Of a DNA stretch of 64,000 nucleotides, positions 1-64,000 are shown piece by piece. Origin of the DNA: Chiloscyllium plagiosum (Eukaryota). The position numbers and the translations under genes were made by a program. The stretch covers positions 58,711,325 to 58,775,324 of the forward strand of contig NC_057718.1 in NCBI RefSeq assembly GCF_004010195.1. Reading direction: 5' to 3'. Within the stretch, counting starts at the first letter, position 1, and every line of letters starts with the position of its first letter. The notes under the pieces are model-generated. The model was not told the DNA's origin. It did no database searches and saw only the letters and a program-made list of their open reading frames with translations.

Positions 1-3
1 GTT

Positions 4-1030
4 GAAGTCAGAGAGTGGTGGTAGATGGTAAATATTCAGCCTGGAGCCCAGTTACAAGTGGAGTTCCGCAGGGATCAGTTCTGGGTCCTCTGCTGTTTGT
101 AATTTTTATTAATGACTTAGATGAGGGAGTCGAAGGGTGGGTCAGTAAATTTGCAGATGATACGAAGATAGGTGGAGTTGTGGACAGTGAGGAGGGCTGT
201 TGTCGGCTGCAGAGGGACTTAGATATGATGCAGAGCTGGGCTGAGGAGTGGCAGATGGAGTTCAACCCTGCCACGTGTGAGGTTGTCCATTTTGGAAGAA
301 CAAATAAGTATGCGGAATACAGGGTTAATGGTAGGGTTCTTAGTCAGGTGGAGGAACAGAGGGATCTTGGGGTCTATGTACATAGATCTTTGAAGGTTGC
401 CACTCAGGTGGATAGAGTTTGTAAGAAGGCCTATGGAGTATTATCGTTCATTAGCAGAGGGATTGAATTCAAGAGTTGTGAAGTGATGTTGCAGCTGTAC
501 AGGACTTTGGTTAGGCCACAGTTGGAGTACTGTGTGCAGTTCTGGTCGCCTCACTTTAGGAAAGATGTGGAAGCTTTGGAGAGGGTGCAGAGAAGATTTA
601 CCAGGATGTTGCCTGGAATGGAGAGGAAGTCGTACGAGGATCGGTTGAGAGTTCTCGGCCTTTTCTCGTTGGAACGGCGAAGGATGAGGGGTGACTTGAT
701 AGAGGTTTATAAGATGATCAGAGGAATAGATAGAGTAGACAGTCAGAAACTTTTTCCCCGGGTGCAACAGAGTGTTACAAGGGGACATAAATTTAAGGTG
801 AAGGGTGGAAGGTATAGGGGAGATGTCAGGGGTGGGTTCTTTACCCAGAGAGTGGTGGGGGCATGGAATGCGCTGCCTGTGGGAGTGGTAGAGTCAGAAT
901 CTTTGCTGACCTTTAAGCGGCAATTGGATAGGTACATGGATGGGTGCTATAGCTAGGACAAATGTTCGGCACAACGTCGTGGGCCGAAGGGCCTGTTCTG
1001 TGCTGTATTGTTCTATGTTCTATGTTCTAT
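4..1030 (+). mobile_element. CR1-clade LINE, 3' portion, young copy
   Basis: Uninterrupted RT and C-terminal ORF (GVPQGSVLGPLLF, SKFADDTK, LEYCVQFWSP, LERRRMRGDLIEVYK), a CR1 3'UTR, and a (TTCTATG)n tail at about 1010-1030. Confidence 0.95.
15..956 (+). CDS. C-terminal 313 aa of CR1 ORF2 reverse transcriptase; 5'-truncated, not a host gene
   Basis: ORF track; PQGS and FADD RT motifs; in-frame TGA at 3-5 suggests the element starts at about position 4. Confidence 0.85.
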   Translation: MVVDGKYSAWSPVTSGVPQGSVLGPLLFVIFINDLDEGVEGWVSKFADDTKIGGVVDSEEGCCRLQRDLDMMQSWAEEWQMEFNPATCEVVHFGRTNKYAEYRVNGRVLSQVEEQRDLGVYVHRSLKVATQVDRVCKKAYGVLSFISRGIEFKSCEVMLQLYRTLVRPQLEYCVQFWSPHFRKDVEALERVQRRFTRMLPGMERKSYEDRLRVLGLFSLERRRMRGDLIEVYKMIRGIDRVDSQKLFPRVQQSVTRGHKFKVKGGRYRGDVRGGFFTQRVVGAWNALPVGVVESESLLTFKRQLDRYMDGCYS

Positions 1031-1059
1031 GGTAGTGAGTTAGGCTGTGGCATGACCTC

Positions 1060-2400
1060 ATCGCATTGTTTGTCTGTTAGGCATCTGTGGATTTCCCAAA
1101 CATGATGTCCCAATTCCTACACTCACTGTTTTGACCAGTGAAGACAAGTGTACTAAATGCCTTCTTCACCACCAGTCTATGCGACTCTGTGTTCAAAAAT
1201 CAATGCACCTGTTAGTACAGCAAAGTTGTGGTAATTTCTTCATCTTTGAACTCTATTCTCACATTACTGCATTTAATTCTTTAGTAAAGCTTCTATATTC
1301 TGTTATAATAAAACAAATAACTGCAAATGCTAGAGATCTGAAACACGAAACAGAAATTGCTGGCAAAACTTATAGGCCTGGCAGCATTTGTGGGAAGAAA
1401 ACAGAGTTAACATTTTGAGTGTGGTTCTGTGAAGAGTCACCCGATTCGAAATATTGATTTTGCTTTCTTCCCACAGATGCTGTCAGGCCTTCTGAGTTTC
1501 ACCAGAAGTTTCTATTTTGGTTATACATTCTGTGAACTGGTTGTTCTGTAACGATTTACTGCTTTCAAGTTTTTCAATTCTGATTCATTGTAATGCTCTC
1601 TTTTCTGCTTATTTTTTTCCACCATTTTTAACAATCAAAATTCTGGCTTCTCGTCATTTTTCAGGATTTCTCACTTTTTGCATTAAAATTGAATTTTCTC
1701 ACTCCTTCATGGATAAAGTTTATATTTTTTCACTTTTAATGAACTAAAACACAAGGCAACGCAATTTTCTTCTGTACAGCTTTTTAAATAAGTTCTTTGA
1801 CTGTGGCCTTTAGAAATTTTCTCATCAAAATTATGGTTTCATTGAAGAGTACTGGCCTTTTTAAATATTAAGTTCCTTTTTACTTTTCTTCTTTTGTTCA
1901 ACTATTTGCCCAAGTTTCCTTTCTTTCATCTTAAATAAGTTCTGAAACTTGCCTGATACTGCAGCCTCTGCAGCTGGGCATTTCACTACCCCTTGCATCT
2001 GTGCATTATGGAGTATATGTATATGTAGTGATAGCTCATTATTGAGACGTGAGAATATCTCCTTGTCACCCTTTCTGAACTTTACACTATTTTTGTAACG
2101 TTTCTTCTCCTCTTTCTTTTGTGTGACTTCACTCCTGGAGCCTCCCTTGCTCCCCAAAATGTTGTCTTCACCATAAGGCCTCTGTCCTTTTGTCAATCTG
2201 GCTGGATTTTCCTCTTTCCTGAGCTCACCTGTTATTCTTGCATCTCTTCACCATTTCTTGGTGAGGGTTTGTCTTGAGAATGCTGAAACCGCCTCTTTGC
2301 TGCTGGCACAGTTTAAATTAACTTGCTCGGAACAATTACAAAGGGTTTTCTGGAACTGAACAGAAGACATCTCCCATCAGACACTCGTACAGTACTTAAC
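1060..2400 (-). mobile_element. Possible highly decayed LTR-retrotransposon gag/protease relic
   Basis: A-rich minus strand; knuckle-like KCPAAEAA in ORF 1861-2196; VLTGA at about 1205-1220 resembles the protease DTGA motif. Confidence 0.3.
1309..1522. mobile_element. Old Penelope-like terminal unit as an inverted dimer
   Basis: Reverse-complement arms (GCCTGGCAGCATTTGTGGGAAGAAA vs TTTCTTCCCACAGATGCTGTCAGGC) around a decayed CTG..GAAGAGTC..GATTCGAAA hammerhead-like centre. Confidence 0.7.
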
Positions 2401-2490
2401 TATTTACACCTAAACTATGTGACATCAGATTGGATAGAGTTCAATGTAACATGAGCATTAACTCATTCAGATCCATGGTCTCATACAATG

Positions 2491-2782
2491 GGAAGGCAAT
2501 GGGCCTAGTAGTATTATCATATTATTAATTCAGAAACTCAACTAATGTTCTGGGGATCTGGGTTGAAATCCCACCAAGACAGATAAAGAGTCCAGAATTA
2601 AGGGTCTAATGATACCATGAAACCATTGTTGCTTGTTAGAACATAAAATCTGGTTCACTAATATTCTTTAGGGAAGAAAATCTGCCATTTTACCAGGTCT
2701 GGCCTCCATGTGATTCAAACCGCACAGCAGTGTAGTTGACTCTTACTGTCCTCTGGGCAATTAAGGGTGGTTTATAAATGCT
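2491..2782 (+). mobile_element. tRNA-headed SINE, same family as 3735-4173
   Basis: A-box-like GGCCTAGTAG and B-box-like GGTTGAAATCC; collinear with the reverse complement of 3735-4173. Confidence 0.8.
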
Positions 2783-2805
2783 ATAAAAGTTTATTTTCCA
2801 AACTT

Positions 2806-3730
2806 AGGAAGATAATATGGTTCCCCTTGTCCTCACCTTCCATCCCAACAGCCCGTGTATTCAACAGGTCATCTTCCCTCATCACTGCCAACTTCAGCAT
2901 GATTCTATCACCAAATACTTATTCCCTTACACCCAATTTCGGCATTCCATAAAGACCATTTCTTCTGCAACACCAGGATGTACTCCTCAAACACAACACC
3001 CTCTCTTTTCCTGTATGGCATCAATCTGTCCAAGTAAAGGAGATGCTACACTTGCCATTTAACTGCTTCCATTCTCACAAATATTCCTTCAGCGTAAAAC
3101 TCTTCCAATATATAATCCAGCATTTGCCAGATACAATTTGATTTTCTGCAAAGTGGAAGAGATCAAACATCTGGGTGGCCGCCTAATGGAATACCTCCAT
3201 TCTGTCTGCAAGCATGAGTTTGACCATCCATTTGCTTCTTACTTTCATTCTCCATATGGCTCCACTGCTGACCTTTCTGACCATGGTCTGTTACAATGTT
3301 CCAATGATGCTCAATGCAGCATCAAGTTCTGCAAGCATATATGTCTAGCTCTGTTCTGTCTTGTTCCATGCACGTTTTCCCCCTTTTTGTTTGTTGGGCT
3401 GATTTTCATCTTGTTTCATTTTTTATCATTGCATTCAAATGCTTTGTATGTATCAATCCATGCCTTATTTGAACACAACTTTTATTTCCTCACTATATTC
3501 ATTCTCTTTTCTGAATCTATCATTAAATCTTTTGTTATATAATCTCCCTTGGTCTCCACTCTATCATTTTCATCTTTCTTCTTCCTCCTCCTTCTGCCCC
3601 CCAAAACTCCCTTCCTGTAGCTCAAAAACACTGACATTTCTATTTCTCTATGATTCCAATTTGAAGTGTTAAACCAGCTTCTCTGCACAGATGCGGCCTG
3701 ATCTGTTGAAATTTTCAACACTTTATTTAC
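2806..3730 (+). mobile_element. Decayed Penelope-like element: ORF C-terminus with GIY-YIG region and 3' end
   Basis: VPLVLTFHPNSPCIQQVI matches TPLVLTFHPTNLCINQII of the copy at 13730-14821; GGRLMEYLHSV resembles the GIY-YIG helix. Confidence 0.8.
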
Positions 3731-3734
3731 TGTC

Positions 3735-4173
3735 TTTTTCGTTCACTCACAGGATGTGGGCATCTCTGGCTAGGCCAGCTTTTATTGCCCATCCCTAATT
3801 ACCCAGAGAGTAGTTAAGAGTCAATCACATTGCTGTGGGTCTGGAGTCACATGTAGGCCAAACCAGGTAAGAATAGAGACAAAAAAACTTGCAAATGCTG
3901 GAATCCAAAGTAGATAGGCAGGAGGCTGGAAGAACACAGACCAGGTAAGAATGGCAGATTTCCTTTCCTAAAGGGCATTAGTGAACCAGATGGTTTTTCC
4001 AGCAATTAACAATTCATGGTTTGATGGTCATCATTAGATGCTGAACTCCAGATTCTGTGTTGAATTCAAATCCACCAATTGCCATAGCAAGATTTGAAGT
4101 TGGGTCCCCAGAATCTTAGCTGAGTTTCTGGATTAACATTCAAGCAATAATACCACTAGGTCATTGCCTCCCC
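3735..4173 (-). mobile_element. tRNA-headed SINE interrupted by a 65-bp insert
   Basis: Minus strand begins GGGGAGGCAATGACCTAGTGG and ends GGGATGGGCAATAAAAGCTGGCCTAGCC... followed by an A-rich tail. Confidence 0.85.
3875..3939 (-). mobile_element. 65-bp Penelope terminal fragment with 13-bp TSD
   Basis: ACCAGGTAAGAAT at 3862-3874 and 3940-3952; insert resembles the TGCAGATGCTGGA..GCTGGAA termini of other Penelope copies. Confidence 0.7.
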
Positions 4174-6785
4174 TTACACAAAATATTTTGTACTTTCCCG
4201 ATCCATACCTGACTGGATGTAACCCCACTGAGCAAAACTTCATTTGGGTCTGAACTGCATTAAGTTGACTTTGATGCTCTGAAAGGTTCATTAGAATAGC
4301 TATGTGAGAAATTCCAGAGTTCTTCTTCTAAGCAAAGATTAATGCAATGTAGGGAGAATAGTTCTTTGTGTTTGATCCATTTTATAGTTGGCTGAAGAGT
4401 GCTTGATGTTATCAAACATTATAGAAAGATGGTCTCCAACACCCTGCACTTTGACAAGGTGTAGAAATATTTTAAAAAACATGTGTTTGGGCCACATATC
4501 TAGCAATGGTGTTTTACAAGGTACATATGATTGAATAGAATATATATTGCCAGTGCATCCTTAAGAAATAGTTCTTGCTTGCAATAATATAAATCAAAGC
4601 AGTAGACGATTCTTTAAACAGATAATGTTTGAAGTTAAATGGAATCTTGAGCTTAAAAGGAAATTACTTTCCAATGCAATAAACATTATAATTTAATAGC
4701 TGGCTGGATTTTAAAGTGAGTTTCGTCATATGTAGATACTGCACTTTTTCCATTAAATTTGATTTTCTAGTCTATCTCACACAAAGGTTATTGAATGATA
4801 TGGGAACTGACTGGAAATTTATTGACTTCAATAAATTTTACTTTGTCAGTTTAAGAAAGAAATATTGCGCTAACTTGGTGGCTTTATTCAGCCCTGCCTT
4901 CAGAAACAACAGTAACTTTTGTTGAGGTAATACCTTTAATGTAATAAACATCTCAGTGTCCTTCACATAGAATAAAACAAGCCATTGAGTGGCATAAAGG
5001 GAAATTAAATCAAGATATAGGAAATTTGGTCAAAGAGATATTGAGGAAGTATGGAAGCAGAGAAGTGTAGGAAGGTTATCCCTAAGCGTAGGACTTAAGC
5101 AACTGAAGGTACAGCCAAAGGTGCTCGAATGATTGAAACTGGCAATGTTCAGTAGGCCAGAACTAAAAGATTGCACATGTCTCGGTGGGTGTGAGGCTCA
5201 GGAGATTACCAAGATTTGGGGTGAGACCATGGAAGATTTGAAAGCAAGGGAGATAAGAATGTCAAAATCAAAATGTTGCTTGATGGAATTCAATGTAGGT
5301 GACTATGAACATGGGTGATAACCGAACCCATTCCGGTGGACGTGGACAATGACTTTTATGGATCACCTTATGGTTACAGAAGGTAAAATCTGGAAGAACC
5401 ATCCAGGAATATTTTAGAATAATGCAGTAACAAAGGCAGGAATGTGCTTTTCAGGATCAGATGAGCTGGAACAGGAACAAAGTCAGACAAAATCAAGGAG
5501 GTAGAAATAGAAATTCTTAGTGATTACATGAAAATGAGGTTGGAACTCATATTGGGGTTGAACATACACCAGGTTGTGAATATGGCTTAATTTCAGACCT
5601 TTGCCACAGAGAGAGAGTTTGTAGGTAGAGAGAGAAAAGGAACTGAAAACAGTTACTTAAGTTTACCCAACAATTAATTAGATGAAATTTCTACTGGATA
5701 TTAGATTGCTTAGAAACATTGAGCCATGAAAGGTTCTTTGTGAGGTTGAAATGGGGATCACCAGTACACATTAGAAAACTGACACCATATTTGTTAGTAA
5801 GAGGTAGGACATAGGTAAGAAATACGAGGGAACCAAGGATAGATCCCTGGGGACATCAGAGCTATTAGGAAGAGAAACCATTGGAAATTATTCTCTGGCT
5901 ACAATTCAATAGGTAGGATTGAAAGTAGGTGAGAGCAGTCCTATCCCACTCAACAATGATGGAGAGGAACTGGAGATGGATAATGTAGTCAATCATTTTA
6001 AAGACTGCAAGCAGATCGAGAAGGACAAGGAGGGAAATTTTACCTTTATCACAGTCACACGTTTGAGATTTTGGTAAGAGCCAGTTTGCGACAGAAACAC
6101 AATTGGAAGGATTCGAACATGGAGTTCTGGAAAAGATGGGGACAAATTTGGGAGATAACAATGCTCAAGGACTTTGGAGAGGAAAGGAAGATTGGAGATA
6201 AGATGGTCCTTTGCAAGGATGGTGTTGTCTACAGTTACATTTTTGAAGAGAAGGATGAAGATAGCAGATGTAAAGGAAAGAGGGTCACATAGCTAACATA
6301 TGGACCAAGGGGGAAAGTTCAATAGTCAACAGTTTATTAGAAATTAGATGGAGGAAGCAGGAGAAAGGTGTCATGCGCACAATGTGCTTAGTCAGGGCAT
6401 GGCAGAGAAATTGGAAAGATGTGAACTCAGGGGGATGAGAAGAGAAATTTTGTGCCAGATGGGCTAGGAGAAGGGAGAGATAGGACAGAGGCAGCTAAGC
6501 TGATGCAACAAAGGGGTCCATGAACTGCTTGGACTGGTAGGTGAATGTGGATAGGACAGGCCAGAGAGGTGTGTAAACATTGCTCACTGAAGAGAAAAAT
6601 AATTGGAGATTCTGTTTATCTGCCAGGGTGATCTTGGAATGTAGAGCAATTTCAGCAGATGAGAGTAGGACCTGATAGTGTTCTATATGGTCCGGTCAGA
6701 TCTGGCAGTACATGGCTAAACCAGGTGTGAACCTTTTTTTTCTTGTGGTTTGAAGCCACATTGTAAGTTCAGGTTCTTTGCAGTC

Positions 6786-6971
6786 TGTAAGGAGAAGACA
6801 AAGTCAAGAACTGAGACTTCAAAGTAACAGTATTTTATTATACATTAAAATGAAATACTACTATACATGGTACTGACAGATACACCTAACCTATCTTCTT
6901 TATGTGCTCATGTCCATGTACTCATGTGATTCTTTCAATGTAAGAGTGTCCTAACTGTGCCCACATTACTA
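6786..6971. mobile_element. Possible short solo LTR inside the L2
   Basis: TGTAAG start, CATTACTA end, internal TTTTATT; interrupts the L2. Confidence 0.3.
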
Positions 6972-7560
6972 TTTTTGATCAGTCTGCATCCCATTGATTA
7001 AGGGTGTAGTGGGAAATGGTTAGGGTGAGAGAAACAATATATAATATAATAATAATAATAATTAGGACCTAAAAGGAGGAGCATGTTTGAGTAAATCAGC
7101 AGCTGCATAAGTGTTGTGGCAAGTGGAAAACCAAAAGCTAAATGTCTTTGATTTTAAAATTGCCATTGTACTGAATTGCTGGTAGGATTTTCCAGGGGTG
7201 GACACAAAAAGAGGTAGAGATATACCAGCTGTTGGTCTAGTGCGATGCAAAGAAGTGATCAGAGTTAGTTTTATCTGTAAATGCTATGACTGGATAATCA
7301 ACACCATGTAACATGGCAAGGTCAAATGAGTGGTTGCGAATATGGTTAACCAAGGGAGAGACTTAGGGAGAACAAAGCACAGTAAACTCAGAGGAAAGAG
7401 AAAATTAATGAGTTAAGGTCAAAAACTCCAAGTATGAAAAGTCTTTCAATACAGACACTAATGAGGAATAATGAAGACGTTTCAGTATTTATCATACATG
7501 TGAAGGTAGTAGATAATGATTTTGTGAAAGAAGGATGAGAGAGCTGGAAGAAAGTGAGAT

Positions 7561-8112
7561 TGTGACAATATTTTGGCTTTAAGAGGTATATTTTGTCCTT
7601 TTTTTTGAAGATAGGTTTTTAAGACAGAGGCATTGAGCTGTCTATTTGAATCCAGTAAACAGCTTGTGAAGCCTTGAGTTTTTTTTAAAGTTGGAACAAT
7701 AGAAGCAGCCTGAAAGGGTGGGCCAAGCTCCCACAGAACCAGGATTTTTAGTTTTAGTTTCTCAGCAACTGTTGGCATTTTGAAGTTGGATGTAGAAGCT
7801 GTTTTATTGAATTTGCCTTTGCCAAGGGTGTGTTTATGAGATGTTATTATATTAGAACAGTTAATTAGTAGCAGTTAATATATCTATTATTTTGTTAAGC
7901 ACTAAACACTGAAGCTAATTCATTTTTTAAAATTTTGTCTGTATTTTAACCATAATGTAAAAATAAAGTCTGTTTTGCTTAACCAAATATAGTTTGACAA
8001 AATGAAATGCATTTAGAACGCAACAACTTACACTTAACTTTAAAATAAGAAAATGTTACAGTCTAAACAATGTTTTGAATACATTTAAGAGGGTTTGGCC
8101 TGATCCATAACA
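7561..8112 (+). mobile_element. Solo LTR, Gypsy-like
   Basis: TGTGAC...ATAACA termini, AATAAA inside, near-perfect 4-bp TSD AGAT/AGAC; interrupts the L2. Confidence 0.65.
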
Positions 8113-9359
8113 AGACGTTCATGGATAAAGAAAATTACAGCGGAGTAAGGGTCAGGTGAAAGTTTAATCTGATGATAACGGCCAAACTGCTGTTCTAATG
8201 GGACAAGTGGTTGAAAATGTACCCAGTGGAGAGGCTACATTAAGGGTAAAGTCCACTAAGACCATGGGCTTAAATTCTCATGCGTCTGCATGTATTAGAA
8301 TAGAAAAAGAGAGATTTTAAAAATGCTGAGTAGGATCACGTTTCTGCAATTGCTGCCCCATTTTCCACTATATGAGATTTTTATTGGCCTTTGATAAGTG
8401 ACAGTGACTCTACACTCAACAAACCTCCCTACTCCATTGCAGAGGAGAATATTTTTGATCTCCTCCCTCACTGCTTAATAGAATTGGGTCGATATTCATA
8501 AAATACGCACTTCACGTTGTCTCAAAAAAGAGAATCTGGGGGAAATCATCTTGTAGAGCAAGGAACTTTTTTTTGTCAACTTCGATTATTATACTGTATG
8601 AAATATGAAAATGTTTTTAATGTATTGATCATAGGGTTCTATCAGTAAAAGACAAGTGACAATCAAATTGACCAGCATTATGTGTTTATCCACATACATT
8701 AGACTCCTTGATCCAATGAATACACAGCTCTCCCCCATTTCAGAATTATTGGAAACTTGGCTTCAATGTGCCATTTGGAAACAGAGAATTATTTTCAGCT
8801 TGACATAAAACAAAGATATCTGGTGAGCCTTTGAAGCACTCTTCCATGATCTACTATGGGCAGAATACATCAGCCACAGAAAAAAGTGGGAAATTTGTGA
8901 AATGTTCATAAACCTATCAAAATAAAAAAGCATTGATTATAAATCCATTTCAAAGAAATGCAATACTCGCCATAGCTCATAAAAATGATTTCTGAATGAA
9001 TTTTGTTTAATTTAGTAGTTTTTCAAGCATTTCAAAGATTTTACAGTAATATTATAGGGTTTTGTGGTTCTTTACCTGGTGAACAATGGACAAGTGGCTA
9101 TGAAGATTGCATGGGAAGTGTAGAGGTGGCATGGGTTGTCTTGAGAGCAAATGATAGCATGGAGAAGCATATGTGTTATAGAGGAGGAATTGAATATGTC
9201 GAGGGAACATGGGTGGTATAGAGGGAAATGAGGTTAGTGGATGGGATATGCGTGGTATGGAGGAGGTTTGGGTTGTAGATGGTGGATTGGGGAAAGAGGT
9301 GAGGATAATGGGTTTTAGAAACACTTTGAGGGATTGGCTGGTGTCCTAGTGGACAGAGG

Positions 9360-9660
9360 AGAGCTTACTTAGCTGCAGGCTCCAATATTCATTCATCTCC
9401 ATTGCTATCTCAGGCCTGCTTCTGTAGGTTTTGTCAATGTTATAACTGTGTCAACGTCCTTGGGATGACAGTACTGTGGACGGACACTGCCAATATGGAG
9501 ACAGGATCACAAATTGACAGATACTTAGTCCATGATGTTGATGCAATCACCCATAATAAATTCATGGATGGCAAGGATCCTGTTTGTAAGTAAGTAGACC
9601 TTCTGGAGAGAGATTTATAGAGAGGGGATGAGAGCAGATCCACTGAGAAATTTCACATGG
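9360..9660 (-). pseudogene. Possible Harbinger Myb/SANT-like ORF relic
   Basis: AVSVHSTVIPRTLTQL resembles the VSAxSxxxRTxxQCRKK helix of the Myb/SANT copies at 27-28 kb. Confidence 0.35.
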
Positions 9661-12099
9661 TCAGCAGTGGGAGAGATGAGTTAGACAGGAAGGAGATTGA
9701 CATAGTTAGCTTCAAAAAGATTTTGAAGATAGAATGGGATGAGGCAATTTGGATTTCTGTTCATAATAAGTCAACGCTGAGTGCTTTGATGACTCTGCTA
9801 GAGAATGACAAGAAAGGCACAGAGTGAAAATGTTGCTTATCTTGGCGTCATGCCTTGGAGGATGGAGAAAAAGCAGGAACATCAAATGAGGGGGATGGGG
9901 AGAGAATTGCAAGGGCACAGTATCTGAGAGGGGAGTTGTGAAAGGAGGGATGATATGGGAGATAGAATCCTGGAAGGAGGGGAGAAAGAAATTAACAAGA
10001 AAGTGTAGAGGTCAAAATAGAATGATGATCCCATGTCTGGAATGAAAGACAAACTGAGCACTTGAGTAAATTCAAGAAGAGCTTAAGTCTCGTCTGGTCA
10101 CACAGGATTTCTACTGTTAAGATTTGTCAGCCTTTGAACAACGTTAAGTTACTTCTATTTGTTTACTTTGAATTTAAAATTCACTTAAATCTATATGACT
10201 ATTATAATTCAATTAGATCTACCTCTGAATTCATCTTGATTTATGGCTTATTATGGAAAGGACCTTGTCTCTGGTGGATGTTTCTGGTTGGTGATCATAT
10301 TGCTGTTTAAATCTGCACAATGCAGCTAATTAGAAGCAAAGCCCATTGCAGACTGGAGAGAACAAGTGTAGATATTTGCATTCTTTTGATTAATGACACT
10401 GTGTACCACATTCCCATTGGTGTAAAGAAAATATAGGGTGTTGGTGTCAGAATTCCCTTGATTCATTAACTATTTAACTTTCTCGAATTTAAGGGGGTAA
10501 AACTTTCTTTTAAGGATAAAGGGCAATAGGCCAAAACTGTCTTGCAAATTTAATTGACAATATTCTTGCCGGTATTGGTTTAACAGGCATGAATATAATT
10601 GGATGCAAATTCATTGAACATGGAATATGAGAATCCACAATTGGAATATTGGTGAAGAAGTGGGAAGGCAATTTGCCCTTGAATAACAGCAGCATTCTCT
10701 GATGCATAAGGTTGGTTTACCTGAAGAAGGAAATTTTGAAGAACCAGATGTTCTGCCTACAATTGGCAAGATATTTGGTGCAAACACCACTATGAAACAG
10801 GAAGTAAAATAAACAATTGATTATAAGCGAAAGGTCAACTTTCATTTGCATCTTTTTATTGGAACTATTATCAATCACAATGGAAACAAACCCTTGGCAC
10901 AAGACAGAGAAGAATTCTCACCCCATTACATAGGCTCCATCACTTTCGGTTCATCAGTAACCTCCTAAGGAGGGGAGGGGGGGAAAGTTTGATACTTGAA
11001 GTGAACTGTATAATTGTAGTGGGGGATCTTATTCCCTTGAAGTTATCCAATTCTTTTTATCTTTCTCTTTTCATACCTCACTGTTTTATCAGCATTTCCT
11101 ATTTTATTTCAAAACTCTTTACGGATTGTAATATCTCATATCAAGTTTGCTTCTGCTTTGGGTGCACCTTTCACTATCTTGGATCCTTATGCATACTTTG
11201 TTTTTCAAATGTAACTTGTATAATGCTTCTTTCTATATTATGGTTTAAGGTTGTTCTGTCCATCCTTTCATACAGTTTTTCTTTTAAACCTCTGGTGTTT
11301 TCCTCCTACTCTGCTCTGGTTTTATTAAAAAGTTTGCTCACCCTTTAATATTGACTGTCTGAAGCAGTTTAAAATGTTAACTTCCTCCATTGATGTTAGC
11401 CAACTGCAGTTTGCTTCAAACGGGAAGCAAGACCAAACTGATTAAAATTTTAGATATTTATGAATTGATCACCTTTCACCCAGCACAAATTTAATTTTAC
11501 TGCTTATTCCTAATGCAGTTCAATGTACTTTCGCTTTTAAATTCAAAATATATTTATCAATATTTAATATTAGAGTGTAACATTGAAGTCACGTTAACCG
11601 AGTCAGCTATCTTCCTTGGCAATTCCTATGAATCTTTGCATTAATTACTCTTATGATACAATATGTATTGTAGCTGTAGGTAAATCAAAATAATAGGAAA
11701 ATAATTCTTCTGAATTAATACATTTAATAAATGTGTTTTTTACTGTAAAGTGTTTTGATACTTAAAAAACCATTAGCAGCTGTTAGAAAAGTCTAAGAAT
11801 TTTTTTTCAAGGACATTTCAAAATAAAAAAAAAACTCCAATTTAAAAATATAAATTATGTTGTTAGATTAATGATTCAATGTAACGTTGAAAAAGGCACA
11901 AGATTGCTTTAACCTTCTTGTACAGAAATTCTTTTGCAATATATTCTCAGTCATCCTGTAGCTATCAATATTAATGAGACCATGAATAAGTAAATAGAAG
12001 CAAACAGCAGATTAATTGATGGAAACAAAATAACAACATTAATCTTTATTGCTTATTCACTGAGTTGTGTGATAATGCGTTTGGTTGCTACTCAGGATA

Positions 12100-12618
12100 G
12101 CATATGACTCCACAATGACTCTTACAAATTTTTATAGATGTATCATGGAATTTTTATAGATGCATCACAGTTTGGTATGGCAACTGCTCTGTCCAAGACT
12201 GCAAGAAATTACAGAGAGTTGTGAACGTGGTCCAGTCCATCATGAAAACCAGCCTTCCTTCCATTGACTCCGTCTATACTTCCCACTGCCTCGGGAAAGC
12301 AGCAAACATAATCAAGTTCCCTCCCACCCCGGTTATACTCTCTTCCATCCTCTTCCAACAGGCAGTAGATACAAAAGTTTGAAAAAGAGGTACCAACAGA
12401 TTTAAGAACAGCTTCTTCCCCGCTGTTATTCAGATGTATGAACGGACCTCTTGTACATCAGAGTTGATCTTTCTCTGCACCTGTAACACTATATTCTGCA
12501 TTCTGTTCTATTACCCTGTTGTACTTATGTAAGGTATGATTTGCCTGATTAACTCACAAAACAATACTTTTCACTGTGTATCTTGGTACATGTGTCAATA
12601 ATAAATTAAATCAAATCA
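12100..12618 (+). mobile_element. Rex1/Babar-clade LINE 3' fragment
   Basis: Translates to ITVWYGNCSVQDCKKLQRVV and TNRFKNSFFPAVI; (AAATC)n tail. Confidence 0.8.
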
Positions 12619-13243
12619 TAGATAAAAGTATAATACTCCTGTTACCTTGTAGTTCGAATACAATATATGTGCCTTACACACATGTGCTGCTTTCATATCT
12701 CAGAAGGTTGGCCAAGAAAATACTTGGTAAGATAAGTAAAACAAAATAAAATGGTTGTATGTCAATTATAATTAGAATCACTTATTTCAGTTTGAATGAT
12801 TTATCTTCAGGTAGCTATACTTGACAAATGACATGTTTGCTTCTTCACATCAATACGTTATCTGACTTTATTTAAAAAAGATAACCTTTAACAACACACC
12901 AGTATTTCTCCTCTCTGATGCAACCAAAGCCCTCTTCGCCTCTTCTTTTAACACTTTGCAAGTTTCCCTTTGGATATCTCTGTATTTTATCATTCTTTTT
13001 TCACAACCATAAGAGAATCAAAGACTTGCCAATACAATAAGTGTGAAATGTTTATTGATTTCCAGAACAAGCTAATGAATTGCTTATTGTTTGCTGTCTT
13101 TGGGGCAAATGAGTTTACTAACATATCAAAACATCTTTAAGGTATATATTTATAACCTCATATGAATACATTATGCTTTAGAATACATTTTTAAAAACTT
13201 CTTTGAATTTTATTTGTTGAAATGTTCTTGAAATATAATATTA

Positions 13244-13471
13244 CAAGTATCCCCCATTTTTCAAAAGTTTGCTTTACACCACTTCACTTTTACAAAAGAT
13301 CTACATTCGTAACTGTTTGCGCGAACTGAAAGAAATCCTAAAAGGATTTTTGCTTTTACAAAAAAAAGCAAAATTTTTCCAAGATAAATTAATGCTTCTT
13401 TGCTTAATGCCATTTCGGCTTAGGAAAGGTTTAATAGGAACGCTGTACTTTTGGATAGCAGGGGATACCTG
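13244..13471. mobile_element. Tigger/pogo-type (Tc1-mariner) MITE
   Basis: Terminal inverted repeats (TIRs) CAAGTATCCCCCATTTTTCAAAAGT and ACTTTTGGATAGCAGGGGATACCTG, with TA on both sides. Confidence 0.8.
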
Positions 13472-13787
13472 TAATTGTAAAAAAAACGTGAAAAGCCGAT
13501 GAAGTGGGCAAAATGTTTTTTGAGTTTTTTTTTTCAAATTCTTGCAAATATTTCAGGATAATGGATATTTGCATCAATCTTAGAACAAGCAAAGCATATA
13601 TGGAACTTGTGATGGACCTGGTTTTGATTATTTAGCTAAAGTTGATATTAGAATGAAGAAAATGATTTAAATTGTTTTCAAATCAATTCTGGTTTGAACA
13701 AAGCTGTCTGATTGACAGTCTGTTCGTGTTCTGGATCAGTGGTGCTGGAAGAGCACAGCAGTTCAGGCAGCATCCAAAGAGCAGTGA

Positions 13788-13823
13788 AATCGACGTTTCG
13801 GTCAAAAGCCCTTCATCAGGAAT
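13788..13823 (-). ncRNA. Minimal hammerhead ribozyme motif with one stem II mismatch
   Basis: AUUC-CUGAUGA-A-GGGC-UUUU-GACC-GAAAC-GUC-GAUU. Confidence 0.7.
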
Positions 13824-14014
13824 AAAGGCAGTGAGCCTGAAGCGTGGAGAGATAAGCTAGAGGAGAGTGGGGGTGGGGAGAAAGTAGCATAGAGTACAAT
13901 GGGTGAGTGGGAGAGGGGATGAAGGTGATCGGTCAGGGAGGAGAGGGTGGAGTGGATAGGTGGAAAAGGAGATAGGCAGGTAGGACAAGTCCGGACAAGT
14001 CATGGGGACAGTGC

Positions 14015-14116
14015 NNNNNNNNNNNNNNNNNNNNNNNNNNNNNNNNNNNNNNNNNNNNNNNNNNNNNNNNNNNNNNNNNNNNNNNNNNNNNNNNNNNNNN
14101 NNNNNNNNNNNNNNNN
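14015..14116. other. Assembly gap (102 N)
   Basis: Run of N. Confidence 1.
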
Positions 14117-15228
14117 GCGCTCTGCTAGGAGGCGCCCAGTCTCCCCAATGTAGAGGAGACCGTATCGGGAGCAACGGATACAATAAATGATATTAGTGGA
14201 TATGCAAGTAAAACTTTGATGGATGTGGAAGGCTCCTTTAGGGCCTTGGATAGAGGTGAGGGAGGAGGTATGGGCGCAGGTTTTACAGTTCCTGCGGTGG
14301 CAGGGGAAAGTGCCAGGATGGGAGGGTGGGTGGACTTGACCAGGTAGTCACGGAGGGAACGGTCTTTGCAGAAGGCGGAAAGGGGTGGGGAGGGAAATAT
14401 ATCCCTGGTGGTGAGGTCTATTGGAGGTGGCGGAAATGTCGGTGGATGATTTGATTTATGCAAAGGTTGGTAGGGTGGAAGGTGAGCACCAGGGGCGTTC
14501 TGTCCTTGTTACGGTTGGAGGGGTGGGCTCTGACGGCGGAGGTGTGGGATGTGGACGAGATGCGTTTGAGAGCATCTTTAACCACGTGGGAAGGGAAATT
14601 GCGGTCTCGAAAGAAGGAGGCCATCTGGTGTGTTCTGTGGTGGAACTGGTCCTCCTGGGAGCAGATACGGTGGAGGCGGAGGAATTGAGAATATGGGATG
14701 GCATTTTTGCAAGAGGTAGGGTGGGAAGAGGTGTAATCCAGGTAGCTGTGGGAGTCGGTGGGTTTGTAAAAAATGTCAGTGTCAAGTCGGTCGTCATTAA
14801 TGGAGATGGAGAGGTCCAGGAAGTGTGTTCGTGTGTTGAGTCTAAAGTTCCATTATTGACATTGATTACTGTTCTTATGACAGGGATGTATGAACAGGCC
14901 AGTTAACCTCTTCATTCTGGTCCATGATTCTATTAGGTCATTGCAGGTCTGTATAAAGTCTATTTATTCTTTTCCTTTCTTATTCTTACCTATAAATCTC
15001 AACATTGAAATTTTAATTAATTGATTAGTCACAGTCTCCTTCATCCATCAGCACTCTCATGTTTCTCAGATATTCCATCAGTCTGTCTTGGTGATTGACC
15101 TGGGAGGAAACAGATATGCAGTCAGGGCCTGGCTGTTGATCACAGTGTGGAAACATATCACAGGCATGGGAGAGATACTGCAGCAGCCATGCCAGCATTA
15201 GTTGTGGTGGCATGGTTGGGGCAATGAT

Positions 15229-15458
15229 GCCCTTCAATGTTCCTCAGCACAGGTCTCCAGGACAGCTGTCTGCGGGGACCTTCACAACATGGTGAAGAGA
15301 GGACTGGAGCTGATGCAGGAGAAAGTTGAAGAGCTGCTGGTATCCTCAGAGGAGAGGTAGGTGAGTGGGAGGAGATTGATATACTGTTGGTGCTTGCAGT
15401 CACACACCTAGCTACCATAGAAGCCTGTGACAGTCTTATCCAGGCAAACCTCATCTGA
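15229..15458 (+). pseudogene. Harbinger (HARBI1-like) transposase C-terminal relic
   Basis: ALQCSSAQVSRTAVCGDLHNMVKRG, acidic tail, EACDSLIQ; resembles the LQYSPxRVSRIxxxCCxLHN motif. Confidence 0.6.
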
Positions 15459-15975
15459 AAAGTGCTTTAGCAGTAGTTAACACTTTTTATCTTGATCCCT
15501 GTGTTACCCAACCTGAATTGGGACCAGGCAGTGGTTTGGAGGATGATGTTGATGGTTGATAAGCTCCTAATGAGTGAAGGGGGTGATCTGGGCCCAGACC
15601 TTGCAAAGAGATGTCAGATCCCAGAGGTGGCAGTTCAGAATCTGGTTATTAGCCTGCAAAGCAGGTTATGTGTGAAGTAAGTATGGGGTCAGTTTTAATC
15701 ACTACTTAAGCATTAGACTATGCATTTAATAGTCTAACTTTTTAAAATAACTATTTACTTAACTTCATTGAAATCTTCTGAATTCTGTGACTTAAATGGA
15801 GAATTTTGGAAGGATCATAGCATAGGGGAACTTCTCAGCAGAATATTCATTTTATCGGGCAATTCCTTCAGAGTGTGCTAGAACGGGACTCTACAGGATT
15901 CCCATGTCCAATTTCAGTCTACCCTGGAATAACAACTGTCTGCCTGTCGGAAAATACAGGCCAGTATCACCAGTG

Positions 15976-16343
15976 TGGAGAAAGTGAGGACTGCAGATGC
16001 TGGAGATCAGAGTCAAGAGTATGGTGCTGGAAAAGCACAGCAGATCAGGCAGCATCTGAGGAGCAGGAAAATCAACATTTCAGCAGAAGCCCTTCTTCAG
16101 GAATGAAGCTTGTGAGCCAAGTGTGGGGGAGATATAAATGGGAAGGTGGGGTGGGGCAGGGGGGAAGGTAGCTGCGATTGCAATAGGTAGATGGAGGTGG
16201 GGTAATGGTGATAGGTCAGAGAGGAGAGTGGAGCGGATAGGTGGGAGGGAAGATGGACAGGTGGGACAGGTCATGAGGGCAGTGCTGAGTTGGAGGGTTG
16301 GTTCTGGGATAAGGTGGGAGGAGGGGAAATGAGGAAACTGGTG
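15976..16343 (-). mobile_element. Penelope-like 3' terminal region with decayed hammerhead
   Basis: Same terminus (GGAGAAAGTGAGGACTGCAGATGCTGGAGATC) as 57112; G-rich part homologous to 13860-14010. Confidence 0.85.
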
Positions 16344-17789
16344 GCATCCTTTATGTTTCCTTTATTCTTATGTTATGTCTCCTGCCTCTCATTCAGGGAC
16401 TAACCTATACCTCAAGAAAAATTAGACTTGCATCTGATCAATATTGATGATGAGTTCCTTTGTGATTTAAAAAAAAATCAATTTAATGTAACTCGCTCAT
16501 CTTTTTCAGAATGCTAACTAGATTGATTGGAATTTAATTGTGGTATATCTGCACCTAACTAGTGTGATGAAGTACTTGGATGCACAAAAATTTGTTTCAA
16601 AAAGTGATGGACAGAAATTGAGTTGTCACTTTATCGCCATGTAACAGATTTAAAAAGCAGAGATGTAAATAAAACTGAATTATGTAAGTTTGGAATCTGC
16701 TCCTGAAATAGTTAAGAGTTTGTTACTGAATTTTAATGGTCTTTGCATATTTGATTTGAATTAACTGGCTCTGTTGACTATAGTGAATGTTAGTAGGAGG
16801 AATATGCATCCATCCAATATATCTGTTCATTCAAGGGTTGGAAAATCTTGTGGGTTCCCTGAAAGAAAAATAAATTCCGCTCCCAGGTCTCAGTTATCTT
16901 TTCTGCACTCAGGCAATCCAATTGCACAGGTGTTGGATCGAGAAAAGTTACATCTTATATTTTAACTTTTTGATGAAATCATTTCCTGTATTATCCGATT
17001 TTACTGGATAAGCCAGATACCTGTGATTTATAACATTCAGAGCACACTCAGTCACAGTGTTACTATGTAGGTGCATTCCATTCTACTCAGTAATAGGGGA
17101 GTAGCTTATTGCAAAGTTTTCAGTAGATCATTCAGGACAGTTTGGATGTCATTAAGGAGGTGTTTAAAGAATATGAGTAATTCCAAAAGGAGACAGTAAC
17201 TCTATGTTCGACTAGACTCCTGTTAACTGTGCTGATGAAAACAGCTGAACTATGTGGTTTGTGTAGTGAGTGTCCAGGAAAGTCCTCAGAGCCATCAGGC
17301 ATGGGGCTCAGAAGAAGCCATGTGGCATTAACAGTTCAGTGTATCTGTGAGTGAGTGTTGAAAAACCAAAAGCTGTATTTGCTGGATGCAACTGAGCAAG
17401 ATTAGAGCTCAAGGAAAAATGAATCATGGGTGATTTTAGCTTGGTTAAGTTGTCTGTCAATAAAGAATTGGACATATGCTTGTAACTGTGTCCGAGAATG
17501 CATTTACAGAGTCCAAGGGAGCCTAGACATAGGAAAGGTCAGTGATTGACCAGAACAGGAGCAGTCATTCAGGTAGTCCACGATGAAGCAATTCCTGAGA
17601 AGGTGTTTCAGGGCCATATTGGCAAAAGATCAGAATTATGACCTTTTGGAAAGCTTAATACGATATGATATCCCACAAATGGGTGTCAACACAGTCACAA
17701 TAGTGCATGTGAAAAGGGTTTCCTCAGATTGCAAAATGTGACTTAGGATATTCAAGGGAATGACTGTAACGACTGTAACGACTTAAGTT

Positions 17790-18250
17790 ACTGGAGATTT
17801 ACAGGTTCTAAAGGAAAAGTGTTCTCTTATCCCTCTAACAATGCAAGTAAACAGATAAATATTTTGAGAGTTAATGGTGCAGATCAGTCATTGATGCTAG
17901 CTGATGAAACAATCTGTGCTCTGAATGGTTTGGTGAAAGAGGAAGTATTATTAGGAGGTCCCTATTGGATTTAGAAACCTGTTCTTTTGTACAAAGTTAA
18001 GTCACAAGATAACTCAGTCAATTGAATTGCTACTGTGGGAATTGTTCTTAATGTACTTTTTGAAGGGGTGCATTTTATATTGGGTAGTGATTTGGCAGGT
18101 GTGAGACTTTTGGCATTTCTGAGAATTTCAAGAGAGCCAGTTGAGTTGAGAGCAATGAAAATTTTGCAGGAGGAATATTCTGGATTATTCCCTGCTTGTG
18201 CAGTAGCTATAACCCAAGATCAAAGTGGAAAAAAGGCTCAACCGAGATAA
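17790..18250 (+). mobile_element. Gmr1-like Gypsy protease-region relic
   Basis: INILRVNGADQSLML (cf. ILRDTGASQSL) and GVHFILGSDLAG..LQEEYSGLFPACAV. Confidence 0.65.
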
Positions 18251-18704
18251 AGAAAAGGTATTATCAGAAATGTAAGAATTTCAAAGGCAGCATTAGAAAC
18301 TAAGCTGGACTAAAATGAAATGTACTGGTGCAAAGAATGAAATTACATGCACAAAATATGATAACATGAAGTAAAACACATGAAAGAGGGGATGAATATC
18401 TAAATGATAATGTGGTGTGGTCATACCAAGTCCCTTTACAGTTGCAGCAATGAAAATCCATGCATGGAAATGTCAGTCTTCAGTTTATGACTTTCATCTG
18501 TATATGCCTTTATATCAGTGCCCTTGTAACTGGTACGTTGAGGCTGTACTCTCACACGATCCTTCTGTAGACTTGGGATTGGTCCAAGATCTGGTCATGA
18601 CTGGATCCTTGTCAAAACTCCAGCTGTTCTTCCCCTCTTCTCTTGAGGGAGTCTTAGTCCTATAGGTGAGATAGGATTCAAATTGATGAGATTAGATTGT
18701 GAAC

Positions 18705-19175
18705 ATTTCTGTCAGAAAAGATTTACAATAATGTTGGAGAGTTTGAGTTAGAGAAAGAGATTGAGTGGTCTGGAGTTCTTTTCCCCTGGACTATTGGAGG
18801 CTGAGGGGTGACCTTATACAGGTTTGTAAAATCATGAAGGGCATGGATTGGGTGAATAGCCAAGGTCTTTTTCCCAGTGTAGGGGAGTCCAAACTAGAGG
18901 GCATAGGTAGGGAAAGATTTAAAAGCGACCTAAGGGGCAACTTTTTCATGCAAAGGATGGTGCATGTATGGAATGAGCTGCCAGAGAAAGTGGTGCAGAC
19001 TGGTATAAATACAACATTTAAAAGGCATCTGGATGTGCACATAAATAGGAAGGGTTTAGAGGGATATGGTCCAAATGCTGACAAATGGGACTAGATTAGT
19101 TTTAAGATATCTGTTCGGTGAGAATGAGTTGGATTGAAAGGTCTCTGTCCTTCTTTGTAATTCTATGACTCCATA
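18705..19175 (+). mobile_element. CR1 LINE 3' fragment
   Basis: RLRGDLIQVCKIMKG..FFMQRMVHVWNELP; CTATGACT tail. Confidence 0.9.
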
Positions 19176-22100
19176 AGTGAGCCATCTGTAATTATAAATG
19201 TCATTTGCAGTTCCACTTTAATTTTGATGTAGCATTTTACTGAGTGGATCATCTCATTCTCTTTTACTCTCAGGTTCATTTCCTTGGCTCTGTCCTCTTC
19301 TCATTCCAATCTTACCTAACCTTATGCAATTAATTTATTTGATACAATGGCTCTTTCTGTCATGTTTGAATAGACTTTATCATATTCAACAGACAGAAGC
19401 TGATACCTCTGACCTCTCACTTGCAGATATGGAGGATTTAAGTACAAAATAAAAATATAAAGGACATTCCAACAAGCCCCAGGTTTTCTGGCATACCTCT
19501 GTTCAAACATCAGTGGGAGTAGGCAGAACTACTGGAAATTTGACAAGGTAATGCTAAGTCTTGACCCAATGTCAAATCTTAATGAGAAGCTTGTATTTAC
19601 ATAGCCCGCTGTTGACATTTAGATTTGCATTGCTATAAGGCCACGTGAGAATGATCAGCATGAACTCTGAATATTGAAGTTCCTATCCCATGGTTCTTCA
19701 TTCAGAAGTGAATACAGTTGACATAGAATGTGACATTTTGGGTGTCCGTGATGAGTAATGGACCATAGAGTTACTGGGGACAAGGGAAGAGAGCTGGGGC
19801 AACAGAGCAGATTTTGGATATACAGAAGTCCAAAAGCATGCATCCATTCTAAATATCACTCAATAAAAATTGGGATGTACTTTTGGAAAATATTCCATTG
19901 TAATGATCTTTGAAATATTGTCTATTTTAATGGTTTGAGTACATTGGATTTACTTAATGACTCATCAGTTGAATCTCTGCCTTTAGTGTTATGGAAAACT
20001 GGTTCTGTAAATAAAAGCTTAATAAAAGGTTATTGAGCTGAAACATGAACTTTGTTTCTCTCTCTCTACAGATGCTGCTTGACCTGCTCTGCATTTTCAG
20101 TCTTTATTTTGTCCTATATATTGTATTAACTATTTGAATTGATGCTGAACCTGCTGGTTAGTTGATCCCAGCCAAAGCAAAGTGAAGGATAGTTTTCAAC
20201 CACTAATGACGAGCAATGATTCACCTTCTCAATATATCTTTATTATGTTTACATGTAAGGTGATGATAGAATGAAGCTTAAATATATCTCAAATAGCAAC
20301 TTGCGTAAACTAATAGAGTTACCACTGATCACTGACCTGAAAAGCATTAGGCACCCCCTACAGGAGAGGAGGGCAGACAATCATTCCAAAGAAGTACCTT
20401 GTCAAAGGGTGAAAGACTGGGAAGCATTTGAAGGATCTGCCTTGTAAAATTATATACCCAGTTTTATATAAAGATATTTGCTCCGTGTAGGGAAATTTCT
20501 TTTATGTTCTGTGAATTAATTGCTAAAATTCTGTGTGCTCTCCTTATGATGTCACAATAGTATTTCCAGGAGCTGTTGGTGAACAGCCCTCATTCTCCCC
20601 ATCTGGAAGTGAGAATAACTGTCCTCCCACAGTTTTAATGAATTTTCCCCTGAGAACGAATTAGCTGCAAGATAGTCTCTGCCCCCTCTGCTCATCTGTC
20701 TTATTCACTGACACAAATACCTCCTCTCACATTGCTAGTTGTTAAATGAATGTAGACTTCAGGCTGTATGCTTTGGTTGGAGGATTTTCATTGATTAACG
20801 TATTCAAGAAATACATAATTTCTGGAAGTTGGGTTATATAGTAAGGTAAAGATAGACATTAATAATTCACTGTGTACTTGACCTTAATGAATTGTCATTA
20901 GTCTCTTTATCTGAATTTCCTACAGAAGTAAAAGTTTATAAAAAGCACCAGAGTAAAGCTGAAGCATGTGGTCAATTTTCTCTGGTCAGGGATATGTAAC
21001 AATAATCCAAACCACAGGAAGAAGGAACAAATTCAAGGCTGTCACAGTGGGTTGGCAGTGCTTATATTGAATTGCTCTGATTAGATATTTAATTAATCAT
21101 TAAGATGTACCTGAAGAATAGTTGTGATAATTTAGCTTTGATAGAGACTAAAATTTATATTGGCAAACTGAAATTTATTTTTCAGGAAATCAATAGCTAG
21201 CAGTCAGCAAGCTTGAAACTCTGACAGGCTGTCATTGGCAGGTTATTATCAAGTCCCAAGTTTTCAATTTTTGAAACTGCAGATTCTAAATAAAAGCCAA
21301 AGCAAAGCAAAATTGCTTGTTTAGACACTTGTAACAAACCATCTAAAAATAGGAGCGCTACTGGATTTTGAAAAGCAATTAATTTACTTCTGCCCTTGGA
21401 GAACTGAGATTTAATTGTCTAATGAGCTATAGTTGTCTCGCCAATAAAAAAATTAGCTTGTACCCCATTCATACACCCATGAACTACTTATTCATTGTTA
21501 ATATTTCCCTTGAAATGAAGTGTTTCCCAGCAACCAGTCAATTGTAATTATAAAAGGCAGAATTACTTTTTGGAGCAGGATACATAATTCATTTTTAAAA
21601 ATCTGATGTAAAACATGATGTGTACAATGTATTGTTGGGTTCACTAGATGTTCTTCAAATCATATCTCTCCTTCCACTTCCTCATAGCAGCCAACATCCT
21701 CTCTTTCTCCCCTTGCCCCAACAACCTGGATTAGTTTGTCTTTATTATTGCTTATTTAGCAAGCCCTCGTTAAGCTCCAACTAAACCTGGAAAGTTTCAG
21801 AGAAAGAATAGAGAAGAGCTGCAAAGCCCATCCCTGGCAGCAAATAATTGAGTTATTAGGAACATTGCGCTTTTCATCCTTGGAATTGGATGATTAAAAA
21901 ACGGCAACATAAAGTAGTTGGAATCAATCTTTCAAAACCTAAAGAGACAGACAAAGAAATACATCTGGAAAAGAACTGCTGGCATCAACCTCACAGCTTT
22001 TGTGTCTTAGTGTTCAGAAGTGCCACATAAATGTTACAAGTAGAGCACATCAGCAATAGATCACCTTCTAGCAAGATAGCCAAGCTTTATAGGTCTTACT

Positions 22101-22876
22101 TTGTAATACAATTTCCTTGGGATTGCTGGGCCTAAGACTTATTTAATGCCTTGCTCCATCTTGTTTACAACAGTAATTTCCTGGATGTTCTCCATAAGTC
22201 ATGTCACCAATTCCCAGCATGCAGGAAGGTTTTGCACGCTGTTCTTCAGTCCAGCAGGAGAATTGATGTGTTCAAAAATAGAAGTGTGTATTTTTGTTTA
22301 AACACTTGCATAGCAGAGACCAGGATTATGCTTATGAGTCATGCAGCAAAGAGTGTTCTCTTGTTATCAGTCTTCCATTTTTCCACCCCCCTGTTAAGCT
22401 CAGTTCTTCAGTTTAATTAGTATTCAAATTACTGTCAAAAAATATTCCTTTACCCGCATTTTTTTTATTGTTTATACCTGATTCATTGGTTTCCTGCTGT
22501 TAAACTAGAGCTCTCTGTCATCAACTCCCCAATCCACACTGCTCCATCCATACTGCTTCTATGTCCTGCTATCACTCCTTAATATTGCACACACAGCAGT
22601 GCGGCTGTCAAATTAAAACAGCAAGCAGCAAGTCATGTTCAGGCTGATTTAATAATACAGAAACAGGGATCTGTACTATTGCCAATTTGAATGTTCTATA
22701 AAAATACCGTATTGTATCAGTATAAAAGCTTTAAGTGTCTCAAAGTCAAATGTTGCTATTTCGTTTTACACTGAGATAACAATCAATGTCTTTGTCAGTT
22801 CTCTACCCAAAGGCAGACCCATCCCAAAGTGCCAAGACCCTCACCATGGTTAAGAATGGAAGCTAGTCTTAGACTG

Positions 22877-25310
22877 TAAGACATAAGACATAGGAGCAGA
22901 AATTAGGCCATTCAGCCCATTGAATCTACTCCACCGTTCAATCATGGCTGATAAGTTTCTCAACCCCATTGTCCCACTTTCTCCCCATAACCCTTGATCC
23001 CCTTGACAGTCAAGAATGTATGTACTTAAGTCTTAACTATACTCAATGACCTGGCCTCCACAGCCTTTTGTGGCAATGAAATCCGTAGATTCACTACTCT
23101 CTGGCTAAAGAAGTTTCTCCTTATCTCAACTCAAAAGAGTTTTCCTCTAAGGGCATGCCCTCGGATCCTACTCTCTCCTACCAATGGTAACACCTTCTCA
23201 ACACCTACTCTGTCCAGGCCATTCACTATTCTATATGTTTCAATTAGATCCTTCCTCATCCTTCTAAACTCCATCGCTTACAGACACAAAGTCCTTAATC
23301 ATTCCGATGTTAAGCTTTTCATTCCTGGGACCATTCTTGTGAACCTCTTCTGAGCACGTTCCTGGGCCAATACATCCTTCCTGTGAAATGGGGCCCAAAA
23401 CTGCGCACAATACTCCAAATGTGGTCTGACCTGAGCCTTATAGAGATGCAGAAACATATCCCTGCTTTTATATTCAAGTCCTGTCAAAATAAATGCTATC
23501 ATTGCATTTGCCTTCCTAACTCAACCTGCAAGTTTACCTTGAAAGAATCCTGGACTAGAACTCCCAAGTCTCTGTACTTCAGACTTCTGAATTTTGTCCC
23601 ATTTAAAAAGTAGTCATTCGCTCTATTCTTCCTACCAAAGTGCATGACCTCACATTTCTCACATTGTACTCTTCTTTGCCCACTCTCCTAACTTGTCCTC
23701 CCCATCTCCCCAATACTACCTGTTCCTCTACCTATCTTTGTATCTTCTGCAAACATAGCCAGAATACCCTCAGTTCCTTCATCTAGATGATTAATGTATA
23801 AAGTAAAAAGTTGTGGTCCCAACACTGAGCCTTGCAGAATGCCACTTGACACCAACTGCCATCCTGAGAAGGACCCTTTTACCCTCACTCTCTGCTTTCT
23901 GCCAGACAGTCAAGCTTCTATCTATGCTAGCACCTTGCCTCAAACACCATGGCACTTATCTTACTCAGTAGCCTCCTGTGCAGCACCTTGTCGAAGGCCT
24001 TCTTGAAGTCCAGGTGGATAACACCTCCCTTGATGAAACCATGCTGACTCTGCCCTATTTTACGATACACTTCCAAGTATTCAGAAATCTCATCTTTCAC
24101 AATGGATTCCAGGATCTTACCCACGACTGATGTTAGGCTAACCAGTCTGTAATTTTCCATCTTTTGCCTTACTCCCTTTTTAAGCAGAGCTGTCATGTTA
24201 GTGACTTTCCAGTCCTATGGGACCCTCCCTGATTCTGGTGATTCCAGCAAGATCACCCGTATCGCCTTTGCCAGCTATCTCTCTTAAAACTCTATGGTGT
24301 AGTCCATTTGGTCCAGGTGATTTATCACCTTCAGGCCATTCAGTTTTTCTAGCACATTCTCCTTGGTGATGACCACTATACTCAGCTCTGCCACCTCACT
24401 CTCTTGAATCTTTGGGACATTCCTCATGTCTTCCACTGACAAGACTTACGTGAAGTAATTATTTAGTTACTCAACCATTTCCTTCTTCCCTGCTATTATC
24501 TCTCCATCATTCCAAAATCCACATTTGCCTCTCTTTTGCCCTTTATATATCTAAATAAACTCTTAAAATCTTCCTTTATATTACTGGCTAACTTACCCAC
24601 ATAGTTAATCTTCTCCCTCTGTATTTCTTGTTTTGTTGTCCTCTGTAGTCTTTGTAAGCTTCCCAACCCTCTAGTTTCCCATGGCCCTTCCCCAAATTAT
24701 TTACTTTCCCTTTTACTTTAATCCATCCCTGACTTCCCTACTCAGCCATGGTTGCCTCATCCTCCCTGTACCATGCTCTTTTTCGTCAGGATGAATCTCT
24801 GCTGTGTCTCCTGAATTACTCTCAGAAACTCCTGCCATTGCTGTTCCACTGTCTTACCTGCTAGGCTCCTCTCCCAGTCAATTCTGCTAAGTTCTTCCCT
24901 CATGTCTCTGTACTTGCCTTTATTCAACAGTAATACCATTATCTTTGATTCTATCTTCTCCCTCTCAAAAAGCTCCCTGATCAAGTCTGTCTCATTGCAC
25001 AACTCTAAGTCCAGCATTGCCTGTTCCTAGTGGGCTCCACTACAAGCTACTTCAAAAACTCCATCTCGTAGATCTTCCACAAATTCCTTTTCTTGCAATC
25101 CGTAATCAACCTGATTTTCCTAGACTACCTGCATATTGAAATCCCACATAATCACTATAAGTTTGCCTTTCCTATACATCTTTTCTATACATCTAGTGCC
25201 CCAGCTCCTGACCACTATTTGGAGACCTGTACATAACTCCAACTAAGGTCTTTTTTAACCTTTGCAGTTCTTCAATTCTACCCACATAGATTCTACACTG
25301 TCTGACCCTA
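22877..25310 (-). mobile_element. CR1 LINE, about 2.4 kb with internal deletions (endonuclease end, RT, 3'UTR)
   Basis: ENYRLVSLTSVVGKILE, LDFKKAFDKV, QGSVLGPQLF, HLEYCAQFWAP; TAAGACA tail at 22877. Confidence 0.93.
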
Positions 25311-27019
25311 CTTGAATCTAGCCCAGTGGAAGGAGAGTCAAACCTTGTGGCGTGGCATCAGTCTGATCCATAATGACTGTCCAGACAACTGGACCACTCA
25401 ACATCCCAACTTATTGTGGCAGCATGAACATTTGCATGGATATTGTAGCCTGAAACCTGCAGGATAAGTGAGAAACTGTTCAACCTGTGTTGTCTCCATT
25501 TCATGAGCAAGATGACTCCAACCTTTATCAATAAACCTATGTCTGCATGCATTTAGAGGTCTAGCTCCTAACCTCTGTTGCTGCATACACAGAGGCACAT
25601 GAAAGAATTGGCCTCAGGCTAAACATCTGGAAGATAGAAGTTCGCTACCAGTCTGCTCCCATCATCCAATGCTGGCCCTCAATTTCTGAAATTCACAGCC
25701 AGCCACTGGATAAATACAGATCAATTCTGAAGCCTTTGGAGTCTCATTTCAGTGAGGACAGACATGGAGAATGAAATCCACGAATGCAGCCCGTAACCTT
25801 TGAGGAACAGAGGGCAGAAGATGGTAGAGATCTGAGTGACTTGGACTATGGCGAGACAGGTGGCAGAATTGGCTGACAAGTTTGGCAAGGCCCATGCTGA
25901 TATCAGGAGCTTCTCACTCCAGTTTTTATGCTTTTCCCAAGCAGCATGGCGAGATTCTCATTAGGCAGTGGTGAGTTGCCAAATGATGGTAGTCTTGCTT
26001 GTTAAATGCAAGCCTCCAATTTTACCAAATCTGCCAAAGAAGCTGAACATTGGGAAAACTTGTAGGAAACTGGAGTAAGCACATGTCGAATTCAGCTCAC
26101 GGATTATTCGGAATTATCTCCAGTAACAGAGCATACTTCATTGGCACTGGTCATGTGCACCTTATGCCCACAAGCTTTGGCATCCAGTGTGTGCCAGCAT
26201 CTGAGAGCACATGTGACATATCACAGCTTCACTTACAGAATGCTTCTATAGTTCTGTGCTGCACATTGGGCTGCACCAGCAGCCATTGTTAATGGAATGC
26301 TCGTGCCCAGGGACATTCATGAACTTGAACAGGCTGCTGGTTGCTCTCTCTGTTAGTACTCATTCACTCTGATCCTATTTAGAGGTTCACAGTATCCCTG
26401 TCTCACATTGTGTTGCCATTGTGTTTTGCGCTTTGCCTTGCCCTTTTGCACTTTTCCCTCCTCAGCCAAAGCTACCAGGGTTATTGAACTGCTGTCTTGT
26501 CATCCCATTTAGTGCAGCCACAAAAGTAGGACAAAAGCTTGTCCTGGTTGTCAGCAAGCCTCAATCAAGTCTCGGGCGATAGGTTTCGCTCAGGGGTTCC
26601 TGGCACAGTAAGTCAGGGACTGTTTCCAGTATGGGGCCTGCTCAGGGGCAGGTCAGAATCAGGTTTGCCTTCACACAAGTTTGAGGATCCCAACGTTGGA
26701 CAGGGCATCACCTGTCTTGACCATTTATACTCTATCATTAGTTGTTTTCCTCCTGGAATGAGAGGGAAGCAGGTATTACAGGAGATGAAAGTGGGTGGCC
26801 CAGCTATTACTGTTTGTGCAGATGTGGAAGTCTTTCGAGTCCTTGAGTTGGCAGTGCAGTATACATGCAGGGTTAATAGTGTCGGGGTTCAGGGGGTGAA
26901 AGTGAGTGAGGAAGATGTTGCAAGCAATAATGAGAGTGATTGATTACAAATTTTAGTGGAAATTAGCTATAGTGGTTGAGACAGTGAGTGTGAGGTAATG
27001 GAGAGATGATAGTAGCATT

Positions 27020-27250
27020 TACCTGAGGAATAGAGAAGGTCGTCGATCTTCTCCCGACTTTACAGGGCATTCCTCCAAATGGCTGAGTAACTTTACCTCA
27101 GAACAGACAGGTATGGTTTGGTGTCATGGCCTCCACTTCTGGCTCTGGAGAAAGAGTAAGTCCCATTCTGCAGCACTCCATCCAGCAGGAAATTCCGGGA
27201 CCTGACTGAAAATAGGGCACAGATCCCCAAGTCAAGGGCAAATATCAGGA
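27020..27250 (-). pseudogene. Harbinger Myb/SANT-like DNA-binding ORF exon relic
   Basis: FSVRSRNFLLDGVLQ..IWRNA..REKIDDLL followed by a GTAAAT donor-like site. Confidence 0.6.
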
Positions 27251-27610
27251 ACTGGCAGCTCCAGACTGACGGTGTTTGTCTGGATACACCATCAAAATGG
27301 CATGGACACAAAGGACGCAGATGTTTTAGCAAATATCCACCGAGTGACTAGTTGTTCTGGGAATGGCACATGATAGTTTGCTGAGGAAATTAGATGTGAT
27401 GAATGCCATAGGGACAAGGAGAGTCATTCATGAGGCGAGGTTGGTCACATGCAATAAGAACACTGGCTAGACCTCGTGGTTACAAACCTTCTTAAAAACT
27501 TGATGCAACCTGGACTTAGCCAAAAAAAAAGTGTATGATTCAGACCTGAGTGTTTGATGGCAAAGACCACAGACACGACACATAGTCCATGGGCAGCCTT
27601 GTTAGCTGCC

Positions 27611-27930
27611 ATAGAGTTATGTTGTCATACAGCATAGAAACAGAGCCTTTGGTCCAACCAGTCCAAGCCAAACATAATCCTAAACTAAACCCGTCCCACC
27701 TGCCTGCTTCTGGCCCATATCCCTCCAAATGGTTCCTATCCATGTACTATCTAAGTGTCTTTTACATGTTTTAACTGTGCTTGCAAAGCACCACTTTCTC
27801 AGAGGATATTCCACAGGCGAACTAGCCTCCATGTAAAAAAAATTGCCCCCATGGCTTTTTTAAATTTCTCTCCTCTCACCTTAAAAATATGCCCCCTAGT
27901 CACGGCGTCCCCATCCTAGGGAAAAGACAC
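27611..27930 (-). mobile_element. CR1 3' tail fragment
   Basis: LEGYGPEAGRWD C-terminus and CR1 3'UTR. Confidence 0.85.
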
Positions 27931-28021
27931 AACAGGAGGTTCAACACCTCTAACTTACACCTCTCATTAAAAAAAAAGGACAAAATACACCTCTTGAAGC
28001 TTTAGTATCATCATACTAAAT

Positions 28022-28255
28022 ATGTCGAAGAAGGGGAAGGTAATTCACTGACAGGAGCCTGGAGATCCTGGTGGATGGGATGGGACAAAAGAGGAAGTGT
28101 CCTCTTCCCAGAAGATCAGCAGAGGAGGCCATCCCATCAGGAATTGGTAGTCTGGTCCAAGGTCAGTAGCTACGTTAGTGCAGTCTGAACAGTCTGGAGA
28201 AACAGCCAGCAATTTAGAAAGAAGATTAATAACCTACTCTATTGCATCATGACGA
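28022..28255 (+). pseudogene. Harbinger Myb/SANT-like (NAIF1/MSANTD-type) ORF relic
   Basis: MSKKGK..FTDRSLEILVDG..VLFPEDQQRRP..WSKVSSYVSAV*TVWRNSQQFRKKINNLL, with frameshifts and a stop. Confidence 0.7.
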
Positions 28256-31200
28256 GTGCCACATCTCCTCTCTGCTATCTCACCCTTACTGTCTTTGCCA
28301 CAGCACCCACCTCCCACCAAGGCACATACTGTGTCTCTCTCACTTTTACCTGTAACAACTTCCCTCACCCACTCACGCTTCCCACTTCAACATCCCACAC
28401 CTTGTATGACTAGTACTATCTCAGTTCCTCTCAACACTTCACCACCTTTTCCCTCATCCACCAACAATAACAAAAGTGCACCCACTTTGAACTCACTCAG
28501 TTCCTCCCTTTTGCTCAGATTCTCACCTCTGAGATCACTAAATCTTTGTAGACAATGTTCTTTGAGGTTGAGGGCAATTTACCTTCATTTTCCATTTGCT
28601 ATAAAATCCAAACGAAGAAATTTTATATTCTTTCCTTAGTTGTCATTCCTTCTGTTTCTCTTACTAATCCCTGTCAGATTTGCTTTGTATTTGCTTTGTA
28701 ACGAGAAGTGCTATATGAATGAACAAACTTCAGAATTTCATTATTCATACAGGAAGCAGACCAGTGTAGGTTTAACATTTGGATTAAACATACAGAAGGG
28801 CGTTTAGAACCAACAGCCCAACCAACAGAAGAGAATGTGAAGTTTCCATTAAACAGCTGGGAGAGTAATCTAATGGAGGATACTGGTAGAGGAAGGACAC
28901 GATTAGGTATCAAAAAACAAAATAAAGATTTGACAAAATTTGTTTGAATGTGATGAGGAAAGAATTAAATGGAAACTGTAAATACCTTGGTAAGTTATGG
29001 GCAAGATGAATGAGCAGTGCTGTCAAGTCCACATGATTTTTGTATGTCTTGCCTCAGACATCTATAATCATCCTAACAGAGATGACAATATGCCACAAAG
29101 GGATTGTTAGTATCTGTAACTTTCAGATGTGCATTTTTTATTTTACCAGGCTTTTTTGCATCTGGGTGTTTGGGAGAGAGTTAAGAAATTTTCAAAATGT
29201 AAGAGGAGTCTCCTCAAGTAGCTTTATATACAATAGAGTGGATTAATTCACTTCGGCAGTCACTCTTTCATTTGGGGTTTACCAACATTTGGCATGCAAA
29301 AATCTTTAAGCTGTATATGACATCACAATTAAAATTGCATATTTATTAAAAATTACTTGCAACTCAAAATTCATTCCATTACCTTTCAGAGGTGGGCTTC
29401 CATATATAATATGTGGCATCAGGAAATATTTTTTCAGTGAGCTATGTAAACCACTGCTGGCCTTTTTATACACAAATCAGATTTATTTTAAGTTCAACTG
29501 TGTCTATAAGTAAAATGAATAAACATCGATTGAAAACACATCAAGGCAGTCTGCTTGAATTCCTTCAAAAGAATTCACCCAAGCAGCATAGAGAGCTTGC
29601 AGATATTATACACTGCACTGAAGTGTTTGATGAATATCTATAGACTTAAATAATGGACATGTTTCTTTGGATTTTTTCTTCTTTCTGCTTGAATTAAATC
29701 TCATTCCTATTACTTGGTTTTTTGCCTGTGTAAATTGACACTTAGATGTGGATATTACCTTTTACTTTGAGGCCAGATAAACACCTTGGAAAACACTTCT
29801 TACTTTAAGTCTTATGATTTGCTAAAAGGTTTCCTTGATCTTTTGGTACGTGTGCATCATTTTGTTGTATATCTTCTATTTATTTCCTCATCAAAGTGAC
29901 TTATATGATTTGTTTTGCATGACCGCTGTTCGCTGCAAGAATGAGAGCAAATTAAATGTTGAAACTGAAATAATTGGCATAAAAATGGTTCAGGCCAGAT
30001 GAAAGATTTCCCATGAGCCCCATTCGACTGAAAATTAACTGTTGAGGAAGTCAGGTGAAAACACAAACCCAACCCCAAGATTGAAAAGAAAGAAAAAAAG
30101 TAATAGTCTGCCTTTAAGTTAAATAACTTCCTCTAGTTTTTGTTGCTCATTTCAATTTTTTTTCCAATCACAGCAGAAGTGCAGAAATACTTTCTCATAT
30201 TTTGTTGTATTGTCGATACCTTGTAAACTTCAGGAGTCATTATATTTTTCAATCCCTCTACTCTATGTCTGCCCTCAGCCTTATATGCTTCTCATCCCAT
30301 CCCAGCACCCGGACAAATTCCTCTAGCTCTTCCAATGTCAGGACTGGAGATAGACAGGGTCTAAAAACTAAAAAGCTGAACTCTCCTCCTGGTTTCACAA
30401 CTCGGTGCCTGACAAGACTGACATGTGTACAAGACCAAGGAACACTGTCCACCATGATTTTCCTGTTGGCTTTCAATTTTCTGACATAATTGGGGAAGTG
30501 GCGGTGGGGGAAGACCAATTGTCAGGTGGCAGCATCCATTGACAGACCAGGGTGCCAGCACCCATGGTAGGTGTCCTCCCTGCCTGCCAACCAGAATGAG
30601 GGTGCATTGAAACACTACCTGTAGTGGGTTCCTCATCCCAACTCACTGCCCTCCCACCTATAGTGGTGGCCTGCTTGCTTTCTCTATTTATGGGCTGACA
30701 TTTGTAAAGAGGGTAACTTCTTGTTGACATGCTACCTCCAGTTACCTATCTTGTTCTGTCAGCTGGGTGTTTCACTGAAGATGGAAGGTATATATATGGC
30801 CCTTCTGATTTTGAGAGCCAGTACACTGACTTCAACAGGAAAGACAAACCATCACCATATCAATTATAGTGTAGCCAAGTACACCAAGCCCTGCCTAAGT
30901 AAACATTCCAGATCTGTGAATGCTTGCTACACTCCTGGGGCTGAGTTTTGGATTCAAAAACAGTCTTGATGCCTGTCTAAGGTGGAAATTCAGCTCCATG
31001 TCTTCCCACCAATGTCTGCTTCCACAATTTTGAACCAACCATGTTTATCCTCTGTCATTCACTCTTCCATGTGTCCCTTCCATGTCCTGGCCAGAAACGT
31101 TGCTTTGGCAGGAGGGTCAGGAACAGAAAATAGTGCTGTTGAAAAGAAATGGAGCTAAGAATGGAGGTGTATGAACAATGACATTTAAAAAGGAGCAGAG

Positions 31201-31662
31201 CTGACTTGTGTTTTTTTTTGCTTAAGAAACAGAGCTAGGGAGACAGACTAAGCCCCAGATCCTAGTCACCAGAGAAGGTGAGGGAACTGGGGCCAACTGA
31301 AGGAGATAAGTTGATTTTTTTTTCACCTCTGGAGGTACATTCTCCAAGTTGGCTATATAAAAATAGAGGCTAGAATCGGATTGCCTTTCAACCTGAGTTT
31401 TCGTGCTCTCCTTCCCCAGTTTGTTGGTACATTTTGGAGGGAGTGGGTGTTTCTCTGCACTGAGCAGCCTCTGTCTAAGTCTGTGGTTGTGATCAGCCCA
31501 CTTCCACTATCATAGTTCTTGATCATATAGGCATGCACCCGAACATATTGTTACTGTCTCAAAATCTCTTGGTCTCTTTCACTCTCTTTCTTTCTCACAT
31601 GCTCACTCTCTCTCTCTCCCACACGCACATATCAAACAGGTTGGGGAATGTGATCCAAGAGA

Positions 31663-32000
31663 CAGTCACAGAATCCCTACAGTATGGAAGCAGGCCATTT
31701 GGCCAATTGAGTCCACACCGATCCTCCGAAGAGCATCCCATGCAGATCCAGCCCATCCCTGTAAACCTGCATTTCCCAAGGTTAAGCCATCCAGCCTGCA
31801 CATCCTTAAACACTATGAGCAATTTAGCCCGGCCAATCCACCTAAACTGCACATCTTTGGACTGTGGGAAGAAACTGAAGCACCCAGAGGAAATCCATGC
31901 TGACATGGAGAGAACTTGCAAATCCACAGTCGTCTGAGACTAGAATCAAAACCTGGTGCTGTGAGGCAAACAATGCTAACCACTGAGCCACAATGCGGCC
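31663..32000 (-). mobile_element. HE1-type (V-SINE) tRNA-derived SINE with CR1-like tail
   Basis: Minus strand head TGGCTCAGTGGTTAGCA, central AAAGATGTGCAG; homologous to 61025-61321. Confidence 0.88.
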
Positions 32001-32284
32001 TTCACCATCAGTCCACTGCATGAGACACCATTGAGCAAAGTGGAGAGAGAGGGAGGTAAGATGTCAGATTGGGAAGCAAGGTGGGGGAATGACCCCATCA
32101 GCCATGAGACACCATTAGGAGGAGAGTGAAGAAAGGGAGAGATCAGTATGGGAAACACTTGGGAGTAACAGGAGAAGGAGAAGCATTAACAACCATGAGT
32201 CACTCAGAATGAAGGAGGAAGGAGTCCAGGACATTGATTTGAAATTACTCATTATGCAGAGAGAAGACTTTTCTAGAGTAGAAG

Positions 32285-32438
32285 TGAGAGAGGGAAAACG
32301 AGTATACACTTTGAGTCTAGTAACTCTTCTTCAGAACTTGTTCTCCACATATGCTGCCAGATCTGCTGAGTTTCTCTGGCAGTTTCTGTTTGTGTTTGAT
32401 TCAGATCTGTAACATCTGCAGTTCTTTGTTTTATTTCA
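32285..32438. mobile_element. Penelope-like terminal unit, partial inverted dimer (family of 1309-1522)
   Basis: Minus-strand CTGAAGAAGAGTTACTAGACTCAAAG (GAAA lost), followed by a plus-strand terminus. Confidence 0.6.
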
Positions 32439-35044
32439 AAGGCCAAGTAACCTGTCAATCAGGATGGTCAGTTGCCGAAGCATTACCAGCTTGACAGACA
32501 AATTGGCCAATGACTAGGCCACCCCTAGAGACATGAAACCCCAGTAATTAGCACTATCTGCATCTCCTCTCCCAGAACATGCCTGCAACTTGTTGCTGGT
32601 GGTGGGAGGGGTGCCTGGAATGATACCTTTACTAAAATGGTGCCCTAAATGCAAGTGCAGATTTTAGAATACTGTGCCATTCAGTTCGACATTTTTATCT
32701 TCCGTGTTCCATTCTGCAACTGGAACAAAGCAGATTGATTTCTTACTTTGTTGAATCATTGACTATCCTGCCAAAATGTTAGCATTCTCATCATGGATCA
32801 GCAAATCTGTCCAGACAATGTTTGTTAATTCTGCTACTTCTGTGTCATGTGTTGTTGTCTTGTTTGAATTGGGACTTGTTATGATTTTTATTTTAAAAAA
32901 ATTCTGCAATATGATTTGGGATCTCAAAGCACATTGAATAACATTGGGTAAAGAAATTTAAGTAAAAACAGATCTTCCTTCAGATATAAAGTTATTGCAC
33001 CCATTCTTTGTCACAAGCTTGCCTGCAGAATTCTTTTCATCTTTCACTCACTCAGCTTAACTAGCTTTTACAGATGGGATAACTAGCTTTATCAATTGAT
33101 ATGGTGAGAGAAAAGCCGGAGATTTATTAGACAAATGCTGGATTAGGCATTCACTGATTTTGAAGGATATCTTTTCAATTTTCATCTTACATTTCAAGAA
33201 TTCCTCATTCAATTGTACCTCTGCTCAGTCACTCTGTTCTTAACAGACAGTTGAATATTTTACCTATAATGACAGTTGGATGAATAACATCTTGTCGGTT
33301 TGCAATGAGTAGACACAAGTGTATACTCCAAGATAAGTTGAAAAGTTACTCAACTTTTCATGTTATTTTTACTTTATCCTCTAAATTTTATAAATTTTCA
33401 GAACTACAGCGAGCCTGTATTTTGACTCTGGGATGTAGGTATTAGAATATCTTTGAATTGTAATTATCACTTGAACAATGCTCCAAAGGCCACCCATCCT
33501 GCTGTCCAGAAGCTGACTCCACTGAGCTGACGAGCAGCCACACATTGGGACATTTGCTCCAAATGTAGAAAAAAGAAACTTGAGTTGTGCCTAAGTGAGA
33601 CTTTTATTCACCATATCCACTGCCCGCTTCTGTGAAAAGGGCAGTTGACCTGGTTTCCAGCCCACTCCTGGGAATTCCCCAACATGACTCCCTTACACTT
33701 TTCCAGAACTCTTCCAATCCAACCTTATCTCCATGGGCTTGGGAAAATTCAGGTCAAAAAGCCTACAGTGGTCAGTCAGCATTTGGCTGCACACTCACAT
33801 TTTGGACATTAAAAATTTACTATCATTTGTCTCTTTGCAGATGACAATTGACCTAATGCAAATTGCAATATCTATTTGCCCCAGGTAATACTGAAATCTT
33901 TAATAAAAGACAAATGTTTTGTCTCCTTTCTGAACAGTTCTATATGTTTCCCCTTTGCACAGTTTTTTTAAAACTGATAGCATTAGAATTGTAATTGTCA
34001 TTACAGTTAGGATCACTAACTAATGTCTGGAAACCAAGCTGAGAATATTACATTATTTTTCTTAACATGCTGTGCCCTCAGGAGGTTCCATAGTTATCAT
34101 AATCTACCACATCTTAGCTGTAAAAGATTATACCAATCATCATTTCCAAACAGGTTCTATTAAGCCTGGAATGAACATGAAATTCATTTTGTGTGAAACT
34201 GACTTGATCAGATGGGCCTGGGTGAATCCAAATCTTTGGTCCCACTTTCAGACCCGATTTTGCACTTTTGAATTTTGGGGTAAGAGTAATTGGATGGCTT
34301 GTGCGTAATAGACAAAATGATAAAAAATTAACTCATTCAGTCCTGGACTTGGAATTGCTTCATGTCCTTTTCCTAAAATTTTGCAATCAATCAGAATGAG
34401 AAAAGGTTACTGTAATTTCAGGCCACTCCACATTCCCAGGTCAATTACTGGTCTGACCAACATCATTCGGACACAGACTGATTTTGGACACTTCTGAGAT
34501 AAAATACTGGGACTTTAAAGGAAACAAATAAAAATTTTAGTAGAGGGATTTCAGGAATATTTAAACTGAGAAATTTACTAGCATCACTTCTCTTTTTTTG
34601 TTTGTTTGTTCAGCGAAAATTGGATTTGTAGCAGAATTAACATAGCTTAAATGAATGTACTGGCCTATTCCTACTCTGTTCTACTGCCATATTTATTCAT
34701 GCCTCAAGCTAAATCAGGTGGAACCTCATTACTGATGTAAATTCATTTCCTGTGATATATATATATTATATTTATATATATTAGAACGCTTATGCAATTT
34801 CAAGTGACTCACCCAAATTGCACAATGCCAATTGCACCCGGCTCAAAAAGGTGAGTAAGATAATATATTTTTGGGTTCATGAAGAGTTGCTGCCCTGCAG
34901 ATACCTTCCATTTATAACCAGTTTTATCAACCCAAGCCCCTGCTGGTCACACCCAACCCCTGGCTAACATATTGCACCAATTTGCACCATTAGTTCAGCT
35001 GGGGTGCAGCAGCAATCTCGACAAGAGAAGAGAATTCCATTGCA

Positions 35045-36200
35045 CTCCTTAACTATGCTTAGTGGATGATGGTCAGGCTTTATGGAATCAGGAGATACAT
35101 TGCTTGCTGCAGCGTTCCCAAACTCTGACTCACTTTAATTGCCACAGTATTAATGTGGCTAGACTTTCTAAGCATCCAAAGAGAGCAGAGTTGATATTTC
35201 AGGCATAAGCCCTTCATCATCAATATTCCTGATGAAGGGCATACCAAAATGTCGGCTCTCCTGCTTTTCAGATGCTGCCTGACATGCTGTGCTTTTCAAG
35301 GAAGGACTTTTTTCGACTCTGACTCTCCAGTATTTGCTGTCCTCACGTTTTCCTAGTTAGCTTTCTACTCAATGATAAACCAGAATTGTTAATACTGGAG
35401 TATTTAGCGATGGCAATATCATGAAATATCAAAGAAGAATGGTTAGATTCTCTCCTCGTGGAGATGATCATCGTTTGGTATGAGTTAACCATTGATAACG
35501 TCAAGCCTGAATGGTTTCAATTTTCAGCTGGTCTAGTGACATCTGTAAAGGGAGAAACAGATTTAATGCTTTCAACTGAGCATGATTCTTCCTCCTTCCT
35601 TGTTTCCCACCAATCTACCATGAGGTTATAACAACCTGACGAGTTGTCCTATTGAATATACTGCATGGTGCCAGGCTCGCTTACCTTTTGGTATAATCCC
35701 AGTGGTGTCATGCTGAAGCCTCTATCTGACCTTTAATTGGCCACTTAAGGGCCTCTTTTGGTGGCAAGGCAGGAAAGTCAACCATGGGCTGTCCCACCCA
35801 GAACTTAATTCTGCTGGAGGTGGGAGGTGTTTGGGTACACCACCACAGCCTTTGCTAAACAGCCTTTCCCTGGTTCAAAGCTAGCCAGCTCCAAGAACTG
35901 CCCATTATCTCTGCTTCTCTCTCCACAAATGCTGCCAAACCTGCTGAGTATTTCCAGCACTTGCTACTTTAAATGTTAGATTTCCAGCATCTGCAGTGCT
36001 TTGCATTTACCTGAATGTTATCCAGGTCATGATGCAGATGCTCACAGACTGCTTCATTATCTGGAGAATAGTACTGAACATTATGCAATCAATAGCCATT
36101 TCTGAACTTTTAATGGTAGTAGGGTCATTAATGAAGTCGCAGAAAATGATGGGTCGAGGTCTCTGCCCTAATGAACTGATGTCCTTCGGGTATTGGCCAT
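35045..36200 (-). mobile_element. Decayed RT-region pieces of an L2/CR1-group LINE with nested inserts
   Basis: Remnants at about 35045-35490 and 36010-36200 resemble post-RT LINE sequence; interrupted by Penelope termini at 35172 and about 35905. Confidence 0.5.
35172..35354. mobile_element. Penelope terminal inverted dimer centred on the hammerhead
   Basis: GCCCTTCATCA..ATTCCTGATGAAGGGC mirror centre; the plus-strand core shows CpG decay (CCAAAATGTC for CCGAAACGTC). Confidence 0.8.
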
Positions 36201-38151
36201 CTCTAAAATAAATGGAAGCAATGAAACTGACAAGATTCCAATGTCACAGAGTCATATCAGTTGACATGATATTTATTTTTAAAGTTTTGGACTAGACAGT
36301 GCATTAAACAAACATACACATCACTCACAAAAGGTAAACTATGAGGATGGGCTCTGTATCTGGGGTTTTTAAAGGGCTAGTCAGGTAATATGTCTTTACA
36401 GCCCAAGCAATCTGCTGTTCTTTGGCTTTATTTATTCAGAGCTATTCATTACATTTATTGAGGAAAGAGAAATACATTATCTGTTGATGGGGGCTGGGTT
36501 TGTAATGTTCTCTAGATCTACAACCTGACCAGAAAATGCAGCTCAAAATGCAGAAACTGGAAGCTCTGTAAGAAGGGCTGTTGATCCGTGCTGACAACAG
36601 AAATACTTTTAGAGAAGATTTATCCGACCTTGAGTCAATTCAGGCTTTGGTACTGGGTGAAATGGAGTTCAACAGGGATGAGGTCATTGACTGAATATCC
36701 TCCTTCAACCCAAACTGGAGCTTGAATCTCAAAGCTAAGAGAGGACACTCCTCACAGGAGACTCAGAGTTCCTGCCTGGGTGGGAGACAGTGTCAACATT
36801 TCAACAATGCCAGCATCTATGAAAAAGAACAATTCATTGTCTTGTTTCTGAGGAAGGACAGGCAGAAGAAAATGTCACATGGCCTCTCCAGGACAGCAAG
36901 ATATAGGTGCAAGCATGTGGCTTTGTGAGATCCCCATGTTCAGAATCACAGAATACTTATAGTGTAGAAGGAGACCATTCAGCCCATCTACTTGCACTAA
37001 ACCTGAGTTTTTAAACTCAGTGCCAGTCTTCTGCCATTCCCCCTACCATTGCACATTATTCAAAAGAAACAATCATCCACTGCGCTCTTGAGTGCCTCCA
37101 ACACATGTCCAGACTGTACATACTAAAATGTAACAACTTGCTGTCTGAAACTGTTTTATTTTCACCACACATTTTGTTTTGCAAAATATCTTAAAATTGT
37201 GCTGTCTGGGTCTTTATCTGTTTACTAGTGGAAACTGTTTCTCCTAATCCACTCCATCCAAATGCCTCACGATTTTGAAAGCTTCGAGTAAATCTCCTCT
37301 AAGCCTTCTCTTCTCCAAGGAAAAGAGTCCCAACATCTCCAGTCTTTCCTCAGAGCTTAAATGTCACATTCTTAGAATCATTACCATAAATCTCTTCTAT
37401 ATTCTCTTCAATGTATTCACACCCTTCTTATAGTGAGGCCCCCAGCGCTCCAGTACTCCAGCTGAGATCCAACCAATGCATTATGCTCCTATTTATGAAT
37501 GCAAGAAGACCAAATGTTTTACTAACAACTCTCTCAACATGTCCTCCTGTCTTTAATGACTTATGTACACGCATGCCCCGGTGTCTCTGCTCTAGCACAC
37601 CCTTTAGAATGGTACCCTTTGTTTTATACTGTCTTTCCGCATTCTTTGTACCAAAGCCCATTATGTCACACTTCTCCACATTGAATTGCATCTGCCACCT
37701 TTTTACTCATTTCACCAACATGTCAAATCATTTTGAGGTCCTGTACTTTCTTCTTGACAGTTTACAATTATCCAAAGTTAATGTCCTCCACAAACCTTGA
37801 AATTATTTTCATACATGTATGTCAGGAGAGCAAGGTTCTCAATACTGACCACTTAGAATCTCCATTTCCATCTCCATTTTCTGCCCAAAAAAAACATTAA
37901 CCAGCAGTCTCTGTTTCCTCAGCTATTTTTGTATTAATTTCGCTACTGTCCTTTTTATACTATTATCTTTAACTTTTCTCACAAGTCTGTTGTGTGTAAC
38001 AGTATTGACAGACTTTTGGAAATCCACCAGAGCTTTCCCCTCATCAGCCCTTCCTGTTACTTCCTCAAAGAAAACTCCTGCAGGTTGTCCCTAATCAAAC
38101 CTATACTGATGTTTCTGAATAAATCCACATTTTTCTATGGGACTATTAATT

Positions 38152-38622
38152 AGAGTCAAAGAGTTGTACAGCATGGGAACAGATCCTTCGGTCCACCTCA
38201 TCCATACCAACCACATATCCTAATCTAATCTAGTCCCATTTGCCAGCACTTGGCTCATATCTCTCTAAACCCTTCCTATTCATATATCCATCCAGATGCA
38301 CCACTTCTTCTGGCAGCTCCTTCCATACACGCACTACCCTCTGTGTGAAAAGGTGCCCCTTACGTCCCTTTTATATCTTTCCCCTCTAACACTAAACCTA
38401 AGTCGTCTAGTTCTGGAGTCCCCACCCCAGGGAAAAGACCTTGTCTATTTATCCTATCCATGTCTCTAATGATTTTATGAACCTCTATAAGGTCACCCCT
38501 CAGCCTCCCATGCTCCAGGGAAAACAGCTCCAGCCTGTTCAGCCTCTCCCTGTAGCTCAAATCCTCCAACCCTGGCAACATCCTTGTAAATCTTTTCTGA
38601 ACCCTTTCAAGTTTCACAACAT
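38152..38622 (-). mobile_element. Younger CR1 3' fragment nested in the old CR1
   Basis: DVVKLERVQKRFTRMLPGLE..RLRGDLIEVHK. Confidence 0.9.
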
Positions 38623-39130
38623 CGTTCATCCTCCAGAAAAAGTTGGTAATGCACATGGGAAGCCTCTGTCTGGGTTTGGCCTAAAGAATCAGTTTCCAAT
38701 GCTAATACATACGCCTCTAATGATTCCAGACCTGCTCCAGTCTCCCTTTTGGACATTACTAGTTTCAATTCCTCACCATTTATTTCAGTTTGGCCAGATG
38801 CCTTTCAAATCTGTCCACCATGTCTTGATGCCTGGGTTGTGGAATCCTGCCAACTATGTCAGACATGTAATATCAGATTTGAAAACAGGAAAAGAACCAA
38901 GATAGTGAATCAGGGATTCCACTGGTAATAGGACTTTACAAAGGGAAATTACGGTTAACAATGTTTACATGGCATCAAGCCTGTGCTTTATATTGGATTG
39001 AGCAATCCTTTGTCTGTCTGCTCCTTCCAGTGAGGTGTCTGTTTCCCAAAGCCATCCTGTTTCCAAATCATCCACCTGAATGCTTCAGCTCCCCTCCCTG
39101 TCACCATCTCCTGATGGAGGTCTTGGCTGA

Positions 39131-39261
39131 ACTGCTCAAGATTCCATGCTTGTCACCATCTCGCATTACCATATGCTGTTGGAGGTTTCATTACACAAAG
39201 TACATCACCTGAAGTCAAGGTAATCCCACAAGAGTAGCCAAAACATTCCTTAACAAATTTC
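39131..39261 (+). repeat. 131-bp direct repeat, copy 1
   Basis: 3 mismatches relative to 40436-40566. Confidence 0.95.
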
Positions 39262-39323
39262 AAAGGAAGTATTGGCATGTCTTCATTAATTGAGGCTCAG
39301 ACAGTTAAATATATTAGCACAGG

Positions 39324-39451
39324 TAAAAACAATGACTGCAGATGCTGGAAACCAGATTCTGGATTAGTGGTGCTGGAAAAGCACAGCAATTCAGGCAGCA
39401 TCCGAGGAGCAGTAAAATTGACGTTTCCGGCAAAAGCCCTTCATCTGGAAT
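39324..39451 (-). mobile_element. Solo Penelope terminal unit ending at a mutated hammerhead
   Basis: Same family as 13730; CACAGG at 39318-39323 and 39454-39459 may be a TSD. Confidence 0.8.
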
Positions 39452-40435
39452 ACCACAGGCAGTTCATGCTGAAACTGAGACTGAAGGATTTCCGGAGTGT
39501 TATTATAAGAAACAGAGTTCTGATGAAAAACTTAAACTGACAGGAGTCTGTAATTGCTGAGCCAATCTTTTCAATTGTTTGTGAACCAGGACATAATTTT
39601 TGCAATTGTTTATATCTCAAGTACAGAGAAGATTCTAAGATAATTGTCAGTGCCACTGCAAATTTCATGCCCACTTCCATAATTATATGTAACTGATCCT
39701 GATGCCATATCTCCTTATCCAAATATCAGTTTCAAATCCTCTGGTGCTTAATGTTCGTCTTCTGTTGTGAACTCTAGGTAGCATCTGCCACACGGGTAAA
39801 GACAGTTGCAAAGTATTCATTTAACACCTCAGGTATGACTAATGGCTCTTTGTGCAAATGCAAATGGACATAATTCATTTTTTGACCACTTGTTTACTAA
39901 TGATGTGCTTAAGGACTTTGAGGACTTCTTTTATGTTAGCTGCCAGCCTTTTCTCATAATCCCTCTTTGCTTCTTCTATTTGCTTTATCATCTTGTTTCT
40001 GAATCTTTTGCATTCAGCATGGTCCTCAACTGTATTTGTTACTTGACAGAAGTCTTTTTTTAACTTAATTTCTATTTACTTTGTCATCTAGGGAACTTTG
40101 GAATTGTTTGTGCAGACTGTCCCTTTTGAGGAAATATACCTTGATTTTGCACAAATCATCTACTTTTCGAAGGTAGCCCATTGTTCAGCTAATCTTTCTC
40201 CTGTCAACTTTTGAATCCAGTCTATCTGGCCCAGATTCTTTCTTGCCCCCTTAAATCCAGCTCTCCTCCAATTGATTGCCAATCATATGGATTGATCGAT
40301 ATCACTTTCTACCATCATCCATAGCCTTACCATGCAATGATCACAGTCCTATAAATCTTCTCCCACTGACACTTGATTCACCTCATTCCCAGAAACCACA
40401 CCTAGAAGTGCCTCCATTTTTGTTGGACTGGACAC

Positions 40436-40566
40436 ACTGCTCAAGATTCCATGCTTGTCACCATCTCGCATTACCATCTGCTGTTGGAGGTTTCATTACA
40501 CAAAGTACATCACCTGAAGTCAAGGTAATACCACAAAAGTAGCCAAAACATTCCTTAACAAATTTC
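40436..40566 (+). repeat. 131-bp direct repeat, copy 2, inserted in CR1 sequence
   Basis: Near-identical to 39131-39261. Confidence 0.95.
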
Positions 40567-41312
40567 CGGAAAATTCCGTAGAAAATTTTCCTGAGCACAA
40601 TCTAGAAATGCTTGTTCCTTGCTATCTCTTATACTACCACTCTCCTGGTCTCTTTATGGATAATCAAAGTCCCCCATGGTAACTATTCTATTTACATCTT
40701 TTAGTTATTTAGATTCATAGAGTTAAACAACACAGAAACAGAACCTTCGGTCCAGCTAGTCCATGCTTCTCGTTGTCCTCTATTACTTTAACTTAACATT
40801 GATCTTTCTCTTTTTTCTGTTGATTAAAACTGGAGATTGGGAGAAAGTAGAAATCCTTCATGTTTTCTTACATATTGGCTCGCTCTCCTATGTCTGGAGG
40901 TTCTTTCTTTCTGATTGTTAGTTTAGAAATTTATACTTTTCAAAATTGCTGTGTTGAAACAATCCAGAACAGCAGCCTTTCAAAAGCTAATCAATTCTAA
41001 ATATTCCACTCAGTCACATTTTCTATTCTCATTTTATTTTATCTGATGTCTGCTCCCTCCCTATCTCTCATGTTTTTAGATGCAGCTGACTGTCTTCTGG
41101 TACAGTTCTCTCCTACTCTGGCTCGGAGTTTTAAGAAAATCTTTTCTTTCATGAGATACTGATGTTGCTGACTATGTCAGTATTTATTGCCCAAATGAAA
41201 AGTTCCACTCTGTAAATGTATAATTGGTTTGTGACTCAGGTGGTACCACCATTTTGGTGAATGCAGCCAAGATACCTTCATTTTTTTGTCAATCAGTCCT
41301 ACCCACTTGGAG

Positions 41313-41855
41313 AAGAACAAAGAACAAAGAAAATTACAACACAGGAACAGGCCCTTTGGCCCTCCAAGCCTATGCTGATCCAGATCCTCTATCTAAACCT
41401 GTTGCCTATTTTCTACAGATCTGTATCTCTCTGCTCCCTGCCCATTCATGTATCTGTCTAGATACATGTTAAATGACACTATCGTGCCCTCTTCTACCAC
41501 CTCCACTGGCAACGCATTGCAGGCACTCACCACCTTCTGGGTAAAGAACTTCCAATACCTATCACCCTTAAACTTTTCCCCTCTCACTTTGAACTTGTGA
41601 TCCCTAGTAATTGAGTTCCCCATTCTAGGAAAAAGCTTCTTGCTATCCATCCTGTCTATACCTGTCATGATTTTGTAGACCTCAATCAGAGCCCCCCCCA
41701 ACCCCATCTTTCTAATGAAAAAAATCCTAATCTACTCAAACTCTCCTCATAGCTAGCACCCTCCAATCCAGGCAACATCCTGGTGAACCTCCTCTGCATC
41801 CTCTCCAAAGTATCCACATTCTTTTGGTAATGTGGCAACCAGAACTGTACACAGA
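41313..41855 (-). mobile_element. CR1 3' fragment
   Basis: CVQFWLPHYQKNV..LIEVYKIM..FFTQKVV; (AGAACAA)n tail on the plus strand. Confidence 0.9.
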
Positions 41856-42084
41856 AGGACCAGAGGCTGCTGCTCAGGAGCAAGGGGTATGCTTTTCATA
41901 CATGGCTGGTACCTACCCTTCTACCATTCTATCACTAGAGCAGAGAACCACAGAACCATCTTGAACATTTTCAAGCAGGTAATTTAGTTCTTTACACATC
42001 AATTCCAATGCCTTTACTTCTCGTGTGGGGAAACGCATGTAGTACATGCCAGAGAGATTCCCAAAGCTTATATTATCAACAACT

Positions 42085-42860
42085 ATTTATATTGTATTGT
42101 GCCTTCAGCATAATTAAACACCCCGAGATGCTCTACATCAACATTATAAAACAAGTAGAGTATCGAATCACATTGGAATATTAGATCATATGGCCAAAGC
42201 TTGGTCAAAGGGATACATTTTAAGAAATTTCTTAAATGAGGAAAGCAATTTAGAGAACAAACAGTTGGAGGGAAAGAATTCCACAGCTTGGCACCTCGGC
42301 ATTGGAAAGAACAATCTGCATTGGTGGAGTATTTAGGATCAGGAATGCATAAAGGACCAGAGTGAGAGGAACAAATATCTTGGACAGTTTTGCAAGGTTG
42401 GAAGAAATTACAGAGTTGGAGGGGCAAAGCTATGGAGGTATTGAAAAACAAGGTTGAGAATTTTAGTATCAGGATGTTTGATCAAGAGCCAATATTGGTC
42501 AGAAAGCAGGCAGTGATTGAAGAATAGTTCTTATTGCGAGTTAAGAAATGGATAAGAAAGTTATGGGTGACCTAAAGTTTATGGAAGGTTGAGTGTCGGA
42601 GTCCAATCAGACGTATGTTGGAATGGTCAAGTCTAGATACCTCAAAGGCACGAATGAGGGTTAGAATAGTTGAGCTGAGACAAGTATAAAGTTATGGGGT
42701 GTTACAGAGTGAGAAATGGTCATCTTGGAGATGCCATATTTATCTGGTTTGATGTTCTACTTGGGAACAAATTCAACACTAGATTTGTAAATTAGATTAG
42801 CTTCATTTCATACTATTGCAATAGGAAGGGATAGAATCAGTTGTTAGATACTGGAGTTTG
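42085..42860 (-). mobile_element. L2-clade LINE 3' relic
   Basis: GAKLWNSFP motif in ORF 42083-42451; similar to the 4935-5600 region. Confidence 0.7.
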
Positions 42861-43985
42861 GTGCTGCATTTGGTCCATAATCTTGCCATTTTGAAGATGT
42901 ATCCATTACCTCCAGGGCTCCAGAAGCTAACTCAAGAGCAGAAGGAAGAAAGGGAAGAAGAGAAACAAGGGAAGCATTCTGAACCCTATTTACCTGTTTG
43001 GGCTATGAGAAAGTGGGATTATCAGGCTCCAATTTCAGTGAACCAACTTCACCATCCAAATGTAGACACACTGATGCCCATTGGTACATCCATCAAAGAC
43101 GCCTTATCACAAAAATTATATGTGTGTCTCGAGGATTGCTACTGGCTAGTTGCTTGGTAGTTTATTAAGCTGCATGATAATTTGGTGGGAACGCAAAGCA
43201 ATGTGAAAATACTTAATTGATCTTTCGGCAATGCTGCCAAGTCCTTAGGGTCAGTTCCTGAGCATTGGTCTCACTTACAATCTGTTTGCACTCCCTCAGC
43301 TTCAAACGCTGCCTTGCTTCTTGAATGCATAAAACTGCTACCTCTATTGAGACATCACTGAATCTTGGAGCCCTCTCCTTGGTTTGGTGGTTTATCATTT
43401 GTTTTCCCCCAATCTTCAACCTTGCATCATATTTTCAGCCTTCAATTCTCTAGTGCAACTTCCCTTTAAGAGGGACCCCCTACATTTAGGAGCTGGAGGT
43501 ATACATTCTTAGATATTCAACCACTCAGTAGCATGAATTGTGCTCACCATCACCTTATCTCGACGAGGACTAGTAAGGGAAGTGTAAGTGTCCATTTCTA
43601 TCTATCTTTTATTATTGAGATTTTCCTATAATAAATGTGACTGTGCACTGTTTTGGTGTGGGCAGATGTAAAATATATCTACATGGCATATTCCAACATT
43701 TCCTATGACATTCATACAAAGGCTGTGGTGTAATATGTAGTCTTGTAAAAAGAATTGTATTTTCTTAAGTAAATCTACCATGAGTAAGGGATGGCAGCTT
43801 AAATATAAGCACACTCTGTCATTCATTTCCAGGAGAAGCAAAGCATATCTTTATGGCAACCTCAATAGCCTCAGAGCATTTGGGACTTGTTTTCAAATAT
43901 ACTGTAGCTTGCAGTGACCTGTAGATGGCATTCCACTGTATTGGCAATGCATTACTCTTCAATTGTGTTACTTCTGAGAAAGAGC

Positions 43986-44078
43986 TGAAAATGTGTTGCT
44001 GGAACAGCGCAGCAGGTCAGGCAGCATCCAGGGAACAGGAGAATCGACGTTTCGGGCATAAGCCCTTCTTCAGGAATT
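43986..44078 (-). mobile_element. 93-bp solo Penelope terminal unit with 15-bp TSD
   Basis: CTTCTGAGAAAGAGC at 43971-43985 and 44079-44093. Confidence 0.9.
44042..44077 (-). ncRNA. Minimal hammerhead ribozyme motif
   Basis: AUUC-CUGAAGA-A-GGGC-UUAU-GCCC-GAAAC-GUC-GAUU. Confidence 0.8.
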
Positions 44079-44809
44079 CTTCTGAGAAAGAGCCAGACGA
44101 GTACAAGTTAAGGGAAAATTCCTTATTTTGTTGACCATTTTTCCCTTTTTACTGACATTGAAAAAACAGAAGATAGAAATAAATTATCCTGTATTAAACA
44201 ATCTAAATGAGATGACTAGTTGTAAGTTATTGGTTTATTTATTATTTATCAAAGAAAAGAATGGGGAAAGAAAAAACTGAAACTCTTGGGAAATTAGGTA
44301 TTATAAGGCTGACCGCTGCTACGAAATTAATTGTGCTGCCAGAAGAATTTGGACATTGTTGCTTTTAAATTGTTTTATGAGTTGTTCAGTCAGGGCACAC
44401 TGTAGTAATTGGGCTTATGTTTCACTTCATACCAGTGGTTAATGATAGAAAGTTACAGAATAGATTCATGACTGCTCTGGGTTTTCTTTTTGTACAATAC
44501 AGGAAGACATTCAGACCATGAGGGCAGCAATATTCGGAATGGACCTAGTGGTTAATCATGAGGGAAGCAATTAATCTTAGCCTGCAAATTGCTGCTTGCC
44601 TCCCACATGCAGGTACAGTTACAAAAAGGTATCTGAGGAAGCAGTTAGCAAATCTATCGCCGTGTTTTGAATTGAGAATCACAGGATAATAGGATATGAC
44701 CGCAATAAGAAATTGTTAAAAGGAAAGCCTGACACTGCAGTTATTTTTCATCATTTTGGTTAGATTGTGGTTAAAAGAAGATGCAAAATCAGATACTCAA
44801 TTATCACAA

Positions 44810-45130
44810 TGAAAAATGAAAATGTTGAAAACATTCAGCAGGTCAGGCAGCATCTGTGAAGCGAGTAACAGAGTTAATGTTTCAGGTCAGCGACTTTTCG
44901 GCAGAACTGGGAAAAATTGAAGGTGCATGGGGATTTGAACAAGGGTTTGGTGGCTCAAGGGCAAGAAGATCTGTGAGAAGGTGAAAGCCAGGAGATTGAA
45001 TGTCAGATGTGTTCATCTTCTAGAGCCAAATGAAATGTTGCCGAGGTAAGAAAGAAAGAAACAAAAGCTGGGCTGAGGAAAAGTAGATTGCTGTCTAAAA
45101 GCAAAAAAGGAGAAAAACCTGAATCCTGAA
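44810..45130 (-). mobile_element. Old Penelope-like 3' terminal relic
   Basis: CAGCAGGTCAGGCAGCATCTGTG..ACAGAGTTAATGTTTCAGG terminus motif. Confidence 0.55.
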
Positions 45131-47799
45131 CATAAAAGAAATCAGGGAGGCGGGGGAATGTGGATGATGTGATGCCTCTGATCTGAGAATTGTTCCTTTA
45201 TAACTTGACACTATAATTAAACTGGATTAATTCTGCCTTCATGTATGCAGTGATGCAGGCATTGGTAACTTATCAAGCAATACTTATGTTAGTTCCCATT
45301 ACATAAGAGCTAGGCATGAGTTACGTAGTGCAAAAAGATTCAATAGAAGTTTATTATAGCTCCCTGATATCTGCACATGTACAACATTTTCAGACACTGT
45401 GTGTCTTGGCTAGGACTGATCAATTTAGTTTCAAACAAGGGTACATTTTCCTCGACATGCCATGTTGCAAGTGACACCAGAAAGACGGAGAGTGAGATCT
45501 TTATACGGTCAGGTCACGTGCTATAATACTGCGATGGTAATCATGACCATGTCACATAAAGATGTATTGTATACTCTGTATGATACATAAAATAAAGTTA
45601 GTGGTGAGGGGCCAGGGGTACAGAATTTACAGTCTGAAATTGTGAAACTTAGTGTTGAGTCTGGAAGGCGATAAAGTTTCTGATCAAAAGATGAGATGTT
45701 GTTCCACAAGCTTACCATTCTTGTACATTGGTAGAAACTTACTGATGTTAGGTAGCCCTTGTACCTTGTGAGAACATGTATTTTGGGAGAGAATTCCACT
45801 TAGTGCACAGTCACTGATCCAGACACAAATTCTGCAGAAAATCTCACCAGGTTTGAAACCTGTATTTTTTTCCCTGGAGTTTCTGCTCAAACCGGTTCCC
45901 ATGACACCATATTCATCATCTGCAAATATAATCAGGCTGTGTGCAAGAGCATTAATTATTTTTAAAAAATACTTCCATGAGCATTTCTTAATCTATTTAA
46001 GACTGGTAACTTAGTACAGTTTGAATGATGCAGCTGAAAATGGATTCCTTACAAACAATAAACATTTTTGATCGTTGTGCCAAATTCCGCCATCTGTGAG
46101 TGCATGATTTTACTTAACTGAAAATGACTTTGGAAATGTGTAGTTAATAACTGTAGTTATATTGAGGTACAAAAGTTTGTTTCCTGGTACATTAAAACAA
46201 ACCAAAATGTGAAACATGCCCATTAGTGTTCTTAAACCCTAAAGAGCCAGTTTGAAGTTTAGAGCCTCATGAACAGTCTGCAAATGAGCTTAGCAGAATT
46301 CCAGTAATGACAAGTTCATCAGGAGCATGATCAGTTTTGTGGGTAAGGCTAATTTCGAAAGTAATGCATTTTTGAAACAAGTGCAACCTTAGAAACTCAT
46401 TTTGTTAACTTTTGCTTACAATTCTGTGATTTTTTTTACCCAATTATACTCATTACGCTTGAATTGCACAAGACAACTTAGCCGTAAGTTTTTTTTCTGC
46501 TGGCGAGGATCTTGCTGGAGGTTATTAACTGGAAGGAGAGTTTTTCAGTTAGTAATACATGGGATCAGTAGTCGGCAACTCTCATTGCGATGGTGCAGTT
46601 CTATCCTTTTGTCAATCCTTCAAATGATTCTGAAACAGCCAACAATTTTTTTAAAAATCAGTGTTTCTTGAACAGCAAGACTACGAAGGAGTTTGACTTA
46701 ATGACAATTACTTGATGATCAATTCATCGAGTGGAATTTTATGAAGAGATAGAGATCTTATCTGCCAGCTGGAATGCTAGTGAGAACTCCATCCACCTGT
46801 CTTTGTGAAGGACCACCACATTTAAGTGTCTTAACTGGGCAGCAGTGGGCCATTCATGCAATCAAGGACCCATAGTCAGGACTAGAGTGAATGCTAAAAT
46901 GCATTCTACTTATCCAGTACAGCCCATATCTACTACCATTGAACTAGGGAGACTATTGTTCCAAATTCAACGAGATAGCTCTCACAAACGAGCATAATAT
47001 GTCAGTAGAGTGCCAGATAATGTGTCTAGAATTAGAGCCGAGATGTCCCAAAACTATTCAACATCTAATCTATAATCAGGAATGCGAAGCGTATCCCCTT
47101 TAATCCCAACACAAATGTGACACAAAACATGACAAAACTTTACAGAGATAATAAATTGAAAAGGATAACAAAAGCCCACCCTGACTGGCCAATGGTCTAA
47201 AGAACAAAACATAGAATTTATTGAATTCTCACAGTCCACTGGATTTCTAGTTAATGGATGAAGGATTGCTGATAGCCAAAGATCAATGGCAGATCTTCCA
47301 AACAAGATTCAGTTCAGATGAAAATCAAGCTGGTTCTTTGTCTTTGGAAAGCAATCAGAGTCTACCTTCTCCGTGTTTACAAAGTGGTCAATACACTGAG
47401 ATGTGAAACTTTCCAATCACTTCAACCAAGAGAAGGAGGGAGAGATTTGAAGCTTTAGTGGAAGCTTTGGGTGTTTTCTTCCTTCTGACTTCCAAAGATT
47501 TTGAAACTGAGACGAGAAAGAGTTGCTCGGCAACTGATAACACAGTCTCTTTAAAAGGCAGTTTCTCTTCAGCAATTAAGGACAATAAAGTCTCTCAGAA
47601 AGCATTGCTTGGCTATTTTTCCAAAGTCTCCTGACTTTGGACAATCAACAAATGGATTACAGGCCACATAAAATTTTGACCTCAGTTCCAAAGAAAAAGC
47701 CACAAGTTCACTTTTTGCTCAATAAAATTCTTGTGTCCAAACTGTTCAATATCTTCTCGATATCATGGACACAGAAACGGGAATTCTGAGTTACAAGAT

Positions 47800-48425
47800 G
47801 ACCAATTTATATTTCTATCATTGAATTCTGAAACAATATTCAGCCTGCGGAGTGACTTGTTAGTCTATGCCGAACAATGTTCTCATAGCTGTCGGGCGAA
47901 CAGTTACACCAGAGTCACCCGACATCACTAAGTACTGGACAAAGGCCAACAATTCAGGTTAGAGGTCATGAATCTCCAAAGCTTTTGAAGACATGATATC
48001 TAATTGTAGTACTTGTGCCATTCATAGTTAAAACCATATGGAACCATTAATGTCATATTATCTCAACCTTGGGAATATTTCAGGATGACATTTCTTTTAT
48101 GATCGAAGATAAGACATTGGATTGTTGCTCCCATTTGATTATTATCAAGGTCATCCAACCTCAGGCGCCACTTGGGAATGGTTATTGCGATGCCGAAGAA
48201 AACATTTCCTCCACATGGTATTCTTAATTTAGTTATCTCTGACCATGATCCCCTGTTCGCTCATGATTGCTTCAAATGTTCAAACAAGACCAACAGTTTT
48301 GTCCACATCACTTACTGTCCAAGTTACCCAAAGGCTGATGGAGAAATCAAAAGGGAGGTTACACCATCAAATCTTCATTGAAGATTGGTGACATCACTTT
48401 AGCCCTGTTAAATTACTGATCTATG
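47800..48425 (+). mobile_element. Gypsy integrase relic
   Basis: EDMISNCSTCAIH (zinc finger), HGILNLVISDHDPLF (cf. HGIPxxLVSDNGPQF), SYPKADGEIKR (cf. YPQANGEAER). Confidence 0.8.
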
Positions 48426-48737
48426 TGACTGCAGAGCAATCTTGCTTCATCAGATCTCTTGATGAATGGGCGATTACACACACAGAGGAGGTGGAGATGT
48501 TGTGGGAATGTCACTGGACTAGTAATCCAGAACTCCAGGCTAATGTCTGCATGATGGGGTTCAAAATAAAGTCTAAATTGAAACCTTATGGTGACTATTG
48601 TCATAAAAATCTAATGGGTTCACTTATGTTCTTTAAGGAAGAAAATAAGACCATAAGATGTAGGAGAAGAAGAAGGCTATTCAGCCAAATATGCCTGCTC
48701 CACCACTCAAAGAAATCATGGCTGATCTAATAATCTA

Positions 48738-48944
48738 GGAGAAAGTGAGAACTGGAGATAGAGTTGAGAGTGTGGTGCTGGAAAAGCACAGTAGGTCAGG
48801 TAGCATCCAAGGAGCAGAAGAATCGACATTTCGGGCATAAGCCCTTCATTCCTGATGAAGGGTTTATGCCTGAAACGTCGATTCTCCTGCTCCTGGGATG
48901 CTGCCCGACCTGCTGCGCTTTTCCAGCAACACACTCTCAACTCT
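48738..48944. mobile_element. Penelope terminal inverted dimer with arms of about 90 bp
   Basis: 48760-48848 is the reverse complement of about 48855-48944; ATAATC is duplicated at the flanks. Confidence 0.9.
48848..48883 (+). ncRNA. Minimal hammerhead ribozyme motif with G-U wobbles in stem II
   Basis: AUUC-CUGAUGA-A-GGGU-UUAU-GCCU-GAAAC-GUC-GAUU. Confidence 0.75.
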
Positions 48945-51029
48945 GGAAGGATAATCCTCAACTCCACCTTCCTGCCTTTTCCCTGTAACTGTCAATTCCT
49001 TTCTGATTAAAAATCTGGATAGCTCAACCTTGAATATATTTATGACCCAGCCTCAAAAGCTCTCTGTGGTAAAGAACTCCACAGATTCACTAACATTTAA
49101 GAGAAAAAAATTCTCTTCATCCCTGTCTTAAATTTGTGACCCTTATTCTGAAATTATGTCCTCCATTCTAAACTCTACCACAAGGAGAAAAACCTTTCCA
49201 CACCTATCCTTTCAAGTCCTCTAAGAATCTTGGATGTTCTGTGACTCACGACCCATAGAAATGTGGTTAACAATGCCCTCTGAAATTGTCTAGCAAGTCA
49301 CTCAGTTATATCAAACTACTACAAAATCAAAACAAAAGAATTAAACTAGATGAACACCTGGCATCAATCTCAGCCCCGAAATGGCAACACAGTAAATACA
49401 GTCCTACCAACTCTGTAATGTTCTCCTTACCCCCATCCAGGGATTTGTGCCAAAATTGGGAAAGCTGTCCCATAGACCAGTCAAGCAACAGCCTGACATA
49501 GTCATGTCACGGAATCACACCTTAGAGACAATGCCCAAAACACCACTAGACAGACCCACCAGAGGTGATGGCAATGATACTCAGTTGGGGAGACTGCAAA
49601 TTAACTCAAGGCCCCATGAAATCTCATGGCATCATCAGAGAAATGAAAGTACCCTTGAATCAGTACTTTCATGGTGAACACCATTTGCAGGACGCACTGA
49701 GGGGTTCAGAACACTCTGGGTGGAGGTGGCAATGCCCACCACTTAACATGGCTCAGTGGCACCACGACTGACTCAGCTGAGTGAGTCCTAAAAAAATGTA
49801 ACTGCCTCACAGAGTCAGCAGCAGGCGGTGAAAACACCAACAAGAGAGCAAAACCTCAACCTCAACCATCCATGACACTATTGTTGGGAGTGACATCTGT
49901 CTTCATATTGAAAATACTCACCATCATGTTTTGTCGTAGTACTAAGTGTAATTGACTTAGAACACATTTAGCAATGCACAATTGGGCATTCATGAGGTGT
50001 TGTGGGTCATCAATAACAGCAAAATTATGTTCAATCACAATAAGTAAACTCAGACAGTCATATCCCACTCTCTATAATTGCCATCAAGCCAGATGCTCAC
50101 TTCTGGTTCAAGGAAGAGTGCAGGTGAAGCACCAGGCATATCACAATATGATGTCAACCTGGTGAAGCTATTTATACACAGGCCTGTTTGCATGCCAAAC
50201 AGTAGAAGCAGCACACAGTAGCTGGGATAAGTAATCCCATAATCAAGAACTAAGCCCTGCCATCCTGCCACATCCAGTCATCAGTCATGGTGGATTATTA
50301 AGCAACTCAATGGTTGAGATGTCTCCACAAATATTACCCTACTGAGTGATGAGATAACCCAGACATCAAGTCAAGGCTAAAGCAATTGCTTCCATCTTTA
50401 TGAGAAGGATTGAATTTATGATTCATTTTAGCCTCTTCCTAAGATTTGTAACGTCATAGATACCAGTCTTCAACGAAACTGATTCACTCGACATGATATC
50501 AATAAACAGCTGAAGCAGTGGAGAATACAAAGACTATGGACTCTGACAAAATTTCAGCAACAATACTAAAGGCTTGTATTCCAGAACAAGTTTTACCCCT
50601 TGCCAAGCTGTTCCAGTTTGGTGCAACACTGGCATCTACTGGGCAATGTAAAAAAATGTCTAGTTCACAAAAAAGCAAGACAAATCCAAGCTGGCTAATT
50701 CTGACCCTATCAGTCTACTCTCAATAATTAATTGACTTGACAGTGCTTTCAAGGCACTATCTAGGTGATAGTCAGTTTGGTTTCTGCCAGAGCCTCTCAG
50801 CTTTTGATTACATTACAACTTTTGTCTAAACATAGACAAAAGCTGAACCCACGAGGTGAGATGAGTGACTGCCCTTGATATCAAGACAGCATTCAACTGG
50901 GTATGGCATGAAGCAGCACCAAGTGAAATTGGAGTTGCTGGCAATCCAGGGAAAAACCTGCTGCTGGTCGCAGTTATACGTAGCACAAGAAAAAATGATT
51001 ATGGTTGTTGCATGTCAATATAATGTAAT

Positions 51030-51830
51030 ATAATGAAATATAATGTGGGGAAAGTGAGTGTATGCCCTTTGGTAGGAAAAAGAATAGAGGGGGTGAATAT
51101 TATTTAAGTGGAGAAAGACTGCAGAAAGCTATGAAACAAAGGGATTTGGGAATCCTCATCCATGAATCTCAAACAGCTAACATCCAAATTCAGTGGGTAA
51201 TAGAGAAAGTAAATTAAATATTGGTCTTTATTTCAAAAGGAATGAAATCTAAAAGTAGGGAGTTTTTGCTAAAACCATACAAGGCACAAGTCAAACCAGA
51301 GGTGAAACACTGAACAGTTTTCAGCTCCTACCTAAGAAAAGGTATACTGTCATTGAAGAGTCCAGTTAAAGCTCAGAAAGTATGGAGGGAATTGTCATAT
51401 GAAGAGAGATTGAGTAGATTGGGCCAGTACATGGAATATGGAAGAATGAAAGGCAACTTTATTGAAATTTGTATGATTCATAGGGGACTTTACAGTGTCG
51501 CTGCAGAAAGGTTGTTTCCCTTTGAGAGAGAGTTTAAAAGCAGAGGGCATAATCTCAGAACAAGGAGTTGCATATTTAAGACAGAGATGAGGAGGAATTG
51601 GGGCAGTGAATCTGTGGAATTAATTACCACAAAGGACTGTTGAAGTGGGATCATATTATGTGTTCATGGCTAAAATAGACAGATTTTAAACAGTAAAGGA
51701 AAATAGGGTTATGTGGAAAAGTCGGGAAATAGAAGTTAAAGATTATCAGATCAGCTATAAGTTCATTGAATGATGTGAAATATTGATGGGCTGAATGGCC
51801 TACTTTTGCTCTTCGTCTTATGATCTTATT
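51030..51830 (+). mobile_element. CR1 3' fragment
   Basis: LSYEERLSRLG..RMKGNFIE..SRGHNLR; TCTTATGATCTTA tail. Confidence 0.85.
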
Positions 51831-54373
51831 CTTCTGAACATGTCAGCTCAAAATATCTCCTAGCTGTTTATTAAAAAGTGTAACATTATTAGCAGCAGCC
51901 ACACAAAGGTTAATTGAATTACATGAAGGGCCTTTTAAAAGCTTATGTCATTCACCTTAATGCTCTTCAGACTACAGGTCTGTCCAAGTTATTATTCTTG
52001 GCAGGCTTTGAGTGAACTGGAGATTTAAAGATTCCTCATAAGTGCACCAACAGTAATCTGCTGACCATCAGCAACAACTTGTTGAACACTTTCCAACCTA
52101 CCATCTCAGGATCTGTCCTCTTCAATATCTGTTCCATTTCATCTGTCCTCCAATAACTTACTTCTGTCCAAAGATCAACTTTGATAAACATTCACCTGAT
52201 ATTGCACAGTGATCTTCTGCTGCACTCTGCACATGATGATTTCAAAGTGGATTTGAAATTGTTTGGTTTATACTAACTCCCTATCAACCAATTATCACCC
52301 AAAGAAACCCATAGTGTTTGTTCAAGTTGAACCAACAATGTCGAGGTGGCTACATTATAATGTGGAATGTTGCTTCCAATGAAGACTCAAGATCCTCATG
52401 TTTGCCACTTCTGGGCTTGGGCAAAGTTATACTCTTTTCTACAAATAAATATATCCACCACAGAGTAGTGAAACAGTGACATGAGGTTTTCTTTTGAAGA
52501 CGAAATTGCTGACAGATTAACTGGGTGTCTACATCTACATCTGAACGATGTCATTGCTGCTTCAGACTGCCCAAACAGACCCTGGGACTAATATATCATA
52601 CCTTATTGAGTAATAATTGATGGTAGTTTAAGGTATGGCTGTCCAAAGTCATCCTATTTCAACATCTCTCATATTCCCTGATAGCATATTCATTCTTGAA
52701 GAGTCAGTGAAACCAAAACAATAACATTATATCCGAATATGCTTTAACAGAAATAAATAAATTGACATGTCTCTGAAATGTATTCAAAATTTTCTTTTCT
52801 GTTGAGCTTCAGGTATGGTGACCTTTACTGGAGGCTGATCTAGTTTCAGAATGCTAGCTAGAATTATTTTGTTCGTGTTGTGAAGTAGATCTTGTTCTAA
52901 TTTCAATAGGATTATCTGGTATTTCTGCTTGTGGTATTATTTCAGTTTCATATCCATTTCATCACACTCACATGCTGTTTGTATACAGATTTGATACAAT
53001 CTTAGATCTAGGCATATTTGACAATTTCTGCTGATCTCTATGGACCATCAGTTGGACATTCTACACAATCTTTCTGTATAATATTCAACTTGTTTTTTTT
53101 TTATCTATAGGCTTCTTGTAGGTACCTTTCACCATTCCCTTTTATCATTTCATGTGTCATGTACCTCTGGAAGCATTAATGAATAATAACTTGAGAGGCT
53201 TATCCACACTGTGGATATTAACCTAAAATTTGCTGATTTAGCAAAAATAAAATAAAATTAGAATGAAATGAGAAGGAAAAAACATATGAAACTAGGTGAT
53301 AACCTTATGATTAGGAAGAGGTCATGGGTTTTTAAAGTGTTTGTGTTAGGCTGAAGAGATGTGCATTTTTGTTTACATCAAATCTGTAACTGAGCAGTAA
53401 TGGTCCGAACTGTTACTGTAATTCTGGAAAAGCTGAAGTTTTGTTTAAAACAGACACAGTGAATCAGATGTGATGCTGTGATTATTTATCAGCTGAATTT
53501 ATGATTGTCATGGAGTTGAGTTGTTGTTGGACAATAACAAAATGATGAACAGTGACCACAAGCTAAAGTTTTAATGTCAAAGTTTAAGGCAAGAGCTAAG
53601 CACCTTTTCAAGGAGACAGAAGCAAGGCTTAATGAGTTAATTGATCAAACTGACATGGAAAACATGACAGATTTGTGATATCTTCCAGTAGTCAAGCTGA
53701 TCATTTTCTGGAGACTGGTTTGTGCCAAAGAGTTTGAATGCAGAGCTGCATTGTATAAAAAGAGTATAAAGTAACTTTCCTCACAGTAAAAGTTTAGTTA
53801 GCCTCAGGGAATAGTATAACGATCAATAATCAGAATTGAAGGGAGAGAGTGGATTTATCACCTTTTTTAGTTTTTCCTTTGGACAAGTCTGTATTAAAGA
53901 TTTCATGAAAGAGAATGTAAATATTATATGGATAAGAGGCTTGCAGTTTTTCTGTAACATACTTTGCTTTAATAAAGAACATTGGATATATTCCATTGTT
54001 AGAATTGTCTTGGGTTATTGATATCCAGAGGAAATCTGACCAAATAGGGGATTAAAAGCCGAAAGAGCAATTCCATATTCATTCTATGGTGCGATGAAGT
54101 ATGCACATTAGGATTAGGGATGCATACTTGATTCAAATAGTGTCAGGTAACCTTTTGGCTGATGATCTGCCTGGCAGAGTAAGGTGATCTTCTCCCAGTG
54201 TAGGCATGTATTAATGGGTGATGCTTCTCATGAACCACAACACTATCTTGACAACACCATGAATGGTGACTGTTGTCTTGTCATTTTAAGAGTTTTGTCT
54301 CTTTCAGAAGCTCAATAGACAGATAAACCATGTTCTGGATGTAAGTTTGCTCGCTGAGCTGAAAGGTTCATTT

Positions 54374-54413
54374 CTAGATGTTTCGTCACCCTACTAGGTA
54401 ACATCTTCAGTGG
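54374..54413 (-). ncRNA. Hammerhead motif, left arm
   Basis: CCA-CUGAAGA-U-GUUACC-UAGUAG-GGUGAC-GAAAC-AUC-UAG. Confidence 0.65.
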
Positions 54414-54534
54414 GCCTCAGGTGAAGCCCTGCAGATAATTCCTGCTTTCTATTAATATGTTTGGGAAGCAGGAATTATCAGCAGTGCTTTGATGTTTGGG
54501 AAGCAGGAATTATCAGCAGTGCTTTGCCTGAGGC

Positions 54535-54574
54535 CAACTGAAGATGTTACCTAGTAGGGTGACGAAATGTCTGA
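54535..54574 (+). ncRNA. Hammerhead motif, right arm
   Basis: CAA-CUGAAGA-U-GUUACC-UAGUAG-GGUGAC-GAAAU-GUC-UGA. Confidence 0.65.
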
Positions 54575-54735
54575 AAATGAACCTTCCAGCTCAGCGAGCA
54601 AAAATGTCTGAAAATGAACCTTCCAGCTCAGCGAGCAAACCAACATCCAGAACCTTAACCTGAGCTACAAATCTCAAAACTCACTAAGATGATCCAGGTA
54701 CCTGCATGTAATCACATAGCCAGAGCCCAAAGTCA

Positions 54736-57030
54736 TGTTGCATTGCAACACCCTAGACAAAGATTACTAGAGATGTCTAGAGATTACTCTGCATTATAAA
54801 TATTTGTTTAGCTATATATAAATGCAGAGATTTTCAAGTGAGTAGAATCCAGGTACCTCATATGTATGGCATTTAGATAGAACAGGGACATTACTACATG
54901 GTGTACATCAGTGATCTTTCTCTTTAAAGAAATAAAACAGAACAAATAAAACAGCCTTACAAGTTTGATGACCAAAGGAAGAAACAACAAACAAGATACA
55001 AGAGCAATCCTTAGGTACCCGCAGTCCAGAAAACAGGAGAAAATAATGTTCCTTTACAAACTGAGAATACCTTTGAGCTGGCCATGTCCATATGGGCAGC
55101 CAGCTGAATCAAAAGTCTGTCAAAAGCTATTCTGAATTTGAAGATCCATTTGGAATCAGTCCTGTACTAAACTAAGAAAGAGCATGTCTAAACTAACACA
55201 TGATAAAATATTTAAAATGAAAATAAAAAGCAAAAGCAAAGATCACAGCTGAAACATTGCTGAAGGCATATTCTGTGACTCATTTGTAGCAAGATTCCTG
55301 TAGGTCCTTGATGACTGAAAAAGGCAGAAAATCAGCAGAAGGATAGGAACTAAATCTCCCAGCATTAATTAGAATATCATGGAACGCGAATGAGTTCAAA
55401 CTTAAAAGTAAGTCTAAAAATAATGCATCTATGCTTCATAAACCAAGCAGCTGAAGAACTGGTTCAACAAACTGTCAAAATAATATTAGCACTTGGTATT
55501 GACAGACTGCACAGAGTTGATATATTGGGCTTATCTTAAGAGTATCAAAAATTTTCTGCAAAAATAAGCAAAGTACTAAAAAATCAGCTTCATGGAAGAG
55601 TCCATGTTAAAATTCATTGCTTTGAATTGATGTCCTACCAACAACAGCCATAGGAATCAATAGATCAATTTGTCAGTAGATGCTTTCATAAGCGCCACAA
55701 ATGTGATTTCTTAGAAAAAGAACTGTTGGAACAAATAATGGAGTTGGTGATTGACTCAACACATGTCAAAGCATTCCAAAAAAGCCTCCTGGTAATAAAA
55801 CAAATGAACAGCATTGGCAGAAAATACAAAAATATTGCAGTTAGACAACAGCACCTGCAAGCACTAAGTGCAGCCAACAGTATAGATACTGTAGTCAGTA
55901 CACAAAAAGCAAGAAACTGTGTCCTATGCACAATCAAATGCACAAAGTTGCCCTCCATTCGTAGATCAATACAAAATGTGCAATACAAAAGGACATTGAT
56001 TTACTGCATAAGAAATCTAGCTCCAAAGATGTTGCCAAAGGCTACACAAGGCACAACAAACAGAAGACAGATGCAGCAAAGTGGTAATTGCAGCAAGGAG
56101 TGCACCAAAGATCTGGGTAAACTTCAGCCAATATACAAGGCCATAGTAAAAAGTGTGGTGCTGGAAAAGCACAGCCAGTGAGCGAGTGCTGAGTTGGAGG
56201 GTTGGATCTAGGATAAAGTCGGGGGAGGGGAGATGAAGAAACTGGTGAAATTGGTCTCCAACCTCATAGTCCACGAACCCCACATTGCCTGGTTCTACCT
56301 CTTCCCCAAAATTCACAAACCTGACTGTCCCATTCGACCAATTGCCTCAGCTTGCTCCTGTCTCACTGAAAGTCGATTTCAGCACTTTCCTCATCTCTCC
56401 TCCCCTGACCTTATCCCAGATCCAACCTTCCAGGAAACGCTGACTCTCCTACCTCTCAGATGCTGCCTGACTGGCTGTGCTTTTCCAGCACCACACTTTT
56501 TGACTCTGATTTTCCAACATCTGCAGTCGTCACTTTCTCCCAAAGGTCATAGCAAGGCTGACCCAAGTCAGGGCTATGTCCATACAGACAGTCAGCTGAA
56601 TACAAACTGAGATATAGGCTATTTAAAATGTGGAGGGATGAAAGGAGTCAGCCGTGTGCTAAACTAAGAGAGGACATGTATAAGTTGAAACACGATAATA
56701 TATAAAAAGTGGAAGGAAAAAGCAACTGCAGAGAATAGAGCAACCTCTAACCATGGGACAAATAGACTTTTCATATTGTGAAGTACTGTAATATATTATG
56801 TGGACTAAGTCAAGCATGTACAAGCTTTTGCCTCAATCATTGTCATTGCCCAAGGAAAAATGACAAAGCCAAACTCAAAATCAACATTGGCATGAGAGCT
56901 AGTTCAAATTTCCTACATTTGGACTGATTTTTGGTTTGAACCCAGTGGTACAACTGACAACAGCCAACTTAATCGAATTCAATGGGTCACCCGCTTCTTG
57001 CAATGGCACATTAATAATGCAATGCTGTTC
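54736..57030 (+). mobile_element. Gypsy LTR-retrotransposon relic (LTR, gag, protease region)
   Basis: TGTTG..TACA then TGGTG (PBS-like) at 54899; gag-like KIILALGIDRLHRV and EQIMELVIDSTHVKAFQKSLL. Confidence 0.65.
56147..56542. mobile_element. Penelope mosaic: inverted terminal pieces flanking an RT fragment
   Basis: SNLIVHEPHIAWFYLFPKIHKPDCPIRPIASACSC at about 56252-56369; TSD AAGG(C/T)CATAG at 56137-56146 and 56543-56552. Confidence 0.85.
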
Positions 57031-57111
57031 AGCGTGCAAACCACAAATATTTTACCTGGTAGACATGAGTGCACTGGCAATGACAGAACTACATTGTGTA
57101 TGAAGAAGGTA

Positions 57112-57266
57112 GGAGAAAGTGAGGTCTGCAGATGCTGGAGATCAAAGTTGAAACTTTATTGCTGGAACAGCACAGCAGGTCAGGCAGCATCCAGGGAACA
57201 GGAGATTCGACGTTTCGGGCACAGGCCCTTCTTCAGGAATGAGCCTGAAGGCAGGAATGGCTCATT
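57112..57266 (-). mobile_element. Solo Penelope terminal unit with 13-bp TSD and fold-back filler
   Basis: TATGAAGAAGGTA at 57099-57111 and 57267-57279. Confidence 0.9.
57205..57240 (-). ncRNA. Best-preserved minimal type I hammerhead ribozyme motif
   Basis: AUUC-CUGAAGA-A-GGGC-CUGU-GCCC-GAAAC-GUC-GAAU: perfect stems I and II, palindromic ACGU in place of stem III. Confidence 0.85.
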
Positions 57267-57947
57267 TATGAAGAAGGTACCAAATGGATCTATACACAAT
57301 GTGCAAAGTGGAAGGATATTTGCTCCTGCACGAATATCCAGATTTGTATAGACATTATCCCCACCCTTCATCTCTGGACATGTAATCTGAATTATGGCAA
57401 AGACTTCTGTTGCTATCATGGTGCCAATACATTCTTTAATGTTCACTGTGCTTAATATCTGCTCAGTTTCTGTGTCTATGCTTTGGCTATGCTCATCATA
57501 TGTCCATGTGGCTTAGTTAGACATTTCATAGATCTGGCTTTGGCCCTTTTTTGAATGGCTCTTTACTGTCTTGAACATATTGCTTGTGTGACTTTTGGTT
57601 TCCAATGTCACTTTCTAAGTTCTAATGTTCCACGTGTCTTGTATACAACAGCAAGAGCTGGGTAATTTCTGGTACATATATGAGGATGAACCTCTTTCAT
57701 TGATTACTTAGCTTGGCTCATTGGCTACTGCACCAATGGTGCACAAGTTGCACATACATATTGTTCATCCTCAAATATGGCTTGTAGTTGTGCTGCCAAG
57801 GTATAACCTTTGAGGTGATCTAATATATAATTTTTGAATACTTCCATTGGGGTACATGCTATCATGATCTCAGTCATTTTGTTTGCTGGTACTACTTTCA
57901 TTAAGTTGTGATGTGGAAATGCTGTTGTTGGACTGGGGTGGGCAAAT

Positions 57948-58112
57948 TCAGAAGTCACACATCAGGTTATAGTGCAATAGGTTTATTTGAAATCGGGAGC
58001 TTTTGGAGTGCTGCTTCTGGAGTGACTTCGCCTGATGAATGCACAGTGGTCCGATGGCTTATGATTTCAAATAAACCTGTTGGACTATAACCTGATGTCA
58101 TGTGACTTCTGA
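57948..58112. mobile_element. Penelope terminal inverted dimer, third family, with decayed hammerhead
   Basis: CAGGTTATAGT..AGGTTTATTTGAAATC mirrored by GATTTCAAATAAACCT..ACTATAACCTG; CTGATGA at 58032-58038. Confidence 0.75.
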
Positions 58113-59096
58113 CTTCATGAAGTTATAATCATGCTTCTTGTCTCTGTACCTATCTACCTTCATCTACCTATGAATTGATAAATATTCTCTTGATTGTTGC
58201 CTAGGGTAAACATGAGTTCCAGGTGGTGTATTTTAAAGCTGAGAGTCATGTATCTTTGAGTCTTGAACATATTTTTTCTCGCCTTTTGCCATCAGATGTA
58301 CCTGACAATGTTCTGTGGGGGTCTTCATTACCAAGAGCAATTTTAGTTCTAATGGCCTGTTTTTCTGATTCAGAAAAATTGAGGTTAAGAAAACAATGTA
58401 ATGCCTTATAAAACAATATATTCAAATTGGAAATTTGTTAATATCCAACTAAATGTTGGAAATTTTATTATCATTTTGCTGGTTTTTCATTATTTTTATT
58501 GCTATTTGAAAGTTTTTGACAGTTATTTGCATTTCTTCCAGTTTCAATGAAAAGGTTTTGTTTTACAGTTTTCTCATTGCTAGGACCTGTTACTAGATGG
58601 ATTATTTTTGCCCACCCAGTATTTAGCTTCAGTCTCCCTGTCAGTGAGTTCTGCTTAAAATGAGATATCACTCTCGACTCTGGCATTTAGGTTGGATGCC
58701 TGCTTCAACTTTGCTGCAACTAGACTTCACTAATTAAACTGCCCCAAATTTGAACAATCTCACTAGGATGAACTATAGGTTGATTCCACACAAGACCAGA
58801 GTATGTAAAGAATTCCTACAGAGATGCAGATTCGTTGAAATAACCATGATGTTTTTTGAGCATTGTTTTTCTTTCACCCTAGTTCTTTTGTTCAGTTAGA
58901 CATAGAGTAGTTGAGGCTTGTTTATTTTACAATCAATCTTCAAAAGCATGCTGCCACCATGTTGCATTCTTCTCTTCAGATGTAAACATACCAATCACTC
59001 ACAAGGATTGATGAAGCAACAATGTGGGTTCTTCATGTGAAAATCAAACTAACCTTACTGGGTCGTCATGTATAGTGCATCTAATCTATATCACTG

Positions 59097-59278
59097 TCGA
59101 AAGTGTGGTGCTGGAAAAGCACAGTAGGTCAAGCAGCATCCGAGGAGCAGGAGAATCGATCTTTTGGGCGTAAGTCCTTCATCTCCAGCTCCTTAGATGC
59201 TGTGATGACCTGCTGTGCTTTTCCAGCACCACCCTCTTGACTCAGATCTCCAGCATCTGCAGTCCTTAGTTTCTCCTG
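59097..59278. mobile_element. Penelope terminal inverted dimer inside the Gypsy LTR
   Basis: GTGGTGCTGGAAAAGCACAG mirrored by CTGTGCTTTTCCAGCACCAC; TATCACTG at 59089-59096 and 59284-59291. Confidence 0.85.
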
Positions 59279-61024
59279 ATCTCTATCACTGCTGGTTCAG
59301 ATTGCCCAATAAGTCATGGGCCTAATATATTGTATTGTGATGAAGGTGGAATGATTGACAGTGCTTTAAAGATACACCTCATAAAGATGTAAGGCAACAT
59401 ATTACAACATCCAGTAAAGATAGAAACCCCTTAATTATTGATATTACTGTCTACATTTCTTGCATGAAGTCCAGCTTTGGCTAAGGAGGTGGCAAAAGTT
59501 TGGATGCTTTATCATCTTGAACGACAGCAATATATCAAACTCCCATTGTTCAACTGTGGCTGTTGCTGCGTAGTATGGTTTAGCACTCCCACTATGTTTT
59601 TCCTTCTTCCATTCATATACCTCATTCCCTTCACGCAAACATCTCCATTGAAACCAGCTCCTGTAAGCAGGCAGTAAGGGTATTCAGTTGAAGTCATTGG
59701 AGCCCTTCTTTATATACAGAGATCAAATTTTAATTGCTGACCTGAGTTAGGAAATAAATTAGACTTCTTCATTAAGCTTTCAGAAAGAACAGTCAGGGCC
59801 AGCAGAGGCCTCAGAGGTTTTTTTTAGAATTTGTAGGACCTTGAAGAGCTGAAATATTCCTGCTGAATGAAATGTGGGTGAGGGTTGGGTGAAGTTTAGG
59901 TCCCTCTGTCCATGTTCTGCCCTATTCTCTATTACAAGGTCCCCTCAGATTTCATAAAATTCATAAACCTCTAAACAGTAGGACCTCATGCCTTTTGGCT
60001 AATTAGTTTGGAATCTAACGATAGTTTCGTTCAATGTCCCAGTGTGAGGGTTATCTTTTTGAGTGATACACTATGAAAGGAAACTTTTTGGGAAAATCAG
60101 TAGGTATCAAAAATGAGCTGATAACATTTTTTCATTATGCCACACCCATGCCTTCAGTATCACTATCTTATGACTGAGAGCATGTCCTCATAAGCTCCAG
60201 GTCAGTATGGAGCTAGATTATTATTCATGCCACCTTCTGTGACTCACCTGCAACATAGGTTTAGCATTATCAGTTACAGTCAAACACTGTCTTGCTGGTG
60301 CAATGTTTTAAATCTATGGATTGCAACAAGTATCTCAACCTTCATTCCATATTTTCTTACAAAATTGATTTCTACACTTGATATCACACCTTAAATCTAT
60401 AAGTTCCATTTAATTTACAAATGACTTTAACAGGAAATAAAACATTTACTTCAAATCTGAAAAATTCAACAGGGTAGGGCATATGCCAGTCAGGTGGCAT
60501 AAGTCATACAATTTGCATAAATCATGTAAATTTGTACATTTTCAAAGAGTGAAATACTTTAAGTTGTGTTTTCTTTTCTAAGTCACTGTATTTTTAATAA
60601 CATTGAACTTAAATTGGGTCAGATCTTTTGCATAATTGACATAAGAGTACTTGATACAGATCATTTTTCAACTGGACTATGATATTGAAACTTCTAATAT
60701 TGAAGCAATTTGCATTTTTATTAATTATTTATGACACTTTTTGTAAATGGCATGTCTGTAATATGATTTGACCGCAATGATTTTTTTTTGGTGTGTTTTA
60801 ATTTCACTATCTCCTAGAATAACCATGGACCATATAATGGTGAGCTTGTCTTTACATTTTAGTACATAGCTTTGTTTACCAATGAGAAATTCTGTTGAAG
60901 ACTTCCCTTAGTTTTACCACCTTCATGCCTTTAAACGTAACTCTGTTATTTAATATTCATTGCATTCCTGATGAGGATCAAAAGTAATTGTCTTCATGTT
61001 AATAAGAAAGATCACACAATACAT

Positions 61025-61321
61025 GGGGCGGCACGGTGGTATAGTGGTTAGCATTGCTGCCTCACAGCACTAGGGTCCCAGGTTTGATTCCAGTCTCGGG
61101 TGACTGTGTGGAGTTTACACATTCTCCTTGTGTCTGTGGGTTTCCTCCCATGGTTAGAGTTGGAGGGTACATCACAAAGATGTGCAGGTTAGGTGAATTG
61201 CCCATGGTGTTAGGTGTATTAGTTAGAGGAAAATGGGTCTGGGTGGGTTACTCTTCGGAGGGTCAATGTGGACTTGTTGGGCTAAAGGGCCTGTCTCCAC
61301 ACTGTAGGGAATCTAATCTAA
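61025..61321 (+). mobile_element. HE1-type (V-SINE) SINE
   Basis: GGGCGGCACGGTGGTATAGTGGTTAGCA (A box), GGTTTGATTCC (B box), CR1-like tail ending in (AATCT)n. Confidence 0.9.
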
Positions 61322-62107
61322 TACATTTTCATGTTAAAATGAAGGACTGTCAGTCCAGTGGGAAGAGGATTGAGGGTGCAGAAGATGTGTCTCATGGACA
61401 GACTGAACTTCAAGATGGAGAGATTGGAGACAAACTAGAGAAGGATATAAGCAAGAACATTTGGGAAAATTTGGCCTAATGGTCTAGGCTGTATGAGGGA
61501 AATGGCAAAAGCAACTGATCTCAATCTTAGTGACAATGAGGTCTGTGAGCTCTTTATTCTTGGCATTGAAGGCAAAGGTAGAGGAGCTAGAAAGATAGTT
61601 GGTTGTGAAGAAGAGAATCTGTGATTATCCTTATGAGGCCAGTAACACCCACTATTGTTTTATTGATTTAGCCAGATCTGCCAAAAAATGTCTATGACTG
61701 TTGCCTACCATTGACATTAATGCACGTGTCCCTTCAGCTTAAGTGAGTCAAAATGAGGGTTATGCACAATATGAGATAGAAAGCTTTAACTAAGCACAAA
61801 GGCAATGAATGAAAGTACGTGAAGGTATGATTAAGCAGATAGGCAACTGAAGTGATGGCATGGTGAATGAAGAGCCGAATGCTAGAAATTTGGGAATAAC
61901 ATTCACTGCATTCCTTGGAACGTGCATTTCTAAGTGACCTCAGGAAGAGATTTTCTGGGGGCAGGCAGGGAAAGAAATAGTCTGTAAACTATCAGACATC
62001 AATTTATATATAGAAAGATCCTAAAAAGAACATTGAGATAAATTACTTGCTGCTAGTGATGAAGTATATGCATTTCGAGAACAACAGGACAACTCACCAG
62101 TTCTTTA

Positions 62108-62411
62108 CAAGAGGGCATAGGTTTAAGGTGAGAGGGAAAAATTTTAAAAGGGACCTAAGGGGCAGCTTTTTCACACAGAGGATGGTGTGTGTATGGAATG
62201 AGCTGCCAGAGGAAGTGGTGGAGGCTAGTACAATTACAAAATTTTAAAGGCATCTGGATGGGTATATAAACAGGAAGGGTTTAGTTGGGTATGGGCCAAA
62301 TGCTGGCAAATGGGGCTAGATTAGTTTAGGACATCTGATCCACATGGACACGTTGAACTGAAGGGTCTGTTTCCGAGATGACCATCGCTATGACTCTATG
62401 ACCGTATGACC
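62108..62411 (+). mobile_element. CR1 3' tail
   Basis: TRGHRFKVRG..FFTQRMVCVWNELP; (CTATGA)n-like tail. Confidence 0.9.
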
Positions 62412-62588
62412 TGAGAAGGCTGACTGGACCTTCAACCTGGATATCCAAAAGACTCCAACAATATAACACTTCCTCAATATTACACAATAGTGCGGCCTAG
62501 ATTATGTGCTGAAGTACATGAATTCAACTCAACCTACAACCTTGTCTTTCAAAAAAAGATAGTTCTACCATTGAGCTAAAGTTGACAG
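62412..62588 (-). mobile_element. DeuSINE/AmnSINE-like SINE relic; a second piece lies at about 62860-63000
   Basis: GCCTAGATTATGTGCTGAAGT..AACCTACAACCTT..CTACCATTGAGC resembles the reverse complement of the tRNA head and Deu domain (from memory). Confidence 0.5.
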
Positions 62589-63047
62589 ATTCATTCTTGT
62601 AATTTATGAATAAATTTCACCAGAGAGTTGACATTGCAACTCTGTGAGTGCTTATCAAAGTTATTTATAATGTTCAAAACCCTGTATAGATTAAAATGTA
62701 AACTGGGAATAAATTAATGAAGGTAAGCATTGAAAGTACTTGCACGTATATAAAGCCTCATGATTCCTGAATATCCAAAGAGTGACAGCTGATCAAGGGT
62801 GGTCACCCCCAGTAAAGTGCCTGCCTTAATTTAGAGAAACAGTTCTGGTGGAACTCGTCACAAATAGCAATGATGGAAATAATTTGGCAAGTGACTCTGG
62901 TTGAGAGATCGATATTGAGCAGGATAGTTGGGAGAACCTTTTCTGCTGTTCTTTGAAGAAATGGCATCTACATGGGAGAACAGACAAGGCCTTAATTTAT
63001 TAATTTGAAATATCAAACCTCCTAATCAAGTTTGTCAATTCATTATA

Positions 63048-63266
63048 CAGTCTGTTCCAATATAATGCAATAGTTCTGCTCTCGTGTGATCTTGCGTTAT
63101 AAAAAAATTGCGCAATAGCTGCGCCATTTAAACTAATGGGGCTGGAATTGCATTATAGCCAATACAGGTAAGGAAGGCTCTCATCCTGCAAAAAACAGTC
63201 TAAATTCTCCAATCGCATCAAAGCCAATTCACGTTGAAGAAACACACGTTACAGCAGAACTGACTG
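63048..63266. mobile_element. Tigger-type MITE
   Basis: TIRs CAGTCTGTTCCAATATAA and TTACAGCAGAACTGACTG, with TA on both sides. Confidence 0.75.
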
Positions 63267-64000
63267 TATTCGACTGTTACTGCTGTTTCAGTGCCCATTG
63301 ACTGTTGGGATAAGAGGGCTTCTGATCAAACAGCACTGGGATTTTTATGCTGAATATTTTGTTTTTTTTCTTGCATGCTGGTTAGCAGAACAGGAGATAC
63401 GTGGAGATAGAATAACACTAGTCCACTTTGTGAAAATCAATTTTTAGACAATAGTATTGCTTTCATTAAATCAATAGTTTGGGGATAGGATGGAAGTAAA
63501 AATTCACTTGTTGCATTGAAGTCATATTTTAGCAAATTAAATTGTACTAGAAGAACAAATAAGGAAGAAATTTTCTTGTAGAAATTATTCTTTTTAACCA
63601 AAGACATTGAGTTAGATGTCAGTAAATAAATATCAGAATTGGATATGTCTATTATTTATATATTCTCCAAAGCTAGTTTGCCTACCTGCATTTTTGTGCT
63701 GAATATTTGTTATGTTGATGCGACTTCAGCATTTGATTATCAGTAAAATAAGATCAGCACAACAGGTAAGTGCAATACAACTGGTCATATGCATACCAAC
63801 TGTTGGAAACAGCGTCGGTTTCTCCTGGCAGGCAGCCAACCAGAGCTTAATTGGCCTTAACAGGAAATAGCAGAAGTTCTAGGAAACACCATTATTCCAC
63901 TATCTTCTAATGATGGATGGAACACAGAAACTGAAACTGAGACAAAAAAAATTAGTTTATTACCTCAGTTTTACATAAGTTTCAAAACAGGGTCATTGTC

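What the first reader, a model, noticed from the sequence alone, without database searches (positions are those of the whole stretch)
13788..59278. Dispersed family of minimal hammerhead ribozymes carried by about four Penelope-like terminal repeats
Seen: the pattern stem I, CUGAnGA, stem II, GAAAC-GUC, stem I' is intact or nearly so at 57205-57240(-), 44042-44077(-), 48848-48883(+) and 13788-13823(-). A different stem II occurs at 54374-54413(-) and 54535-54574(+). Decayed versions lie near 1425, 16080, 32310, 35225, 39420, 58030 and 59160. Core bases stay fixed while stem II and its loop vary (GGGC/GCCC with UUAU, CUGU or UUUU loops; GUUACC/GGUGAC). Stem III is replaced by the palindrome ACGU. 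Established: Penelope-like elements carry minimal hammerheads that lack helix III and are proposed to cleave as dimers. Inference: this density suggests a very high-copy and probably unannotated ribozyme population in this genome, with some copies possibly still active.
Basis: partly seen in the sequence, partly recalled or inferred. Interest (0 to 1): 0.75.

Follow-up and report, generated by a model that had tools for sequence, protein, structure and literature searches.

The report
Penelope retroelement stubs with minimal hammerheads
The motifs are real minimal hammerhead ribozymes of an already described kind, sitting in short, mostly decayed end-pieces of Penelope-like jumping genes in a shark-like genome; what stands out is their density and the tendency of copies to start just before the ribozyme.

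Summary
Confirmed. The pattern CUGAnGA-stem II-GAAACGUC occurs 4 times (0.01 expected). The window holds four repeat families with this motif. Family A has 13 arms in 9 insertions. One of them lies downstream of a broken RT + Cys-linker + GIY-YIG ORF, about 90% identical to Chiloscyllium proteins: a Neptune-type Penelope-like element (PLE). Minimal hammerheads in PLE repeats, solo copies and inverted pairs are published.

Inherited differences spare the core (0/95 vs 47/525 in the flank), while private mutations do not (2/95 vs 21/525). Selection therefore acted on the source elements, and the dispersed copies look like neutral relics. No tandem partner is nearby, and inverted copies fold into hairpins that bury the motif. 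"Still active" is unsupported.

In metagenome contigs, 19 of 43 arms of related families end 13-46 nt before the core. This suggests uncleaved templates whose 5' end lies at the ribozyme (inferred). Earlier scan notes on this genome say much the same. New member of a known kind.

The parts
13730..14825 (-). 5'-truncated Neptune-type PLE insertion (family A): broken RT C-terminus, Cys linker and GIY-YIG, then 3' region and hammerhead; no tail; 9-nt candidate TSD; assembly gap at 14015-14116
14117..14837 (-). Broken PLE ORF in three pieces: RT C-terminal part, linker with C-x4-C-x2-C, start of GIY-YIG
   Evidence: tblastn 85-93% identity to P0001/P0002; GIY-YIG E 0.041 here, 2.5e-4 in P0002
13788..13823 (-). 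Minimal hammerhead: core intact, stem II 3 of 4, stem I 3 of 4, ACGU kept; predicted cut between 13792 and 13791
15977..16343 (-). Family A arm with about 240 nt of upstream sequence, decayed hammerhead (about 16070-16104) and tail
35171..35355 (.). Family A head-to-head pair; both arms start at stem I; both hammerheads decayed; tail on the + arm only
39320..39452 (-). Family A stub starting at stem I; U4 changed; tail present; imperfect TSD by eye
43980..44077 (-). Family A stub starting at stem I; intact core at 44042-44077; no tail; 15-nt TSD ending 5 nt before C3
48730..48945 (.). Family A head-to-head pair with junction at stem I; + arm has an intact core (48848-48883); tail on the - arm only; folds into one long hairpin on either strand
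54332..54653 (.). Family B head-to-head pair; hammerheads at 54374-54413(-) and 54535-54574(+) with 6-7 bp stem II; palindrome lost in both
56142..56540 (.). Family A inverted element with an RT fragment (56254-56535); deletions remove most or all of the hammerhead in both arms
57110..57270 (-). Family A stub with the best-formed hammerhead (57205-57240; stems I and II 4 of 4), tail, 13-nt TSD and a small fold-back at the 5' end
57945..58115 (.). Family C head-to-head pair; decayed hammerhead-like core near 58030; PLE link inferred from architecture only
59090..59278 (.). Family A head-to-head pair; - arm starts at about +7, + arm at about +36 (just past the cut site); tail on the + arm; candidate TSD
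1307..1517 (.). Family D head-to-head pair, decayed hammerheads, tail on the - arm
32290..32435 (.). Family D head-to-head pair; - arm begins at stem I, decayed
2490..4173 (.). Old decayed PLE with inverted ends; ORF relic 2814-3311(+) followed by a family-D-like end at 3661-3725(+)
20036..20100 (+). Family D arm, decayed
35903..36003 (+). Family D arm lacking the core, with tail
44806..44910 (-). Family D arm, decayed core

Best explanation
These are 3'-end fragments of endonuclease-bearing Penelope-like retrotransposons (Neptune type for family A) of a bamboo-shark-like genome. Each source element carries a minimal type I hammerhead in its terminal repeat. SHOWN HERE: motif, same-strand position behind the RT/GIY-YIG ORF, TSDs, two 3' ends about 30-35 nt apart (the PLE tail), tail on only one arm of inverted pairs, and core conservation among source lineages but not detectably in individual copies. 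FROM THE LITERATURE: the PLE protein nicks both DNA strands and starts reverse transcription at two internal sites; such hammerheads cut poorly, as dimers or with protein help. INFERRED (about 50%): the source RNA begins at or just before stem I. Reverse transcription started at the sites about 95-130 nt downstream then runs off the 5' end of an uncleaved RNA and leaves ribozyme-headed stubs, singly or head to head. INFERRED (about 30%): in the source element, protein-assisted cleavage after GUC removes the capped first 32 nt and limits the element's own expression. The dispersed stubs are mostly inert relics.
For: Motif enrichment. ORF identity and linker. Tail on one arm only in 4 of 4 inverted family A insertions, as described in PMC8557442 and explained by two start sites in PMC11167929. 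Shared differences: core 0/95 vs flank 47/525, p=5e-4; singletons 2/95 vs 21/525, p=0.56. Stem I, which was not in the search pattern, pairs in related metagenome copies: 11 of 48 distinct types are perfect 3-bp Watson-Crick stems vs 2.0 in shuffles. 5' ends: 8 of 13 family A arms at -13..+8; 19 of 43 metagenome arms at 13-46 nt, 3 at 47-100, 21 beyond, p=0.0016. Strand-switch joints at 13823/13824 in other copies, and a 2.6- to 7-fold depth drop across 13823.
Against: No cleavage, start site or cap could be tested. The depth drop and loose ends at 13823 are confounded: their consensus starts with shared letters in all three runs, so other subfamilies with a different upstream sequence contribute. 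The singleton test is small and has little power. In D. virilis the start site is 46 nt plus a 75-nt intron upstream of helix I, not at it. Family B arms share about 35-45 nt upstream of stem I. Neptune versus Nematis was not settled by a tree. Families B and C have no linked ORF here.
Confidence: 0.8

Rival explanations
1. The 5' boundary at stem I is made at the DNA or cDNA level, not by the RNA's start: an endonuclease cut at ATT, microhomology or fold-back between the upstream CTTCAT word and the core ATGAAG, or RT release after unwinding the ribozyme.
For: The anole PLE enzyme prefers 5'-ATT-3', and stem I of family A starts with ATT. The junction at 48848 overlaps by a short self-complementary word, and 57240-57270 shows a small fold-back.
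Against: Metagenome families also cluster just upstream of the core (13-46 nt), and by eye several of those boundaries do not begin with ATT. Single-arm copies with TSDs show the boundary without any fold-back.
Confidence: 0.3
2. The stubs are a separate non-autonomous SINE- or MITE-like family that is transcribed and copied as a 100-200 nt unit by PLE protein.
For: Recurrent 5' and 3' ends, TSDs and very high copy number. A preprint derives tandem retrozymes from pLTRs.
Against: Each inverted pair has its own junction, and stubs match the ends of long copies (39357-39452 is 90% identical to 13729-13824). Lengths grade into long copies, and there are no tandem arrays.
Confidence: 0.15
3. One reading: a population of still-active ribozymes that cut host transcripts.
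For: 4 of 10 family A arms keep an intact core and ACGU. The isolated 36-mer at 57205 folds into stems I and II as its lowest-energy form. The family appears in polyA RNA on both strands (1,988 of 12,955,460 records).
Against: There is no close same-strand partner, and the ACGU duplex is only -1.7 kcal/mol. With its native flank the 57205 copy misfolds stem I, and 48848 is buried in a -158 kcal/mol hairpin. There is no copy-level conservation. Published single motifs did not cut and dimers cut weakly.
Confidence: 0.1
4. The conserved words are kept as a promoter or protein-binding signal and are no longer catalytic in this lineage.
For: The 60 nt downstream are also shared between families A and D. 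In the anole PLE, ribozyme mutants still insert in vitro.
Against: Variation falls on N7 and loop II, the positions a hammerhead tolerates. Stem I covaries across families. The anole motif does cleave, with C3-G8 rescue.
Confidence: 0.05

Closest known systems
Minimal hammerheads (min-HHR) in pLTRs of metazoan Penelope-like elements (Cervera and de la Pena 2014, PMC4209133)
   Same: Type I core without helix III, extra base after A9, G10.1-C11.1, short helix I, palindromic 15.2-16.2; mostly solo motifs from truncated PLEs; opposite-strand pairs; several families per genome.
   Different: Family A stem II is 4 bp (7-8 bp in Schistosoma). Sharks are not named in the parts read. The density here extrapolates far above the 4,000 (coelacanth) and 9,000 (Xenopus) reported. 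No 5' boundary at stem I is described in the parts read.
Insertion architecture of EN+ PLEs, Neptune clade (Craig et al. 2021, PMC8557442)
   Same: 5' truncation, adjacent inverted truncated copy, 30-40 bp tail at one end, Cys linker before a C-terminal GIY-YIG.
   Different: Here most insertions are reduced to the last 95-130 nt; no full-length or tandem copy is in the window.
PAc, Poseidon element of Anolis (Frangieh et al. 2024, PMC11167929)
   Same: Hammerhead at the pLTR; two RT start sites matching the tail; both strands cut and extended; uncleaved RNA is the main template.
   Different: Other clade; in PAc the ribozyme overlaps the start codon. The ORF start relative to the ribozyme is not visible in this window.
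Non-LTR retrozymes of animals (Li, Clavereau and Pollet 2026 preprint, 10.64898/2026.07.22.740005)
   Same: Type I hammerheads related to pLTRs; reported in one chondrichthyan.
   Different: Defined as tandem repeats with a hammerhead in each unit; these copies are solo or head to head.

Membership tests
PLE minimal type I hammerhead | Core C3 U4 G5 A6 N7 G8 A9 / G12 A13 A14 A15.1 / U16.1 H17 | tested here: met
   Intact in 4 of 10 family A arms covering the motif and in both family B arms
PLE minimal type I hammerhead | Extra nucleotide between A9 and G10.1; G10.1-C11.1 pair | tested here: met
   Extra A in 10 of 10 family A arms, U in family B; pair kept except for CpG decay
PLE minimal type I hammerhead | Short helix I closing the motif | tested here: met
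   3-4 of 4 pairs in the intact copies; covariation in related families
PLE minimal type I hammerhead | No helix III; palindromic 15.2-16.2 | tested here: met
   ACGU in 5 of 10 family A arms; decayed in both family B arms
PLE minimal type I hammerhead | Lies in the terminal repeat of a PLE, sense to the ORF | tested here: met
   Family A. Family D: weaker. Families B and C: no ORF in the window
PLE minimal type I hammerhead | Self-cleavage as a dimer or with protein | not testable with these tools
   No assay; cofolding cannot represent the double hammerhead
Neptune clade PLE | RT followed by CX2-5CxxC linker and C-terminal GIY-YIG | tested here: met
   C-x4-C-x2-C then GIY-YIG at 14117-14329(-); the linker is shared with Nematis
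Neptune clade PLE | RT phylogeny with Neptune references | not tested
   No tree built; Neptune is preferred because it and Poseidon are the clades reported in vertebrates
Non-LTR retrozyme | Tandem repeats with a hammerhead in each unit | tested here: not met
   Same-strand family A copies are 1.9 kb or more apart
MITE (DNA transposon derivative) | Fixed terminal inverted repeats around a fixed core | tested here: not met
   Arms are PLE ends, unequal (tail on one side), junctions differ, and solo arms exist
Rfam hammerhead families | Match to a curated covariance model | tested here: not met
   No hammerhead family among 5 matches at E<=5

The most novel reading that the evidence does not exclude
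Across animals, PLE transcripts start at or within a few tens of bases of their hammerhead. Short genomic stubs are then run-off copies that record the 5' end of uncleaved RNA. The ribozyme would act as a protein-triggered switch that cuts off the element's own cap and limits its expression, rather than a device for freeing the RNA from a precursor. Shark genomes would hold the largest such record, of order 10^5 intact-looking motifs.
Probability: 0.3. Interest if true: 0.6.

Novelty: new member of a known kind. Interest (0 to 1): 0.3.

Why it matters
The role of hammerheads in endonuclease-bearing PLEs is still open (PMC8557442). If stub 5' ends mark the RNA start, thousands of genomic copies give a free map of template ends and show that uncleaved RNA is what gets copied, which makes the cap-removal idea directly testable. 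In practice, these families are missed by Rfam, and their hairpins can be mistaken for MITEs or microRNA precursors. If the boundary has another cause, the finding is an ordinary, very abundant case of a 2014 discovery.

Tried and rejected
Rfam scan: no hammerhead hit; mir-1954 at 54416-54496 (33 bits, gathering 99) is the centre of the family B hairpin and was rejected.

No whole genome is held, so there is no genome-wide count.

No RNA holder was listed as on record. Run X22 laid 0 reads, which is no test. No place where many molecules begin or end was found in X21; a fragmented polyA library is not expected to show a ribozyme cut, so this counts neither way. No GT..AG joint appeared in the RNA reads, so a splice acceptor at stem I got no support. 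A>G was not in excess over G>A in the RNA run (26 vs 36 places; DNA runs 14 vs 14 and 12 vs 13), so no editing claim is made.

An extended stem I shared by subfamilies was not found. A downstream-promoter-element reading of AACGUC was dropped: the match to the recalled consensus is partial and the spacing differs between families. Cofolding gave no active-type dimer and cannot represent one.

Pfam on 54 further window ORFs found no host gene, so intron context is unknown. The TSD script missed the 39320 copy and several inverted copies; these were read by eye. The structure count used 24 hand-picked rows and is illustration only; one search is the unselected test. Lunse et al. could not be read.
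Full report
OBSERVATION. The pattern CTGANGAN{10,25}GAAACGTC matches 4 times against 0.01 expected, and none of 100 shuffles reached 4. A second stem II (GUUACC/GGUGAC) occurs at 54374-54413(-) and 54535-54574(+); both have lost the ACGU palindrome. Rfam returns no hammerhead family at E<=5.

FAMILIES. Self-comparison and profile searches sort the motifs into four families. Family A has 13 arms in 9 insertions. Family B is one head-to-head pair (54332-54653), family C one decayed pair (57945-58115). Family D has about 9 decayed arms whose downstream part is homologous to A.

WHAT CARRIES THEM. At 14117-14837(-), on the same strand and upstream of the 13788 motif, lies an ORF broken into three pieces. 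It holds the C-terminal part of an RT, a C-x4-C-x2-C linker and the start of a GIY-YIG domain. Its best relatives (92 hits among 138 candidates) are Chiloscyllium punctatum proteins at 88-90%, then other sharks and rays at about 56-65%. P0001 has an RT domain and P0002 a GIY-YIG domain. RT, Cys linker and C-terminal GIY-YIG define Neptune and Nematis PLEs (PMC8557442, passages). I call it Neptune-type because Neptune and Poseidon are the clades reported in vertebrates (preprint passages); no tree was built. The host is therefore bamboo-shark-like. A second, older ORF relic at 2814-3311(+) is followed by a family-D-like end at 3661-3725(+). Families B and C have no ORF in the window.

INSERTION ANATOMY. 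Family A arms end at two places about 30-35 nt apart: 7 run to model position 128 and most others stop near 94-103. In 4 of 4 inverted family A insertions only one arm has the longer end. [quoted passage not shown] For the anole element it was traced to two internal RT start sites, with both DNA strands cut and extended (PMC11167929, parts 1-2 of 4). Exact TSDs flank the 44042 copy (15 nt), the 57205 copy (13 nt) and the long 13788 copy (9 nt, 1,006 nt upstream). Others are imperfect and were read by eye. Some of these are one insertion seen twice, and one hit is only 14 nt.

IS IT A HAMMERHEAD UNDER SELECTION? In 10 family A arms that cover the motif (3 of 13 lack it and were left out), non-CpG mismatches to the majority are 2/95 in the core, 11/50 in loop II plus N7 and 79/542 in the 3' flank. 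Splitting the differences matters. Those shared by two or more copies are 0/95 in the core and 47/525 in the flank (p=5e-4). Private ones are 2/95 and 21/525 (p=0.56) (one diverged arm end trimmed; small sample). CpG positions decay freely: 3/20 in the core, 7/20 in the palindrome, 4/10 in stem II. So the core was conserved in the source elements, and there is no sign that it is conserved after insertion.

Reads and contigs laid on 13700-14014 agree. Of 40 best-supported variant rows shown (83 not shown), four fall in the 36-nt motif: N7, loop II and two stem II positions. None falls at an invariant core base, while 13 fall in the 59-nt flank. Stem I was not part of the metagenome pattern, yet 72 of 119 arms have at least 3 pairs. 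Of 48 distinct end types, 11 are perfect Watson-Crick triplets against 2.0 in shuffles (0 of 10,000). A count on 24 hand-picked rows shows compensatory changes at all four stem I pairs (illustration only).

ARE COPIES ACTIVE? Probably few, if any. Four of 10 arms keep core and palindrome. The 57205 36-mer folds into stems I and II (-7.1 kcal/mol), but with its own flank stem I is displaced. The 48848 copy sits in a hairpin of -158 kcal/mol, and the ACGU duplex is worth only -1.7. In a head-to-head pair only one motif is sense in any transcript, so it cannot form the double hammerhead in cis; same-strand copies are 1.9 kb or more apart. Published single motifs did not cut and dimers cut weakly (PMC4209133, parts 1-2 of 4; review PMC6765202, passages). 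The anole motif cut only with protein and was not needed for insertion. The family is present in polyA RNA of a related or identical species, 1,988 of 12,955,460 records, on both strands, as expected for read-through.

ABUNDANCE. Four intact-pattern motifs in 64 kb is 62 per Mb (95% interval 17-160). For a 3-4 Gb genome (size recalled) this gives roughly 5x10^4 to 6x10^5. It is an extrapolation from one window that was picked for this feature. 40,171 and 78,115 contigs of two DNA runs were laid on the 315-nt stretch, which is not a copy number. Cervera and de la Pena counted about 4,000 in coelacanth and 9,000 in Xenopus with another descriptor.

THE 5' BOUNDARY. Eight of 13 family A arms (6 of 9 insertions) begin between -13 and +8 relative to the first base of stem I, five of them at about +1. 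One begins at about +36, two are long and two have internal deletions. Arms of families C and D also begin at stem I by eye. In other copies, strand-switch joints fall at 13823 or 13824 (23 contigs of X2, 1 of X1, 8 reads of X21). Depth drops 2.6-, 3.8- and 6.9-fold across that point in X2, X1 and X21. That drop is confounded: the loose-end consensus starts with shared letters, so subfamilies with another upstream sequence add to it.

In four metagenome families, 43 arms were measured against hand-picked long copies. Of 47 arms, 4 were dropped: one at a contig end, two duplicates and one tandem duplication. Two further groups of 26 and 6 arms were not analysed. None of the 43 ended within 12 nt of C3, 19 ended at 13-46 nt, 3 at 47-100 and 21 beyond (rate 19/1688 vs 6/2072 nt, p=0.0016; arms of a pair are not independent). 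Nine of 26 candidate TSDs among 107 arms lie within 45 nt of C3.

The boundary is upstream of the cut site, so these templates were uncleaved. The simplest reading is that the RNA starts there and RT, starting 95-130 nt downstream, runs off its end. The shark boundary fits the recalled initiator consensus YYANWYY with the A at +1, which is weak support. D. virilis Penelope has an internal promoter with its start 46 nt before a 75-nt intron that ends at helix I (PMC2377424, passages): near, but not at, the ribozyme. A DNA-level cause (cut at ATT, microhomology) remains open. If the start is at stem I, cleavage would remove a capped 32-nt leader, so the ribozyme could serve as a protein-triggered brake on the element. 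This step is inference only.

WHAT IS KNOWN. Minimal hammerheads in PLE repeats, solo motifs from truncated copies and opposite-strand pairs are in PMC4209133. Dimer cleavage by many such variants is in Lunse et al. (not held; recalled, and cited). Seven literature searches (listings only, apart from the papers named above and passages of PMC6155905) turned up no description of these shark families or of a 5' boundary at the ribozyme. Most subscription papers and Repbase are not covered. Supplements I did not see (those of PMC4209133; those of the 2026 preprint, of which I read part 1 of 5 and passages) may list shark motifs. Earlier notes of this scan on the same genome, looked up after my reading was formed, report the same stubs, boundary and abundance (102 of 163 notes fit 'hammerhead'). 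They are unchecked AI notes and are not counted as support.

VERDICT. Real, correctly identified, and of a known kind. The claim of present activity is unsupported. The residual interest is the density and the 5' boundary, here also seen in related families from metagenome contigs. Interest 0.3.

Noticed in passing
window 6-953(+): Open 316-aa RT fragment (RVT_1 E 3.5e-13) of a non-LTR element, CR1-like by recall; related relics at 18712-19176, 23726-24214, 27617-27928, 38146-38627, 41493-41854 and 62105-62398.
   Followed up: partly
window 14015-14116: A run of 102 N interrupts the GIY-YIG end of the PLE.
   Followed up: no
window 39131-39261 and 40436-40566: 131-nt direct repeat, 98% identical, 1.3 kb apart, bracketing the 39320 stub.
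   Followed up: no
window 54457-54526 and 54565-54638: Perfect 35-nt and 37-nt tandem duplications inside the family B element; the hairpin centre gives a spurious mir-1954 match.
   Followed up: partly
window 56142-56540: Inverted PLE remnant in which both arms lost the hammerhead by separate internal deletions, around an N-terminal RT fragment.
   Followed up: partly
window 57240-57270: Small fold-back and duplication of the first bases of stem I at the 5' end of the best-formed copy, inside its TSD.
   Followed up: partly
window 48139-48378(+): Short frame resembling an LTR-element integrase core by eye (recalled likeness; no Pfam hit).
   Followed up: no
L026, L029 (metagenome loci): Head-to-head pairs with TSDs whose arms end about 108-111 and 53-59 nt after the cut site, so these families have a tail of about 52-55 nt on one arm.
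   Followed up: partly
window 55080-55242 and 56572-56734: Old 160-nt direct repeat (70%) of unknown family around the 56142 element.
   Followed up: no
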